Origin: an uncultured delta proteobacterium
Lineage (GTDB): Bacteria; Desulfobacterota; Desulfobacteria; Desulfobacterales; JAFDCJ01
Assembly (NCBI GenBank): GCA_963769935.1
Contig: CAVYNY010000032.1
Location: 192,001 to 256,000, forward strand
DNA length: 64,000 nucleotides
Direction: 5' to 3'
Of this stretch, positions 1-64,000 are shown piece by piece. The notes beneath the pieces were generated by a model. It did not search any database and was not told the origin of the DNA. It saw only the letters and a list, made by a program, of their open reading frames with translations. Made by a program: the position numbers and the translations under genes. How positions within the stretch are numbered: position 1 is the stretch's first letter; every line of letters starts with the position of its first letter.

Positions 1-47
1 GTCTACAAATAAGAACGATGCGAATCCATGAGGCACTAATTTTTCCC

Positions 48-152
48 GGGAAAGGCGTGTCCAAGCCCGTGCTGCAGCCTGCGGTGGACTACCGGCGCAA
101 CATCGACAAGCAGATCGGCGACCGCATTGCCAAGGGTGTGATCCACGACTGA
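48..152 (+). pseudogene. Probable remnant of a monofunctional catalase C-terminus
   Basis: Frame 3 reads GKGVSKPVLQPAVDYRRNIDKQIGDRIAKGVIHD*, resembling the catalase C-terminal helix (GVSxPVLxRAFxYWRNVDxxxGDRIAxGV). Upstream in-frame residues do not look like catalase. Confidence 0.45.
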
Positions 153-290
153 AATTTAACGGTACCTTCCTGCCAATTTGTCAATTTTAAAGATCTGACC
201 CTCTTTTTCCTCAGACATGAAAACTTGGTTCGAATCGCATCAGCAGCTGGCGCGTTATCGGCTGGTGTACCCGATTCGAACAAAAAATTC

Positions 291-318
291 CTTCGCGCTC
301 TTTGCGCCTTCGCGGTTC
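291..318. repeat. Degenerate 9-bp tandem array (CTTYGCGCY)
   Basis: cttcgcgct ctttgcgcc ttcgcggttc. Confidence 0.6.
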
Positions 319-559
319 AATCTTTCATAGTAGTGTACTAAAACGAACTAATTTGAGTACTTTGCAGGGTTTTTAATTCACTATTCAAGCTTTGACCCTC
401 TTCATTTTTTACAAACCTGGTCCTCTTTTGAAAAGAAAATTATGTACTGGATTTTTCGGGATGATTAATATACCTTTTTCAGGTTCTAAACAGATCGGTT
501 TGCCGCCGCGGCGGGATGCATCAGCGTATCAAACGTGAAATTATTTTGGAGAGAGCCTT

Positions 560-752
560 AACCCGGACAAGCCGGAACAAAAAAGGACAAATTAATCACG
601 AAAGCACGAAAGGCCGAAAACACGAAAAGAGGATAAGATAAATTTCGTGCTCACGCGGCGCACACAGCAGCGCTGCGCGTTAAAAATTTCGTGTTTTCGT
701 GGTGAAAAAAGTTTTTCATAAAATGCAAAGAATTCACAATTAAGACTATAAA
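560..752 (+). repeat. Dispersed MITE-like element, copy 1 (partner 19981-20143, opposite strand)
   Basis: aacccggacaagccggaac...aattaatcacgaaagcacgaaaggccgaaaacacgaaa...tttcgtgttttcgtg...cataaaat...tcacaattaaga aligns to the reverse complement of 19981-20143. Internal CACGAAA/TTTCGTG arrays are inverted. Confidence 0.85.
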
Positions 753-791
753 GGCCTATCGTCCAAACCTGAAACAGGAAAGGCAAATGCA

Positions 792-1676
792 ATGAGCGTC
801 TGTGTCGAGGATAATGTTCTGGAAGAGTTGTTAACGCTCTTAAAACTTGAAAAAATAGAGGACAACATCTTTCGCGGCCAGAGCCAGGACTTGGGCTTCG
901 GCAGCGTTTTTGGCGGGCAGGTATTGGGCCAGGCGCTGTCGGCCGCCTATCAGACCGTGCCGCCGGAGCGCAGCGTTCACAGCCTGCATGCCTATTTTTT
1001 AAGACCGGGGATTGCGACAAAACCAATCGTCTATGATGTCGACTGCATCCGGGACGGAAAAAGTTTTACCACCCGCCGGGTTCGTGCCATTCAGAAAGGA
1101 CGTGCGATATTCAACATGGCGGCTTCCTTTCAAATAGACGAACCCGGATTTGACCATCAGGAAAGTGCACCTGAAGTTCCCGGACCGGAAGGCTTGAAGT
1201 CCGAACTGGCGCTCGCCCGCCGGGTGGCGGATAAAATTTCACCTAAAATTCGAGATAAAATTCTTTGCAAAAAACCGATTGAGGTGAGAACCGTTAACCC
1301 CGCAGATCCTTTTGCGCCGGAAAAAAGAGAGCCCGTGCGCTGCGCCTGGCTCAAAGCCATCGATAAGCTGCCGGATGATCCGGCGGTACATCAATATCTG
1401 CTCGCCTATGCCTCCGATTTCGGCCTGATCGCGCCTACACTTTATCCCCACGGCCACAGCCCATGGGAGCCGGAAATGCAGGTTGCCAGCCTGGATCATG
1501 CCATGTGGTTTCATCGGAAGTTCCGCATGGATGAATGGCTGTTGTATGTCATGAAAAGTACCAATGCCTGCAAAGCCAGGGGATTGAGCGACGGCAAAAT
1601 CTACACCCGGGGCGGCACCCTCGTTGCATCTGTTGCCCAGGAAGGCCTGATTCGATATCATGGGTTGGAAGGCTAA
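792..1676 (+). CDS. tesB: Acyl-CoA thioesterase II
   Basis: Motifs VFGGQVLGQAL, HSLHAYFLRPG, ASLDHAMWFHR, SVAQEGLIR; 294 aa. Confidence 0.95.
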   Translation: MSVCVEDNVLEELLTLLKLEKIEDNIFRGQSQDLGFGSVFGGQVLGQALSAAYQTVPPERSVHSLHAYFLRPGIATKPIVYDVDCIRDGKSFTTRRVRAIQKGRAIFNMAASFQIDEPGFDHQESAPEVPGPEGLKSELALARRVADKISPKIRDKILCKKPIEVRTVNPADPFAPEKREPVRCAWLKAIDKLPDDPAVHQYLLAYASDFGLIAPTLYPHGHSPWEPEMQVASLDHAMWFHRKFRMDEWLLYVMKSTNACKARGLSDGKIYTRGGTLVASVAQEGLIRYHGLEG

Positions 1677-1710
1677 AGGTAAAAGGCGCAAGGTAAAAGG
1701 TAAAAGGATA
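1669..1710. repeat. 7-bp tandem array (AAAGGTA-like)
   Basis: aaggctaaaggtaaaaggcgcaaggtaaaaggtaaaaggata, overlapping the tesB stop. Confidence 0.75.
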
Positions 1711-1804
1711 ATGGATCGATAGAGGCTCAAGATCACAATATATTTTGAGGGGGAAAATAGATTCAGGTATGAATATAAAGATTTTCCTTTAAGAGAAAAA
1801 AGCC

Positions 1805-2470
1805 ATGCACAAAATTGAAGCCATACTGATGGCGGTAGTCATCCTCGGTTGTGCGACCACAGAGGAACCTGTGAAAACATTTACCGCCGTTCAGGTAACC
1901 AAAGACAATATTTTTTCCTACGGTTCGGTAGCGGTGAAAGTGAACCCGAATCTGGATTATTTGAATATTTCAGGAACTATCAAGAAGGAGGAAACGGGCG
2001 TTTCCAATGATCCGACAATAAGGGATTTTTATATATTCACCCGTCCCGGAACAGACAAGATCATTCTGATAGAAACCAACTCCCGAAATCAGCAGAATCC
2101 CTTTCAACTTCCGCAGGATGAATTGATGTTAGATATGCCGGTGATTCAAAAAGGCCAAAAACCCATTGCCGGCAGGCTCTGGGAAATTTACATCAGAGCG
2201 CTGCCCGAATTCCCCGAGCAAATATCCAGCGCCGTCAGACAAAAAGGAATTCGTATCGAGCCCTACCGCTGCGGCCTGGAAATCGGTGCCGGCAAGGTAC
2301 TGGACCGCTTTCACAGGATTTACATCAAATACATCAAGGGGGTCGATGACTGCCAGACGCTGCCGCAAAACGGCGGTGTGCTCAGCGATGCGCAATTGCG
2401 GTCAATACGCGAGTTGGCAAGCCAGTTTGACGAAAATATCACGATTTTGGATCAAGCAGGCGGATCATGA
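1805..2470 (+). CDS. Hypothetical lipoprotein
   Basis: 221-aa ORF with hydrophobic N-terminus and lipobox-like ILGC. Confidence 0.7.
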   Translation: MHKIEAILMAVVILGCATTEEPVKTFTAVQVTKDNIFSYGSVAVKVNPNLDYLNISGTIKKEETGVSNDPTIRDFYIFTRPGTDKIILIETNSRNQQNPFQLPQDELMLDMPVIQKGQKPIAGRLWEIYIRALPEFPEQISSAVRQKGIRIEPYRCGLEIGAGKVLDRFHRIYIKYIKGVDDCQTLPQNGGVLSDAQLRSIRELASQFDENITILDQAGGS

Positions 2471-2802
2471 TCCCATTGTTGCTGCTGATTTCCTATCGCC
2501 CCAAAGCCGATGGGAGACAGATTAACTATCCGGCCATCCGGGTCTATTTCCACAGCCGCGGCCGGAATTGCGGAATACCATACCCCGACATCCCGGCCTG
2601 AATGGTCTAAGATGTTGAACCCCCAGGGATTGACGGTGCTGCCCGGAGCCTGGAGGGAAACCTTTTCTATCAGAGCCTGGAAATCCTTCGAATGGGGATC
2701 AATTTTCACCCGCAGATTGGAACTCAGCTCGTAATTTTCCTTTATTCCAACGATGGCGATGGGCCTGCTATACGTCCCCCTGTAGTAATATTTGAGATCA
2801 TG
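2452..2802 (-). pseudogene. 5'-truncated gene fragment (protein-like ORF with no start or signal peptide)
   Basis: The minus frame reads HDLKYYYRGTYSRPIAIVGIKENYELSSNLRVKIDPHSKDF...PWGFNILDHSGRDVGVWYS. It runs into the antisense of the methyltransferase at 2800. Confidence 0.5.
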
Positions 2803-3462
2803 AGTAAATTTCTTGCAATAGAAAGAATACCCGGTGTTTTGGCGTCCGCTTACGAGAAGGCCGCCCAGTTGGCGATCGAAAGCTACTACCGCCAGGTTGC
2901 GGAGGAAATCGTAGCGGGATTCAAAGAAGGTATTATCCTTGATCTCGGTACCGGTCCGGGGTATCTGCCGGTTGAAATCTTGCAGCGGTCACCGGCGATC
3001 AGGATTGTCGGGGTGGACCTGAGCCAAAAATTGATTCACAAGGCCAACGCTAACGTGATTAAAGCCGGAGTGTCCGAGCGTGTCAGTTTCGAAGTTGGAA
3101 ACGCCGCTAAACTGAGCTATAATGATGATTCTTTCGATATGGTTATCAGCACCGGCATGCTGCATTCGCTAAAAAATCCGGTAAATGTCTTGATGGAGAT
3201 AAAGCGGGTGCTGAAAAAGGGCGGCGAAGCCTGGATATATGACCCTGCAAGAATAACCCAGTTTATCGACCGCGAAAAATGGAAAGCCTCATTGAATCGG
3301 CGCGAGCGGTTTTTTTTGTGGTTTTTCGGCCTGCTCGGTTTGCATAAACCCATAGCCGTTTATCGCCGCGACCAGGCGATTTCCATGATTGAAGCGGCCG
3401 GTTTTAAAACTTATACCATTGAGGAAGGTGACGGCGAGATAAGAATGAGATTAAAAAAATAG
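2800..3462 (+). CDS. Class I SAM-dependent methyltransferase
   Basis: Motif I ILDLGTGPG, then GVDLS and FDMVIS. Likely start is ATG 2800 (MSKFLAIE), not 2692. Confidence 0.85.
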   Translation: MSKFLAIERIPGVLASAYEKAAQLAIESYYRQVAEEIVAGFKEGIILDLGTGPGYLPVEILQRSPAIRIVGVDLSQKLIHKANANVIKAGVSERVSFEVGNAAKLSYNDDSFDMVISTGMLHSLKNPVNVLMEIKRVLKKGGEAWIYDPARITQFIDREKWKASLNRRERFFLWFFGLLGLHKPIAVYRRDQAISMIEAAGFKTYTIEEGDGEIRMRLKK

Positions 3463-3470
3463 TCCTGAGT

Positions 3471-3503
3471 TAAAATGCCTAAAATGTCTAAAATGCCTAA
3501 AAT
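3471..3503. repeat. 9-bp tandem array (TAAAATGCC)
   Basis: taaaatgcc taaaatgtc taaaatgcc taaaat. Confidence 0.85.
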
Positions 3504-3524
3504 TAAGGATGCCAATCATTATCA

Positions 3525-3938
3525 ATGAACGACACAGTTACTATCATCGGCAGAATTGTAAGCGGAGTTAAAAAAGGGGCTTCTTTTACCCAGCTTGATT
3601 GGGTTCAGGAGCAGTGTCAGAAAAAACTTGGTTTCAAGCCCTACCCGGGAACCCTCAACCTTGAAATCGATGAAGCAACCATTCCCGTTGTCGAAGCGCT
3701 CCAGCAGGGGGAGAGCCTGGAGCTTGCGCCCCCGGACGCGGGTTTTCGTTCCGGGCATGTCTATCCGATATCCGTCATGGGCGTGTCCGGGGCTATCGTT
3801 GCACCGGCTGAAGAAGTCAGGGTCCATGGCAAAAATATTATCGAAATTATGGCACCGATAAGTCTGAAAGAAGCATTGGACGTGAAAGACGGCGACGAAA
3901 TCATGCTGACTTTCAAACGAAAGACGGCTGATAGCTGA
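3525..3938 (+). CDS. CTP-dependent (archaeal-type, DUF120) riboflavin kinase
   Basis: GRIVSGVKKGASF, LGFKPYPGTLN, IIEIMAPISLKEALDVKDGD. Confidence 0.85.
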   Translation: MNDTVTIIGRIVSGVKKGASFTQLDWVQEQCQKKLGFKPYPGTLNLEIDEATIPVVEALQQGESLELAPPDAGFRSGHVYPISVMGVSGAIVAPAEEVRVHGKNIIEIMAPISLKEALDVKDGDEIMLTFKRKTADS

Positions 3939-4061
3939 TAGTCTAAACTTGGTTGAGTGGTTTCCCAACACGGCCGGATTCAACGTTTGCACGCTTGCGG
4001 GCGGGTTTCGTGGTAAAATAGATTTTTAAATAAGATACAAAGAAATCGCAATTATTAACTT

Positions 4062-4106
4062 AAACAACCCACAACCCACAACCGACAACAAACAACACCC
4101 AACCTA
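4062..4106. repeat. 7-bp tandem array (ACAACCC-like)
   Basis: aaacaacccacaacccacaaccgacaacaaacaacacccaacc. Confidence 0.8.
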
Positions 4107-4131
4107 CTACTGACCTCTTGCGGAGAATACT

Positions 4132-4839
4132 GTGCCCATTGCCAAACTCGCCTTGACCGTCGATGCGGTTATTTTTGATCTGGATGGCACCCTGATTGAT
4201 TCGGCGCCGATTTATTACGAATTGATCGATGTCATTTTTAAAAGACTGGGCATTCCGCCGGTTGGCAGACATGTCCTGCTGGAGGCCATGCAAGACGGCG
4301 AATTTGAATGGGCTCTGGTGCTTCCGGAAGGGATGAAAGCCTGCAAAGCGGAAGTGATCAAAAACGCGCAGAAAATCATTGACGATATTGCACCCTCGAT
4401 GTTTCGCAGGCAGGTCAAGTTGATTCCCGGCACGGCGGAGGTATTCAAGGAGATTGCGGCAGATGGCTTGAGGCTGGCCCTGGCCACCTCCACGCTCCGG
4501 CAGTATATGGCGGTAAAGCTTGCACCCTTAAGAGAGGCGGGGATTGAAAACCTGCTCGAGGTCATCATTACGGCCGACGATGTGCAAAACAAAAAACCTC
4601 ATGCCGAACCCCTGCTTAAATGCAGCGGAATGCTGGGCCTGGATCCCGGTCAATGCGCTTACGTGGGCGATACGCGGGTGGATATCAGGGCCGGCAGGGC
4701 TGCCGGCATGCAGACGGTCGGCGTGTTGTCGGGATTTGACGACTATGCGGCCTTAAAAAACGAAAACCCCAATGCCATAATTAAGAGCATTGCCGAGCTG
4801 AAAGCAACCTTGGCCTTTAGGTCGCAAGGCGCTTGGTGA
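4132..4839 (+). CDS. HAD-superfamily IA phosphatase (Gph/PpaX-like)
   Basis: FDLDGTLIDS, ATST, KPHAEP, YVGDTRVD. Confidence 0.9.
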   Translation: MPIAKLALTVDAVIFDLDGTLIDSAPIYYELIDVIFKRLGIPPVGRHVLLEAMQDGEFEWALVLPEGMKACKAEVIKNAQKIIDDIAPSMFRRQVKLIPGTAEVFKEIAADGLRLALATSTLRQYMAVKLAPLREAGIENLLEVIITADDVQNKKPHAEPLLKCSGMLGLDPGQCAYVGDTRVDIRAGRAAGMQTVGVLSGFDDYAALKNENPNAIIKSIAELKATLAFRSQGAW

Positions 4840-4887
4840 CCCTTCCCCGACAACATGGTATCAAGGACTGCAAGGTTTCAGGTTTCA

Positions 4888-5006
4888 GCCTGTGGTGGGA
4901 GTGGCTTGTAGCCACGATTAGCGGTATTTGTTCGACCGAGTTCATCGCGGTTGCCTCCAGCCCGTAGGGCTTACGCCCCGGAGGGGAAATCGCTCCCACT
5001 ACAGGC
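4888..5006. repeat. REP doublet (REPIN-like, GTGGGAG type) with a nested 32-bp insertion
   Basis: Terminal inverted repeat gcctgtggtgggag / ctcccactacaggc (13/14 match). Arms are gtgggagtggcttgtagccacgat and atcgcggttg[4954-4985]gaaatcgctcccac. Confidence 0.75.
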
Positions 5007-5048
5007 TAAAACTGTTTTCAGGTTCGCAAAAAGTTCCGATTTCCAAAA

Positions 5049-5110
5049 GTTTCTTTTATGATCAGACCGGCCGTTGTTTTGGCCGGCGGCGGGGCTGACA
5101 CCTGAAACCT
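5049..5110 (-). repeat. Dispersed repeat end (partner 55652-55712)
   Basis: Reverse complement aggtttcaggtgtcagccccgccgccggccaaaacaacggccggtctgatcataaaagaaac nearly matches 55652-55712. Confidence 0.85.
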
Positions 5111-5112
5111 AT

Positions 5113-6717
5113 TCAACTCCCGATGGCATAGGCCTGCCGGCGCGGGTCGGCTCCTCCCATGAGAATTCCATGGTCGGTGTCGACCAGGATGGCCTGCGCG
5201 CTGCCCATTATCGCGTGCCATTCAGGCAAAAGCGCCACCCGGTGCCCCCTGGCCTGCAGTTCGGCGATGGTCTCGGGCGGAAAACGGCCTTCCATCTGCA
5301 GGGTCCCATCCGGGTTGCCTCGCCAGCGCGGCGCTTCGACGGCCTCCTGCACATTGGCTTCAAATTCAAGCATGCTGGTAATCACCTGGATAACCGTCTG
5401 GGTTTGACCGTCGGCGCCGGGTGTGCCCAGAACGATGCGGGGCCGGCCGTCTTTAAGGATCATGGCCGGATGCAGCGTGTGATAGGGTCGTTTGTGGGGC
5501 TCGAGGCGGTTGACGTGATCCGGGTCCAGGGTGAACCCCCGGCCGCGGTTGTGCAGGAGTATGCCGGTCTGCGGGACCATGGTGCAGCTGCCAAAAAATT
5601 CAAACAGGCTTTGGATCAATGAAACGGCATTTCCGTCGCCATCGACCACGGCCAGGTAAATCGTGTCGCTGCCGCCCGTAAAAACCGTGGGCGCAACCGC
5701 CGGGGCGGCGGCGGCGGGGTTAATCCGTTCGATTTGTTTTTTAGCATAGGCTTTATCCAGCAATTGTGCGACCGGTACCGGGTGGAAAGCCGGATCGCAG
5801 ACATACCGGTCGCGATCGGCAAAAGCGAGTTTTTTGGCTTCGACCATCAGATGCACAATTTCGGCCCGACCGAATCCTCCCATGTCCGCCAGATCATAGT
5901 TTTCCAGCATATTGGCCTGCATCAGGAGGGCAATCCCCTGGGAACCGGGCGGCTGAGTGCAGATTTCGCAGCCTTTGTATCCTGTTCTGAGCGGCGCATG
6001 CCAGGTGGCGGTATGATCGGCCAGGTCCTGATGGCTGAACAGGCCTCCGGCAGCTTCCGAGAAGGCAATCAGGGCGTCGCCCAGGGGGCCGCGATAAAAG
6101 GCATCCGGCCCCTTATCGGCCAGCATTTTAAGCGATTCAGCCAGGTGCGGCTGAACCAGCAGCTCGCCGACCTTGGGCAATTTGCCGTGTTTAAAGAAAG
6201 TTTCAGCCGCAGCCGGTGATTGTTCCAGATATTTGCGGCGTTCTTCCATGGCGTTTATCAGTTCGGCGTAGATTGGGAAGCCGTTTGCCGCGTATTTTAT
6301 GGCTTTGGGCAGCAGCTGGTCCAGGCGCATGGTGCCGTGCTTTTCAAGGGCGGCCTGCCAGCCGGCGATGGCGCCGGGTACGGTGGCCGTCAATATTCCG
6401 GTTTCGGGCAGGGAGGGATAGCCTCTTTCACGAAAGACGTCCAGGTCGGCGGCATACGGTGCGCGACCGCTGGCGTCGAGTGCTTCAATTTTTTTCTCGC
6501 GGGCCATATAGATCAGGGCAAACAGGTCCCCGCCGAGCCCGCACATATGGGGCCGGACCACGGCCATGACCAGATTGGCGGCGATGGCCGCGTCCACGGC
6601 ATTGCCGCCGGCCTCCAGGACAGCCGCTCCCGCCTGGGCCGCCAGCGGATGGTCCGCCGTGATCATCCAATCGGTTCCCATGACAATCGGACGATGAGCG
6701 CTGAATCGAGTCTGCAT
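5113..6717 (-). CDS. ggt: Gamma-glutamyltransferase family protein
   Basis: GGNAVDAAIA, GLGGDLF, nucleophile region SDTIYLAVVDGDGNAVSLIQS, KRPYHTL, GTPGADGQ, GGADPRR. Confidence 0.93.
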   Translation of the reverse strand: MQTRFSAHRPIVMGTDWMITADHPLAAQAGAAVLEAGGNAVDAAIAANLVMAVVRPHMCGLGGDLFALIYMAREKKIEALDASGRAPYAADLDVFRERGYPSLPETGILTATVPGAIAGWQAALEKHGTMRLDQLLPKAIKYAANGFPIYAELINAMEERRKYLEQSPAAAETFFKHGKLPKVGELLVQPHLAESLKMLADKGPDAFYRGPLGDALIAFSEAAGGLFSHQDLADHTATWHAPLRTGYKGCEICTQPPGSQGIALLMQANMLENYDLADMGGFGRAEIVHLMVEAKKLAFADRDRYVCDPAFHPVPVAQLLDKAYAKKQIERINPAAAAPAVAPTVFTGGSDTIYLAVVDGDGNAVSLIQSLFEFFGSCTMVPQTGILLHNRGRGFTLDPDHVNRLEPHKRPYHTLHPAMILKDGRPRIVLGTPGADGQTQTVIQVITSMLEFEANVQEAVEAPRWRGNPDGTLQMEGRFPPETIAELQARGHRVALLPEWHAIMGSAQAILVDTDHGILMGGADPRRQAYAIGS

Positions 6718-6732
6718 TATTGCCTCTCCTCC

Positions 6733-7197
6733 TCAATTATGTATGTCCGGCGTCCAGTCCTGAAGGAATGAACCGGATTCAATAAGCTCAAATTCAATTT
6801 GATTCACCAGCAGGTGGCCGAAGGCCTCGGAACCGAACCATCCCACATCGAACAGGATGGACGTCATGGTAGCGGTGCGGCGCTCGATGAATAGTTCGAT
6901 AGTCTTGTCTCTAGTGTCGGAAAAGCGATAAGATGCATTATCTTTTCCAATTTTTTCCTTTTTAACTTCAAGTGAAAGGGCTTTAGCGGCCTGCTTGGCG
7001 GCCGCGGTAACATCGTCATATCGCGCTATCCAATAACTTTCGCCTTTGCCCCCGCCTAAATGATTAATAGCAACGGGAGCACCGCTGCCGGCTGCGCCGA
7101 TAGTGGTGATTGCAATCGGAGAAAAACATCCGACAATCCAAATCAGGAAACTGAACAAGGCTGTAAACTCAAGAATGACCACGCTGATTTTTTTCAT
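6733..7197 (-). CDS. Lipoprotein (DUF3568-like)
   Basis: Signal peptide with IVGC lipobox, Gly/Ala-rich segment, C-terminal VGWFG motif. Confidence 0.6.
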   Translation of the reverse strand: MKKISVVILEFTALFSFLIWIVGCFSPIAITTIGAAGSGAPVAINHLGGGKGESYWIARYDDVTAAAKQAAKALSLEVKKEKIGKDNASYRFSDTRDKTIELFIERRTATMTSILFDVGWFGSEAFGHLLVNQIEFELIESGSFLQDWTPDIHN

Positions 7198-7226
7198 TAT
7201 CATTACAATCGCTTAAGTTAACATCT

Positions 7227-7649
7227 TTAATATTTTAAATCAGCTAATATTCTTTTATGATCGATTTGCTTTCGACAATCATCAAGCCAAGTCAGCAGCT
7301 CTTCTACGTCGAAAGGTTTGTTAAACACCTTGCAGCCGATGTCCTTTGCATATTCAAGATCGCTGTCAGACCAGTCGGCCGACATCAGGGCGCGAAATTT
7401 TATTTTACACCCGAAGTTAAGACGTTTTTTGATAAACTCCAATCCGGTTTCGACCGGCATGTGGACATCCGAGAGAATGATGTCGGAACAGGAATCATCC
7501 AACAGGCAACGGTGGGTGGACGAAGAAAACAGAGGGCACATTCCGGGGTCCGAAAAAGTGTGAACTTCATAATCCAAATCATCAAGCAGGTGTTTTAAGG
7601 TGGTACGAAGGGTGTCATTATCTTCAAATACTAAAATTCTTGGTTTCAA
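7227..7649 (-). CDS. Stand-alone response regulator receiver protein
   Basis: ILVFEDN, IILSDVHMP, LMSA, FNKPF; TTG start after a GGAAGGAG RBS. Confidence 0.88.
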   Translation of the reverse strand: MKPRILVFEDNDTLRTTLKHLLDDLDYEVHTFSDPGMCPLFSSSTHRCLLDDSCSDIILSDVHMPVETGLEFIKKRLNFGCKIKFRALMSADWSDSDLEYAKDIGCKVFNKPFDVEELLTWLDDCRKQIDHKRILADLKY

Positions 7650-8128
7650 TTCGTTCTCCTTCCCTGTATAACCGATCCATCTTTTGAGGCAGTCCCGGCC
7701 AAGGTAAAACTGTCAAGCCGGCCGAAATCAGTGCAGATACAAAATGGATAGCCCGTGCTTACCCTATCCGGCTCGGGAATGTCAAACCTAAAAACTCAAA
7801 AAGGCAGTCCCTGAAAATCTCTTGAGCCGCCAAAATTCCGTATATTCCGGCCGATCAAATTCGTCAACCCCGAATTAAGGTGGGGGCAGGGTATGAGACT
7901 TTGCAATTCCTATTTCCCGTGCCACCTTTTTCGTGCTAAGGTCGAGGGTAAACAACGAAGTTGGAAGGTTATCGGTACATTTTTAAAAACAGGCATTGTC
8001 GGCGTAGCTGTTAAAATTTGCAGCAATTTTTAATGCCGATCCTACATCGACAGGCCTCAAATCGTACGGTATTTGCAGCACAATATCCCACGCTGAGGCT
8101 ACATCTTTCTTGCAAATTGGAGGACACC

Positions 8129-9019
8129 ATGGCGCAAAATGAATCTATTGGTTTTATCGGACTCGGTATGATGGGCAAACCGATGGCGGAAAATCTGCTG
8201 GCTGCCGGATATCGGCTGCGGGTATTCAACCGGTCCTGGGACAAAGCGGCTTCCTTAGCGGCAAGCGGCGCAACGATCGTCTCGGCCCCGGAGGATACGG
8301 CTGAAATCGGCGGAATTGTTATGAGTTGCGTGGCCGACGACGCCGCGCTGGAAGCAGTGGTGGGCCATAGCGGCGAACTGGCCGAGCGTCTCGGCAAGGG
8401 TGGGGTGCACGTGTCCATGAGCACTGTTTTGCCGGAAACTGCGGATACGCTGTCCCGCCGGCATGCCGCCTGCGGCGGATACTACGTTGCCGCACCGGTC
8501 ATGGGACGGCCCGACGTGGTCAAGGCCGGCAAACAGTCCTATTTCGTCGCCGGTGATGCGACGGCCAAGGAGCGCATCCGGCCGATGCTCGAAAAAATCG
8601 GAATGCGGCTGTTCGACTTCGGTGAAAACCCGGCGGACGCCAACACAGCCAAGCTGGCGGCCAATTTTCTGATCGCCGCCTCGATCGAAGCGATGTCCGA
8701 AGCCTTTGTCCTTGTCGAGAAAAACGGCGTCGATCCGGCCGCGCTTCACGAAGCAATAAGCAGCACCCTGTTTGCCTGTCCGATCTATCAGAACTACGGC
8801 CGTCAAATTCTCGATGCGGCCTACCGGACCCCGCTCTTCAAAATGGCGTTGGGGTTGAAGGACGTCCGCCTGATTACCCGGACCGCCGACGTCAGCGGCA
8901 CACCGATGCGCTTTGCCAGTGTTCTGAAAGACCGCTTTCTGTCGGCCATGGCCCACGGCCGCTCGGACTACGACTGGACCGGCATTGCGGCCGAAGTCCG
9001 GGATGAAGCCGGCCTGTGA
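8129..9019 (+). CDS. NAD(P)-dependent beta-hydroxyacid dehydrogenase (3-hydroxyisobutyrate/tartronate semialdehyde reductase family)
   Basis: GFIGLGMMG, SMSTV, APVMGRP, AKLAANF; GGAGG RBS before ATG 8129. Confidence 0.9.
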   Translation: MAQNESIGFIGLGMMGKPMAENLLAAGYRLRVFNRSWDKAASLAASGATIVSAPEDTAEIGGIVMSCVADDAALEAVVGHSGELAERLGKGGVHVSMSTVLPETADTLSRRHAACGGYYVAAPVMGRPDVVKAGKQSYFVAGDATAKERIRPMLEKIGMRLFDFGENPADANTAKLAANFLIAASIEAMSEAFVLVEKNGVDPAALHEAISSTLFACPIYQNYGRQILDAAYRTPLFKMALGLKDVRLITRTADVSGTPMRFASVLKDRFLSAMAHGRSDYDWTGIAAEVRDEAGL

Positions 9020-9058
9020 CAGGCGGTCGGTACAGGCTTCGTCTTGCGAAGTTACTCT

Positions 9059-9252
9059 AATATTGAAAGCCTGGTTCTCTAGGCCAGGTCAGAGATGATC
9101 GGCTCTGCCATAGGTCAAATCGGTTCATGGTTTCGAGTGTCAGGTTTCAGGTGTCAGTAAAAATCGAATCCTGAACACTGCTGGTAAACGTGATCACCCA
9201 TATCACCCCTGCGGGGTGGACCAAAGCCGGGCCCTCTGGACCCGGATCTTTA
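9059..9252 (+). repeat. Dispersed element, short (internally deleted) copy; partner 12189-12503
   Basis: Shares cctgg..ggccaggtcagag..gccat..ttcatggttt..gtgtcaggtttcaggtgtcagtaaaaatcgaat..ctggtaaacgtgatcacccat..ggaccaaagccggg..ctctggaccc..gatcttt with the 12.2-kb copy. Confidence 0.9.
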
Positions 9253-9282
9253 CCTATGAGGTCATTAATCTTTGGACATTGA

Positions 9283-9360
9283 TTCACCGCGTGCTTCCGA
9301 CTTCGCGCTTCGAGCTGCGACGGGACAAGTCGCTTAAGGCGCAAAGGTCGCAGAGGCGCT
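9283..9360. repeat. 9-bp-period array (aaggcgcaaaggtcgcagagg) preceded by a hairpin cassette
   Basis: ttcaccgcgt-gcttccgacttcgcgcttcgagctgcgacgggacaagtc-gcttaaggcgcaaaggtcgcagagg. Confidence 0.5.
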
Positions 9361-9375
9361 TTTTTTTGTCGGAAA

Positions 9376-10173
9376 CTACTTGGAGACCGTTTCAGCGGAC
9401 CCGTCGGAACTCCGGTTTTTATCAGTCTCAACCACGGCCTGCATGACGGCTTTGCGGGCCACTCTCGACACGAATATCATCACGGCGATACACACCGCAA
9501 GTCCGCCAATCATCGCCAGATCATGCAGGTGAGCGGTCCGAGCATCGCTGCCTGCCAACCAGGCTGCTTGCTTGCCGATGCATCCGAAGTAAACCTCGAT
9601 TGCCAAGTTGGGTGTCAGCGCCAGGCATGCAATCAGGAATCCTGCGAACCGGACGCCGGCAGCGCCGAGCAGGTAACTGATTGTCGCAGGATTCAACGGT
9701 GTCAGGCGCAGAAGAACCTGCAAGCGAAATTCGTTCCGACCGACGGCCCTTTGAATTGAAGCCAGCGACGGTCTCGCTGCAAGCATCCGCTGGATCCGGG
9801 CCCGCAAAAGCTTGTGCGAGAGCACGTACTGTATCGCCCCCGCCAGCACACTGCCTGCCAATACCGCCGTAAGGCCCCAGCCCAGCCCGAAGAGAGCGCC
9901 CGCGATAATGCACAGCACGGTGTCGGGGACCAGGAACGACGTCGTCAGGACGAACAGTCCGATAAACACGAAAACGCCCCACGGGCCAAGTTTGGTGATC
10001 CAGGATTCGATTGCATTGATGTTATGTCCGATTTCGCGGCCCGCAATAACTACGGCAACGATCAGCAGCAACACCACTGTCAGGTAACGGATCGCTGCCC
10101 GTGAGTAGGTCCGTGCCAGGAGCCGGTGCATCCGGACACCGCTGGATTTAATATCCTTTGCGCTGTGCATCAC
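9376..10173 (-). CDS. TVP38/TMEM64 (VTT/DedA-like) membrane protein
   Basis: Multiple TM segments, AGALFG, LLRLTPLNP, SYLLG; start uncertain. Confidence 0.85.
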   Translation of the reverse strand: MMHSAKDIKSSGVRMHRLLARTYSRAAIRYLTVVLLLIVAVVIAGREIGHNINAIESWITKLGPWGVFVFIGLFVLTTSFLVPDTVLCIIAGALFGLGWGLTAVLAGSVLAGAIQYVLSHKLLRARIQRMLAARPSLASIQRAVGRNEFRLQVLLRLTPLNPATISYLLGAAGVRFAGFLIACLALTPNLAIEVYFGCIGKQAAWLAGSDARTAHLHDLAMIGGLAVCIAVMIFVSRVARKAVMQAVVETDKNRSSDGSAETVSK

Positions 10174-10239
10174 CTTGAATAAGTTATCCTATTTACAGAA
10201 CAATCAAATTTACGATGGCCAAATTATGGCTCAATTGGG

Positions 10240-11412
10240 TTAGATATGGAAAGTCGCCTTGAAATTTGGGTCGGTAATGGCCGGGCGTTGGAGCGAAAAT
10301 GGTGCAATGGGATACTCTGACCGGCCGTCAATGGCCAATTGGCTCAGAATTTTACCCAGCAGGCCGGCAAATTTGTAGGCATGCCCGGCGCCGTTGCAGA
10401 CGATAATCTGGGGATGCTCCGGTACCCTGTCGATAACGAAATTGCGGTCTTTGGGCATGGCGTACAGGCAGGTTTTAGTATACAGCTTGGGTCCCAGGAA
10501 GCCGGGAATATATTTCTGCAACCACACTTCGAGGCGATGCTCGCGGGCCTCGTCGGCTTCATAGGTGCGTGTTTGGGGGGTCACCGCCGGCCCGGTAGCA
10601 TCGAGGCCGGCCTTGGTTGCTACTTCGCCGTAAATCGGAAAGCCATAAACACCCGCTTCGCCATGCCATAAAAAAACCGGAAAGTGGCCGATGGAAAATT
10701 CCTTTAAATTGGGAGTCGCATAGTACGTAACCTGTTCCTGCGTAACCGTGATACCCAAACGCAGGTCAAGATCCGCCAGCACCTGGTCGACCCACGCCCC
10801 GGCGGTGATGACAAGGCTTTGGCAGGAAAATGTCCCTGATTGGGTTTTTACATCCACCCCGCCTTCAAAGGGCCGGATCGACTCGACGCTGCAACGTTCA
10901 AGAATTGTCGCGCCATAGGAGCGGGCCATGCCGATGTGAGCCGCGTTTCCTTTGGCGGCATCGGCAATACCGGTATCGGCCTGATACAGGGCGTCTACTT
11001 CCTGGTCCAGCCTGAACTGCGGGAAACGCCGCATCACTTCATCTCCGCCCAAACGCTCGTAGGCAATACCGGCCGCATCCATTGCGCCGGCATACATTCC
11101 GATATCCTGCCGGTAAGGGCTGTCCCGCAGCGCCAATTCTATACCGCCGGTCTTGGTCACCACCGGCACCGCCGACTCGGCTTCCAGCGCGGCCCAGGCT
11201 CGGTAGGTGTGAGGCGTCAGGCGCGTATATTTCTCGTCATGGTAGGTCAGGCGAATAATCCGCGAATGGTCCTGCGAGCCGCCATGCACGTGGCCCAATT
11301 TAAATTGCTCCAGCCCCAGCACCTCGGCTCCCGCCCGGCGGGACAGCCAGTAGGCTGCGCCGCTGCCGATGCCGCCGCAGCCCAAGACGATATATTCATA
11401 TTTCGTTTTCAT
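10240..11412 (-). CDS. solA: N-methyltryptophan/monomeric sarcosine oxidase family flavoprotein
   Basis: GCGGIG FAD motif, HGGSQDHSRIIR, TCLY, GHAYKF. Confidence 0.8.
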   Translation of the reverse strand: MKTKYEYIVLGCGGIGSGAAYWLSRRAGAEVLGLEQFKLGHVHGGSQDHSRIIRLTYHDEKYTRLTPHTYRAWAALEAESAVPVVTKTGGIELALRDSPYRQDIGMYAGAMDAAGIAYERLGGDEVMRRFPQFRLDQEVDALYQADTGIADAAKGNAAHIGMARSYGATILERCSVESIRPFEGGVDVKTQSGTFSCQSLVITAGAWVDQVLADLDLRLGITVTQEQVTYYATPNLKEFSIGHFPVFLWHGEAGVYGFPIYGEVATKAGLDATGPAVTPQTRTYEADEAREHRLEVWLQKYIPGFLGPKLYTKTCLYAMPKDRNFVIDRVPEHPQIIVCNGAGHAYKFAGLLGKILSQLAIDGRSEYPIAPFSLQRPAITDPNFKATFHI

Positions 11413-11445
11413 GCGATCTTCTCTATTCAATGCCCAATTGCAGTG

Positions 11446-12075
11446 TCAGCCTTTCGCAGGCATGATAACCTGGAATTTTTCACTCAGGGCCTTTTTGAAT
11501 TGCACGGCATCCTGCTCCCCGCCGACAATGCTGCCGTAATGCATCGGGATGGCGATCCGGGGTCCAATTGCTAAAGCTGCCTTAACTGCTTCATCAGCCG
11601 TCATCACGTATGTGCCGGAAACCGGCAGCAAGGCGATGTCCGTCTTGAAGTCCTGCATTTCCGGAATAAAATCGGTGTCGCCGGCATGATAGACGCGGAC
11701 ACCCTCGATCTCGACGATAAAGCCCAGCCAGCCATTGGCTTTGGGGTGAAATTTTTTGTTGACATTGTAGGCGGGAACCGCTTCGATTTTTATGCCGGCC
11801 ACTGTCAGGCTCTCGCCCGGTGATAGCACCCGCACATCGCCGGATAGTTTCTTCGCGGAATCTTTCTCGGTGATAATTACCGTATCGGGTTGCTGGATTT
11901 TCGCGACGTCGCCCGGCGAGCAATGATCAAAGTGCTCGTGGGTGATCAGGATGATGTCCGCCATTTTGCCTGCCGCGATTTCGTAGGGGTCGAAGTAAAT
12001 CGTCTTGGCGGCATCAATCCGGAACCCGTCATGCCCCAACCATACAATTTTCTTGGCTAAATCCTGTGCTGTCAT
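11446..12075 (-). CDS. MBL-fold metallo-hydrolase (UlaG-like)
   Basis: WLGH, ITHEHFDH, YHAGDT, PMHYG. Confidence 0.9.
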   Translation of the reverse strand: MTAQDLAKKIVWLGHDGFRIDAAKTIYFDPYEIAAGKMADIILITHEHFDHCSPGDVAKIQQPDTVIITEKDSAKKLSGDVRVLSPGESLTVAGIKIEAVPAYNVNKKFHPKANGWLGFIVEIEGVRVYHAGDTDFIPEMQDFKTDIALLPVSGTYVMTADEAVKAALAIGPRIAIPMHYGSIVGGEQDAVQFKKALSEKFQVIMPAKG

Positions 12076-12188
12076 GGCTGCCTCCTTCGGTTAAAAAATG
12101 ACGTGTCAAAAGATGATCGTGCGTTGAAGATAAAGCCATTGCCTGCTGCTTGTCAAGGGACAGCAACCTGTCGACAAGGCAATGATTC

Positions 12189-12503
12189 CAAAATTGCAAA
12201 CCTGGTCCTGTGGGCCAGGTCAGAGGATATTGGCTTTGCCATGGGCCAAATCTGTTCATGGTTTCAGGTGTCAGGTTTCAGGTGTCAGTAAAAATCGAAT
12301 TCTGAATCCTGAACACTGATTGGGCTGCAAATGAAGATCAACACTGTTGCAAGAAAGTCCATTGCATGAGGGACTCCGGCCCAGCGGGTCGACTTCAGTT
12401 GCTGACACCTGACACCTGACACCTGAAAACTGCTGGTAAACGTGATCACCCATCTCACCCCTCCGGGGCGGACCAAAGCCGGGCGCTCTGGACCCCGATC
12501 TTT
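12189..12503 (+). repeat. Dispersed element, full-length copy with inverted 7-bp arms (GGTKTCA / CTGACAC)
   Basis: Left arm 12260-12288, right arm 12402-12429. Carries 114 bp (12319-12432) absent from the 9.1-kb copy. Confidence 0.9.
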
Positions 12504-12530
12504 GCTTGAGCATACTTTGGTAAGCTTTAC

Positions 12531-14048
12531 CTAGGGTTCGGTGAGAAAAAAATCTGAAATAACGCCCATAAAGCGGTTGTATTTGAGAGCATAGTGGCTG
12601 AGCCCCTGCCGGATGAAGCCGGCGGAAATTTCCCGATCCTCTTCTTCGATGTGGGGCGCTCTCTGCTGCCAGGAGTTTTCATCCAGTGCCAGAATTTCAT
12701 CAACCTTTTGGCGATAAAAATCCGCTACCGGCAGATCGGAATAGGCGTTGACGAACCAGGGCATGGCGCGGCCGACCTTTTTCAGGAACAGGTCCTGGGC
12801 CCGGCCGAATCGAAGGCAGGAGGCGTCGGTGAAATTTTCCATGGCGGCCATCTTGTCAAAATCGATGTAGTCGCCGGCCGCGCTCAGTTCGTAGGCTTTG
12901 GTCCCGGGATAAGGAAAGAAAAACGACCAGCGGTAGCGCCCGGGTTTGGCCCGGGCCATCAAACGGATGGTGGCCATGACATCGTCGTGGGTTTCATCCG
13001 GCAGACCGATCATTAAAAATACGGAGGTGTGCAGCCCGTATTGATGGGCGGTTTCAACGGCCTTGACTATTTTCGCATTTGTCATGCGCCGCTGAAGAAT
13101 CCGGCGCCGGATGCGTTCGCTGCCGCTTTCGACGCCGAATTTGACGATTTTGCAGCCGGCATCCGCCAGGCAGGCGGCTCTTTCACGGTCGAAAAAACCC
13201 ACATGGGCGTTGACCACAAAGGGCAGGGAACTGATGCTGCGGTAGGCCCGGCAAAATTCCTCCACATACCGGCGGTAGAAGGTGAACAGGTCATCGTCCA
13301 GGATAAACATGGTTATATTCTGATATCGGCCCAGCAGGTATTCGATTTCCTTCATCATCCGGGCGACGGGGAAATGCCGGATGTAGTCCAGTCCCTTGAA
13401 GCTGCAATGCAGATCGTCGCGATACTGCGAGACCAGCTGGTGATTGAAGCAGTAGGTGCAGGAAAAGGGGCAGCCGCGGGATGCCATCAGTCCCACCCAG
13501 CCGTTTTTGGCATCGATTATGTTTTGAAAATCAAATATCTCGTAGTCTTTAAAGGGTAGTATTGCCAGATCCGGCAGCGGTCGCAAAGGATTCAGGTGCA
13601 CCTTGCCGTTGCGGACAAACCCAAGATTTTTGACTTCCGAAACATCCGCGCCGCGGTCGATTTTATCAACGAATTCAGCCAGCGCCTCTTCGGCTTCACC
13701 CCGGATGATATAGTCAAACTCTCCGGACTGCAGAACCTCTTCGCCGGCCGCCATGGTATGAATGCCGCCGCAAATCAGGGGGGCGCCGGTTGCCCGGCGG
13801 GCCCAGGCGGCCAGCTTTTTGGCCAGCGGCCATTGATTGGTGACCACGGAAAAGCCGATAATATCGGCGGCTTCCTGCTGCAGGCGCCCGATGAATTGCG
13901 CTTCGGACGGCAGCGGCGCGATGTCTTCACACAGCTGCCACAGGACGACCGCATGCCCTGCTTCTCTGAGAACAGCGGACAGATGTGCAATACCGTAGTT
14001 AAATCCCAGCTGGGAGCCGGCGTTGGGGTAAATGAAAAGGATCTTCAT
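12531..14048 (-). CDS. B12-binding domain radical SAM protein (class B RSMT-like)
   Basis: Start MKILFIYP overlaps the upstream stop (ATGA). Cobalamin-binding N-domain (GIAHLSAVL, CGGIHT, GEAE), CPFSCTYC motif, FGVESGS, MIGLP. Confidence 0.9.
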   Translation of the reverse strand: MKILFIYPNAGSQLGFNYGIAHLSAVLREAGHAVVLWQLCEDIAPLPSEAQFIGRLQQEAADIIGFSVVTNQWPLAKKLAAWARRATGAPLICGGIHTMAAGEEVLQSGEFDYIIRGEAEEALAEFVDKIDRGADVSEVKNLGFVRNGKVHLNPLRPLPDLAILPFKDYEIFDFQNIIDAKNGWVGLMASRGCPFSCTYCFNHQLVSQYRDDLHCSFKGLDYIRHFPVARMMKEIEYLLGRYQNITMFILDDDLFTFYRRYVEEFCRAYRSISSLPFVVNAHVGFFDRERAACLADAGCKIVKFGVESGSERIRRRILQRRMTNAKIVKAVETAHQYGLHTSVFLMIGLPDETHDDVMATIRLMARAKPGRYRWSFFFPYPGTKAYELSAAGDYIDFDKMAAMENFTDASCLRFGRAQDLFLKKVGRAMPWFVNAYSDLPVADFYRQKVDEILALDENSWQQRAPHIEEEDREISAGFIRQGLSHYALKYNRFMGVISDFFLTEP

Positions 14049-15535
14049 GCCTTTCTTTCTATCATAATGCGGGTGATAATGTCTTCCACATCGATTGCGG
14101 TCGGGTCGGTAAGGGTGTCGACATGGACGATCTGGCAGGTATTCGGGCCGTACGCGCTCCAGCGTCGAATAAAGCGCATGTTGTTGGAGCCTGCAAAAAT
14201 AGTCAGGCACGGTGTCTCCAGGGCCGCCGCGATATGCTGGCAGGCGGAGTCATACCCGATATATTCGTCACAGGCCCCGATCAGGGCGGCGATTTCGCCG
14301 ATGCGGGTCTGCAATCCGATGACTCCCCAGTTGAGCGTGGTCTCCAGGCCGTCCTCAAAAACAGAATCCTGAGTGGCATACGCCTTGGCTTTGACGGTTT
14401 TGAGCAGGGAGCGGGAGTATTGCAGTTCTGCGTCGCCAAAGCCTTTATCGAGCAGAATAACGGTATTGGGTTCCTTTAACAGGGACAGCAGCAGCGTCTG
14501 CTCCAGAAGCCGGCCGACTTTTTTGCGGGGATTGCCGCCGACGCCAAAATTGACGGCGATGACCCTGGCGGCGCCGTTGGCCCGCAGTTTTTCACAATAC
14601 CGTTCCGCCCGGCGGATATTTGCCGGCTGCAGCCAGACCCTGGGATAACGAAAATCCTCCACGCCGGTGATTCGATCCAGCCAGGTATTGGTTAGCTGGG
14701 CCATGGACAGGTTGACGGCAACCGAACTTTCCGACCGGCTGTCGAAAAAGAAGTAGCTGTCAAGGCCGATGAGGGGCAGCACGCCGAGCTGCGACAGGCG
14801 GGAGTCCGGATCAATCAAAATGGTATTCGCCGGCGGGCAGGCCGCCAGTTCCCGCCCGACAATATGCAACACCGTCTGCCAACTGGACAATCGATCCAGC
14901 AAGCCGCCCTGACGGTGGTAGTCGACCTTGCAGAACCTGATTTTTGAATTTCCGCCGTAGATTTCATCCAGGTTGCCGCCGCCGATCAGGACAATTTCGG
15001 CTGAAGGAAACAGCTGCGCCAGCCGTTGGATGACAATGCTGTTGATCGCCACATCGGCCCCGATGGTCACCCGTGACAGAAGCAGAATTTTGGCGACTTG
15101 GCGTTGGGGCGACAACTCCTTGGGATCCAACCGGATTTTTTCGATCCGCGCCAGGAGATCGTCGCGGGTATAAATTTCGAATGCCTGCAGACAACGATTG
15201 AGTTCATCGGCCGCCCGCAGCTTGCGGCAAAAGGAAATAAGCTGGGCCATGACGCGGTTGTAGGTTTCCGTTTGCAGATCTTCAAATTCATCGCACAGGC
15301 TTTCGATGATGATGCTGAACAGGGCCTGGGCGGCGATACCGTTGAGATTGGTATCCTCGGAAAAGGTGGTCATTTCACAAAGCAGATCGATACAATCCGC
15401 TTCATAATGGCAGTCCTTCAGATAGGAATCCATGAATGAATAGGCAATCTGCTGCGCCAGGCGCCTGAATTCCCGGGGCGTAATAATCTGGGTCTTCAGG
15501 TGGGCCCATTTTTGCCGGTAAAACGTCGTTTTCAT
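14045..15535 (-). CDS. GT9 (heptosyltransferase-like) protein with a long N-terminal extension
   Basis: KILLLSRVTIGAD and YIGYDSACQHIAAALETPCLTIF are GT9-like; about 145 extra N-terminal residues. Confidence 0.7.
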   Translation of the reverse strand: MKTTFYRQKWAHLKTQIITPREFRRLAQQIAYSFMDSYLKDCHYEADCIDLLCEMTTFSEDTNLNGIAAQALFSIIIESLCDEFEDLQTETYNRVMAQLISFCRKLRAADELNRCLQAFEIYTRDDLLARIEKIRLDPKELSPQRQVAKILLLSRVTIGADVAINSIVIQRLAQLFPSAEIVLIGGGNLDEIYGGNSKIRFCKVDYHRQGGLLDRLSSWQTVLHIVGRELAACPPANTILIDPDSRLSQLGVLPLIGLDSYFFFDSRSESSVAVNLSMAQLTNTWLDRITGVEDFRYPRVWLQPANIRRAERYCEKLRANGAARVIAVNFGVGGNPRKKVGRLLEQTLLLSLLKEPNTVILLDKGFGDAELQYSRSLLKTVKAKAYATQDSVFEDGLETTLNWGVIGLQTRIGEIAALIGACDEYIGYDSACQHIAAALETPCLTIFAGSNNMRFIRRWSAYGPNTCQIVHVDTLTDPTAIDVEDIITRIMIERKA

Positions 15536-15538
15536 CGG

Positions 15539-16594
15539 TCAGGGATGCTCCCGCAGTAATTGATCGCCGGCCTGCAGTACGGCCTCCGGTAATATCTCCT
15601 TCATACAGTTGTGTTCCAGATTGCATATTTTGTCATGACAGGGTGAACACGGCAGTTGCCTGCGCAGCACGATTGTTTTTTCAAGATTGGCCTGCGTGTA
15701 ACGGGGATCGGTCGGCCCCATGATCACCACCGCCGGAACATCAAAGGCAACCGCATAGTGGCGGGGACCGGTGTCATTGGTAACCAGCAGCCGGCAGCGC
15801 TGAACCAGGGGTTTTAAAAGTGCCAGGTCGACCTTGTCCGGACCGGTGTTGATGATATCGGCGCGGCTGAGCTTTACGATTTGCCGGCCGAGATCCTGCT
15901 CGGCCGGACCGACAAACAGCATGATTTTACAATCCCAATTTTGTGAGATCATTTCGGCCAGCCTGGCAAAATGTTCCGGTGGCCAGCACTTGGAGCTGCC
16001 GAATCCGGCTCCCGGGTTCAGGCCGATCACCATGTCAGCGGGCGCGATGCCGTAGCGTTCGATGAGCCGGGCACCCTTCGCCAGCGTGGCGTCCGAGCAA
16101 TATAGACGCGGTTTAAGTTGCCGTGGCGGATCGAAGTTCAACCAGCGGCATATTTCCATGTAGTACTCAACCATCGGTCGGGGGGTGAAACGACTGTCGC
16201 TGCGCCAGGGAGCGGGTCCACCGGTCATCAGCGCCGTTCGACCGTTGCGGCGATAACCATAGATCCTGCGTACCCCTCCGAGCCGGGCTATCAGCACCGA
16301 GCGAAATGAATTCGGCAAAATCAAGGCAAGGTCCGGTTTCAGCCTGCGCAGTTTGGAAACTAAATCAACCAGGCCGCCAATTGTTTTGTCATTAATTTCG
16401 ATAAGGTCATCGAACCACGGCGCGTCCTCCACGACCCCCCGGGCGTACCTGCGTACCAGGCCGATAAGCCGGGCTGCGGGAATGTTTTGCCGGATACAAT
16501 CAAAGGTTGGTGTTGCCATGACGACATCACCGACCCAGTTGGGGCAGGCAACCAGAACCGTTCGCGGTTGTATTTGGTTAATTTCAGCTGTCAC
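15539..16594 (-). CDS. waaF: Lipopolysaccharide heptosyltransferase II
   Basis: PNWVGDVVMATP, LPNSFRS, NPGAGFGSSKCWP, NDTGPRH. Confidence 0.88.
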   Translation of the reverse strand: MTAEINQIQPRTVLVACPNWVGDVVMATPTFDCIRQNIPAARLIGLVRRYARGVVEDAPWFDDLIEINDKTIGGLVDLVSKLRRLKPDLALILPNSFRSVLIARLGGVRRIYGYRRNGRTALMTGGPAPWRSDSRFTPRPMVEYYMEICRWLNFDPPRQLKPRLYCSDATLAKGARLIERYGIAPADMVIGLNPGAGFGSSKCWPPEHFARLAEMISQNWDCKIMLFVGPAEQDLGRQIVKLSRADIINTGPDKVDLALLKPLVQRCRLLVTNDTGPRHYAVAFDVPAVVIMGPTDPRYTQANLEKTIVLRRQLPCSPCHDKICNLEHNCMKEILPEAVLQAGDQLLREHP

Positions 16595-16664
16595 TTTGGT
16601 TATGTTAACTTGCTTTTAGACGCGGAATATAGAAAAAGAACCGGGACCTGTCAATCTTTAACCC

Positions 16665-16946
16665 GGGTTGAGGGGTTTGGGGTTTGGAGGTTCTGGGTTC
16701 ATAAGGTGTCAGGTGTCAGGTGTCAGAGGACAGAGGACAGAAGCTGGAAAACGGGGAGACGGAGAAACGGAGAAACGGGAGAAACGGGGATATCGAGATG
16801 GTGCCGCCGATCTCTATCCTCCAACCTCCAACATCAATTCCCTGCACCGTCAGCCGTGCGCCGCGTATCTTATTCCGTGAGCCGTGCTCCTTTCGCCTTT
16901 ATCCTTTAGCCTTTAGCCTTTTACCTTTTACCTTTTACTATCAACT
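16665..16946 (-). repeat. Composite modular element, copy I
   Basis: (aggtgtc)3(agaggac)2, (acggagaa)n, gatatcgagatggtgccgcc, cctccaa array, tccctgcaccgtcagccgtgcgcc, (cctttta)n; reverse complement matches 23974-24117. Confidence 0.9.
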
Positions 16947-18000
16947 ATGTGTCATGAGCTCTGAGCCGGCGTGCCAGCGCCAGCTTTTTCATTACCTCAT
17001 CGACGTTTATCCCGGCCATGCATTGCCGGCTGCGGACGGGACAGCGCATCTTGTAGCAGGGGGCGCAGTCGATTTCGCTTTTGACGACGAGTTCTTCACA
17101 GCCGAACGGGGCGGTCCGATCCGGAGACGTGGGGCCGAACAAAGTAACAAATGGCGTTCCGACCGCTGCGGCCACATGCCCCGGACCCGAGTCGGGTCCG
17201 ACCCCGACCGCAGCGGCTTTTAATACGGCGATCAGTTGCGGCAAAGATGTTCGGCCGACCAGGTCAATGACATCGGGCGTATTGATTTGCGTGGTCAGGG
17301 TGGCCGCCAGGGTGGTCTGGGAGTCGTCTCCCAGCAGCGCAACCTTTAAAGTGCCATCCGCCAGAATTTGCCGAATCAGGCTGAGGTAGCCCGCATAATG
17401 CCAGTTCTTGGCCTCCCAGGATGTGCCCAGGACGACGGCCGCAAAGGGTTGCTGCAATCCAGCGATCGCCCGCGGGGCCGTCCGGTCAGCGTTTAGCGAT
17501 GCCAGACCGAAATCAAGGGCGGCGGGAACCGGCAACCCCAGGTGCTCGGTAAACTTTAAGTAATGCCGGATTTTTGGCAGATCATCGCTGAAGCAGCCGA
17601 TATGCTCATTGTTAAATATCCAGTTGAACTCTTTGGCATTGCGGCGATGAAAACCGATGCGGCGTCCGGCGCCGGACAGCAGCGAAAAAAAACCGCTTTT
17701 CAATATGCGCTGCAGGTCGAGGGTGATATCGAAGTGCTCCCGCCTCAAATCATGATACAAATGCCGGACAGCCGACAACCGCCAGGCCCGCTTGAAAATG
17801 ATGACATTGTCGATCTGCTCGTGGAGTTGGACGAGTGCCGCCCAGCGGGACTCGACCAGCCAGGTAACCCGGCAGGCCGGCAGATTCTTTTTGATCTGGG
17901 CCACCAGACACAGCCCCCGTGCGATATCGCCCAGCGAGCCCGTCAAAATGATGAGGATGGAAGAATCGGATTTTATATGCAGGTTTGAAGGTTTGGTCAT
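16945..18000 (-). CDS. GT9 heptosyltransferase (WaaC-like)
   Basis: GSLGDI, DLQRILKS, GPDSGPGHVAAAVG, LFGPT. Confidence 0.85.
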   Translation of the reverse strand: MTKPSNLHIKSDSSILIILTGSLGDIARGLCLVAQIKKNLPACRVTWLVESRWAALVQLHEQIDNVIIFKRAWRLSAVRHLYHDLRREHFDITLDLQRILKSGFFSLLSGAGRRIGFHRRNAKEFNWIFNNEHIGCFSDDLPKIRHYLKFTEHLGLPVPAALDFGLASLNADRTAPRAIAGLQQPFAAVVLGTSWEAKNWHYAGYLSLIRQILADGTLKVALLGDDSQTTLAATLTTQINTPDVIDLVGRTSLPQLIAVLKAAAVGVGPDSGPGHVAAAVGTPFVTLFGPTSPDRTAPFGCEELVVKSEIDCAPCYKMRCPVRSRQCMAGINVDEVMKKLALARRLRAHDT

Positions 18001-18701
18001 TTTTCAATTTTCGAGTTACAGTTCAGCTCTTCCTGCATCATCTGGGCGAGAAATTCGGGCAGACCGTGTTTGACAACCGCCCGCTGCCAGCGGGCGATAT
18101 AACGGCTTCTTAATTTTTCCCGCCGGCCGCGAATGATGCGTCCCTTGTCGAAATCCAGCAGATAAACCTGCCGGCGGTCGTCAATCACTACATTGCCGGG
18201 ATGCAAATCGACATGCAGGATGTTGTTTTGAATCAAAAGCGCAATTTGTTCAGCGGTGGCCCGCACGGCGGCGCGCGTTTTTTCTTTATCCTGCAGACTC
18301 AAACGGGCCAGGGACATCGGCTCCCTGATGGCGCGGGTTACCAGCCACGCCGCATAGAACAGTCGGCCGCGATAGGCGTAAGCGACGGGCTGCGGGACAT
18401 TTAGGCCTGCATAGCCGGCAAGGCTCAGCAGCTCAAATTCACGTTGGCCGCGGGTTTTTCCCATTCTAAGATATCGGCGTTTGATAAAATACCGCATCAG
18501 TCCGCCGCGCCGGTAATGCTTGATGATGACCGATCCGATTCCGTCCAGCTGTACCGGGGTAACAGGGGTCCTCCCGTCCAGGGTCGGTCCTTGAAGGGGG
18601 CCGGGCTGATGCATAAGGCCGGTGAGGGTCCGCAGCTGCGATTCGGTCAGGTTCAAAGAAAACCCGAAATGATGGGAGTCGACTGTTCGCGTTTGTATCA
18701 T
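17997..18701 (-). CDS. Kdo kinase-like protein (Kdo/WaaP family)
   Basis: IKHYRRGG, VPQP, HVDLHPGN, LLDFDKG; ATGA overlap with the next gene. Confidence 0.85.
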   Translation of the reverse strand: MIQTRTVDSHHFGFSLNLTESQLRTLTGLMHQPGPLQGPTLDGRTPVTPVQLDGIGSVIIKHYRRGGLMRYFIKRRYLRMGKTRGQREFELLSLAGYAGLNVPQPVAYAYRGRLFYAAWLVTRAIREPMSLARLSLQDKEKTRAAVRATAEQIALLIQNNILHVDLHPGNVVIDDRRQVYLLDFDKGRIIRGRREKLRSRYIARWQRAVVKHGLPEFLAQMMQEELNCNSKIEK

Positions 18702-18734
18702 AAAATTTCAAGCTTTAGGTGATCCTCGAACCCC

Positions 18735-19565
18735 TCAACCTGGGGCTTCATATCCCAATTGCTTCAGAAAATCGCCCAGCAGCCTGTTCAGCGTAATTTT
18801 ATCGGCATCCTGCATTTCCGTTTGCCATTTGAAATTGCGATTATTGATGCCGGTCGTGATCTTTTGCAGCCAATCCTCCTGCCAGACCAGATCGCATTTC
18901 ACACCGACCTGCTTAAATGTCTGCGCCGGCCGGGCAGCGAAATCTTCGTACCGCACTGCCAGGTACTGTTCACACGGCAGTTTTGCGGCCGATTGCAATA
19001 TCGCTTCCACCGTCATTTTCCACTGCAAGGCGCTTGCATCGATGAGCGGAAGCTTCAAAAGGTCCTGCCAACCGGCTGGTTTGACGCTCCAATAAGCTCC
19101 GGAATGCTCCAGCCGGGAGCGCATGATGGAATAGGCGGCCGCCCTGCCGTCTCTGATTATATGGATGAATATGGCGTCCGGGAAAATCTCTTTCAGGAAT
19201 TCAATCCGGACCGAGTTTCCGGGGCACTTGTTAACAAAGCGCGGCTTGTTGAAAATCCGCAGATTGTTCTGCAGAACCGTGTGGAGGTATGTACGCGCGG
19301 CGGCCGTGACATCGTCCCGGCCCAGGGACTCGTCATCCTGGCCTGCGAATTTCTGCCAGACGTTGTTGGCTTCCGTCGGACGATGATCGCTGCGAAACAG
19401 CATTATGATGCGGGTCAGCCAAAGCGAAGACGGAACTTTTTTGGTAATATTTGAAATCCAGGCTAAATCGGGATGTTTGGCAAATGTGCGGAAGAAAATG
19501 TTGGTGCCGCTGCGCGGTGCGCCGACAATGAATATTGGACGAACGACTTGCTCACGCATCGTCAT
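18735..19565 (-). CDS. PAPS-dependent sulfotransferase
   Basis: 5'-PSB motif PIFIVGAPRSGT, KCP, 3'-PB motif HIIRDGRAAAYS, VRYEDF. Confidence 0.9.
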   Translation of the reverse strand: MTMREQVVRPIFIVGAPRSGTNIFFRTFAKHPDLAWISNITKKVPSSLWLTRIIMLFRSDHRPTEANNVWQKFAGQDDESLGRDDVTAAARTYLHTVLQNNLRIFNKPRFVNKCPGNSVRIEFLKEIFPDAIFIHIIRDGRAAAYSIMRSRLEHSGAYWSVKPAGWQDLLKLPLIDASALQWKMTVEAILQSAAKLPCEQYLAVRYEDFAARPAQTFKQVGVKCDLVWQEDWLQKITTGINNRNFKWQTEMQDADKITLNRLLGDFLKQLGYEAPG

Positions 19566-19677
19566 GCACCTCGATCTTCGGTTTTCGCCGGTGTAGCCGT
19601 CCTATTGTCATATCCTCTATTTATAGTTTACAAAATTCAGATTGAACTAATAATGCTTTCTTTTCCATGATTTCGCA

Positions 19678-19875
19678 TAAATTCCAAATCTCAAATTCCA
19701 AATTACAAATAAATCTCAAATCACAAAACTCAAATTCAAAACATACCATAGACGGCATTGAATCAAATCGATTCGGCTGTCTCTGATGAGCTTCGCTCGG
19801 CCAGAGTTCCGACCGAACAAACCACCTTGCGGCAATTCAAGACCTGTTTGGGTCATTGGAGCTTGGAATTCGGAG
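19678..19875. repeat. Inverted 7-bp-array element (CAAATYY arm ... TTGGARY arm)
   Basis: aaattccaaatctcaaattccaaattacaaataaatctcaaatcacaaaactcaaattcaaa ... tgtttgggtcattggagcttggaattcgg. Confidence 0.75.
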
Positions 19876-19980
19876 TTTTATGACATTTTTCGCAGATCTT
19901 TGCAAGAGATGCGTACCGGCCCGGCATCGGTTTAATAGTCCTTGCCTGCTAGGTAAGATTTTGTTAATTTTGAGATAACT

Positions 19981-20143
19981 TTTAGATTCTTAATTGTGAT
20001 TTCTTCGTATTTTATGCAAAAATATTTTTATCACGAAAACACGAAATCTTGAAAACACGAAATTTATCTTCTTTACTTTTCGTGTTTTCGTCCCTTCGAG
20101 CTTTCGTGATTAATTTCTTTTTTGGTTCCGGCTTGTCCGGGTT
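19981..20143 (-). repeat. Dispersed MITE-like element, copy 2 (partner 560-752)
   Basis: Ends ttggttccggcttgtccgggtt; CACGAAA/TTTCGTG arrays. Confidence 0.85.
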
Positions 20144-20185
20144 GGGGTTCAGAGGATAAAAAAAGAGAATTTACCAGGCGGACAA

Positions 20186-21706
20186 GTGGATAAGGCATCG
20201 AACAAAACCTGTTTAAAGAGCGATCTGGCCCAGGAACTCGCCGATTTTAGAATTACGGCCAGCCCTTTGAATTTGGGGTTTAATTTTGAAGATCTGCTGT
20301 CCGCAGTGAACGACTGCAGGATTGTCAAAGTAAACAACCGGCGTCAGGTGTATCATCTTCAGACCGCCGCCGGCGGCTACTTTCTCAAGCACAGCTCGCT
20401 GGTCAGAAGGAAAGATCGTTTACGTCATTTTCTTCTGCCGCGTCGGCGCTGGGCCGAATGGCGCAATCTCCACCGCTTGCGGCATGCCCAAATACCGGCG
20501 GCCAGGCCGGTGGCCCGGGGGCGGTCGAAAAATTGGCCGAGCCAAGCCTTTTTCGTATTGACCGAAGAGGTGCCGGGGACCCATATGGCATTCAACTCCC
20601 CCCAGGATGCGCGAAGCCTCGGCCGGTATGCGGCATTATTGCATCGGCGCAGAGTTTATCAAGCTGATTTTAATCGGAAAAATTTCATCTTGACCCCCAC
20701 CGGCACGCTTAGCCTTCTGGATGCTCAGGAGGTTTATTTTCTGCCCTGGATGCCGCACCGGCTGAGGATCAACAATATCGGGCGGATAATTTTTAACCTC
20801 TGCTCCCTGGATGATCCTGAAGCGTGGGTGGTAGAATTTTTAGAGGGGTACAACAGGGACCTTTCGAAAAAGGTGACGGTTTCGGAAGTGATCGAAGCGG
20901 CCCGGCGCCATCAACATCGTCGCTACCGTTCGCGGTCAAAACGCAGTTGTAAAGACAGCACCGAGTTCGAAATTTTAAAAAACCGACATCTGCGCGGTTA
21001 TAAGCGCAGAGATTTTAAGTGGGGCGCCCATGAATTACAGCAGGCCGAAGAAAAAGGAAAATCCCTCAAAGGAACCCATGTTATTTGTTATCAGGGAGTA
21101 TGCCTGAAAAAACACCGCCGAAAACTTTTTCACCAAAATCGCTGCCTGGCCAGCTGGAAAATGTCGCGCGCCCTTGAGGTGCGGGGTATTCCCGTACCCC
21201 GCCCGCTGGGCTATTTTGAAAGGGAAAGTCAACGCTACTATTTGGCGGAACTGCTGGATGAGAGGCTCCACCTGAATGCCTATTTGTCGGCGATTCACGA
21301 TAAAAAAGTTAAACGGCAAGCGCTTAAAAAGCTTGCTTTGTGGCTGAGAACGTTCCATGACACCGATGTGTGGCAGCGAGATTTTAAATCCAGCAACATT
21401 TTGTGCCGGGATTCGGATTATTTTATGGTTGATCTGGACGGAGTCAGAATCCGGCGCCTGAGTGAACAAAATAAAATCTACAATCTGGCCCAGCTCAATG
21501 CTTCCATTGGCAACGCAATCTCCATCAAAGACCGGCTGCGCTTTTACCACTATTATTCAGCAGATTTTCAACCGTCCCGGCAGCAGCGGCGAGCGGTTTA
21601 TCGCAAAGTGTGGGATATTACCAAAACCAAGAATACTAAAATATACGACCTGGATTTTGCTGAACTGATAGAAACTCAGATCAAGGCGGGACCGCACAAA
21701 AAATAA
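20186..21706 (+). CDS. LPS kinase (Kdo/WaaP/InaA family) with two tandem kinase-like domains
   Basis: Domain 1: YFLK, EWRNL, YQADFNRKN, LLDA. Domain 2: CLKK, VPRP, WQRDFKSSN, MVDLD, NLAQLNAS, DRLRF. Confidence 0.8.
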   Translation: MDKASNKTCLKSDLAQELADFRITASPLNLGFNFEDLLSAVNDCRIVKVNNRRQVYHLQTAAGGYFLKHSSLVRRKDRLRHFLLPRRRWAEWRNLHRLRHAQIPAARPVARGRSKNWPSQAFFVLTEEVPGTHMAFNSPQDARSLGRYAALLHRRRVYQADFNRKNFILTPTGTLSLLDAQEVYFLPWMPHRLRINNIGRIIFNLCSLDDPEAWVVEFLEGYNRDLSKKVTVSEVIEAARRHQHRRYRSRSKRSCKDSTEFEILKNRHLRGYKRRDFKWGAHELQQAEEKGKSLKGTHVICYQGVCLKKHRRKLFHQNRCLASWKMSRALEVRGIPVPRPLGYFERESQRYYLAELLDERLHLNAYLSAIHDKKVKRQALKKLALWLRTFHDTDVWQRDFKSSNILCRDSDYFMVDLDGVRIRRLSEQNKIYNLAQLNASIGNAISIKDRLRFYHYYSADFQPSRQQRRAVYRKVWDITKTKNTKIYDLDFAELIETQIKAGPHKK

Positions 21707-21711
21707 AGAAT

Positions 21712-22710
21712 ATGAAATCGGTTAGCATTATCATTCCCAACTGGAACGGGGCCGATCTGCTGCACGCCTACCTGCCGTCCGTATTGGAGGCGCAAGCCAA
21801 ATATCGCGGAAAGGTTGAGGTCATCGTGGTCGATGATGCCAGTACGGACGCCTCCGTTAAATTGCTGCAGGAAGAATTCCCGGGCATCAAGGCCATTGTC
21901 CACCAGCATAACCGGGGATTCGGCCAGGCGTGTTGGTCCGGAGCCCAGGCTGCTCGGCATCCGATTTTAATCTTTCTAAATTCGGATGTCAAAGTAGCCC
22001 CGGATTTTGTCACTCCCCTCGTGGATTGTTTGCAAGACGCGACGGCTTTTGCTGCATCGCCGCTCGTTTTTGACGACAAAGGCAACCTCAGCAATGTGAC
22101 CATCAGCATTCCTTATTTTCGGCGGGGCAAGATTCGATATAAATCTTTTCCACCCCGGCAACTGCTGCATAATGTCTCGACCCTGCCGAATCCCTGGTAT
22201 ACTTTATTTCCCATCGGGGCCGCCTTTGCTGTTGATCGGGCTCGTTTTTTAGAGTTGCAGGGTTTTGATGATTTGTTCAGCCCGTTTTATTACGAAGATA
22301 CGGATCTTGGATTTCGTGCCTGGCGACGCGGCTGGAAATGCATCGTGGTGCCTCAAGCCCGGGTAACCCATTACCATGCCGGCACCATAGCGCGTTCGTT
22401 CAAGCGGCTTAGAGTCCGTGCAGTTCGCAAGCGCAACCGGCTTTTCTACCTGTGGAAAAATCTTACAACCGACCGGCTCTTGCGGCAGCATCTTTTATTT
22501 CAACTATTGCGAATTTGCTATCGGCCCTTTTGTTTTGATTGGATGATTCTCGTGGCAACGGTGCTAGCCATTCCAAGATTCGGCCTGGCCATGCGAAGGC
22601 GTCGTGCAGAACAGAATTGTTCCGTCAATTCCGAGGAAAAAATATTTCAGATTATCAGTTCGGCCAACCAGGCGAACCGGCGGGTGATCGAAGAATCGAC
22701 TATGAAATAA
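21712..22710 (+). CDS. GT2 glycosyltransferase
   Basis: SIIIPNWNG, VDDASTD, FLNSD, GFDDLFSPFYYEDTDL. Confidence 0.92.
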   Translation: MKSVSIIIPNWNGADLLHAYLPSVLEAQAKYRGKVEVIVVDDASTDASVKLLQEEFPGIKAIVHQHNRGFGQACWSGAQAARHPILIFLNSDVKVAPDFVTPLVDCLQDATAFAASPLVFDDKGNLSNVTISIPYFRRGKIRYKSFPPRQLLHNVSTLPNPWYTLFPIGAAFAVDRARFLELQGFDDLFSPFYYEDTDLGFRAWRRGWKCIVVPQARVTHYHAGTIARSFKRLRVRAVRKRNRLFYLWKNLTTDRLLRQHLLFQLLRICYRPFCFDWMILVATVLAIPRFGLAMRRRRAEQNCSVNSEEKIFQIISSANQANRRVIEESTMK

Positions 22711-22845
22711 AAAATGAAAAAGTGCGCAGCACACGGTATTTAAGCCGCCGGCGCTGCGATCAAGTGAGTTTCTCCAGTTTTCAAAGAAAAATTTGCAGCC
22801 TTGAATGTGTTATATTTCAGGGCGGATTAATTAAGGGATAAAGGT

Positions 22846-23805
22846 TTGAGAGTATTTATCATAGCCAAATCCAAGCGACACACCCGGATTTATTATTATT
22901 TCAAAAAGGCCTTTCAACGGCAGGGACACCAGGCAAGCTGGATCAAGTATCTGAAACTGAAATCATATCTGGGAGAGCGGGCCGCCACGGCTTTCGTCGA
23001 TAGGCTGATGTTCATATCCAGACCGGACCTGCTGTTTTTTCACGGCCGTGATATCTCCTATGAACTGCTGCTGCGGGCTAAAAAGCGAATGCCGGTTGTG
23101 ATGTACTATGATGATTGCATAAAAGGCTCAAGCCGCAGTTTTGAAGAAGTCATAAAGCAGGGGCGGCAAGCCGATATCATGTACCTGACGAACCGGGGAG
23201 AAGTCGCACAGTACCGGCAACGGGGCGTCAATGCCCGGTTTATTACCGGCGGCTGCGATCCGGCGGCGCATCGAATGATCGACTGCCCGGATAAATCCTA
23301 TCAAAGCGAGGTGGCATTCATCGGAAGACCCAACACCCCTGAACGCGTAGAGTGCATGCAGGCGGTGGCCAAAAAATTTGATTTAAAGCTGTGGGGGGCG
23401 GGCTGGGAAAAATATGGACTGAGCGCCGCGGCCCCGGATGTTTACGCAGCGGAATATCGGAAAATTTGTGCCGGGGCCAAGATCGTGCTCGGCTGGAATA
23501 TTGACGCCGCCGTAGAGCTTTATTTTTCAAACAGGACTTGGTACACTCTGGGGTGCGGCGGTTTTCTGTTGACCGCCTATTGTCCGTGCCTTGAGGAGCT
23601 GTTCGGACGGGGCCGAGAGTTGGATTGGTTTGAGAGCCCGGATGAGTGCTGTACCAAGATCGCTTACTATCTGGCACATGATGACGAACGGCAAAAAATT
23701 GCGGCGGCGGGTTATCGGTTGGCGCATAGCGAATATAGTTATGATAAGATGGTGGAGCGGATTGTTGGAGAGGTGCAGGAAGAGGGGCTGATGCATAAGG
23801 CATAA
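22846..23805 (+). CDS. CgeB-like glycosyltransferase (Glyco_trans_1_2)
   Basis: EVAFIG, YFSNRTWYTLGCGGFLLT, RQKIAAAG; TTG start. Confidence 0.8.
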   Translation: MRVFIIAKSKRHTRIYYYFKKAFQRQGHQASWIKYLKLKSYLGERAATAFVDRLMFISRPDLLFFHGRDISYELLLRAKKRMPVVMYYDDCIKGSSRSFEEVIKQGRQADIMYLTNRGEVAQYRQRGVNARFITGGCDPAAHRMIDCPDKSYQSEVAFIGRPNTPERVECMQAVAKKFDLKLWGAGWEKYGLSAAAPDVYAAEYRKICAGAKIVLGWNIDAAVELYFSNRTWYTLGCGGFLLTAYCPCLEELFGRGRELDWFESPDECCTKIAYYLAHDDERQKIAAAGYRLAHSEYSYDKMVERIVGEVQEEGLMHKA

Positions 23806-24120
23806 GGCGCACGACTGACGGTGCAGGGAATCGATGTCGGAGGTTGGAGGCGGGGCCTTCGGTCGGGAGAGGTTAGAGGTTGGAGGCAAAAGGTGGGCGC
23901 TGGCGCGCCAGTTCATAGCTCATAGCTGATAGGTTAGAGGATAAAGGCTAAAGGCTAAAGGTTAGAGGAAAAAGGCGCACGACTGACGGTGCAGGGAATC
24001 GATGTCGGAGGTTGGAGGATAGAGATAGGCGGCACCATCTCGATATCCCCGTTTCTCCGTTTCCCCGTTTTCCAGCCTTCAAGCCTCCCAGCTTCTGTCC
24101 TCTGACACCTGAAACCTATA
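23792..24120 (+). repeat. Composite modular element, copy II (contains an exact 47-bp direct repeat)
   Basis: aaggcgcacgactgacggtgcagggaatcgatgtcggaggttggagg at 23804-23850 and 23972-24018. Confidence 0.9.
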
Positions 24121-24164
24121 ACTGCTGCAGCATCGAGCGCCAGCAACTTCAAGATAGAATCCGA

Positions 24165-24217
24165 TAACTATCATCCAGTAATCAGTGTCCAGAATCGAGT
24201 ATCCAGAAACCAGCAAT
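24165..24217. repeat. 7-bp tandem array (ATCCAGW-like)
   Basis: atccagtaatcagtgtccagaatcgagtatccagaaaccagcaa. Confidence 0.65.
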
Positions 24218-24224
24218 CGGTAAA

Positions 24225-25328
24225 ATGAAAATCCTGCACATCAACACCGAGCGCACCTGGCGGGGCGGGGAGCAGCAGACCTTGTATCTGCTGGAAGGCC
24301 TCAAGGCCCGCGCCATAGCCTGCCACCTGGTCTGCCAAGCCGGATCGCCGCTGCAGGAAAGGGCCGACGAAGCCGGTATCGATGTGTTTCCGGTTGTGAT
24401 GCGCGGGGAGGCTGATTTGTTTGCCGGCATGCGCATCCGCCGGCTGATCAAAAAATATAGCTATTCTATCATTCATTCCCACACCTCGCATGCCCATACG
24501 ATTGCCTATCTGGCCTCGGTCGGCACCGCAGTCCGGCGCCTGGTCACCCGGCGGGTGGATTTTTCCATTTTTCGCAGCAGTTTTCTGCACTTGAGCGGTT
24601 TCAAGTACCGCTTTATGGCCGATGACTACATCGCAATCTCCAACAGGATCAAGGCGGTGCTGGTCAATGACGGCATTTCGGATCGGCGTATTTTTGTGGT
24701 GCACAGCGGCGTCGATCCGGAAAGATTCCGGCAGGCAAGCGGCGACCATCTGCGGTCTGAATTCGATATCAAAGACCACGAGAAGATCGTCATCAATGTT
24801 GCGCACCTGGCGGGTCATAAGGGTCAAAAGTATCTCATACGGGCGATTCCGTATGTTCTGACGAAAATGCCCAATACCCGGTTTTTCATTGTCGGACGGG
24901 GCGAGTTGATGGAAGAGCTGCAAGCGCTGGCTTCCTCCCTGGGGCTGAAAGGGCAACTCGTATTCACCGGCTTTCGCGGCGATGTGGGGGACTTTTATAA
25001 AATCGCCGATCTATACGTGATGAGCAGTGTTGAAGAAGGCCTTGGCACCGCGGTTCTGGATGCCATGGCTGCCGGCAAACCCGTCGTGGCAACCACGGCG
25101 GGAGGCCTGCCGGAAATCGTGTGTGACGGAAAAACCGGCCGGCTGGTTGCGCCGGCCGATCCGGCGGCGCTGGCCGAGGGAATGCTCGATTTGTTGACCC
25201 GCCCCGAGCTGGCCGACGCGATGGCCGCCGAGGCCCGGGCCAAAGTGCGGCAATGTTTTTCCATTCAGGCCATGGTTGATAAAAACATCGAAGTATATAG
25301 AAAAATCCTGGCAACAGATGATGATTGA
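24225..25328 (+). CDS. GT4 glycosyltransferase
   Basis: TWRGGEQQ, TRRVDF, HKGQ, EEGLGTAVLDAMAAG. Confidence 0.92.
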   Translation: MKILHINTERTWRGGEQQTLYLLEGLKARAIACHLVCQAGSPLQERADEAGIDVFPVVMRGEADLFAGMRIRRLIKKYSYSIIHSHTSHAHTIAYLASVGTAVRRLVTRRVDFSIFRSSFLHLSGFKYRFMADDYIAISNRIKAVLVNDGISDRRIFVVHSGVDPERFRQASGDHLRSEFDIKDHEKIVINVAHLAGHKGQKYLIRAIPYVLTKMPNTRFFIVGRGELMEELQALASSLGLKGQLVFTGFRGDVGDFYKIADLYVMSSVEEGLGTAVLDAMAAGKPVVATTAGGLPEIVCDGKTGRLVAPADPAALAEGMLDLLTRPELADAMAAEARAKVRQCFSIQAMVDKNIEVYRKILATDDD

Positions 25329-26091
25329 CTCCGTAAAAATTTCAGCAGTTGTCATTACCCTTAACGAAGAAAAAAACATCGGCCGCTGTCTTGACTCCGT
25401 CAGGCAGGTTGCAGATGAAATCGTCGTGGTGGACTCTTATTCAACGGATCAAACCCGGGATATTTGCAGCGGCAGGGGCGTGCATTTTATGCAGCACGCT
25501 TTCGAGGGGCATATCGAGCAGAAGAACTACGCCGCTTCCTGCGCCGGTCATGATCGGGTTTTATCGCTGGACGCCGATGAGGCCCTGTCGGAAGAATTGG
25601 TGCAATCCATTTTATCTGTGAAACATAATTGGCAGCACGATGGATATTCCTGCAACCGGTTGACGAACTATTGCGGCCAGTGGATTCGACACAGCGGCTG
25701 GTATCCGGATACCAAGCTGCGGTTGTGGGACCGACGAAAGGGGCAATGGGGCGGGATTAATCCCCATGATAGGATCCTGATGGACGGCGGCAGCCGCGTG
25801 GCCCACCTTGACGGCGACTTGTATCATTATTCCTATCCCACCATCCGGGATCATATCGAGACGATCAACAACTTTTCTGAAATTGCTGCACGGGCAGCCC
25901 ACACTGACGGCAGACATGCCAACCTGGTGCTGGATATTGTCCTGAACCCGCTGCTGACCTTTTTCAAGAAATATTTTTTGAAATTGGGAATTTTGGACGG
26001 GTATCCGGGATTTGTGATTGCGGTCCACACGGCCTACGGCAAATTTCTCAAATACAGCAAATTGAGGGAATTAAATAAAAAAAACGGATAA
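25318..26091 (+). CDS. GT2 beta-1,4-glucosyltransferase-like (WaaE/KdtX/LgtF type)
   Basis: ITLNEEKNI, VDSYSTD, LSLDADE, GWYPD, GILDG. Confidence 0.88.
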   Translation: MMIDSVKISAVVITLNEEKNIGRCLDSVRQVADEIVVVDSYSTDQTRDICSGRGVHFMQHAFEGHIEQKNYAASCAGHDRVLSLDADEALSEELVQSILSVKHNWQHDGYSCNRLTNYCGQWIRHSGWYPDTKLRLWDRRKGQWGGINPHDRILMDGGSRVAHLDGDLYHYSYPTIRDHIETINNFSEIAARAAHTDGRHANLVLDIVLNPLLTFFKKYFLKLGILDGYPGFVIAVHTAYGKFLKYSKLRELNKKNG

Positions 26092-26097
26092 TCGTAT

Positions 26098-27387
26098 TTA
26101 GCCACTTTTCTCAAACAGGACCGATTCAATAAAACGGCAGGCTTGAGCTGTACCGCCGCGGCGGGCTGTGATAAAGCGCAGCGCTGCGGCGATTATTCTA
26201 TCGCGGGACGGTGCGCTGTCTAAATCCTTTAAAATGAGAGCGGCAACCTCCTGCCAATCGCCGGCAATCCTGAGCAAACCGGAATCAATGATCTCCCGGC
26301 CGACCCAGGCAAAATTTTCCCACGATGGGCCGCTGACCGGAATGATCCCGCTCACCAGCGCTTCTAAAAAATTCTGGCCGCCAAGCGGCGCCAGGCTGCC
26401 GCCCACGAAGGCGGATTGTGCCAGGCGGTAGGCCGACATCAGCTCCCCGAAGCTGTCCCAAATAATAACATTGCCGGCCGGTACCGGTTGGGAAGCTGTT
26501 GATCGCAAAGACCATTTGACTTGCATGTGAGTTAACGCATCCTGCCAGAATTCTATACGTTGGATGTGGCGCGGGAATAAGCCGATGACCGTCTTCGGCC
26601 GCCGGTCCAAAACTTCATGAATGATTTTTTTGACCTGTGATTCTTCCTCACGTCTGACCGAGGCCAGAACGACAAATGCGACGCCGGCCGGCACCATCGC
26701 CTTAATTTCTTTTTCATTAGCTTCGTTTGCATTCGGCGGAGTGATTCGATCATATTTTATGTTGGCCATAACCTCAATCCCGTTCGGTCCGAAGAGTTGT
26801 CTGAACCGTTCGGCATCACCTGCCGATATTGCCAGAATTTTATCCGGCCGAAGGGCCTGCCAGATTGACGGCCAGAGAAGATATCTTTGAAGGCTCCGGG
26901 GGGTGATCCGGCCGTTGATGATCGCTATCTGACAGCCCTGCGTCTTTAGGGCGCGCAATAGGCCGGGCCAGATTTCCGTTTCCATGAGCACCATCAGCTT
27001 GGGCCTGATGCCGGCCACCGCCGTTGCCATAATTGCCGGTTGATCGAAAGGAAAGAAGCGCACGTCGGCCTGAATCCGCTTTTTGTTTTTGATCAGCCTG
27101 AGGCATCCGTCGGTGAGGATTTCAATACCCTGGCGGGTGTTGGAAGTCAGCAAAACACGAAGGGGGAATTTCGTTTCGAGAGTTCTTATCACCTCCTGAG
27201 CCAAATAGGATTCCCCGACCGAAGCCGCCTGGATCCAGAGATCGGCCGTTTGCGGTGGACGGCCTCGCAATGTGCGCTCCTGATAACCTGCGGCGAGACG
27301 ATGATGGAACCTGAGCCACGGCAGGGCGATACGCCAAGCCAGGTTGTAAACCCCGAAGGCGGTTTTTGGGATGAGGTTTGTCGGCAT
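26098..27387 (-). CDS. waaA: 3-deoxy-D-manno-octulosonic acid transferase
   Basis: WIQAASVGE, PFD, ETEIWP, NGRI, FVGGSLAPLGGQNFLE. Confidence 0.92.
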   Translation of the reverse strand: MPTNLIPKTAFGVYNLAWRIALPWLRFHHRLAAGYQERTLRGRPPQTADLWIQAASVGESYLAQEVIRTLETKFPLRVLLTSNTRQGIEILTDGCLRLIKNKKRIQADVRFFPFDQPAIMATAVAGIRPKLMVLMETEIWPGLLRALKTQGCQIAIINGRITPRSLQRYLLWPSIWQALRPDKILAISAGDAERFRQLFGPNGIEVMANIKYDRITPPNANEANEKEIKAMVPAGVAFVVLASVRREEESQVKKIIHEVLDRRPKTVIGLFPRHIQRIEFWQDALTHMQVKWSLRSTASQPVPAGNVIIWDSFGELMSAYRLAQSAFVGGSLAPLGGQNFLEALVSGIIPVSGPSWENFAWVGREIIDSGLLRIAGDWQEVAALILKDLDSAPSRDRIIAAALRFITARRGGTAQACRFIESVLFEKSG

Positions 27388-27567
27388 GATCAATTTTCAA
27401 CTCAGTAAATTCTAAACCTTTTGCATTAAAAGTTTTTATATGACAATAAAATGCCAAATCTCAAGCACCAAATTATTTGCCCTGTTAATAATTCGCCAAA
27501 TGGCGTGACCGTCTTCGGCAGGAAGATTGCATTGTCCATCGCTGACAGCCGAGATTGTTTATATTTT

Positions 27568-27587
27568 GTGGGCAATGCCCACCCTAC
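27568..27587 (-). repeat. Single GTAG-type REP palindrome
   Basis: Reverse complement GTAGGGTGGGCATTGCCCAC: GTAG followed by a perfect hairpin. Confidence 0.6.
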
Positions 27588-27695
27588 GATACAAAATTTT
27601 TGCAACGTTCGCATTTGAAACCAGGTAAATTTGACAGTCGGACGTTAGTCTGCTACTCGTAAGGCCATTTTTTCGTTATTTCAGCCGGCTAAGCA

Positions 27696-28619
27696 ATGCG
27701 TACTAAAGATCAAAATCGACAAATACAGCGTGCCCTGCTGCTGGGTCGAATTCTCGGCTCGGCGGCATACGTGATGGATACATCGCACCGGCGCATCGTC
27801 CGCCGAAATTTACGATTTGCATTTCCGGACTGGACCGGGGAACAGATCCGGCAGACAACCCGGCATGTTTTTCATCATCTGGGCGCCACCTTTGTGGAGG
27901 TTTGTCAGCTGGCGGTCGCGTCAAGGGACGATCTGACGGCGCGGGTTAAGGTTGTCGGCGCGGAGCGCTGGCAGCAGGCCCTCGCCGGCGACCGGGGGCT
28001 GATAATTGTGTCGGCCCACCTGGGAAACTGGGAAGTCGGGATGCAATACGCGGCGTGCTTCATGCAAAAACCCGCCCTTGGGATTGCCAAAAGAATCCGG
28101 TTTCAGCCCCTTAATCAATGGGTCCATAAACTGCGAACACGATTCGGCAATAAAATTATTTATAAAAAAGGCGCCTTGCCGGATATGCGCCGGGCCCTTC
28201 GCGGCGGCGGAGTTGTTGCCATGCTGGTTGACCAGAGCAGGCGCCGGGAGGGGGTTGAGGTAAATTTTTTTGGCCACAAAGTACCCACCACACCGGCAGC
28301 CGCATTTCTGGCCATACGATGCAAGAGCCCGGTTTTGCCGATCTTTTGCATCAGGGAAGCCGATGGTCAATTAACCATCCACGTGGATGCGCCCTTAAAT
28401 TTCGAGTGGACCGGCGATCTGCGCGCGGATGTTCAAACCAACACGCAGCTGATAACAGACGCGGTCGAGCGTGCAGTTCGCCAATATCCCGAGCAGTGGT
28501 TCTGGGTTCATAAACGCTGGAAGAAATATTATCCACATTTGTATCCCGAGTACCAGCTGCGGCGACAGCGACGAAAAGCCAGAGAGGAACGGCGGGAGAG
28601 CCGGCGAGCCGGCCCGTAG
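27696..28619 (+). CDS. lpxL: Lipid A lauroyl/late acyltransferase (LpxL/HtrB family)
   Basis: SAHLGNWE, LVDQ, FFG, PEQWFWVHKRWK. Confidence 0.88.
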   Translation: MRTKDQNRQIQRALLLGRILGSAAYVMDTSHRRIVRRNLRFAFPDWTGEQIRQTTRHVFHHLGATFVEVCQLAVASRDDLTARVKVVGAERWQQALAGDRGLIIVSAHLGNWEVGMQYAACFMQKPALGIAKRIRFQPLNQWVHKLRTRFGNKIIYKKGALPDMRRALRGGGVVAMLVDQSRRREGVEVNFFGHKVPTTPAAAFLAIRCKSPVLPIFCIREADGQLTIHVDAPLNFEWTGDLRADVQTNTQLITDAVERAVRQYPEQWFWVHKRWKKYYPHLYPEYQLRRQRRKAREERRESRRAGP

Positions 28620-29090
28620 GTCATAGCTCATAGCTGATAGGTTGGAGGATAAAGGCTAATGGTTAAGGGCTAAAGGTAAAAGGTTAAGGGCTAAAGGAGA
28701 AAGGCGAACGGCTTACGGTGCAGGGAATCGATGATGGAGGTATGAGGTTGGAGGCGGGGCCTTCGGCTGGATGAGGTTTGAGGTTAGAGGTTGGAGGCAG
28801 GAGATACAAGGTGCAGGGAATTGATGGTGGAGGTTGGAGGCAAAAGATACAAGGTGCAGGGCTTACAGGGCCAGCTGATAGTTGATTGGTTTGACTGACG
28901 GATGGGTTCCCTGAATGCTCATGAGCTTTGATGCTCACGAACTTACGAGCTCACGAACTTCAGCAGCTTGCCTACCACGCAGCTTCTCCGCTTCTCCGCT
29001 TCTCTCCCAGCTTCTCCGCTTCTCAGCTTCTCCGCTTCTCAACTTCTCATCTTCTCGGTTTCCCAGCCTCCAACCTCTTACTCCTGACAC
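28620..29090 (+). repeat. Composite modular element, copy III
   Basis: catagctcatagctgatagg, aaaggct array, acggtgcagggaat modules, block 28856-28969 shared with 42360-42472, cttctc 8-bp array. Confidence 0.9.
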
Positions 29091-29105
29091 AGGTTATTTA
29101 AATCT

Positions 29106-30257
29106 ATGCGGAACCTCAAGATATTACACCTGCTCAGCAACTGGAAGTGGACCGAGATATCCGAGCCCGCCGTTGATTTGGCATTGGCCCAAATGAAACT
29201 GGGTGCTGAAATCGAATTTGTGTGTGGCCGGGGTCCCGCCGATCGATCCAAACGCCGCGTTGATTACAATGCCCGTCTAAAAAAACTGGACTCGATTCAG
29301 GTGCTGGAAATGCCCAAGCATTTCAGTGTTCTTGCCGCGTATAAGGATTGTATTAATTTGCGTTCCATGCGGAAACGATTTCAGCCGGATGTCATCCATT
29401 GCCATAAAGCCAACGCCCACCTGATGGGATTCCTGAGCAGAGGTATTTCAAAACCCCCTGTAATTGTGAGAAGCTGTTATGATCCCGAAGGTCCTCAGCA
29501 TGATATGAGGTCCAGGTTGTTGTATAAATTCGGCACCGAGGGAATGGTGGTCATCAATGAAAAAAGTAAGCAAACGGCTGTTGCCTGCAATGGATTATCG
29601 TCAGAAACCGTGCAGGTAATTGAGCCGGGTATCGACCTGGATCGATTTTCCCCCCAGCGCCAAATTTCGCAAGATCGAAGCGTATTTGGGTTAAAACAGG
29701 ATGCCTTTGTGGTCGGGATGGTCAGCCGCATCAGAGACAGTCGTCGCTTGGATATGCCTTTGAAGGCCATCCATGCGCTGGCCGGAACGCATCCGCACCT
29801 TCAGATGCTGCTGGTCGGACGGGGGCGGGAAGGGGCGGTGGAAATGGTGGTGGAAAAGCCGGCGCGGGAAATGGACATTTTGGATAGAATTGTCATGGCG
29901 GGATACTGTGAAGGCGATCGTCTTGTCGCCGCCTACCGTGCCATGGATGTTCTGGTCTATCCGACTCCCGGTTCGGACAAATCCTGCCGGACCGTACGGG
30001 AAGCCATGGCTGCCGGCAAACCGGTTGTAGCGCCGGGAATCGGTTTTTTGCCCGAACTCATCGAGGACCATGTTACCGGCCGACGGATGGCTTCTTCCTG
30101 GGAAAGCTTGGCCGATATTCTCACAGAACTTATGCCGGATAAAAATAAGCTGCGCGGCATGGGACAGCAGGCCCTTGAATGCGCCGCCCGGCGGTTTGCA
30201 CCGGATCTGCAGGCCCGGAAAACGTTAGACTTTTATCAGCGCTTGCTGAAAGGATAG
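29106..30257 (+). CDS. GT4 glycosyltransferase
   Basis: PGIDLDRF, VGMVSR, YRAMDV, REAMAAGKPVV. Confidence 0.85.
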   Translation: MRNLKILHLLSNWKWTEISEPAVDLALAQMKLGAEIEFVCGRGPADRSKRRVDYNARLKKLDSIQVLEMPKHFSVLAAYKDCINLRSMRKRFQPDVIHCHKANAHLMGFLSRGISKPPVIVRSCYDPEGPQHDMRSRLLYKFGTEGMVVINEKSKQTAVACNGLSSETVQVIEPGIDLDRFSPQRQISQDRSVFGLKQDAFVVGMVSRIRDSRRLDMPLKAIHALAGTHPHLQMLLVGRGREGAVEMVVEKPAREMDILDRIVMAGYCEGDRLVAAYRAMDVLVYPTPGSDKSCRTVREAMAAGKPVVAPGIGFLPELIEDHVTGRRMASSWESLADILTELMPDKNKLRGMGQQALECAARRFAPDLQARKTLDFYQRLLKG

Positions 30258-30443
30258 AAGGCCGGAAGGCTCGCCGGCTGGGAAACATTCCAGCATTCCA
30301 GCTTCCTCGCTGCCCACCTTCTCAACTTCTCGTCTTCTCAACTTCTCGTCTTCTCAACTTCTCGTCTTCTCAACTTCTCAACTTCTGATTTTTCTTATCT
30401 TCTTATCTTCTCACCTTCCCAACTCCCCAGCCTCCCTGCTTTC
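30258..30443. repeat. 8-bp tandem array with 16-bp higher-order period
   Basis: (cttctcaa cttctcgt)x3 then cttctcaa cttctcaa at about 30318-30386, with degenerate flanks. Confidence 0.9.
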
Positions 30444-30448
30444 AATGT

Positions 30449-31174
30449 CTAACCGGCCGACCGGAACCAGGGGATCACATAATATTTGTAGAGTTGGAGC
30501 GGCGTCGAACGCCGACCCCAGTTCACGCGCGGCAGGCGGAAGGGATCGATATTGGTCGAGACGAGTTTCTTCTTCCGGGTAGTAAATGCCAGTTTGTAGC
30601 CGGCCTCTTTGACTTTTTGGACGGCTGACTGCGTTGTTGCACCCCATGGATACGAAAAATAGGGAACTTCTATGTTGAGAGATTCCTCCAGCCGGTCTTT
30701 TGCCGGGCGTAATTCCTGCCACAACTCATCGGCCTGCAGGCGGGTCAGATCACGGTGGTTGTAACCGTGGGCACCGATTTCGACCAGTCCGGTCTTCAGC
30801 ATCGTTTTTAGCTGCTCGAGATCAAGGTGGCGGCGCATCTGTCCTGAGGGGTGCTTCGAAAAGCGGCTCTTGCGGCCGATGAAACCGGCGATAACAAATA
30901 TGGTAATGGGAATCGCTTGCTGTTCCAAATGGGCAAATACGTTTTCGAAAATTGAAACGAGGGCGTCGTCGAAGGTCAGGACGGCAGCGCGCTTAGGGAT
31001 CGTTTTTTCCCCCTGAAGCCAGGCTAGAAACCGGGTCATGGGGATAAATTGAACTCCCAGGCGGTTTAACCATCGCAGCTGGTGCAAAAACGCGTCAAGA
31101 TCAATGGTGCCCCGCTGCTTTTCGCCGGGCGCCAGCGGAATCACATTATGGCAGGTGTAGACGACACAGCTCAT
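30449..31174 (-). CDS. Polysaccharide deacetylase (CE4)
   Basis: LTFDD, GAHGYNH, FSYPWG, LPR. Confidence 0.9.
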   Translation of the reverse strand: MSCVVYTCHNVIPLAPGEKQRGTIDLDAFLHQLRWLNRLGVQFIPMTRFLAWLQGEKTIPKRAAVLTFDDALVSIFENVFAHLEQQAIPITIFVIAGFIGRKSRFSKHPSGQMRRHLDLEQLKTMLKTGLVEIGAHGYNHRDLTRLQADELWQELRPAKDRLEESLNIEVPYFSYPWGATTQSAVQKVKEAGYKLAFTTRKKKLVSTNIDPFRLPRVNWGRRSTPLQLYKYYVIPWFRSAG

Positions 31175-32019
31175 AATTTGCGCAGCCCGTTTTTGCAGGT
31201 AACTTCAGGATCCGGCCGCTTGAAATACGGGTGTTCATTTAAATTGAGGATTTGCGGGGCGGTGCGCCATTTTTCCACCCGATGGTACAAATGATACGTG
31301 CGGGCTTTGGAGTGCAGCGGGACTGCCCGGAACGATCCCTTGACAAGGCGGTTGCGGATGTCGGAATCGCTCTTGTTGTATCCATCGTAATTTTCGTCAT
31401 AGCCGTTGATTTTTTCAAATACGTCCCGATTGATCGCACAGTTTCCGCCCCAGATTTTGGGTTTGCGAACTTTAAATGCGTGGTAAAACCTGCTTTTCCA
31501 GTAGCGTTTAAAATTGCGGGTGGCCGTCCCCTTTTTTTGATTTCGCAGCTGAGCGGCCCCGGTCCAGAATTCCTGCGGTGCAAAAGACCGGAAATTCGCC
31601 AGCGCAGCCTCTGTAAACTGCCGGGTCAGATAGTAGACGCCGCCGAGGTAAAAAGCCTCCGGCGCTGAATGGGCTGCGTAAGTGGCCAGAAGATTTGCGG
31701 CCGGCAGACAATCGCTGTCCAGAAATATTAAAATGTCGCCGCCGGCCTTCCGGCTGGCCTGATTGAGAATGAACGCCCGTCTGTACATCCGGTGTTCGTG
31801 CCAACAATGTTGGATTTCGGGCGCTGCATGGTTTGAACGGGCTTCTGATATCACCTGCGGTGTATGGTCGGTCGATCCGTCATCGGCGACGATAATTTGC
31901 CAGTGGCCTTTATAGTCCTGGGCGGCAAGGCATGCCAGGCTGAGGCGCAAATAGTCGGCCCGGTTGTAGGTTGCCACCAGGACCGATATGGAGGGAAGCT
32001 GGTATCCCCTATCTTTCAT
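31171..32019 (-). CDS. GT2 glycosyltransferase
   Basis: ATYNR, ADDGS, FLDSDC, GGNC, INGYDE. Confidence 0.9.
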   Translation of the reverse strand: MKDRGYQLPSISVLVATYNRADYLRLSLACLAAQDYKGHWQIIVADDGSTDHTPQVISEARSNHAAPEIQHCWHEHRMYRRAFILNQASRKAGGDILIFLDSDCLPAANLLATYAAHSAPEAFYLGGVYYLTRQFTEAALANFRSFAPQEFWTGAAQLRNQKKGTATRNFKRYWKSRFYHAFKVRKPKIWGGNCAINRDVFEKINGYDENYDGYNKSDSDIRNRLVKGSFRAVPLHSKARTYHLYHRVEKWRTAPQILNLNEHPYFKRPDPEVTCKNGLRKL

Positions 32020-32390
32020 CAAATTATACCTTTTCTAATTAATCTTCCTGCTACCATATTCCCGAAAAAAAGAAAAGGTCGGCCTTAATTGATTTGGACT
32101 TGACCCTTAACGCTCTTTCAAGTAATTTATTGATCCCTGCTGCCGAGTCTCATCCCTTAATCATTTTTTATGCAGGCCAATTCAAATTTATGCTTGCCAT
32201 CCTCTGAATTCTGCAATAAGAAAGGGCAATCCTGGATGAGGGGCATTCAATCAAATAAAGCGTCCTCCTGAAACTGTTTTTCACTATTTTTCTTTAAAAA
32301 TCTGCAGAACTTCGGCTGCCGTTAATCAGCCGATTTCGCTTTAAATTAGGCCGCTAATAGATTGTAATTATTTAATCACGGGAGATAGCC

Positions 32391-32567
32391 ATGGCGATCA
32401 GTCAGGAACTTTTAGACATCTTAGCCTGTCCGAAATGCAAGGGCGACATTTATCTGAATGACACCAAAGACGGGCTGATTTGCGATCAATGCAAATTGTT
32501 GTATGAAATTCGGGACGATATCCCGATCATGCTGATCGATGAGGCCAAGCCGCTTGGAGAACCTTAG
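32391..32567 (+). CDS. Trm112/YcaR family small protein (absent from the ORF track)
   Basis: MAISQELLDILACPKCKG...LICDQCKLLYEIRDDIPIMLIDEA, 58 aa, GGAG RBS. Confidence 0.92.
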   Translation: MAISQELLDILACPKCKGDIYLNDTKDGLICDQCKLLYEIRDDIPIMLIDEAKPLGEP

Positions 32568-32633
32568 AATCAGGAAAGTGCGGGGCCGACTTTTTTGGGC
32601 TTGCGATTTCGTTTCAGCTCATTATATGACATA

Positions 32634-32733
32634 GGTTGAAGGGTTCAGGGTTTCACGTTCAGGGTTGAAAAATCCCCAATCCATTATGTTTATCGGATGT
32701 ATCCTTTGAACCTTGAACCCTGAACTTGGAACC
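32634..32733. repeat. Inverted 7-bp-array element (GGGTTCA / TGAACCY)
   Basis: ggttgaagggttcagggtttcacgttcagggttg ... tttgaaccttgaaccctgaacttggaacc. Confidence 0.85.
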
Positions 32734-32746
32734 GATTGGTATCGAG

Positions 32747-33274
32747 ATGAGTACACCGCAAGCGCCGAAGCCTGCGAAGCTGATAATCGGGCTTATAATG
32801 AAGGACAAAACGCTGATTGAACCTCTGACCGTGGCGCTTTGTGCGGCGTATGGTCCCCTTGATTTGGTCAGCGCATGGCTGCCCTTTGACTACACAACAT
32901 ACTATGAACCGGAGATGGGAGCGCAGCTTGTCAGACGGATGCTGGCATTTAAAAACCTGGTCCCCCAAGGTGACCTGCCGGCGATCAAACTAGCGACCAA
33001 TCGTCTGGAAGAAGCGTATTCTCAAAACGGCAAGCGCCGGGTCAACCTTGATCCGGGGTATTTGCTGCTGGAACGCCTGGTCCTGGCTTCAGGGAAGAAT
33101 TTCAGCCACCGGATTTATCTTGGCGACGGAATTTACGCGGATTTGACCCTGATTTATCGGCATGGCGCCTTCGAAAAATTACCATGGACCTATCCCGACT
33201 ATGCAGATCAACCCATGCTGGGATTTCTGCAGCAGGTTCGCAGCAAGTACGCGGTTGATTTAAAGGCAAACTGA
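32747..33274 (+). CDS. DUF4416 family protein
   Basis: FDYTTYYEPEMG, RRVNLDPGY, KNFSHRIYL, LPWTYPDY. Confidence 0.85.
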   Translation: MSTPQAPKPAKLIIGLIMKDKTLIEPLTVALCAAYGPLDLVSAWLPFDYTTYYEPEMGAQLVRRMLAFKNLVPQGDLPAIKLATNRLEEAYSQNGKRRVNLDPGYLLLERLVLASGKNFSHRIYLGDGIYADLTLIYRHGAFEKLPWTYPDYADQPMLGFLQQVRSKYAVDLKAN

Positions 33275-33372
33275 GGTTTGGGTCCTTGGTCCGTGGGGGA
33301 TTAGGCTTCAGAGGCTTATATCGGAAAACCTATTGCAGAAACCCGAAACCCATAAAATGGAGCCCCCCAATT

Positions 33373-34254
33373 ATGATCAAAAGCATGACCGGTTTTGCGA
33401 CAGCTGAAATAATTACCGAAGATATTACGGTGGCGGCCGATATCCACGCTTACAACAGCCGGCACCTGGATGTCGTTCTGCGCGTCGCGTCGGGCTTTAT
33501 GGCGCTGGAAGAAAAAATAAAAGGACTCATCGCCGGAAAGATCGTCAGGGGCCGGCTGGAGGTGAAAGTCCAGATCAAAGATGCATCCGCGGGGACCGAC
33601 GCCTTTGAAATTGACTGGTCCAGGGCCGAAGGCATGCATGCCGTGCTGGTCCAACTGAAAAATAAATTTGGCCTGCCGGACGACATTTCCATGGACCACC
33701 TGCTCGGGGTGGGGGGCATAATTAAACCGGTTGAAACGGCAGATGAATCCGACCGATTTTGGCCGCCGATCGAGGACTGTCTCAGCCGGGCCCTCGCAGA
33801 CCTGGAGGCCATGCGCCGGAAAGAAGGCGATTTCATTGCCGCCGATCTGCATGCGCGGTTGGATTACATTGCGGGCTGCCTGGGCGAAATTAAGCATGAT
33901 ACAGCTGATCTTCTAAGCCAGTATATGGAACGATTGAAGGAGCGCATCGCCGTTTTAACCCAGGAAACCGTTGAACTTGATCCGGCACGCCTTGCGCAGG
34001 AAGCTGCCTATCTGGCTGACAGAAGTGATATTTCCGAGGAAATCGTCCGAGCGCAAAGTCACATTGAGCAATTTCGGCATATCATGAACTCCGAAGAACC
34101 CGGGGGCAGAAAGCTTAATTTTCTGTTGCAGGAGCTTCACCGGGAATTCAATACCATCGGATCCAAGATAGGCCATGCCGATACCACCCACCGGGTTGTC
34201 GATGTAAAATCCGAGCTGGAAAAGATCAGAGAGCAGATTCAAAACGTGGAATAA
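33373..34254 (+). CDS. yicC: YicC/YloC family endoribonuclease
   Basis: MIKSMTGF, DISEEIVR, GRKLNFLLQELHREFNTIGSK, REQIQNVE. Confidence 0.95.
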   Translation: MIKSMTGFATAEIITEDITVAADIHAYNSRHLDVVLRVASGFMALEEKIKGLIAGKIVRGRLEVKVQIKDASAGTDAFEIDWSRAEGMHAVLVQLKNKFGLPDDISMDHLLGVGGIIKPVETADESDRFWPPIEDCLSRALADLEAMRRKEGDFIAADLHARLDYIAGCLGEIKHDTADLLSQYMERLKERIAVLTQETVELDPARLAQEAAYLADRSDISEEIVRAQSHIEQFRHIMNSEEPGGRKLNFLLQELHREFNTIGSKIGHADTTHRVVDVKSELEKIREQIQNVE

Positions 34255-34270
34255 AACCTGGCCTAGGACA

Positions 34271-34350
34271 CAGGGCATGGGGCAAAGCGTTGACTGCGAC
34301 CCAATGCCGTTTTTGTTTAAACGCTTAGCTCGTTGCGCTCTGTCCTGCGC
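34271..34350. repeat. Short inverted 7-bp-array element
   Basis: agggcatggggcaaagcgtt ... aacgcttagctcgttgcgctct. Confidence 0.55.
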
Positions 34351-34368
34351 ACATTGATTGGAGGTCGA

Positions 34369-34623
34369 ATGGATCAGAATTTGTTAAACATAGGCTTTGG
34401 AAGTACCGTGGTATCCGAGCGGGTCGTTGCCATTGTATCACCGAATTCCGCCCCGATGAAGCGACTCAAAGATGAGGCCCGGGATGAAAAACGGTTGATC
34501 GATGCAACCCACGGCCGCCGGACCCGCTCCATTATTATCATGGACAGCAACCACGTCGTTCTTTCAGCCATCCAGGCTGAAACCATATCCCAGCGGTATG
34601 CAACATTGAAGGAACCTTCCTGA
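34369..34623 (+). CDS. remA: DUF370 / RemA family protein
   Basis: [43 protein letters not shown]. Confidence 0.92.
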
Positions 34624-34629
34624 TTTTCC

Positions 34630-35244
34630 ATGAGCAAACGGCAATCGAAAAAGGTCGGGACAGAAGCCGCCGCCAGGGTGCCGGCCGGATCCGGCCTTCT
34701 ATTTATCCTTTCGGCGCCCTCCGGAGCCGGCAAGTCGACGCTGTGCCGGGCCGTGCGGCAGCATTTCCCGGATCTGCTATATTCGATCTCTTACACCACA
34801 AGACCGCCCCGTCCAGGGGAGCAAAACGGAGTGGACTACCATTTCATTACCAAAACGGCGTTTGAAAAAAGAATTGCCCGCGAGCAGTGGGCGGAATGGG
34901 CCGAGGTTCACGGCAACTATTATGGTACCGCCGCCGAATTAATAGACCAGGGGCTCAGGGACGGACGGGACTTTTTGCTGGACATTGATGTTCAGGGTAC
35001 CCGCCGAATTCTGAAGCGATATCCCGCAGCGATTACCTTTTTTATTATGCCGCCGTCGCTGGAAGCCCTGCGCCGCCGATTGGAAAGCCGGGGTACCGAC
35101 AGCCCTGAGGTGATCGCCGTTCGCCTGGAGAATGCCAAGCAGGAGATGGCCTGCAAAGATCGCTACCGGCATGTCATAATCAACGATCGACTTTCGGATG
35201 CAGTGGCCGAGCTGATCGGCATCATTGAGAGATACCGCTCGTGA
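34630..35244 (+). CDS. gmk: Guanylate kinase
   Basis: APSGAGKST, TTRPPRPGE, HGNYYGT, DIDVQG. Confidence 0.96.
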   Translation: MSKRQSKKVGTEAAARVPAGSGLLFILSAPSGAGKSTLCRAVRQHFPDLLYSISYTTRPPRPGEQNGVDYHFITKTAFEKRIAREQWAEWAEVHGNYYGTAAELIDQGLRDGRDFLLDIDVQGTRRILKRYPAAITFFIMPPSLEALRRRLESRGTDSPEVIAVRLENAKQEMACKDRYRHVIINDRLSDAVAELIGIIERYRS

Positions 35245-35990
35245 AGACCGAGATTTTATATGGTATTCATCCGGTGTATGAAGCACTGGCAGCCCGGAGC
35301 CGCCGGATTTACGAGATCTATCTGGCTAAGGATAAAAATGCCGCACGGTTTGACCGGATTCTATCGCTGGCTGAATCCCGTGGTATTGCCCACCAGACCA
35401 TCGAACCCGGTGATTTCAGCGGACTCGTGGGGACAGCGCGGCACCAGGGAGTGGCAGCCAGAGTCAGTCCGTATTCGCCCATCGCTTTTTCAGACCTGTT
35501 GCAGACGGTGCGAAGCCGGAGCGCCAATTTTTTTTTGTTGATGCTCGACAACATCCTCGACCCCCAGAACCTGGGGGCCGTCATCCGGACCGCACTGTGT
35601 GCCGGCGTCGACGGCGTGGTCGTGCCCAAAGACCGCAGCGCCTCACCCACACCTGCGGTATCCAAAGCCTCGGCCGGCGCCCTCGAACACGTCCGGTTGA
35701 GCCGGGTGACCAATCTGGTGCAAACCATCAAACAGTGCAAAAATAGCGGGATGTGGATTATTGGACTGCAGAGAGATGCGACGCAGTCCATTTATGCCGG
35801 TGACCTGACCGGATCCATCGCCCTTTTGCTTGGCGGTGAACAAAAAGGCCTGCGTCCACTGGTAAAAGACAACTGTGATTTTTTATTATCCATTCCCCAG
35901 CAGGGTCCGGTGGACTCTCTCAATGCCTCGGCCGCCGCTGCAATCGCCATGTATGAGGCGGTAAGGCAGCGGCGGGAGCTGATGGAATGA
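35241..35990 (+). CDS. rlmB: 23S rRNA (G2251-2'-O)-methyltransferase
   Basis: YGIHPV, HQG, DPQNLGA, KASAGA, SLNAS. Confidence 0.93.
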   Translation: MKTEILYGIHPVYEALAARSRRIYEIYLAKDKNAARFDRILSLAESRGIAHQTIEPGDFSGLVGTARHQGVAARVSPYSPIAFSDLLQTVRSRSANFFLLMLDNILDPQNLGAVIRTALCAGVDGVVVPKDRSASPTPAVSKASAGALEHVRLSRVTNLVQTIKQCKNSGMWIIGLQRDATQSIYAGDLTGSIALLLGGEQKGLRPLVKDNCDFLLSIPQQGPVDSLNASAAAAIAMYEAVRQRRELME

Positions 35991-36019
35991 CAAATGAGTG
36001 ATTAATAACGAGGCCGACC

Positions 36020-36868
36020 GTGATTCCCGGCTTTTTTCAGAAACTATACCAGGTTTTAGGCCAGGCCGTTTTTCCGCCAAAATGTCTGGTTTGCAGAACC
36101 TTTTTTCAACCACCGGCCCGGGATGCCGACATGGATTCCAAGCCGGTTGACAGCTATGCGCCCACCAGGGTCCCGTCGCTGCAAAGCCAGCTGGACAGGC
36201 TGCTGGCATACTATTTATGCCCGGCCTGCCTTCGCGGATTGGTTGAGGTTGAATCGCCGATTTGCGTCTGCTGCGGGTTGCCGTTTAAGAGCCGGCAGGG
36301 GGATGACCACCCCTGTGGGGATTGCAGCGCCTCGCCCAAGAAATTCAGAATTGCCCGTGCGCCGCTGGTATATGAACAGATTCTGACCAGGGTTATCCAT
36401 TGTTTCAAGTACAAAGGCAAAATTCAACTGGCGGAGCCCCTTGCCGCAGTTCTTCAATCAACATTTCGACGGTTCTGGGATCAGGACAGTATCGATATGA
36501 TCATACCGGTGCCGCTTCACATAAAAAGACTCCGCAAGCGAGGGTTCAATCAGGCTTACCTTCTGGTTCGAAACTGGAATACTGCCGCCGGACAAAGCTG
36601 CTCCGGGCTGACCGATCTGCGAATCGAACGCGACGTTTTGGTTAGAACAGTGTCCACGGCCCCCCAATCGGCGCTTGGTCGAACGGATCGGGCCGTCAAT
36701 ATCAAAAATGCCTTTACACTGATTGATCCGGATAGGATAATAGGCAAACGGATCCTGCTGGTTGATGATGTCTTCACCACCGGTGCAACGGTGGATGAAT
36801 GCGCCCGTATATTGTTAAAATTCGGCGCCGAGCACGTCGACGTACTGACGCTGGCCCGGGCGGTTTAA
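36020..36868 (+). CDS. comF: ComF family protein (double zinc ribbon plus PRTase)
   Basis: CxxC pairs, PVPLH, RGFNQA, LVDDVFTTGAT. Confidence 0.92.
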   Translation: MIPGFFQKLYQVLGQAVFPPKCLVCRTFFQPPARDADMDSKPVDSYAPTRVPSLQSQLDRLLAYYLCPACLRGLVEVESPICVCCGLPFKSRQGDDHPCGDCSASPKKFRIARAPLVYEQILTRVIHCFKYKGKIQLAEPLAAVLQSTFRRFWDQDSIDMIIPVPLHIKRLRKRGFNQAYLLVRNWNTAAGQSCSGLTDLRIERDVLVRTVSTAPQSALGRTDRAVNIKNAFTLIDPDRIIGKRILLVDDVFTTGATVDECARILLKFGAEHVDVLTLARAV

Positions 36869-36970
36869 CGCGGTTTTATTCCAACTTCGAAATTCCGGTC
36901 ATCCGGACTGTTTCATTCCCGCTGGACGACCATAACCGAAACCGAATGCCATGGGGTAGGAGATCGTCGA

Positions 36971-37456
36971 ATGGATGTATCTGCCAAAATAGCAACAGCC
37001 GGCAAACTGATTTCCGGTTTGGATAAAGCGCGCCAGGCCGGTAAAAAGATCGTTTTCACCAATGGCTGCTTTGACATCCTGCACGTCGGTCACGTCAGGT
37101 ATCTTGCGGCCGCCAGGTCCGCAGGCGACCTGTTGGTTGTCGGGCTGAACTCAGATGCATCCGTGCGGTCGATAAAAGGCGATCGGCGGCCGCTGGTAAA
37201 CCAGGACCAGCGTGCGGAAGTTCTGGCAAGCCTGATGTGCGTGGATTATGTCGTGGTATTCGATGAGCCTGACCCGCTGAGATTGATTCAAACGCTAAAA
37301 CCGGACATACTGGTCAAAGGTGCTGATTGGGGAGAGGAAAATATTGTCGGCGCCGAGTTTGTAAAATCAAGGGGCGGTAAAATTATACGGGCGCAACTGG
37401 TGCCGGAGACTTCTACCACTCAGATCATCGATCGCATTGTCAGGAGATTCTGCTGA
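36971..37456 (+). CDS. rfaE2: D-glycero-beta-D-manno-heptose 1-phosphate adenylyltransferase
   Basis: FTNGCFDILHVGH, GLNSDAS, LVKGADW, STT. Confidence 0.93.
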   Translation: MDVSAKIATAGKLISGLDKARQAGKKIVFTNGCFDILHVGHVRYLAAARSAGDLLVVGLNSDASVRSIKGDRRPLVNQDQRAEVLASLMCVDYVVVFDEPDPLRLIQTLKPDILVKGADWGEENIVGAEFVKSRGGKIIRAQLVPETSTTQIIDRIVRRFC

Positions 37457-38229
37457 TGATTCACACCAGCAAAAACGGCACATCCTATTACCGGTTTGAA
37501 AACCTGGCGGGCTGGGACGGAATCGACCATAGGATTTTCACACGCGGCAACGGTTTCAGCCCCCGGCCTTTTGCCAGTTTGAATGTCTCCCTGGGCATCG
37601 GAGATGCTGAAACAAATGTTGTCCGAAATCGGGACCTCATCCGCCGGAGCATGGCAGGGGGCGATTTTGTTTACGCCCGCCAGGTCCACGGATGCAGTAT
37701 TGCCGTGCTGAAAGGTCCTGGACCGGAGCCAGGCGCCGAAACTGCTGCCGGTGCCATAACCGCAGACGCCCTGGTAACCGACCTGCCCGGCAAATATCTG
37801 GTCATTCAGGTGGCGGACTGCCAGGCTGTGCTTTTATATGATCCTGTCCGCCGGGTGATTGCCAATGTACATTGCGGCTGGCGGGGCAGCCTGCTCAACG
37901 TCATCGGCCGCGCACTCGAGGCGATGACGCATCATTTCGGCTGCCGCCCTGAGCGTATTCGGGCCGGGATCGGCCCTTCCCTGGGTCCCTGTTGTGCTGA
38001 ATTTATCAATTATAAAGCGGAGATTCCCGCTGACTTGTGGACTTATAAGGAGGCCAACGATCATTTTGATTTTTGGGCCATCAGCCGCGATCAACTGATG
38101 CGCGCCGGGGTTGTGGAGAAAAACATTGAAGTCAGCCGGATTTGCACCCGCTGTCGAACCGATGAGTTTTATTCCTATCGCGCTGCCAAGACCACCGGCA
38201 GATTTGCGGTGGTGATCGGGATTAAATAA
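37456..38229 (+). CDS. pgeF: Peptidoglycan editing factor / purine nucleoside phosphorylase (YfiH family)
   Basis: QVHG, VADC, HCGWRG, IGPSLGPCC, YSYR. Confidence 0.93.
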   Translation: MIHTSKNGTSYYRFENLAGWDGIDHRIFTRGNGFSPRPFASLNVSLGIGDAETNVVRNRDLIRRSMAGGDFVYARQVHGCSIAVLKGPGPEPGAETAAGAITADALVTDLPGKYLVIQVADCQAVLLYDPVRRVIANVHCGWRGSLLNVIGRALEAMTHHFGCRPERIRAGIGPSLGPCCAEFINYKAEIPADLWTYKEANDHFDFWAISRDQLMRAGVVEKNIEVSRICTRCRTDEFYSYRAAKTTGRFAVVIGIK

Positions 38230-38268
38230 TTGAATATCGAATATTGTAAATCTTCAATCTTCAATTGA
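38228..38268. repeat. Minimal inverted 7-bp array (TTGAATA / TCTTCAA)
   Basis: aattgaatatcgaatattgtaaatcttcaatcttcaattga. Confidence 0.6.
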
Positions 38269-38278
38269 GAAGGGGGCC

Positions 38279-39076
38279 ATGCATCAACAACCTTCAAAAG
38301 TATTGTTCAACGAAAAAGTCGGACCGGTCTATTACAAAATCGGCTTGTCATGTTCCGATCATTACAGCCTTGCCAAGCCCGGCCAGTTTATTATGCTGCG
38401 GGTAACCGGACAGGCAGGACCTCTGCTGCGCCGCCCCTTTTCGATTTACAATCTCATCGCGTCCGACGGGGCCGCCGAAGGCCTTGAATTGTTATACAAG
38501 GTGGTGGGGAAAGGAACCGCGGCACTTGCCTTGCAAAAACCAGGAGATACCGTCGACATTCTCGGCCCCCTGGGTTCCGGTTTTCTGATTCCCCCCCGGG
38601 CAAAACACATTTATATTGCGGGCGGCGGAATCGGCATCGCCCCCCTGGTCTTTCTGGTTTCTCAGCTGCACCGCCAAAAAGCCGATCTCTCTAATTGCCG
38701 GGTGTTTATCGGAGGCCGCACCCAGGAAGATCTTTTGGGCCTTGCCGATTTGGCCCAGCTTGGGGTGAGCGTGCAGACCAGCACCGATGACGGCAGTGCC
38801 GGTGACCAATGCCTGGTGACCCATCCGCTGGAAAACGCGGTCGAACATCTGGCGCCGGATATTATCGCTGCCTGCGGGCCGATGGGAATGCTGGCATGCA
38901 TAATCGGTATCGCCGAAAAATACGGCGTGCCGTGCCAGGTTTCCATCGAAACCATGATGGCATGCGGCATGGGAGCCTGCCTGGGATGTGCGGTCGAGGG
39001 GCGCGGGCGCCACGATCGCTATCTGCACGCCTGTCTGGATGGTCCGGTTTTTGATGCCGCGATGCTGAAAATTTAA
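38279..39076 (+). CDS. pyrK: Dihydroorotate dehydrogenase electron transfer subunit
   Basis: PGQF, LRRPFS, GGGIGIAP, CGP, MACGMGACLGC...CLDGPVF. Confidence 0.9.
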   Translation: MHQQPSKVLFNEKVGPVYYKIGLSCSDHYSLAKPGQFIMLRVTGQAGPLLRRPFSIYNLIASDGAAEGLELLYKVVGKGTAALALQKPGDTVDILGPLGSGFLIPPRAKHIYIAGGGIGIAPLVFLVSQLHRQKADLSNCRVFIGGRTQEDLLGLADLAQLGVSVQTSTDDGSAGDQCLVTHPLENAVEHLAPDIIAACGPMGMLACIIGIAEKYGVPCQVSIETMMACGMGACLGCAVEGRGRHDRYLHACLDGPVFDAAMLKI

Positions 39077-39186
39077 TGTGAAAAGATGAAATTTGCGTTG
39101 ACTTGCAATCAATCCTTTGTTAGGTACAAAATCTTTAATCTGGTCTGGTTTCTATTTTCTCCCGGCACGGGGAGGGGACCATCTCG

Positions 39187-39405
39187 ATGAGAAGAGAAAC
39201 CAGACGCGCCTACAAGGAACTGGCTTATTACAGCGGCCTTGGAATTTCCGTTTCATTTGCAATTTTCATCGGCCTGGGGATCGGGGTTTTGTTGGATCGT
39301 ATATTCGACACGTCGCCCTGGTTTACGCTGATTTTTCTGGTATTGGGAATTATTGCCGGTTTCAGGAACATCGCGCTGATTATAAAAAGGGCCCGCAAAC
39401 TTTAG
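39187..39405 (+). CDS. AtpZ/AtpI-family (ATPase gene 1) membrane protein
   Basis: Two TM segments, LDRIFDTSPWF, GIIAGFRN; first gene of the F0 cluster. Confidence 0.85.
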   Translation: MRRETRRAYKELAYYSGLGISVSFAIFIGLGIGVLLDRIFDTSPWFTLIFLVLGIIAGFRNIALIIKRARKL

Positions 39406-39489
39406 ACGCTCACACCCCATCGACAACCTGCTGTCGATGAGGAAATATGCTGTTCTCTATTGCTGATTGACGGTTTGAAGATTAACAAA

Positions 39490-39876
39490 GTGGAGATTCA
39501 AAAACGCATACTGACGTTTGTGACCCGTTCAAACTGGATCCTGTTTGTTGGGATCAGCATCCTGGGTTTTTTGCTTTTGCCGGCTGAATTTGCCAGAGGC
39601 ATGCTATTTGGCGGTCTGCTTGTCACCCTGAATTTTCATTTGCTGGCGAGAACATTAAAACGAGCCCTTACCCCCCCGCATCTTTCCTCCCACAATATTG
39701 TTATTGCAAAATACTTTCTGCGCTTCATCGGCACCGGATTCATCATCTTCATCCTGATTGCCGGCAACTTTGTAAATCCTCTCGGACTTATTATAGGGCT
39801 TTCCGTGGTGGTCCTCAGCATCATGTTTGCGACCATGTGTGAAATTGCAAAACTTATTTTCAAGGAGGCAGTATAA
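39490..39876 (+). CDS. atpI: ATP synthase subunit I
   Basis: Four-TM protein (LNFHLL, KYFLRF, GLSVVV) directly before atpB. Confidence 0.8.
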   Translation: MEIQKRILTFVTRSNWILFVGISILGFLLLPAEFARGMLFGGLLVTLNFHLLARTLKRALTPPHLSSHNIVIAKYFLRFIGTGFIIFILIAGNFVNPLGLIIGLSVVVLSIMFATMCEIAKLIFKEAV

Positions 39877-39878
39877 GG

Positions 39879-40568
39879 ATGGAACATCCCTATCTATTTT
39901 TAGTCAAGCTGTTTGAGGCGATCGGGCTGGGACATTTCGCCCATCTCTATCCCCATGTGATTTATTCCTGGTTTGTGATCCTTCTGCTGATTGTCTTTGC
40001 GATCCTGGCAACCCGCAAAATAGAGATGATTCCCACCAAGGGGCAGAACTTTTTTGAGATTGTTATCTCCGGCATGGAAGAGTTCATGGTCGATATCACC
40101 GGTGAAGAAGGGCGCTGGTTCTTCCCGATTATTGCTACCATATTTATTTATATTGTAGTCTGCAACTTATTGGGACTGGTCCCCGGGTTCTATCCCCCCA
40201 CGGCCAGTCTCAATACAACCGTATCCTGTGCCATTCCGGTGTTTGTGTTTACGCATTTTATCGGTGTCAAATATCACGGCCTAAAATATATCAAACAATT
40301 TATCGGACCTGTCTGGTGGCTGATTCCAATTTTCTTACCCATTGAAGTCATCGGCCATCTGGCAAGGGTTCTGTCCCTATCCTTTCGTCTTTTCGGCAAC
40401 ATGACCGGTCATGAACTGGTGCTGGGGATCTTGTTCATGTTGGCCGGCGCTTTCTTCGCGCCGCTGCCGATCATGGTCATGGGTATTTTCGTGGCATTCG
40501 TTCAGGCCTTTGTCTTTTTCCTGCTGTCAATTATGTATTTCACCGGCGCCATGGAGGAAGCACACTAG
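39879..40568 (+). CDS. atpB: F0F1 ATP synthase subunit a
   Basis: QNFFE, NLLGLVPG, SLSFRLFGNM, QAFVF. Confidence 0.96.
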   Translation: MEHPYLFLVKLFEAIGLGHFAHLYPHVIYSWFVILLLIVFAILATRKIEMIPTKGQNFFEIVISGMEEFMVDITGEEGRWFFPIIATIFIYIVVCNLLGLVPGFYPPTASLNTTVSCAIPVFVFTHFIGVKYHGLKYIKQFIGPVWWLIPIFLPIEVIGHLARVLSLSFRLFGNMTGHELVLGILFMLAGAFFAPLPIMVMGIFVAFVQAFVFFLLSIMYFTGAMEEAH

Positions 40569-40579
40569 GCGCAATAAGA

Positions 40580-40718
40580 GATTTAATATTTTCGATTGAA
40601 TATTGAAAATTTGAGGTTCGCCTTCGGCGGATCCATTTATAATAATTCAGCAAAGACAGCGCACAACGACATCCACGAATATTCAATATTCAATTTTCAT
40701 TATTCAATGATTTCAATG
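40580..40718. repeat. Inverted 7-bp-array element (TTGAATA / TATTCAA) between atpB and atpE
   Basis: gattgaatattgaaaattt ... gaatattcaatattcaattttcattattcaat; same family as 52355-52459. Confidence 0.85.
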
Positions 40719-40771
40719 GGTGAAATGGAAGAAGCCCAATAACATATCAACCGAAGGAGGTAAACTACAGT

Positions 40772-41053
40772 ATGGAAACGAAAGCATTAGAGTTTTTTAT
40801 CGCATGTGTTACGGCGGCCGGTTTCGGAATCGCGATTGCGGCCTTTGGATGTGGTATCGCCCAGGGTATCGGATTGCGAGCTGCAGTCGAGGGTATTGCC
40901 AGAAACCCCGAGTCATCCGGTAAAGTTACCGTTACTATGCTGATCGGTCTTGCTATGATCGAATCGCTGTGTATCTATGCGCTCGTCGTTGCGTTGATCC
41001 TTATTTTTGCGCATCCCCAGGCAGCCGCAATTAGCGCTCTGTTTGCACATTAA
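40772..41053 (+). CDS. atpE: F0F1 ATP synthase subunit c
   Basis: [30 protein letters not shown]. Confidence 0.96.
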
Positions 41054-41082
41054 TAATATAAGATGCGCTCGTTCATCCCAAA

Positions 41083-41117
41083 AGGCTGTGCCCGGCAGAC
41101 GGGCACAGCTTTTTTTT
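41083..41117 (+). terminator. Intrinsic terminator after atpE
   Basis: Stem gctgtgccc(g)...gggcacagc followed by a T8 run. Confidence 0.85.
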
Positions 41118-41330
41118 ATGCTAACATTGAAAAACGGGTCCATTCCAATATCCTACTCTGATGAAACGATTCTTTGCAGCTTTAATCGTATTGCCGGATT
41201 TCCTGAGACCGGCATACCCACCAAGAAAGTCCTGATTTATCGCTTTAGTTTCCCGACTGCCTGCCGATATAGGCCTTAAGATGCTGTCTTCTGTATGTAT
41301 TCAAATAAGATTCACTTAAGGTGATGGATT

Positions 41331-42191
41331 ATGGACGAAAATCATATCATGCAGCAGCTGAATAAAATCAAGGATATTCCAACGCTGCCAACCATTGTAT
41401 TTGAGCTGAACAAACACCTGGAGAACCCGGAGACCTCCATTGCCAAAGTCAGCGAGACCATCGAAAAAGATCAGGCGATGGCCTTAAAAATACTCAAGCT
41501 GGTCAATTCGGCCTTTTATGGCTTCAAATCCAGGGTCAGTAATATCAAAAATGCCGTGGTCCTGCTGGGCTTTAATGCCGTACGCAATGCAATTGTGTCC
41601 GTCTCCATCATCAATACCCTGCCCAAGACCCTTTTGTTTCAGGATTTTGAAATGAACGAGTTCTGGAGGCATTCCCTGGCAGTGGCGGTGACCAGCAAAA
41701 ATATTGCCCAGCGGGCGGGACTGGAGTCGCCGGACAATTGCTTCGTCGGCGGACTGCTGCACGATGTCGGCAAAGTGATCCTGGCCCAATACTTCCAGGA
41801 TCTGTTTGTCAAGGTCTGGTCCCGCATGCAACAGAAAAGTGTGTCCTTTCATGAAGCTGAGCTGCACGAACTGCCGGTCGATCATGCCAAGATCGGTGCT
41901 TATCTTGCCGAGCGCTGGGCGCTGCCCCAGGGGTTGATCGATGCATTACGCTGGCATCACGAGTTTCAGCCGGATATCCCCAACACCAATTTTGTCATGA
42001 TCATTTATCTGGCCAACATTCTGGTCAATGGCTATGACGAAAATCCGGATTGTACGATTGATATGAGTGCCATGCATCCGGAGGCAGTCAAATTTTTGAT
42101 GAGCCAGCTGCAAGGTACGGCGGACTGGTATTCCAGTCTGGCTGGTGAAATTGAGGCGGCCTACGAACTATTCCTGGAGCCGGACGCCTGA
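41331..42191 (+). CDS. HDOD domain protein
   Basis: IPTLP, KLVNSAFYG, FWRHS, GLLHDVGK, DHAKIG, HH. Confidence 0.92.
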   Translation: MDENHIMQQLNKIKDIPTLPTIVFELNKHLENPETSIAKVSETIEKDQAMALKILKLVNSAFYGFKSRVSNIKNAVVLLGFNAVRNAIVSVSIINTLPKTLLFQDFEMNEFWRHSLAVAVTSKNIAQRAGLESPDNCFVGGLLHDVGKVILAQYFQDLFVKVWSRMQQKSVSFHEAELHELPVDHAKIGAYLAERWALPQGLIDALRWHHEFQPDIPNTNFVMIIYLANILVNGYDENPDCTIDMSAMHPEAVKFLMSQLQGTADWYSSLAGEIEAAYELFLEPDA

Positions 42192-42192
42192 T

Positions 42193-42550
42193 GCGGGTTG
42201 CGGGTTGCGAGGTGCGTGTTGCGAGTAGGCAGAGGACAGAGGCTGAGAAGCGGGGAGACGGGGAGACGGAGAAACGGGGAGACGGGGAGACGGGGAGGCT
42301 GAGAAGCTGAGAAGCTGAGAAGCAAAGAAGCTAAGAAGCTGAGAAGCTGAGAAGTAGGGAAGCTGCTGAGTTCGTGAGCTCGTAAGTTCGTGAGCATCAA
42401 AACTCTTGAACATTCAGGAAACCCATTTGTCAGTTAAACCGATCAACTATCAGCTGGCCCTGTAATCCCTGCTGCCGTGAACCCAGCACTTTATACCTTA
42501 GCCCGGTACCTTTCATCTCTTGCCTCCAACCTCCAACCTCCAACCTCAAG
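42193..42550 (-). repeat. Composite modular element, copy IV
   Basis: tgcgggt array, acggggag and gctgagaa 8-bp arrays; block 42360-42472 shared with 28856-28969; block 42487-42530 shared with 56100-56142. Confidence 0.9.
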
Positions 42551-45365
42551 CCTTCAGGATTTTTGCCAGGTACTGGCCCGTATAGGAATCACTGATCCGG
42601 GTGATTTCCTCGGGCGTCCCGCACCCGATAACATAACCTCCCGCCTCGCCTCCCTCCGGTCCAAGATCAATGATGTGATCGGCGGTCTTGATGACATCCA
42701 TATTGTGTTCAATGACGATGACGGTATTGCCCGCCTCCACCAACTGATTGAGTACATCCAGCAGTTTGCGGATGTCATCGGCATGCAGTCCGGTGGTCGG
42801 TTCATCAAGAATATAAACCGTTTTGCCGGTTCCTTTTTTGCTGAGTTCGCGGGAAAGTTTTACCCGCTGGGCTTCTCCGCCGGATAACGTTGTGGCCGGC
42901 TGCCCGATCTGGATATATCCCAAACCCACCTCCTGCAGGGTTGCCAACTTTGATTTGATTTGCCCGATCCGCGCGAAAAAAGCCGTGGCCTGATTGACGG
43001 TCATCTCGAGGACTTCCTTGATGTTTTTGCCTTTATAGCGAATTTCCAGTGTTTCACGGTTATAGCGCTGGCCCTGACATACATCGCAGGCGACATAGAC
43101 ATCGGGCAAAAAGTGCATTTCGATTTTGATGATACCGTCGCCTTGGCAAGCCTCACAGCGGCCGCCCTTGACATTGAAGCTGAAACGGCCGGGTTTATAG
43201 CCCCGCAGGCGGGCTTCGGGCGTGCGGGAAAAAAGATCCCGGATGTGTGAGAACACACCGGTGTACGTCCCGGGATTGGAACGGGGCGTTCGGCCGATAG
43301 GGGACTGATCGATATTGACGGTTTTGTCGATATATTCAATGCCCCGCACCCGGGAGTGGGCGCCGGCCGGGATACCGGCCTGGCGAAGCCTTTGAACCAG
43401 GGCGGGATAAAGGGTTTCCAGCACCAGCGTAGATTTGCCGGATCCGGATACTCCGGTCACACAGGTAAAACAGCCCAGCGGAAAGGTAACATTGATATTT
43501 TTTAAATTATTGCGCGAAGCACCTTCCACTATCAGCGCTTGGCGGCGATGGGTGCGTCTGGCGGCGGGAACCGGAATGGATTTGCGCCCCGATAAATACT
43601 CCCCCGTCAGAGAGGTTTCATGGGTCAGCAAATCGGCAGGCGTACCGGCAAAAACCACCTGCCCGCCGTTAACCCCCGCGCCGGGTCCCATGTCGACGAT
43701 ATAATCGGCGGCCCGAATGGTTTCTTCGTCATGTTCCACCACCAGCACGGTGTTGCCGAGATCGCGCATTTTAAAAAGCGTGTCCAGCAGGCGCTGATTA
43801 TCTTTCTGGTGCAGTCCGATGCTGGGCTCATCCAGTACGTACATCACCCCTGTCAGCTTGGATCCGATCTGGGTGGCCAGACGAATGCGTTGACTTTCAC
43901 CGCCGGACAGGGATTGGGCGGCGCGGTCGAGGGTCAGGTAGGATAGTCCGACATTTTGCAGAAATCCGAGGCGCTCTACGATTTCCCGCAGGATTCGGCG
44001 GGCAATGATCTCTTTGATGCCCTTCAGGCGGAGATTCAGGAAAAAGTCGCGACAGCGAGCCACTGACAAAGCCGTGATGTCGGAAATATTGCGGTTGTCG
44101 ATTTTCACTGATCGACCGGCTTGATTTAATTTTGTGCCGCCACATTCCGAACAGGGCCGAAAGTTCATGTAGCGGTTAATATCCACCCGGATGTAGTTGG
44201 AATCGGTCTCGCGGTAACGGCGTTCCAGATTGGGAATGACGCCTTCAAACGGCTTTTGATACGTATAGCGGCGATTGCCGCGTTCAAAATAAAACGTGAT
44301 CGGCCGGCTGCCGGAGCCGTAAAGCAGGACGTGCTGGAAATCTTCCGGCAGATCTTTGTAGGGCGTGTAGATATCAACACCGTATTGCTGGGTCAACGCA
44401 TCCAGAAATTCGATGAAATGCATGCTGTTTCTTTTGGACCAGACAAGCACGGCGCCCTCGCGCAGGGAAAGCGCACGGTTTGGGATGATAAGTTCCGGAT
44501 CCAATTCGGTCGTCCACCCCAGACCGTCGCAGTTGGGGCAGGCACCCTGGGGAGAATTGAAAGAAAAGCTGGCGGGTGAAAATTCGGGATAACTGATACC
44601 GCATGCAAGGCAGGCGGATTTTTCACTGAAAAGGATTGTTTCTTTGTCCGGTATGTCCACCGCGACGAGTCCACCGGCTTGGGCCAGGGCCAGTTCCAGT
44701 GAATCCGCCAGACGTTTGCGGACAGCCTCTTTAATAATGAGGCGGTCGACGACCACGTCGATATCATGCTTTTTGGTTTTGCCGATTTCTGCGACGTCTT
44801 CGATGTCCAGCGTCCGGCCGTCAACGCGCACCCTTGCATAGCCTTCTTTTTTCAGTCGCCTGAACAGTTTTTCGTGACTTCCCTTCTGACCTCTTATCAG
44901 GGGGGCGAGGATCATTACCCGGGTACCCTCGGTCAGTGACATGACGCTGTCGACGATCTGGTCGATAGTTTGGGATGCAATGGGACGGCCGCACTGATGA
45001 CAGTGCGGTGTTCCGACCCTGGCATACAGCAGACGCAGGTAGTCATAGATTTCAGTCACCGTGCCGACCGTCGAACGCGGATTATGACTGGCTGTTTTTT
45101 GCTCGATGGCAATGGCCGGCGAAAGACCTTCGATCAGGTCCACATCAGGTTTATCCATGCGTTCTAAAAATTGACGGGCGTAGGTCGAAAGGGATTCGAC
45201 ATAGCGGCGCTGGCCTTCGGCATAAAGGGTGTCGAAGGCCAGGGTCGATTTGCCCGAGCCGGACAGGCCGGTGATGACCACGAGTTTGTCGCGCGGCAGC
45301 TCAATGTCGATATTTTTAAGATTATGCTGCCGCGCTCCCCGTACAATTATTTTTTCAGAAGACAT
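42546..45365 (-). CDS. uvrA: Excinuclease ABC subunit A
   Basis: [45 protein letters not shown]; about 940 aa. Confidence 0.98.
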
Positions 45366-45375
45366 GGTGTTCTTT

Positions 45376-45854
45376 TTTTCCACAATTACGGTTTTGCCCT
45401 GAACCCTGACGCGAAACCTTTAAATACTGGCATGGTTCACTTTTTTTTTCAAATAATTTTGCCGCAGGGACCGCGCGGGGTATTATCGTACCCGCTAAGG
45501 ACCTATTCTGATTGAAGTTTATTGCCCCAAAGTTATGAACATTTTATTTTAATCGCTTTTTTAAAATTTGAAGATATTGAAAGAGAATTAGAGAATTCAT
45601 GAGAAGCCGCGATTGTTAACAACTAACGGCAGTTCATGGATATGCTTAGAATGCTTGATAAAATCAATAGGCGTCCAAAGTTTGTGTTTAAGCCTTGTCG
45701 TCAAGTGGCCTATGAATAACTTAAATGAAAACGGGAAGATAAAAATTGTTCAAAAAAGGTTTCCCCCACAACTTAAACCACAGTTTATCAGGTTTGACAC
45801 ATTTAGCCGGATGCCTTAAATGGAGGCTCATGTTTGCTTCTGGCTAGTGCATAA
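45376..45854. promoter_or_regulatory. AT-rich uvrA/dnaA divergent region with a cluster of DnaA-box-like 9-mers
   Basis: Exact TTWTNCACA match at 45376-45384; one-mismatch sites at 45533(+), 45683(-), 45711(-), 45747(-) and 45846(-). Confidence 0.55.
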
Positions 45855-45983
45855 TCTGATGTAAACCTTCCCAGCCGAATAACTTCATTCGAATAACATT
45901 AACTTAAACCCGGCGGTTTTTTTTAGCCGCCAAGCTTTGGTTTTATCCTCCAAGCAGGATAACGAGTCGGAATATTACACCCT

Positions 45984-47323
45984 ATGGAAGCCGTCTGGAA
46001 CAAGGTAAAATCTACAATTAAGAAACGCATTCCCGCCCACAGCTACAAGATGTGGATTGAACCACTGCAAGTTGGTCAACCCGACAACCATTCCCTGCTT
46101 GTGCTCTGCCCGAATTTCTTTTCCAGAAAACGGGTGCAGGGCCTGTATGGTGAGATGCTGAAAATTGCCTTCGAAACCGTCTTGGGGCACGAATGTGAGC
46201 TTACGTATGAAATATCCATAAGGCCGATGAACCGAAACCTAAAGAGGTCGAGGATCCTCAGCTGCCGTTGCCCAATGACAATGTGCGGCCATATAACGGC
46301 CGGTTTTTACGCCGGGATTTTACCTTTGATCAGTTTGTTGTCGGCAGCAACAATGATTTTGCCTATTCAGCATCCCTGGCATTGGCCTGCCGCAAAAACA
46401 CCCAGCAAAATGCCTTATTCCTGCTGTCCAAGACCGGCATGGGGAAAAGTCATCTGTCCCAGGCGATCGGTCATCATGTAATGTCAATCCAACCCACGGA
46501 CCGGGTCTATTATATTACGGCTGAAGATTTCAGCAACGAGATGGTTCAGGCATACCGGCACAGTTCCATAGATAAATTTAAGGATAAATACCGCAACCAC
46601 TGTGATGTTTTACTGTTGGAGGATGTTCATTATCTCAGCGGTAAGGAGCGCACCCAGATAGAGCTTGCCTTGACCCTGGATACCCTGTTCGAATCCGGCA
46701 AACGCATCATTTTTTCCAGCTGTTATCTGCCGGCGGATATTCCCAAACTCAATGACAAGTTAAGTTCCCGTTTGTCCTGCGGGCTCATATCAACCATCGA
46801 TCCGCCGAATTTCAGGACCCGCGTGCGGATCCTGCAAAAGAAGGTGTGGACCAACTCGTATCAGCTCCCTGAAAACGTCATTCATTATCTGGCGGATGAA
46901 TTGACCGAGGACGTCCGGCAGCTTGAAAGCGGACTCAACGGTGTCGCCGCCAAATCATCGCTGCTGGGAATACCGGTTGATCTCAAACTGGCTGAAAGTG
47001 TCGTCAAAAATATTGTTCGCCAGCGCAAACGCATTACCATCGATGTTATCAAAAGACTGGTATGCAAATATTATAATGTCGGCTTGGATGAAATTGATTC
47101 ACGCTCCCGCAAACAAAACCATGTCCGACCCCGGCAAATAGCCATCTACCTGGCACGGCAATATACGGATGCTCCGTTGCAGACCATCGGCAAATCCTTC
47201 AACCGCTATCATGCCACCGCCCTGCATTCCATCAACTGCATTGAACGTGCGATGAAACAGGACAGCGCTCTTCAAAAACAGGTGGGGTTCTTCCGCCAGA
47301 AGCTGGAAAACGGCAAGTTCTAG
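45984..47323 (+). CDS. dnaA: Chromosomal replication initiator DnaA (divergent), split by a -1 frameshift in the domain II linker
   Basis: Domain I (WNKV..SYKMWIEPL..PNFF) is in frame 45984. Linker, AAA+ (FTFDQFVVG, GMGKSHL, LLLEDV) and domain IV (PRQIAIYLAR, IGKSFNRYHAT) are in frame 46268, which is open back to 46211. Confidence 0.85.
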
Positions 47324-47478
47324 GAATGTCGAATGTCGATTGACGAATGACTCTGGAATGTCGAACGAAGAATGAAGAATGCCGAATGAAGGTATTCTAT
47401 CATTTTTTAAAATAAATGATGGAGCGCAGCGGCCTCAACTATTCGACATTCGTCATTCTTCATTCCTGAGTCATTCCC
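47323..47478. repeat. Inverted 7-bp-array element (GAATGTC/GAATGAA ... GACATTC/TCATTC)
   Basis: ggaatgtcgaatgtcgattgacgaatgac...gaatgaagaatgccgaatgaa ... attcgacattcgtcattcttcattcc. Confidence 0.85.
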
Positions 47479-48255
47479 CTATATTTTCAATAGTCCAAGC
47501 ATTTCCTCATGGATATGGCCGTTGGTTGCCAGAAGCTCCTGATCATCCAGCGTGTAGGGCAAATTGCTGAATGTGGTTACCGTCGCTCCGGCTTCAGCCG
47601 CGATCAGGGCCCCGGCCGCCGCATCCCACGGCTTCAGGAATTGCTCCCAGAATCCTTCAAAGCGGCCGCCGGCCACATAGCAAAGATCAAGGGCCGCCGA
47701 GCCCAGCCTGCGTACGGCCTGAGAGGCTTTCAGACAATTGCCGTACCGGGTCATTATCGGTTCAAATACTTCCCGGATTTTATACGGAAAGCCGGTTACC
47801 AGCAAGCTTTCTGAGACCGGATGGTTTGAGGACACCTGAATCGGCCGGCCGTTGAGCTGCGCTCCCTGCCCGCGGATAGCTGAATACAGCTCACCGTTGA
47901 CAGGGTTTAGAACGATTCCGAGAACAATGTCCTGTCGAAAAGTCAGGGCGATGGATATGCTGAAAATCGGAATCCGGTGGGCGAAATTGACCGTACCGTC
48001 CAAAGGATCGATAATCCAACGGTATTCGGTCGAGCCTTCTTTCAGGCCGCATTCTTCGCTCAGGAAGGCATGTTCCGGAAATCTGGCCTGGATCGTGGTG
48101 ATAATCTCTTTTTCGGATTCGGTATCAGCCTCGGTAACAATTTCTACAGCATCCTTTTTGCGGACATGGGAAATGTTGCCGAATCGCGATTGCAGTATGC
48201 GCGCCGCTTGATAAGCGGCCCTAACCGCCACCTGCTTATAGGGTTCAAAATCCAT
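47479..48255 (-). CDS. suhB: Inositol monophosphatase family protein
   Basis: VTEAD, SEE, WIIDPLDGTVNF, RRLGSAALDL, WDAAAG. Confidence 0.93.
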   Translation of the reverse strand: MDFEPYKQVAVRAAYQAARILQSRFGNISHVRKKDAVEIVTEADTESEKEIITTIQARFPEHAFLSEECGLKEGSTEYRWIIDPLDGTVNFAHRIPIFSISIALTFRQDIVLGIVLNPVNGELYSAIRGQGAQLNGRPIQVSSNHPVSESLLVTGFPYKIREVFEPIMTRYGNCLKASQAVRRLGSAALDLCYVAGGRFEGFWEQFLKPWDAAAGALIAAEAGATVTTFSNLPYTLDDQELLATNGHIHEEMLGLLKI

Positions 48256-48269
48256 AGTATCCTCACTAT

Positions 48270-48618
48270 AAAAGGGTTTAGAGGTTTGGGGCTCCGCCCT
48301 TCGGGCTTCGACCCCACACGCAGGGCTGAGTTTTAAGTTTGAGAGGTTGTGAAGCTGGGAGGCTCGGAAGCTGGGAAACGGGGAAGCGGGGAAGCGGGGA
48401 AGTTGAGAAGTCGAGAAGTCGAGATGGTGCCTCCGACCTCTAACCTCAAGCTTCCAACATCACTACCGTCTGCCCTGCACCTTTATCCTTTAACCTGTCA
48501 GCTATGAGCTATCAACTGGCGCGCCGGCGCCTTGCTTTTTACGCTATGCGCCATGCTCTATGCCCCCTGCCCACATCCTGCAACCCGCAACACGCCTCCA
48601 ACCTCAAACCTCAAGTCC
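48270..48618 (-). repeat. Composite modular element, copy V
   Basis: gaagcggg and gagaagtc arrays, gagatggtgcctcc, gctatgagctatcaactggcgcgccggcgccttgctttttacgctatgcgccatgctcta (reverse complement matches 55941-55993). Confidence 0.88.
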
Positions 48619-48625
48619 TTACCAC

Positions 48626-50260
48626 TCAGGCACCAGCGATCTTCTCAATGATAGTCTCCATCCGATCAATCAGGGGCAGCAATGTCGATCTATCGCGCGC
48701 CGAAATGGCGATGCCGTTGAGCTGCCGGCTTAATCGTTCAATGGTTTCGGGATCGAGAAGATCAATTTTATTCAATACCTGCAGGGTCGTGGTCTGCTGC
48801 AAATCAAGATCGGCCAGGATTCTTTCAACGGATTGGATCTGATCTTCAAACTGCGGATTGCTGATATCGATGATATGCAGCAAAAGATCCGCATTTTCAA
48901 GCTCTTCCAGCGTGGCGCGAAATGCGAGCATCAGGTCTTTGGGCAAATCCTTGATAAATCCAACCGTATCCGTGATAATGACTTCAATATCGCGCGGAAA
49001 CCGCAGCCGCCGGCTGGAGGGATCCAGCGTGGCGAAAAGGCGGCTTTCGGCAATTACATTGCTTTTGGTCAGCGTGTTGAGCAGGGTTGATTTGCCTGCA
49101 TTGGTGTATCCGATGATGGAGACAATCGGCAATGCTTTTTTGAGCCGCCGGGATTTTTGCTGACTTCTATGTTTGCGGACCGCGAGCAAGGCCTTCTCCA
49201 GTTGCGCGATGCGATCGCGTGCCCGCCGCCGATTGATTTCCAGCTTGGTTTCACCCGGTCCGCGTCCGCCGATACCGCCGGTTAAGCGGGACATGGCGGT
49301 GTTTTTGGTCACCAGGCGCGGCAGCAAATACTTCAGCTGGGCCAGCTCGACTTGCAGCTTGCCCTGCCGTGTCTGGGCCCGCTGGGCAAAAATATCAAGT
49401 ATGAGCTGGGTGCGGTCGATAACTTTTAAATCGATATGGTCCGTAATGGACCGAATCTGGGAGGCGTTGAGCTCCTGGTCGAAGATGATCATGCCGGCAG
49501 CTTCCTGCAGCGCAAAAATGGCCAGATCCTGCAGTTTGCCGGGACCGATCAGCAGCCGGGAATCCGCTTTGCTGCGGTGTTGAACCACGGTCCCGACGAC
49601 ATCGATGCCGCCGGACCGGGCAAGCTCTCTGAGTTCGGTCAGAGCTGCTTTGGATTTGGGTTTTGTCTCAGTCGACACACTGACCAGCAGGGCCCTTTCA
49701 GTTCCAGGGTCGGCGTGATACCCGATGCTCCCGCGGGAAAGCTCGTCTTCCAGGGCCTGGATGAGCTCCAGACAGTCGATGTCCAGGTTGCCGGGGTTCA
49801 GCGGCGGCAGCATCCGGTAAGGCTTCTTCTGTGACTCACTGGGCATGATGTGCGCCACATGGACCTTCTGGGGAATTCCATCTTCACTGCTGTTGATTAC
49901 CGCAATTAAATCCAGCCTTAACAGAGCCAGGTCGGTGAGATCGTCCGTGGTCAGCGCTTCATGGTCCAGATGGGTGTGGATGCATCGCAGGCCGATTAAA
50001 CGCCCGGGGGCGGCGCGGTATTCGGCGGTGTGTGGAATGACGATTCTTTTACTGTCGCCGACAATGACAAAAACCACCTTGCTGCGCCGGTTTACCATAA
50101 TTCCAATCTGCCGGCGTATCTCACGCGACAGCCCGCACAGATCGCGCGCTAATTCATGGGGCAGCAGAAATTCCGGCGGCCAGCGGCGGCGGTATAAATT
50201 GCCCAGTCTTTTGATTTGATTCGGCTTCAGGCCGGTAGTATTTCCGTAAAGTTTTTTCAA
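48626..50260 (-). CDS. hflX: GTPase HflX (long N-terminal form)
   Basis: DIFAQRA, GIGGRGPGETKLE, GYTNAGKS, LFATLD, DTVGF, NKID; probable TTG start at 50260. Confidence 0.95.
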   Translation of the reverse strand: MKKLYGNTTGLKPNQIKRLGNLYRRRWPPEFLLPHELARDLCGLSREIRRQIGIMVNRRSKVVFVIVGDSKRIVIPHTAEYRAAPGRLIGLRCIHTHLDHEALTTDDLTDLALLRLDLIAVINSSEDGIPQKVHVAHIMPSESQKKPYRMLPPLNPGNLDIDCLELIQALEDELSRGSIGYHADPGTERALLVSVSTETKPKSKAALTELRELARSGGIDVVGTVVQHRSKADSRLLIGPGKLQDLAIFALQEAAGMIIFDQELNASQIRSITDHIDLKVIDRTQLILDIFAQRAQTRQGKLQVELAQLKYLLPRLVTKNTAMSRLTGGIGGRGPGETKLEINRRRARDRIAQLEKALLAVRKHRSQQKSRRLKKALPIVSIIGYTNAGKSTLLNTLTKSNVIAESRLFATLDPSSRRLRFPRDIEVIITDTVGFIKDLPKDLMLAFRATLEELENADLLLHIIDISNPQFEDQIQSVERILADLDLQQTTTLQVLNKIDLLDPETIERLSRQLNGIAISARDRSTLLPLIDRMETIIEKIAGA

Positions 50261-50273
50261 GAATGTGGTGAAG

Positions 50274-51653
50274 TCAGCTTCTGGCCAGCGCTTCTTCCGC
50301 TGCCAGATTCTCAAAACGGGTATAGGAATTAAGGAACGTCAGATGAATGTCGCCTGTGGGACCGTTGCGTTGTTTGGACAGCAGAATTTCGGCAATCCCG
50401 CGGTTGGGGTTGTCTTCTTCTTTATTATATACTTCGTCTCGGTATATGAATGCAACGACATCGGCATCCTGTTCCAGCGCTCCGGATTCCCTTAAATCCG
50501 AAAGCCGGGGCCTTTTATCGGTGCGTTGTTCCAGCATCCGGTTAAGCTGCGACAGGGCCATCACCGGCAATTCAAGCTCTTTGGCAAGCGCTTTCAAAGC
50601 CCGGGATATCTCGGATATTTCAAGATCCCGGCGTTCGGCGCCTGCCCGACCCTGCATGAGCTGTAAATAATCAATGATGATTAATCCGATATTTTTATCC
50701 ATTTTCAGCCGGCGGGCTTTGGCGCGAATTTCCATGGCCGACATACTCGCTGAATCGTCGATGTATACCGGTGCTTCCGATAAAATTCCGGCGGCGTCGG
50801 TTAGCCGGTGCCAATCCTCCATACTGAAAAAACCGCCCTTCAGGCGGGATGAATCGATGCGAGCTTCCGAACACAGCATGCGCAGAGACAGCTGCTCTTT
50901 GGACATCTCCAGCGAAAATATGGCCACCGGAACCCCGGCGTCCACGGCTGCATTGCGGGCTATATTCAACGCCAGCGCAGTTTTGCCCATGCTGGGACGA
51001 GCGGCTAAAATAATAAGGTCGGAGTTCTGCAATCCCGAGGTCAGATTATCCAGGTGGCTGAACCCGGTCGGAACTCCGGTCACCAGGCTGCGATTACCCT
51101 GGTTCTCCTCCAGGGTTTCGATGTTGCTGAGTATGATTTTGCTGAGCGGGAAAAAAGACTGCCGGGATTTTTTTTCGGAAATTTCAAAAATCGCCGTTTC
51201 CGCATAGTCGATAACATCGTCGACATTGCCTCTTTCTTCAAAACAGCGTTTGACAATGGCGTTGGATTTTTCAATCAGACGACGCAGGGATGCTTTGTCG
51301 TGAACAATTTTAGCATAGTGCTGGGCGTTGATTGCCAGCGGGACCGCGTCAACCAGCCTTGCCAGATAGCTGGCGCCGCCAACCGCTTCCAGTTGGCCTT
51401 TTTCCTTGAGTTTATTGGCCAAGGTTACCAGGTCCACCGGCTCGGCCTTGTCAAACAGGTCGATAATAGCGGCATAGATTTTTTGGTGGGCGATGCGGTA
51501 GAAGTCCCCCTCCGCCAGTGTTTCGATAACTTCCAGCAAGGCATCGTTATCGATCAGGACGGCACTGATAATGGCTTCTTCCGCTTCGATGTTTTGGGGC
51601 GGCAGACCATAAGGGGTGACATCCTTGGATATTTGTCCCTGTTGTTCGGACAT
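50274..51653 (-). CDS. dnaB: Replicative DNA helicase
   Basis: PPQNIEAE, AARPSMGKT, FSLEM, IDYLQL, SDLRESGALEQDAD, KQRNGP. Confidence 0.98.
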   Translation of the reverse strand: MSEQQGQISKDVTPYGLPPQNIEAEEAIISAVLIDNDALLEVIETLAEGDFYRIAHQKIYAAIIDLFDKAEPVDLVTLANKLKEKGQLEAVGGASYLARLVDAVPLAINAQHYAKIVHDKASLRRLIEKSNAIVKRCFEERGNVDDVIDYAETAIFEISEKKSRQSFFPLSKIILSNIETLEENQGNRSLVTGVPTGFSHLDNLTSGLQNSDLIILAARPSMGKTALALNIARNAAVDAGVPVAIFSLEMSKEQLSLRMLCSEARIDSSRLKGGFFSMEDWHRLTDAAGILSEAPVYIDDSASMSAMEIRAKARRLKMDKNIGLIIIDYLQLMQGRAGAERRDLEISEISRALKALAKELELPVMALSQLNRMLEQRTDKRPRLSDLRESGALEQDADVVAFIYRDEVYNKEEDNPNRGIAEILLSKQRNGPTGDIHLTFLNSYTRFENLAAEEALARS

Positions 51654-51736
51654 GAGGCCTCAGACAAGCAGTTGCGTGGTTTTTAGGTTATTGTTTGACA
51701 GACGAATTTAACACAATGCCTTCTTAAACCGCCCTC

Positions 51737-51883
51737 GAGTTGGTAAGTTGGTAAGTTATTCAGCTGGTAAGCCCGATAAAATAAAATTAGGAAATCCTTT
51801 TCCGCTTAACAGCTTATGAGCTTAATAGCTTACCAGCTTTTCCTCCAACCTTTTGCGCTTAACAGCTTACGAGCTATGAGCTA
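51737..51883. repeat. Inverted 8-bp-array element (GTTGGTAA / GCTTAMCA) between rplI and dnaB
   Basis: gagttggtaagttggtaagttattcagctggtaagc ... gcttaacagcttatgagcttaatagcttaccagc ... gcttaacagcttacgagct. Confidence 0.8.
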
Positions 51884-51893
51884 TTTACTCCGC

Positions 51894-52337
51894 TCACTCG
51901 GGTACGATTTCAACGGTAATTTCAGGTTCGACCTGCTTGTAAACCCGAATCGGAATTTTGAAACTGCCAAGGGTTTTCAGCGGCTCGTTCAGCATTATCA
52001 TTCTCTTTTCCACGACGATGTTCTGGGCGGCCAAGGCATCGATAATGTCTCTGACCGTGACCGATCCATACAGCCGGTCTTCTTCGCTGACCTTGGCGTG
52101 TATTTGACAGGAGACGCCTTCCAGCTTGGCGGCCATATCTTCGGCCAGTTTTCGTTCTTTGGCAATCTGAATTTCAAATTTGGCCTTTTCCTGTTCCATC
52201 CGGCGGCGATTTTGCGGTGTGGCCAAAACCGCTTTGTCCTGAGGCAGCAGGTAGTTGCGGGCATAACCGGGGGCTACCTTAACTTCGCTGCCGATAATTC
52301 CCAGTGAACTGATGGTCTCTTTTAAAATTATTTTCAT
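51894..52337 (-). CDS. rplI: 50S ribosomal protein L9
   Basis: MKIILK..LG..G..VKVAPGYARNYLLP, LYGSVT. Confidence 0.97.
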   Translation of the reverse strand: MKIILKETISSLGIIGSEVKVAPGYARNYLLPQDKAVLATPQNRRRMEQEKAKFEIQIAKERKLAEDMAAKLEGVSCQIHAKVSEEDRLYGSVTVRDIIDALAAQNIVVEKRMIMLNEPLKTLGSFKIPIRVYKQVEPEITVEIVPE

Positions 52338-52354
52338 TATCAAAACCTCCGCTA

Positions 52355-52459
52355 GTTGATTGAATATTGAAGATTGAAAATTGAATATTTGTGGAATTCT
52401 ATCTGAATATAAACTTCATTTTTTTCGAGTTCGTCAAAACTTCAATCTTCAATTTTCAA
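52355..52459. repeat. Inverted 7-bp-array element (TTGAARA / TYTTCAA)
   Basis: attgaatattgaagattgaaaattgaatatttgtgga resembles the reverse complement of 40670-40707; right arm acttcaatcttcaattttcaa. Confidence 0.85.
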
Positions 52460-53382
52460 GGTACCGGTTTCCCCAATCTTCTGAAATTTACCCACATATC
52501 AAAAAAACCTAAGCCGATGACGGCCAGCAGTATCAACTGCTGCAGCGCAATCAAGGCGTACAGAAAAAACCGGATAACCCGGGGAAACTTCTTTTTCTCA
52601 AAATAAAACGATACGATCGCGATTCCCTGAAAAAAATAAACGGTCATGGAGATTAAGAGGCCGTTTAGGCCGATAATTTTCACGGCTGCTATCGGTATAA
52701 ACAGCGCCAGACCGCAGCCGATAACCCCCCATACCAGAATTTCAGGCGCTTTCCACAATTGCAAGGGACCGAAATCCGGATAAAAAAGCGATCGCCTTTT
52801 CAGGATCGGTTTTGCCAAAAGAATATTGGTCCAGGCAACAAACAGCGTCGACATCGTCACCAGGGCCGGCAGGATGGTCACCAGAACCTGCCCGATCTGG
52901 TTCAGCGAACGGGATATCAGCTGAACATTTTCTTCCGACATCCCCATGCCCCGGTACAATGCCAGGGTCAGCTCCAGATTTTTAGCAACATATTTGGATA
53001 CAACGGTGAAAATACCATCACCGGATATCAGGCTGAATATGATCAGGCCGATCAGACCGGAAAGCAGCACGCTGCCGCTGGCATAAAGCAGCGTTTTTTC
53101 AATCGAAAGATTAAACTCGATCAATTCCCCCAGCATGAACCCCAGCAGCAGTAAACCGGCAAAGAATACCATGTCCGTGGACATATCGCCGATCGCAATT
53201 ATCAGAATCAGGCCGGAAATCAGCGGGATAAGGCCCCCGGTTTTCCTTCCCAGCTTCAGACGGTAAAAGAGGATCGGCAAGGGAACAAACAGGGCACCAA
53301 CGAACCCGACGATCGGAATAAACACCGACACTAAAAAAAACAGGCTTGTGATTACTACGCCATTGACGATATCCTTTGCCAT
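52456..53382 (-). CDS. DUF2232 / YybS family membrane protein
   Basis: Polytopic protein with FFQGIAI and GLGFFDMWVNFRR, in the conserved rpsR-X-rplI position. Confidence 0.88.
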   Translation of the reverse strand: MAKDIVNGVVITSLFFLVSVFIPIVGFVGALFVPLPILFYRLKLGRKTGGLIPLISGLILIIAIGDMSTDMVFFAGLLLLGFMLGELIEFNLSIEKTLLYASGSVLLSGLIGLIIFSLISGDGIFTVVSKYVAKNLELTLALYRGMGMSEENVQLISRSLNQIGQVLVTILPALVTMSTLFVAWTNILLAKPILKRRSLFYPDFGPLQLWKAPEILVWGVIGCGLALFIPIAAVKIIGLNGLLISMTVYFFQGIAIVSFYFEKKKFPRVIRFFLYALIALQQLILLAVIGLGFFDMWVNFRRLGKPVP

Positions 53383-53446
53383 TGCTCTTCAATTGCTGCT
53401 TAAAAGGTTGGGGGGAATCCGCTTCACTGCCCCGCAGCCGAAATGT

Positions 53447-53728
53447 TCAGCGAAAATCGACCGTCCCGACATAAGGCAGCAGGGCAATCGTTCGGGCCCG
53501 TTTGATTGCGTGGGTGAGGGTTCGCTGATGTTTGGCACAACAGCCGGACAATCTGCGGGGAATGATTTTCCCGCGTTCGGTAATAAAGTATCTAAGCGAT
53601 TTTGCATCCTTGTAGCTGATCTCAAGGCTTGTATCCGCACAGAACCGGCAAACTTTCCGGCGATGAAAAACTCTTCTCTTTTTTCTGGTTTTCTGGTCTT
53701 TTTTGTTGGTTCTTGAAGGTGCGGCCAT
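53447..53728 (-). CDS. rpsR: 30S ribosomal protein S18
   Basis: [30 protein letters not shown]. Confidence 0.97.
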
Positions 53729-53731
53729 GTT

Positions 53732-54277
53732 TTATGCCTCCTCTTTCTTTTCGGCTGGGATTATCTCTTCGGCAGATTCTTCAGCATCAGAGGCGGCTGC
53801 TTCCGGCGCCGCTTCGGCGTCTTCCTGAGCTTCTTTTTCTTCTACCTCTTTCTCCTCCACCACCGCTGCTGCTGCTTCTACAGGTGAAGCTGCAGCGTCT
53901 TCCGAGGCCTGTTTTTCCGCCGCTGCCTTTTCAAGCTCGCGTTTGCTTTCCGCCGCTGCCTGTTCTTCCTTGATTTTTTCAAGATCGGCCTCTTGGTCCA
54001 GCAAAACGGTCATATACTTGAGTGTCCGGTCGTCGATGCGAAAGAACCGCTCAATTTCATTGACCAACTCCGCCCCACCGCAGTAGTCGAACCTGACGTA
54101 ATAGCCGCGTTCCTTTTTCCTGATCTCGTAGGCCAGTTTTCTGTCGCCCCAGTGATCCTCGAAAACCAGCATCCCCTCCATCTGGGTGACGAGTTCTTTG
54201 ACCCGTTCAAGCACCAGATCGCGTTGTTCCTGTGAGACATCAGGATCAATAATAACAAATGTTTCGTACCTTCGCAT
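53732..54277 (-). CDS. rpsF: 30S ribosomal protein S6 with an acidic Ala/Glu-rich tail
   Basis: MRRYE, WGDRKLAYEIRK, GYY. Confidence 0.96.
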   Translation of the reverse strand: MRRYETFVIIDPDVSQEQRDLVLERVKELVTQMEGMLVFEDHWGDRKLAYEIRKKERGYYVRFDYCGGAELVNEIERFFRIDDRTLKYMTVLLDQEADLEKIKEEQAAAESKRELEKAAAEKQASEDAAASPVEAAAAVVEEKEVEEKEAQEDAEAAPEAAASDAEESAEEIIPAEKKEEA

Positions 54278-54468
54278 TTAATCTCCTTTCGGCTTTTAAA
54301 GCCCCGGTTTTTCCAGAGCAAGGATGAAATAGATTCTGCTATATGATTTAAAACCAATTTTAATAGCATTTATAGATTTTATATGTCAATGATATTTTAA
54401 ATAATGATCCTGCTTCTAATTTATTTTTCAGCCCGGCGGCAGTTGCCGCCGGTGGTGCCGGCGTCCAA

Positions 54469-54511
54469 CAAAAAGGGTTAGCTTCCGGTAAGAGCTAACC
54501 CCGTTGTTTTC
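54469..54511. terminator. Hairpin, possible bidirectional terminator
   Basis: aaaaaa gggttagct tccggtaag agctaaccc cgttgtttt. Confidence 0.55.
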
Positions 54512-54734
54512 CTTAAGCGTCTGTTCACCAATAATTTTTGATCCAAACCCGGCCGATCAATGACAGAATTTGTAAGACACCGAGTGCAGGATGTCAAGGG
54601 ATAACTCGCCTTCAGCCTGCCGGATGATGAAATGTTGATCACGCTGAAATCCGGAAAAAGATTTCACGGGATAAAAGCATCGGATCAAAAATAGGAAAGA
54701 TTATATGATTTTTGCTCTTTTAAAATTTGAGTTA

Positions 54735-54763
54735 GCCACGAATGGACACGAATAGCCGCGAAT
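54735..54763. repeat. 9-bp tandem array (CACGAAT core)
   Basis: gccacgaat ggacacgaat agccgcgaat. Confidence 0.65.
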
Positions 54764-54889
54764 TAAGGGAATAGGTAAAAGCAGGATCATTTTCCGGTTA
54801 TCTGCAGTCGGCGGCAACCTCCGATCTGGAAAATGAGTTGAGCATCCTCAGACAGTCTGTTATAAAAGCCGGAAAAGAAGGAGCATTTT

Positions 54890-55648
54890 ATGGTCAGTTT
54901 TTCACTCAAAGATAAAACAGCCCTTATTACCGGCGCCAGCCGGGGTATTGGCGAAGCGATTGCGCTGACGCTGGCAGAAAACGGTGCCCGCTGCATCCTC
55001 ACCAGCCGAAAGATGGAAGGGCTGCAGGCCGTGGTTCAAAAAATCGGATCCGCGGGCGGGCAGGCCGAGGCCTTCGCCTGCAACGTGGGCCGCAAGGAAG
55101 ACATCGATAAGCTGTTCGAACACGTGCAGCAGGCATACGGTGAGCTTCACATTCTGGTCAACAATGCCGCCACGAATCCTTATTTCGGAGATATGATGGG
55201 AGCCGATGAGCGGGCCTGGGACAAAACCAATGACGTCAACCTCAAGGGCCCCTTCTTCATGATTCAGCATGCCGTCCGGCTGATGGAAAAAGCCGGCGGC
55301 GGTGCCATCGTCAATGTCGCATCCATCAACGGTGTGCGACCGGTACCCAGGCAGGGGATATATTCCATAACCAAAGCCGGTCTGATATCCATGACCAAGG
55401 CCTATGCCAAAGAGCTGGCCGGCCGAAATATACGGGTGAACGCCCTGCTGCCGGGGCTTACGGAAACTAAATTTTCGGAAGTGCTTATCAAGAACGACCG
55501 GATCTATGAGCAGGTCGTCAAGAGCATCCCCCTGCAGCGGCATGCCCGGCCGGCGGAGATGGCCGGCGCCGTGCTCTATCTGGTATCCGATGCCGCTTCA
55601 TACACCACCGGCACGACGATTATCTGCGACGGCGGTGCGTTGGCCTGA
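54890..55648 (+). CDS. Short-chain dehydrogenase/reductase (DHRS4-like)
   Basis: TGASRGIG, NNAATNP, catalytic YSITK, RVNALLPG. Confidence 0.93.
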   Translation: MVSFSLKDKTALITGASRGIGEAIALTLAENGARCILTSRKMEGLQAVVQKIGSAGGQAEAFACNVGRKEDIDKLFEHVQQAYGELHILVNNAATNPYFGDMMGADERAWDKTNDVNLKGPFFMIQHAVRLMEKAGGGAIVNVASINGVRPVPRQGIYSITKAGLISMTKAYAKELAGRNIRVNALLPGLTETKFSEVLIKNDRIYEQVVKSIPLQRHARPAEMAGAVLYLVSDAASYTTGTTIICDGGALA

Positions 55649-55651
55649 AAA

Positions 55652-55898
55652 AGGTGTCAGGTGTCAGCGCCGCCGCCGGCCAAGACAACGGCCGGTCTGA
55701 TCATGAAGAAACGGAAACAGACATAGTTCGACCGCAGCAGCCCACTTGCAGCCTCCGCCCATAGGGCCTACGCCCCGGCGGGCCGTAGAACGCCGAGAAA
55801 GAAAAGTTAAATTAATCTCTGCGCTCTCTGCGCTCTCAGCGGTGAGACACTTCGTAAAAATGGCATCGAATTTAAGGAAGTTTCATTTGAGGTGTCAG
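55652..55898 (+). repeat. Dispersed element (partner 5049-5110) containing an inverted 9-bp array and a nested hairpin cassette
   Basis: aggtgtcaggtgtcagcgccgccgccggcc..acggccggtctgatc; accgcag...cgccgag / ctctgcgctctctgcgctctcagcggt; cassette at 55752-55782. Confidence 0.8.
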
Positions 55899-55911
55899 AC
55901 GGAATTGGAGA

Positions 55912-56232
55912 AGCGGGGTGTGGGTTGCGGGGAATGGACATAGAGCATGGCGCATAGGGTAAAAAGCAAGGCGCTGGAGCGCCAGTTGATAGTCAAAGGC
56001 TAAAGGTAAAGGTTAAAGGATAAAGGCGCACGGCTTACGGTGCAAGAAATTGATGTTGGAGGTTGGAGGCGGGGCCTTCGGCCGGAAGCGGTTTGAGGTT
56101 GGAGGCAAGAGATGAAAGGCACCGGGCTAAGGTATAAAGTGCAGGTTAGATTCAAGATTTGCGTCTTCTTAACTTCTCAGCTTCTTTGCTTCTCAGCCTC
56201 CCCGTTTCTCCGTTTCCCAGCCTTCCAGCCTC
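55912..56232 (+). repeat. Composite modular element, copy VI
   Basis: tagagcatggcgcataggg..ggcgctggagcgccagttgatag, aaaggct array, ggcgcacggcttacggtgca, ggcggggccttcggcc, gaggcaagagatgaaagg, cttctc array. Confidence 0.9.
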
Positions 56233-56251
56233 AAAACTTTGGATTGGATCG

Positions 56252-57685
56252 ATGAAACTGCTGCAGACGGATTTAGAAAAATTTTTCATGCCTCGGCATG
56301 TGGCCGTTGTCGGTGTCTCCACCGGCGAGTATAAATTGGGCGGCATGAGTTTTTTGTTAAAACTTCAGGAAAGCGGTTTTAAGGGCAGGCTGTCGCCGAT
56401 CAATCCAAGGGCTGCTGAGATCAAGGGCCTCAAGGCCTATCCGGATCTGTCGTCGCTGCCGGATGTGCCCGATCTGGCCATCGTGTGCGTGGCGGCCAGG
56501 TTGGTTCCGGCGGTTCTGGAAGAATGCGGCCGCCTCGGTTTGAACCACATCCATATCCTTTCGGCCGGCTTCAAGGAAACAGGGCGCCAAGAGGGTCGGG
56601 CGCTGGAAGAGAAGATCGCTGCCATTGCGGCCGACAAGGGGCTGAAGATCATCGGACCCAACTGCATGGGGCCTTATTGTCCTGCCGCAGGCCTTACCGC
56701 CTGGGGCGCCATGCCCGGTTTGAGCGGTTCTCTGGGGATTATATCTCAAAGCGGCGGGTTGACCCAGCGCCTGACCGAATACACCAGTTCGCTGGGCGTC
56801 GGGGTCGAAAAAGCGGTGAGTTTCGGCAACGCGGCGGTCCTTGACAGCACTGATTTTCTGGAAGCTATGGCAACGGACCCCAAAATCCAGGTCATCGCCA
56901 TGTATCTTGAGAGCGTCGGCAATGCGCGCCGGCTCCTGGAGATTGCCCGAGAGGCCGGCCAAACGAAGCCGATCATTCTGTGGAAAGGCGGCGCAAGTGA
57001 AGCGGGTGCGGCCACGGCTGCGTCACATACCGGCGCCCTGGCCGGCAATCAAAAACTGTGGCAGGCCTTCTACCGTCAAAGCGGTGTAATTCCCGTGCGC
57101 TCGATGAACGAATGCGTGGATGCCGTCCTGGCCTTCAGTCTGCTGCCGGCACCGGCCGGCAACGGCGTCTTTATCATCGGCGGCGGGGGCGGGAACAGCG
57201 TGGCCGGCAGCGATATTTTCAGCCGCCAGGGATTTGAAGTTCCGGCCTTATCTGAATCCAGTATGAAATTTCTGTGGGGCAGCGTACCGCTTGCCGGGTC
57301 AATTGCCGGCAATCCGCTGGATATGTGGCGAACCTTCATCGATGCCGAATATCTCGCGCAGGTTATAGCGCTCGGCTACCGGGATCCAGCTGTCGCCGCC
57401 ATTGTCGTCGACCGACTTATCCCCCGTAAAGCCTACCATTTTCCGGATCTGGCCGACCCAACCCCGGAGACCATCGCGTTTCTGAAAAACCACCCCAGGG
57501 CCAAACCGACCGTTTTTATCATAGACTCCGACGGCGGAGACCCCGGTCTGGCCGAAACCGGCGCACGTTTGCGAGCGCGGTTTTGCAGCGCCGGAATCCC
57601 GGCCTATCCGTCGGCCGGGCGGGCGGCGCGAGCGCTTTATCACCTTTTACATTTTTACGAAAGACGTCAGAAAGGCGACGCGTGA
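56252..57685 (+). CDS. Acyl-CoA synthetase (NDP-forming) alpha-subunit-like CoA-binding protein
   Basis: VAVVG, GFKE, IIGPNCMG, SQSGG, SFGN, YLES, phospho-His motif ASHTGALAG, NPLD. Confidence 0.9.
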   Translation: MKLLQTDLEKFFMPRHVAVVGVSTGEYKLGGMSFLLKLQESGFKGRLSPINPRAAEIKGLKAYPDLSSLPDVPDLAIVCVAARLVPAVLEECGRLGLNHIHILSAGFKETGRQEGRALEEKIAAIAADKGLKIIGPNCMGPYCPAAGLTAWGAMPGLSGSLGIISQSGGLTQRLTEYTSSLGVGVEKAVSFGNAAVLDSTDFLEAMATDPKIQVIAMYLESVGNARRLLEIAREAGQTKPIILWKGGASEAGAATAASHTGALAGNQKLWQAFYRQSGVIPVRSMNECVDAVLAFSLLPAPAGNGVFIIGGGGGNSVAGSDIFSRQGFEVPALSESSMKFLWGSVPLAGSIAGNPLDMWRTFIDAEYLAQVIALGYRDPAVAAIVVDRLIPRKAYHFPDLADPTPETIAFLKNHPRAKPTVFIIDSDGGDPGLAETGARLRARFCSAGIPAYPSAGRAARALYHLLHFYERRQKGDA

Positions 57686-58329
57686 AGATCAAAGCCGTAT
57701 TTTGGGATTTTGGCGGCGTATTGACGACGAGTCCATTCGACGCCTTTAACAGGTTCGAGCAGGAGAATCATTTGCCCCCCGACTTCATAAGGCGGGTGAA
57801 TGCCGCCAACCCGGATACCAATGCCTGGGCCGGGCTGGAACGCAGTGAGATTACCCTGGAAGAGTTTGACCGGCAATTCGAACGGGAGACGACGGCAGCC
57901 GGTCATGCGGTAAGGGGAATGACCGTCCTGGAGCTGTTGTCCGGGGATTTGCGACCTGAAATGGTGGCGGCGCTGCGCAGGTGCAAGAAGAAGTTCCGCA
58001 CCGCCTGTCTGACCAACAACATGAAGGGGCTGCATGAAGCCGGCATCAAGCAGTTCAGCCGGCGGGCCGCCGAAATGCAGGCCGTCATGGATATTTTTGA
58101 CCACGTCGTCGAATCAAGCAGGATCGGTTTTCGCAAGCCGAATCCGCGCTTTTACGAGATCGCCTGTAACATCGTGAAAGTTGCGCCCGCGCAGGTGGTT
58201 TTCCTTGACGATCTGGGAGTCAATCTGAAGCCGGCCCGTGCCATGGGCATGACCACCATAAAGGTAGCCGAACCTCGCCAGGCTTTGGCCGAGCTTGAAT
58301 CATTGCTGGGGATGGTGCTGATCGGATAA
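57682..58329 (+). CDS. HAD-IA hydrolase (epoxide hydrolase N-terminal / ACAD10-like)
   Basis: WDFGGV, LTNN, ES..GFRKP, FLDDLGVNLKPARAMGM; GTGA overlap. Confidence 0.88.
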   Translation: MKIKAVFWDFGGVLTTSPFDAFNRFEQENHLPPDFIRRVNAANPDTNAWAGLERSEITLEEFDRQFERETTAAGHAVRGMTVLELLSGDLRPEMVAALRRCKKKFRTACLTNNMKGLHEAGIKQFSRRAAEMQAVMDIFDHVVESSRIGFRKPNPRFYEIACNIVKVAPAQVVFLDDLGVNLKPARAMGMTTIKVAEPRQALAELESLLGMVLIG

Positions 58330-58376
58330 AATGCTGACCGGTTCCAAGATAAAGCTACAATTAAACCTTGAGCATG

Positions 58377-58411
58377 CTGGAGTATTGGAGTATTGGATTG
58401 ATGGAGTATTG
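58377..58411. repeat. 8-bp tandem array (TGGAGTAT)
   Basis: tggagtat tggagtat tggattga tggagtat tg. Confidence 0.8.
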
Positions 58412-58457
58412 ATAGAAACAATAGTGGAAATTTTCCATTAGGCACGGGGAGGCGGTT

Positions 58458-59579
58458 ATGCCGCTGGTATGTGGATCCAAGGAATTAATGGACGATGTTC
58501 ATAAACGGGAATTGTGCATCGGGTGCGGTGCCTGCGTGGATATCTGCCCCTACTTTAAAAACTACAAAGGCAAAACCTCCCAATTATTTCCGTGCACGCT
58601 GGATCAGGGGCGCTGTTTTGCCTATTGCCCCAAGGCCGAGGTGGACCTGGATCACCTCTCCCGGCAGATATGCGGGGTTCCCTACGACGGCAGCCCGCTG
58701 GGAAACTACCGCGAGGTGCTGGCCGGCCGGGCCGGCCGGAGAATCGAGCGGGCCTCATTTCAGGCCGGCGGTACCGTATCGGCGCTGCTGGCATTTGCAA
58801 TGGAAAAAGGCATGATTGATGCAGCGGCCCTCACCGACCGTGAGGCGCTGACGCCGGTTGCGCGTCTGGTGACAAACCGGCGCGATATTGCCGGCTGCGC
58901 CGCCTCCAAGTTTATGGCCGCTCCGACCGTATCCTCGGTTAACAGGGCCGTGCGTGAAGGCTATACCCGCATCGGGGTAGTTGGAACACCCTGCCAGATG
59001 GTGGCGGTGGCGCAAATGCGCTGTAATCCCCTGGCCAAAGCCGAACACCGCATCCCGCTTGCGTTCGCGGTCGGGCTGTTCTGCAACTGGTCGCTGGATA
59101 CCCGGCAGCTGATTGACCTGATGTCGCAAAAGGTCGACCTATCGGGCCTCCGGGGCATGGACATCCCGCCGCCGCCGGCCGCCGCCATGGTGCTGGACAC
59201 TGAAAACGGACCGGTCGAAATACCGCTTTCTGAGATCAAACCGCTTATACCGCACACCTGCTTTATCTGCCCGGACATGACCTCGGAACTGGCCGATGTC
59301 TCCGTCGGAATGTTCGAAGGGCGGCCGCACTGGAACACGCTGATCATTCGTTCCGACAAAGGGGCCGAGGTGGTCGACCAGGCCCGGCGGGAGGGGTTTC
59401 TCGAAACGGAAGATTTTCCCGCCCAGAATTTAAAACATCTCTCCCGGGCCGCCGCCGACAAAAAGGACCGTTCGCTGAGAACGCTGCTTCGCAGGGGGCT
59501 GATCAATAACCAGGACGGTGAACGGGCGGCCCTGCGGATACCGCCGGCAGTGGTGGAGAAGATTTTAAATAAAGGTTAG
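58458..59579 (+). CDS. FrhB/FdhB-family (F420 hydrogenase beta-like) iron-sulfur flavoprotein
   Basis: CIGCGACVDICP, QAGGTVSALL, VGTPCQ, GLFC, C..C.D...ELADVSVG. Confidence 0.88.
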   Translation: MPLVCGSKELMDDVHKRELCIGCGACVDICPYFKNYKGKTSQLFPCTLDQGRCFAYCPKAEVDLDHLSRQICGVPYDGSPLGNYREVLAGRAGRRIERASFQAGGTVSALLAFAMEKGMIDAAALTDREALTPVARLVTNRRDIAGCAASKFMAAPTVSSVNRAVREGYTRIGVVGTPCQMVAVAQMRCNPLAKAEHRIPLAFAVGLFCNWSLDTRQLIDLMSQKVDLSGLRGMDIPPPPAAAMVLDTENGPVEIPLSEIKPLIPHTCFICPDMTSELADVSVGMFEGRPHWNTLIIRSDKGAEVVDQARREGFLETEDFPAQNLKHLSRAAADKKDRSLRTLLRRGLINNQDGERAALRIPPAVVEKILNKG

Positions 59580-59692
59580 CCGAGTTGGCCCGTCAGCCCG
59601 TTGAGCCCGTTAGGCGACTAACAGATAGTAAAATGGAAATGTTCATCAGCTTAACCGGCTAAACCGGCAAACGGGCCAACCGGCTTAACCGA
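59576..59692. repeat. Inverted 8/9-bp-array element (GCCCGTT / AACCGGC)
   Basis: ttagccgagttggcccgtcagcccgttgagcccgtt ... aaccggctaaaccggcaaacgggccaaccggcttaacc. Confidence 0.8.
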
Positions 59693-59718
59693 ATATGTTT
59701 TCTTAACACGGAGGCAGC

Positions 59719-61653
59719 ATGTCAGTTGTTTCAACCGGCCGCCAGGGAGAGCGGCATTTGCTGATGGGCAACGAAGCCATTGCCCGCGGCGCGCTGGAAG
59801 CCGGCGTCAGTGTCGTCGCCGGGTACCCCGGAACGCCTTCATCCGAAATTGTCGAAACTCTGGCCAAGGTTTCCAAAGGCCATAATCTATACGTCGAGTG
59901 GTCGGTCAATGAAAAAGTGGCCATGGAGGTAACGGCGGCCGCATCATTTGCCGGCTTGCGATCGCTTTGCGTGATGAAGCAAAACGGCGTCAACGTGGGT
60001 TCGGATTTCCTGCTGCATTTGGCGCTGACCGGAACCCGGGGCGGCATGGTACTGGTACACTGTGATGATCCCGGTGCCCTTTCCAGCGCCAACGAAGGCG
60101 AATCGCGCCACTTTGCCCGCATGCTGGAATTGCCGCTGCTGGAGCCCGGCGATTTTCAGGAAGCCCACGACATGGTCAAATGGGCCTTTGAGCTTTCCGA
60201 GCGGATCCGCAATGTTGTCATGGTGCGCAGTGTCACCCGCCTGTCCCATGCCAGCGGCAGCGTTGTTTTCGGGAAGCTGCCGGATGTGACACGCAAGGCG
60301 TATTTTAAACACGGCGGATTTATCCTCGATCCGGCCGAAGGGCCTATGGCAAGCCTGCCGGCACCATACAGGCACCAGCAGCAGCAGGAAAAATTCAAGA
60401 CGGTTGTGGCTGAATTTGAAAAGTCGCCGTTTAATTTCTATAGCGGCCCTGAAGCACCGGAACTGCTGGTAATTACCGGCAGCGCCTGTAATCTTTACTG
60501 CCGCGAAGCCATCCATCTGCTGGAGGTGGAGAATCGCGTCGGTTTGCTGAAACTGGGCACCACCTGGCCTCTGCCGCCGCGGTTGCTGGAAAAACATCTG
60601 CGTCTGGCGGATAAAATTCTGATTGTCGAAGAGGTCATTGCCTTTCTGGAGGAAAATGTCAAAATTCTGGCGGCTGAACTCGCGGCCAAAATCGGAATTA
60701 AAACCTTTTACGGCAAACGCGAAGGCAATATCCCCGCCTTTAATGAAATGACGCCGGATCTGGTGGTGGCTGCCCTGGCGCAAATCCTGCAGATCGACTA
60801 CCGGCCCGTTCCGCAGGCGTATGCCGAACGTGCACAGGAGCTGGGCGCTTCAGGCGCCCCCGGACGCGATCTCACATTTTGCGCCGGCTGTCCCCATCGG
60901 GCCTCGTTTTGGACCCTGCACAATGTCCTTCAGATGGATGGGCGCGACGGATTTGTGTGCGGCGATATCGGATGCTATTCCATGGCCGCGCTGCCCACCG
61001 GTTTCAGTACCTTAAAGACCCTGCATTCCATGGGCAGCGGGGTGGGGCTTGCCAGCGGCTTCGGCAAGCTGGGCCGGTTCGGGATGGACCAGCCGGTTCT
61101 GGCCGCCGTGGGCGACTCGACCTTTTTCCACGCGGTCCTGCCGGCGCTGATCAACGCGGTTCACCATCAATCCGACATCACGGTCGTGGTGCTCGACAAC
61201 AGCGGCACGGCCATGACCGGCTTTCAGCCCCATCCGGGGCTGCCGGTGGATGCCGCTGGAAACGAGGCGCCGGCCATCGACATTGCCGGGGTTTGTGAGG
61301 CCATGGGGGCCGTCACCAGGACCTGCGATCCGTTTGACATCGACGGCACCCGCCGGACCCTGCTCGAACTCCTTGAGATCAAAGGGCTGAAGGTCCTTGT
61401 TTTAAAGCAGTTGTGCGCCCTGAGTCCGGCCAGGAAGGCCCAAAAAATGTATGCAGTGACGGTGGATGCAAATATCTGCCTCGGACAGTCCTGCGGCTGT
61501 AATCAGCTGTGCACCCGCGTATTTAAGTGTCCCGGTTTGAACTGGGACAAGGAAAAACGGGTATCCGCAATCGACGAGGTGATTTGCGCCGGCTGCGGCG
61601 TATGCGCGTCGATTTGTCCTGCGGGGGCTATTCAGAGAAAGGAGGTCGCCTGA
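59719..61653 (+). CDS. iorA: Indolepyruvate:ferredoxin oxidoreductase alpha subunit
   Basis: GNEAIARGA, YPGTPSSE, NEKVA, CAGCPH, GDIGCY, GDSTFFH, LDNSGTAMTG, C-terminal ferredoxin. Confidence 0.93.
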   Translation: MSVVSTGRQGERHLLMGNEAIARGALEAGVSVVAGYPGTPSSEIVETLAKVSKGHNLYVEWSVNEKVAMEVTAAASFAGLRSLCVMKQNGVNVGSDFLLHLALTGTRGGMVLVHCDDPGALSSANEGESRHFARMLELPLLEPGDFQEAHDMVKWAFELSERIRNVVMVRSVTRLSHASGSVVFGKLPDVTRKAYFKHGGFILDPAEGPMASLPAPYRHQQQQEKFKTVVAEFEKSPFNFYSGPEAPELLVITGSACNLYCREAIHLLEVENRVGLLKLGTTWPLPPRLLEKHLRLADKILIVEEVIAFLEENVKILAAELAAKIGIKTFYGKREGNIPAFNEMTPDLVVAALAQILQIDYRPVPQAYAERAQELGASGAPGRDLTFCAGCPHRASFWTLHNVLQMDGRDGFVCGDIGCYSMAALPTGFSTLKTLHSMGSGVGLASGFGKLGRFGMDQPVLAAVGDSTFFHAVLPALINAVHHQSDITVVVLDNSGTAMTGFQPHPGLPVDAAGNEAPAIDIAGVCEAMGAVTRTCDPFDIDGTRRTLLELLEIKGLKVLVLKQLCALSPARKAQKMYAVTVDANICLGQSCGCNQLCTRVFKCPGLNWDKEKRVSAIDEVICAGCGVCASICPAGAIQRKEVA

Positions 61654-61656
61654 GCC

Positions 61657-62286
61657 ATGACAAACAACCGCCTGCCGTTTGATCCCTATAACGTTATTAT
61701 AACCGGTGTCGGGGGTCAGGGAAACGTGATGGCCTCCCGGGTTGTCGGCCGGATGATGTCGCGCCGGGGACTCACGGTCACCATCGGGGAGACCTTCGGT
61801 GCCTCCCAGCGCGGCGGTTCGGTGATGAGCCATTTGCGGATATCCAAAGAATCTTACTGGTCTCCGCAAATTCCCAAAGGCAGGTGCCACCTGGTACTCT
61901 CGCTGGAACCCACCGAAGCCATTCGTGTGCTGATGAATTACGGCAACCCGAACGTCACCGTTATCTGCAATACCCGGCCCATTCACGCCATCGGCGTGAT
62001 TTCCGGCGATCAGCAATACCCTGCCATGGACGATATCAAAGGCTGGGTTGCAGAATTATCGGCCGCCTGCTGGTTTCTGGATGCCACCGCCAGGGCTATG
62101 GAACTGGGCAATCCGATTCTGGGCAATATCATGATGATCGGCGCCGCCGCCGGCATCGGCGCCCTGCCCATAGACCGGGAAAGTTTTGCGGCTGTCATCG
62201 CGGCCGTCCTGTCCGCCGACAAGCTGGATGTCAACCTGCAGGCTTATGATTTGGGCGTCGGCATGGTTAGCGTCAACGTCGAATAA
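61657..62286 (+). CDS. iorB: Indolepyruvate:ferredoxin oxidoreductase beta subunit
   Basis: GVGGQG, ASQRGGSVMSHLR, NIMMIGA. Confidence 0.92.
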   Translation: MTNNRLPFDPYNVIITGVGGQGNVMASRVVGRMMSRRGLTVTIGETFGASQRGGSVMSHLRISKESYWSPQIPKGRCHLVLSLEPTEAIRVLMNYGNPNVTVICNTRPIHAIGVISGDQQYPAMDDIKGWVAELSAACWFLDATARAMELGNPILGNIMMIGAAAGIGALPIDRESFAAVIAAVLSADKLDVNLQAYDLGVGMVSVNVE

Positions 62287-62561
62287 ATCTGGAAAAGAGT
62301 TTAGGCGGGATCAGTGCCAAACCGGCGCTTATCGCAAGGCGAGGCGGATGTTTGCTCCTTGATGCTTGAGGCCGCTGTATTTCACAGATCCGTCCGGGGA
62401 AATCGCCGGCCGAATTAACGGTACGCATTGTCTGGTGAAAGCGATGAGGCCGGAAGGAGCGGATTATTTAGGCCTGCCTTTTGTATTTTACTATTGCATA
62501 TTGAGGTGTATTCATTATAAGTTGACAAAAACACTTTATGGAAAGCCGATGAGGTGGAGCT

Positions 62562-62792
62562 ATGGTAGAGTTGATTGCCACAATTGCAAGAGCGCTTGTC
62601 GATCAACCGGATCAGGTATCGGTTGCTGAAATTAAAGGCAGCCACAGCTCAGTCCTGGAACTCAAGGTTGCCAAAAGCGACATGGGCAAGATCATTGGCA
62701 AGCATGGCAGGACAGCCCAGGCAATTCGGACGATATTAAGCGCGGCTTCCGGCAAGACCGGCGCAAGGTACGTGCTTGAAATTCTGGAGTGA
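62562..62792 (+). CDS. khpA: KH-domain RNA-binding protein (KhpA/YlqC family)
   Basis: [27 protein letters not shown]. Confidence 0.9.
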
Positions 62793-63052
62793 CCTGGTGG
62801 GAACATAAAGCTGCGAAAATCAGCATCCTATCGTCGTTGACCCCCTGGCGCGAACCCGGCCTGTTGGCAATTTACCCTGATGGAAAGCCAAATCCACAGA
62901 GCCTAAAGATCATATCAAATCCCCATCCTATCCCCCCCCGGGCGGGCTTGAGCCCTGAACCTGGAATCGTGACCACTTCAGGTAGTATGTAAACTTTATT
63001 GCCGGGATGTCCGTCTAATAGGTTAAAATCTCACAAAGGAAGGAGAAAACCT

Positions 63053-63382
63053 ATGAAGACGCTAATCAAGAAAATTTTGCTGATCGCTGCTGCTATGGTA
63101 TTTTTCAGTGCCGGAGTTTCGTTCGCACAGGACCGCAATCCAGGACATGGTTACAACAACTCGCGCGGGCATGCCCCGGGGCAGTTCCATAAAACACCCG
63201 CTTATCGTGCGGCCAAGCCCAGAACCAATTATTATGCTTATAGGAATCCCGGATACGCCGCCGGGCATTATTATAGAGGACGGTATTATCCGAAAAAGAA
63301 TTACACGGATCATAACTATTACCGTCATTACAATAGATATCCCTCGCACGATACGTTCTTTTTCGGTTTTTCGGTGCGCTAA
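63053..63382 (+). CDS. Hypothetical secreted Tyr/His/Arg-rich protein
   Basis: AGGAG RBS, Sec signal ending VSFA, low-complexity body, C-terminal FFFGFSVR. Confidence 0.7.
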   Translation: MKTLIKKILLIAAAMVFFSAGVSFAQDRNPGHGYNNSRGHAPGQFHKTPAYRAAKPRTNYYAYRNPGYAAGHYYRGRYYPKKNYTDHNYYRHYNRYPSHDTFFFGFSVR

Positions 63383-63458
63383 ACTGGTGTTGTTGAATCC
63401 GTATCCAGGTTCGGCGGTTCGGGAGGTTCGGCAAGGCGTCCAATCTCACAAAAAAATG

Positions 63459-63492
63459 AAAGGTCGGCAGCGTTATTGCGGCCGGCCTTTTC
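63459..63492 (+). terminator. Possible intrinsic terminator
   Basis: aaaggtcggc agcgttattgc ggccggcctttt. Confidence 0.5.
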
Positions 63493-63557
63493 CCAACTTT
63501 TTAGGATTGCCGCTTTGGCTTGAATAAACGATCAACGATTTCATTTTGCTTTCCCCC

Positions 63558-63712
63558 GGCTCGGTGGTGGCCATCAGTATTTGCGGCAGTATTTCGACCA
63601 CATAAACCTCAAGCCCCATCTGCCGAAGCACGACAGCAACTTCGACACCGATATATCCCCCCCCCACGATGACGGCTTTCTGTCCTTTGTCGGCCAGGCG
63701 GCGCAACGCATC
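63558..63712 (-). pseudogene. Fragment of a pyridine nucleotide-disulfide oxidoreductase (NADH oxidase/CoA-disulfide reductase type)
   Basis: DALRRLADKGQKAVIVGGGYIGVEVAVVLRQMGLEVYVVEILPQIL: NAD-binding motif only. Confidence 0.75.
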
Positions 63713-63940
63713 GCAGCACACGGAAAACCTGCCCGCTGATAGCAGTCAATTGTTTGGCCCTGACCGAATCGCTGCTGAAAAGCGAACTCTTCATTTCATC
63801 GATCGGCAAGTCCGTAAAACCGGCAAAGACATTAAGGGGATTTCCCAGCACGCCATGCGTATTTTCCTGGACCACGCCTGGCCGGGAAATGTTCGCGAGC
63901 TTGAAAATGCCATTGAGCATGCCTTGGTTTTTGAGTGCAG
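63709..63940 (+). pseudogene. Internally deleted sigma-54 activator (NtrC-family AAA+) fragment
   Basis: HRSTRKTCPLIAVNCLALTESLLKSELF joins out of frame at 63792 to HFIDRQ...AMRIFLDHAWPGNVRELENAIEHA. Confidence 0.8.
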
Positions 63941-64000
63941 GCCCCAATGCGGATGCCAATTTATCAGGTTGGTTTTTGACTGCCGCGCGTTGGCCGGCAG

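Follow-up and report, generated by a model that had tools for sequence, protein, structure and literature searches.

Arrays of the window and of its genome

The window is a 64,000-nt stretch from the 8.0-Mb genome of an uncultured delta proteobacterium (G000), in which genes were called with our own gene caller. Its spacers, including those between atpB and atpE, dnaA and suhB, and dnaB and rplI, hold arrays of short degenerate units. Elsewhere in the genome the full form of the element is an arm, a gene (the cargo) and the reverse-complement arm, nearly always collinear with the upstream host gene; the cargo proteins belong to PF05635 (four-helix bundle, TIGR02436) or PF13366 (GxxExxY, TIGR04256). 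G000 has seven four-helix and two GxxExxY genes, none of them in the window, whose features are as follows.

212 to 325 (+): copy of the repeat flanking the genome's GxxExxY gene (88-89% over 110-114 nt against C8:188420-189073), ending in a CTTYGCGC array
594 to 705: gene-less hairpin with CACGAAAA-type 8-mer arms, a GxxExxY-type unit; fold z -4.6
1669 to 1716 (+): lone AAAGGYN arm that overlaps the stop codon of tesB; no cargo with this unit was found
3471 to 3503 (+): TAAANTGCC 9-mer arm directly after a stop codon; unit equal to the arms of four-helix cassette L158
4064 to 4104 (-): solo C-rich arm (ACAACCC) ahead of a start codon
9060 to 9300 (+): composite with an AGGTKTC arm, kin of 12185-12510 (86% over 114 nt)
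12255 to 12435: gene-less hairpin with AGGTKTC arms, the unit of a four-helix clade present at at least four loci; fold z -6.4; C8 copy 93% over 246 nt
16672 to 16940: mosaic whose left side is a stack of G-rich arms with several units and whose right side has C-rich arms with different ones; the inverted copy at 23800-24120 is 80% identical over 195 nt; whole-element fold z 0.0
19676 to 19880: AAATHHC-family pair in which, against the general rule, the C-rich arm comes first; four-helix cassettes L073, L102 and L137 have this unit
20030 to 20110: CACGAAAA hairpin with 46 loci related to it genome-wide; fold z -8.5
23800 to 24225: mosaic plus a C-rich GGATRCT-family arm; close strains have a 14-nt deletion at 24159
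28610 to 29100: mosaic, inverted relative of 42190-42550 (77% over 307 nt)
30255 to 30450 (-): long GAGAAGNT-family 8-mer arm adjoining a minus-strand stop codon
32630 to 32735: AGGGTTC hairpin
37454 to 37458 (+): rfaE-pgeF junction, empty in G000; G008 has a complete four-helix cassette here and G018 a composite without a gene
38229 to 38270: minimal TTGAANA pair, beginning at the pgeF stop codon
40590 to 40712: TTGAANA hairpin in the atpB/atpE spacer; relatives carry different units, a hybrid or none
42190 to 42550: mosaic between convergent genes, its arms beginning at both stop codons; skipped in close-strain contigs
47322 to 47470: GAATGNC hairpin, dnaA/suhB spacer
48272 to 48620: mosaic, suhB/hflX spacer; absent from one close strain
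51735 to 51890: GTTGGTAA-type 8-mer hairpin, dnaB/rplI spacer
52355 to 52460: TTGAANA hairpin; unit equal to the arms of G000 four-helix gene C13:92588
54733 to 54763 (+): CACGAAT arm, period 10
55648 to 56235: stack of elements with AGGTKTC, CAGAGAGCG, AAAGGYN, GAGGTTG and GAGAAGNT units; within its first 250 nt, each position matches about 25-45 loci
58378 to 58411 (+): solo GGARTRNT arm, unit family of G000 four-helix gene C9:239319 and of an IS91-type element
59582 to 59692: GCCGGTTG/GTTGAGCCC hairpin sharing its unit with four-helix gene C11:329909; fold z -9.1

A sequence-only reading had described intergenic arrays of period 7-9 in the window, and they are real. Tandem Repeats Finder (TRF) returned 100 rows, and merged arrays of period 7-9 number 62 at score ≥30 and 32 at ≥40. 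The positions named earlier proved to be at or close to the arrays, with corrections: the array at 291 is present, as mixed 8- and 9-mers under the TRF threshold; that at 54735 has period 10 rather than 9; and '40580' is a pair near 40596 and 40678. The reported absence of arrays from coding DNA holds for the window, where none of the 32 lies in a called gene, but not for the genome, in which 19 period-7/8 arrays lie inside called genes, at a depth of ≥30 nt. Some of these 19 may reflect gene-calling errors.

Genome-wide (TRF ≥40), non-coding DNA holds 682, 339 and 216 arrays of periods 7, 8 and 9, that is 1,237 in total, and only six arrays of periods 1-6; the coding counts for periods 7, 8 and 9 are 37, 6 and 27. 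Three dinucleotide shuffles of the intergenic DNA gave 0-1, 0-2 and 0-1 such arrays, or 1-3 in total. The narrow period range is indeed unlike that of generic microsatellites. Altogether, some 1,700 arrays (1,689 counted) occupy 1,064 spacers, about one fifth of all spacers in the genome.

The arrays comprise about 25 unit families, each a degenerate word with fixed letters, mostly 90-100% conserved, and free letters, conserved at 40-60%. Adjacent units are identical in only 5-26% of cases; this identity is at or below random expectation in six of nine families and above it in three, one of which is a contaminated pattern. Most units are unable to form G-quadruplexes. The notion that periods 7 and 8 are favoured for placing stops in every frame fails, since a stop is present in only 10 of 24 inward-reading units.

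Ordinary polymerase slippage with a preferred 7-nt step could draw on the copy-number indels of 8, 14 and 24 nt between close strains, on the perfect 14- and 16-mer duplications, and on the slippage hypothesis cited in the available text of PMC4692102. It would not lead us to expect position-specific unit profiles, the near lack of periods 1-6, the rarity of identical neighbours, or three features described below: a fixed polarity, pairing as inverted arms, and units identical to those of cargo arms. Near-identical neighbours, abundant short periods and an absence of polarity, the marks of slippage microsatellites and contingency SSRs, are not what these arrays display. Slippage as their origin, already disfavoured, strikes us as hardly credible.

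Cassettes, arm polarity and placement

The suggested association of arrays with TIGR02436/PF05635 and TIGR04256 genes is borne out in G000 and across the genus. Judged by eye, six of the seven four-helix genes of G000 have inverted arms and one has direct arms. Among 98 four-helix cassettes of the genus, 75 are flanked by an array on each side and 60 by matching inverted arms, compared with a null of mean 7.7 and maximum 16; ordinary small genes give 5 of 810. Ten of the 98 four-helix genes are armless. By the same metric only 5 of 17 GxxExxY genes have matching inverted arms (null maximum 5). Inverted pairs 200-1,200 nt apart, searched for other cargo families, listed only four-helix genes and host-looking ORFs.

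Cargo genes are under purifying selection (dN/dS ~0.02-0.14) and are for the most part passed down at a single site in each clade, flanked by protein genes and not by rRNA wherever flanks were mapped (26 of 144 loci have no mapped flank). Most four-helix clades keep one unit, and clade-unit agreement is seen across different loci too; because it largely reflects shared descent at one locus, this agreement is no demonstration of binding. The underlying tree is a quick version with 120 columns, in which 42 of 104 inner branches are unresolved. We know of no catalytic activity for the four-helix protein. Structures of PF05635 proteins (PDB 2RLD, 2GSC) have five chains each.

The four-helix protein weakly matches the bAvd-like profile (33.4 bits; cut-off 40). 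Together with free letters that appear randomly drawn and ten reverse transcriptase (RT) matches in G000, this match would suit arms written by an RT with a partner resembling Avd, on the model of diversity-generating retroelements or telomerase. The variable letters, however, are not adenines on either strand; RT was not found in array-rich G003 and G022 or in cargo-rich G037, G039 and G025, which are drafts that may miss it; and RT is never the nearest mapped cassette neighbour among the rows listed. In the rows and unit profiles covered we found no linked RT, TR/VR pair or adenine-specific variation of the kind that defines diversity-generating retroelements. Given the missing adenine bias and the patchy RT distribution, we reject RT-based synthesis, to which we attach next to no probability.

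The units of dispersed arrays often match a cargo-arm unit exactly: 551 of 967 period-7, 192 of 458 period-8 and 82 of 264 period-9 arrays do so, compared with 81, 11 and 1 when units are shuffled. In the window, 15 of 41 arrays have such a unit. Inverted arm pairs of fixed polarity, which the sequence-only reading had missed, are the main anatomy of many arrays. The G-rich strand points inward, with a G-rich start in 97 of 112 inverted pairs, and 551 of 677 arrays lie in the spacer half predicted from cargo orientation. Outer arms lie ≤5 nt from a stop codon in 210 of 675 cases and ≤5 nt from a start in 14 of 437, and arrays occur in 12% of divergent versus 24% of other spacers.

Such placement would fit a post-transcriptional system kept by the host, in which mRNA hairpins or protein-binding repeats after stops tune processing or stability and four-helix proteins act as regulators. 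The conserved, vertically inherited cargo would fit as well, as would, from the available parts of the two papers, the cutting of IVS stems by RNase III (PMC4990558) and MacGregor's proposal of translational regulation by TAACTGA repeats (PMC4679880). On the other hand, G-U pairs are not biased to the transcribed strand (123 vs 109 in cassettes, 54 vs 51 in empty pairs), and for this lack of asymmetry we reject RNA-strand selection. Free letters do not match from arm to arm above swapped-arm nulls in seven of eight families, the remaining one (p 0.008) having a pattern that also caught another family. Moreover, one and the same essential-operon spacer carries different units or none across relatives. 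On balance we hold a post-transcriptional system to be unlikely. At 61 loci examined for a promoter-like motif common to arm and cargo start, no 5-7-mer clearly exceeded shuffles.

Turnover among relatives and an IS91-type carrier

In relatives the same spacer may be empty, hold another unit or hold a full cassette; sites gain elements, lose them and take up different units afterwards, and this extends to essential-operon spacers. Mapped cargo junctions in the genus sample amount to 45 rows, one of them in the window (rfaE-pgeF, 37456). Metatranscriptome data, consulted for RNA processing, came from four runs of one study, as assembled contigs only, with 23-38% of words shared.

The sequence-only reading took the window copies for cargo-less remnants; on this view every array is the leftover of its own full cassette, inserted at that site and then stripped of its gene. 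Some arrays elsewhere in G000 are indeed cargo-less or cargo-truncated remnants: truncated cargo lies between intact arms at six sites (C1:129250, C8:55780, C2:18140, C16:3994, C28:130631 and C13:346424), and at C11:574463 same-unit arms stand without cargo where G014 has the gene. For the window the claim was not borne out. None of its arrays maps to a cargo site, the loci fetched from relatives hold no cargo at the own site of any window array, and rfaE-pgeF, empty in G000, is the only mapped cargo junction in the window. The 1,064 array-bearing spacers also stand against only 45 junction rows. Gene-less composites, furthermore, form multi-copy families (44 of 423 best matches of ≥100 nt are ≥95% identical), and 32 best matches lie ≤10 kb apart against 2.8 expected. 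With ~1,700 arrays and ~10 cargo genes, most arrays are more likely gene-less copies, and an own-cassette origin for every array is improbable.

The constant terminal repeats and target-site duplications expected of a MITE were not seen at 15 filled/empty junction comparisons or at close-strain joints; a divergence of 20-25% could mask them. Array density and cargo number are uncorrelated across 16 genomes of other families (rho -0.07; small samples, first five contigs); for example, G037, G039 and G025 have 7-11 four-helix genes yet only 1-4 arrays per 100 kb in samples of 46-89 kb. Within the genus, where kin are not independent, array density correlates with cargo (rho 0.52) and with RT density (0.53).

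An IS91-type element that encloses arms and a four-helix gene is new in this analysis. Its order is a GAAC end, a GGARTRNT arm, the four-helix gene, a PF14319/PF04986 transposase, an arm and a fixed end. One relative has eight copies at different sites, and in L294 and L295 the four-helix gene is followed by an intact transposase frame (420-425 codons); G000 holds two left ends and six arm-linked right ends. For one unit family, carriage by an IS91-type transposon is demonstrated. Could IS91-type (HUH) transposases be the general mover of all families? The copies, intact transposases and ends just described, and a GAAC end that fits the IS91 terIS cleavage site (PMC13181058, available text), would speak for it. 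But a single unit family is involved, PF04986 occurs in 15 of 41 genomes and was not found in array-rich G003, G017, G020 and G021, and the end motifs occur in few array spacers, and we judge a general role very unlikely.

Known systems and a proposed origin

The following comparisons refer to the available parts of the cited papers. Like the IS91 family (PMC13181058), the carrier has a PF14319 and PF04986 transposase of the Y2 HUH type, a GAAC/GTTC terIS end upstream, a small ORF directly before tnp and no target duplication seen. It differs in that this ORF encodes the four-helix protein, both ends enclose tandem arms, and only one unit family is spanned; in place of a GTTC/CTTG target beside oriIS, the flank past its right end is AT-rich, not GAAC or CAAG.

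ORF-bearing 23S rRNA IVS (S23p; Coxiella, Leptospira) share the PF05635 family, a terminal inverted stem and tandem heptamers ahead of the ORF; such heptamers are published for the four-helix gene of the Coxiella IVS (PMC4990558), a source that gives no known function for the S23p/four-helix family. Full cassettes elsewhere in G000, though not in the window, likewise have a PF05635/TIGR02436 ORF between inverted ends. Unlike the IVS, they sit between protein genes and not in an rRNA helix, and they come with ~25 unit families and ~1,700 gene-less arms.

As in REPIN-RAYT systems (PMC3116915), few, mostly vertically inherited genes are flanked by their own repeat class, and doublets, singlets and mosaics lie in spacers by the hundred. 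Here, however, arms are tandem degenerate 7-9-mers rather than palindromic REPs, and the protein they accompany is of the four-helix or PD-(D/E)XK type rather than an HUH Y1 transposase within its cognate repeat (G000 has 11 PF01797 matches). Singlets, not doublets, dominate: a strictly detected inverted partner exists for 221 of 1,689 arrays, degenerate partners escaping detection.

The heptamers of Xanthomonas and Nostoc (PMC4692102), the TAACTGA of Beggiatoaceae (PMC4679880) and STRR resemble our arrays in period 7, about four units, a G-rich strand right after stops, depletion between divergent genes and inverted pairs. The two papers describe one motif each, their available text naming no cargo gene or mover; G000 units are mostly not G-quadruplex-forming, and periods 8-10 are common. 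We thus find in G000 the intergenic placement, polarity and divergent depletion of STRR-type repeats. Cyanobacterial STRR are heptamer repeats with named motifs; neither that host nor those motifs apply to the G000 units.

Taken together, the arrays are probably gene-less, one-armed and mosaic descendants of cassettes, spread by copying to sites just past stop codons. The cassette looks mobile, with a putative mover and putative protein-repeat binding. Cargo may have been lost by internal deletion, mosaics may have arisen by recombination between copies, and slippage would only trim copy number. By analogy with RAYTs and REPs, the fixed letters would be recognised by the matching protein, whose pentamer would face four to five units, and movement of arms would probably borrow outside machinery.

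A broader proposal we advance only tentatively. Stand-alone four-helix pentamers and GxxExxY nucleases might recognise periodic single-stranded arms in a sequence-specific way, each subunit reading one unit, and might form a RAYT-like system, not described before, as the source of the long-unexplained 7-9-nt repeats that many bacteria carry just past stops. Our literature search, with subscription journals and supplements outside its reach, returned no paper linking four-helix or GxxExxY genes to dispersed arms as a system; the available text of PMC5524665, PMC8700078 and 10.1101/2021.01.26.428298 did not bear on the question.

The bacterial heptamer excess has so far been described motif by motif and without a source, as far as the available text of PMC4692102 and PMC4679880 goes. 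About 25 unit families and their matching genes in one genus provide a ready protein-by-unit matrix for binding specificity, and filled/empty allele pairs in close strains can be used for insertion mapping. If true, the proposal would connect repeats of the STRR type with rRNA intervening sequences and with two large families of unknown function, and would account for a feature found in a fifth of the spacers of G000.

Array abundance, position and unit structure

Across the genome under study (G000; 8.0 Mb in 41 contigs), arrays are frequent only within a narrow range of periods. Dividing G000 into coding and non-coding parts by a simple gene caller, we find 682, 339 and 216 non-coding arrays of periods 7, 8 and 9 at a TRF score of at least 40, and 37, 6 and 27 coding ones. 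Three dinucleotide shuffles produce 0–2 arrays per period, and periods 1–6 total 6 non-coding arrays at the same score. The arrays noticed in the sequence-only reading are real and non-random. A second detector finds 1,689 non-coding arrays of period 7–9, of which 1,681 fall in 1,064 of the 4,916 spacers. The window spans C32:192001-256000; its genes include housekeeping functions (LPS synthesis, atp, uvrA, dnaA, dnaB, ribosomal proteins), and it has 62 merged arrays of these periods at a score of at least 30 and 32 at a score of at least 40. None of these 32 lies within a gene, so that the claimed absence of arrays from coding regions holds for the window; it does not strictly hold genome-wide, since 19 period-7/8 arrays lie well within called genes elsewhere in G000. 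Heptamer arrays, some of them inverted pairs, occur in long reading frames at C10:574025-574137, C10:579890, C18:284555-284740 and C19:111468-111642.

One gene of the window deserves separate comment. For dnaA (45383-47323) the called gene starts at 46268 and is 351 aa long; its match to the model begins only at position 101. A contig has a one-base insertion near 46215-46219, and so the window may carry a dnaA frameshift or assembly error.

The arrays have a consistent orientation. Inverted pairs 30–250 nt apart number 79 in G000, in excess of the roughly 13 in unit permutations, and the G-rich arm comes first in 97/112 pairs; a strictly detected partner exists for only 221 of the 1,689 arrays. 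A stop codon is no more than 5 nt away from 210/675 outer arms, and a start codon from 14/437; arrays occupy 12% of divergent spacers versus 24% of co-directional and convergent ones. In the AAATHHC family (window 19676-19880; fetched loci L073, L074, L102, L137, L109) polarity is reversed, the C-rich arm coming first, and the family's left arm reaches into the beginning of the four-helix ORF.

Arrays have a median of 4.4 units (periods 7 and 8). Across 24 seed families, comprising 1,297 arrays that differ from a seed by no more than 25%, units have one to three free positions, and most positions are about 90–100% fixed. Identity between adjacent units is seen in only 5–26% of cases, which is at or below chance in six of nine families and above it in three. 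That is not the signature of slippage, which is a very unlikely origin of the arrays; slippage does trim them, as close strains differ from window arrays in length by 8, 14 and 24 nt. When folded, 11 of 12 window elements score better than shuffles (z −2.0 to −9.1), the exception being one mosaic, that is, a gene-less composite of arms from several unit families. There is no G-U bias toward the sense strand, and no matching of free letters between the two arms was found in seven of eight families; these results speak against an mRNA stem kept perfect by selection.

Other words accompany the arrays. Inner words of the GGAATTCTATC and GAGCGWAGCGA types adjoin arms of several 7-mer and 9-mer families (window 40596-40700, 47390-47440, 52390-52405) and could be recombination points for hybrids; the GGAATTCTATC type occurs in 36/922 array spacers versus 13/2,554 others. 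A REP-like inverted pair of another repeat class, GTGGGAG...CTCCCAC, lies within an AGGTKTC element (window 4890-5005), and PF01797 has 11 matches in G000.

Cargo genes and their arms

The proposed link to four-helix-bundle and GxxExxY genes is borne out, as is the statement that the window has neither. G000 contains seven PF05635/TIGR02436 matches and two GxxExxY matches, none of them in the window; arms are inverted around six of its four-helix genes and direct around one. We fetched 120/131 PF05635 matches (16 of 22 genomes of the genus) and 30/33 GxxExxY matches. Counting each orthologous copy on its own, arrays lie on both sides of 75 of the 98 four-helix genes with full flanks, and in 60 of the 98 the two arms match in inverted orientation with at most two letters different (null mean 7.7, maximum 16); ten lack arms. 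Such inverted arms flank 5/810 ordinary small genes of G000. Cassettes follow the direction of the upstream gene in 106/111 cases. GxxExxY arms are 8–10-mers, with both present in 17/23 and an inverted match by the four-helix metric in five cassettes.

Dispersed arrays share these units. The exact unit of a cargo arm is found in 551/967, 192/458 and 82/264 arrays of periods 7, 8 and 9, respectively, versus 81, 11 and 1 with shuffled units. In the window 15/41 arrays match exactly and 30/41 within one letter, a weak test for 7-mers; some units, for example AAAGGYN, match none of the fetched cassettes. Window 212-325 is an 88–89% copy of the repeat adjoining G000's own GxxExxY gene. The four-helix protein has matches in PDB entries 2RLD and 2GSC and a weak one to bAvd; the GxxExxY protein is PF13366, for which we found no related solved structure.

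Inheritance, turnover and mosaics

A quick tree shows a single unit family in most four-helix clades. Shared descent at a single site accounts for much of this agreement, but several clades retain their unit at two to four different sites. Same-site cargo orthologues have dN/dS of about 0.02–0.14. An armless four-helix clade at one conserved locus (L056, L084, L124, L130, L147, L148), under purifying selection, is possibly a domesticated member.

Some junctions (g4021, g137, g5915, g2080) hold unrelated cargo in different relatives. Among 45 cargo junction rows mapped to G000, the gene is kept at four, about ten keep arms with cargo truncated or gone (some judged by eye), and five have spacers of at most 6 nt; in the remainder the test used reveals no arm with the unit of the relative. 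Some arrays elsewhere in G000 are thus true remnants of cassettes; those of the window are only possibly remnants at their own sites, and most arrays are more likely gene-less copies. The only mapped cargo junction in the window, rfaE-pgeF, is empty in G000. This spacer is short in nine relatives and holds a full cassette in G008 and a gene-less composite in G018. Depending on the genome, the atpB-atpE spacer is empty or contains a hybrid or TTGAANA, TAAANTGCC, AGTTGATT or GAATGNC arms. In contigs from one metatranscriptome study, 96–98% like the window, 210 other letters replace 153 nt there, and the element at window 48272-48620 is absent. At C9:226200-226260 a host gene seems to have taken its 3' end from a former right arm, with AACCAAT-type units read in frame until the stop codon; a cassette occupies this junction in six relatives.

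Gene-less composites recur across G000 as mosaics. Their best hits have a median identity of 80%, with 44/423 at least 95% identical, and 32 lie within 10 kb versus 2.8 expected. One mosaic family is clustered in about 40 kb (window 16672, 23800, 28610, 42190, 48272, 55900).

A carrier, known systems and a proposed mechanism

One cassette type is carried by a transposon, found at the following loci.

IS91-type element with 8-mer arms: L288-L293, L297, L314, L294, L295, L311

Its order is GAAC end, GGARTRNT arm, four-helix gene, transposase (PF14319 + PF04986), small ORF, mirror arm and fixed right end. One relative has eight copies, all at different sites, and the six compared are 99.2–100% identical; two copies contain a nested second IS-like gene. 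Relatives of the element are present in several further records, and in two of these the transposase frame is intact (420–425 codons) and lies directly behind the four-helix gene. G000 retains two left ends and six arm-linked right ends, and C13:346330-346641 is a deleted remnant. Compared with the description of IS91 in PMC13181058, the GAAC end agrees with the terIS site, whereas the right flank is unlike the target. Several array-rich relatives yielded no PF04986 match, so we read this element as one carrier among others.

Within the genus, array density follows four-helix number (rho 0.52; 21 genomes, 6–20 kb each, kin not being independent), and RT density correlates with array density equally well. 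RT-based writing of the arms was rejected: RTs are patchy, and the variation is not adenine-specific. In 16 genomes of other families array density does not correlate with four-helix number, and cargo is therefore not sufficient for arrays.

Judged by the available parts of the sources, REPIN-RAYT (PMC3116915) works alike and the ORF-bearing 23S IVS, with tandem heptamers ahead of its ORF (PMC4990558), shares the full form, but by their defining features the present system belongs to neither. Our positional rules equal the published ones of Xanthomonas and Nostoc heptamers (PMC4692102) and are similar to those of TAACTGA repeats, which showed no evident mechanism of transfer (PMC4679880). In the literature searched we found no paper that unites these systems.

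Beyond the observed architecture, polarity, stop-codon adjacency, unit sharing, turnover, cargo decay, cargo conservation and one transposon carrier, we suggest that the fixed letters may be kept because a cognate protein reads them. A four-helix homopentamer (PMC4990558, in the part available, citing a Xanthomonas structure) would meet four to five units, a fit of numbers only. Gene-less copies probably spread by themselves, and mosaics would form by recombination between them.
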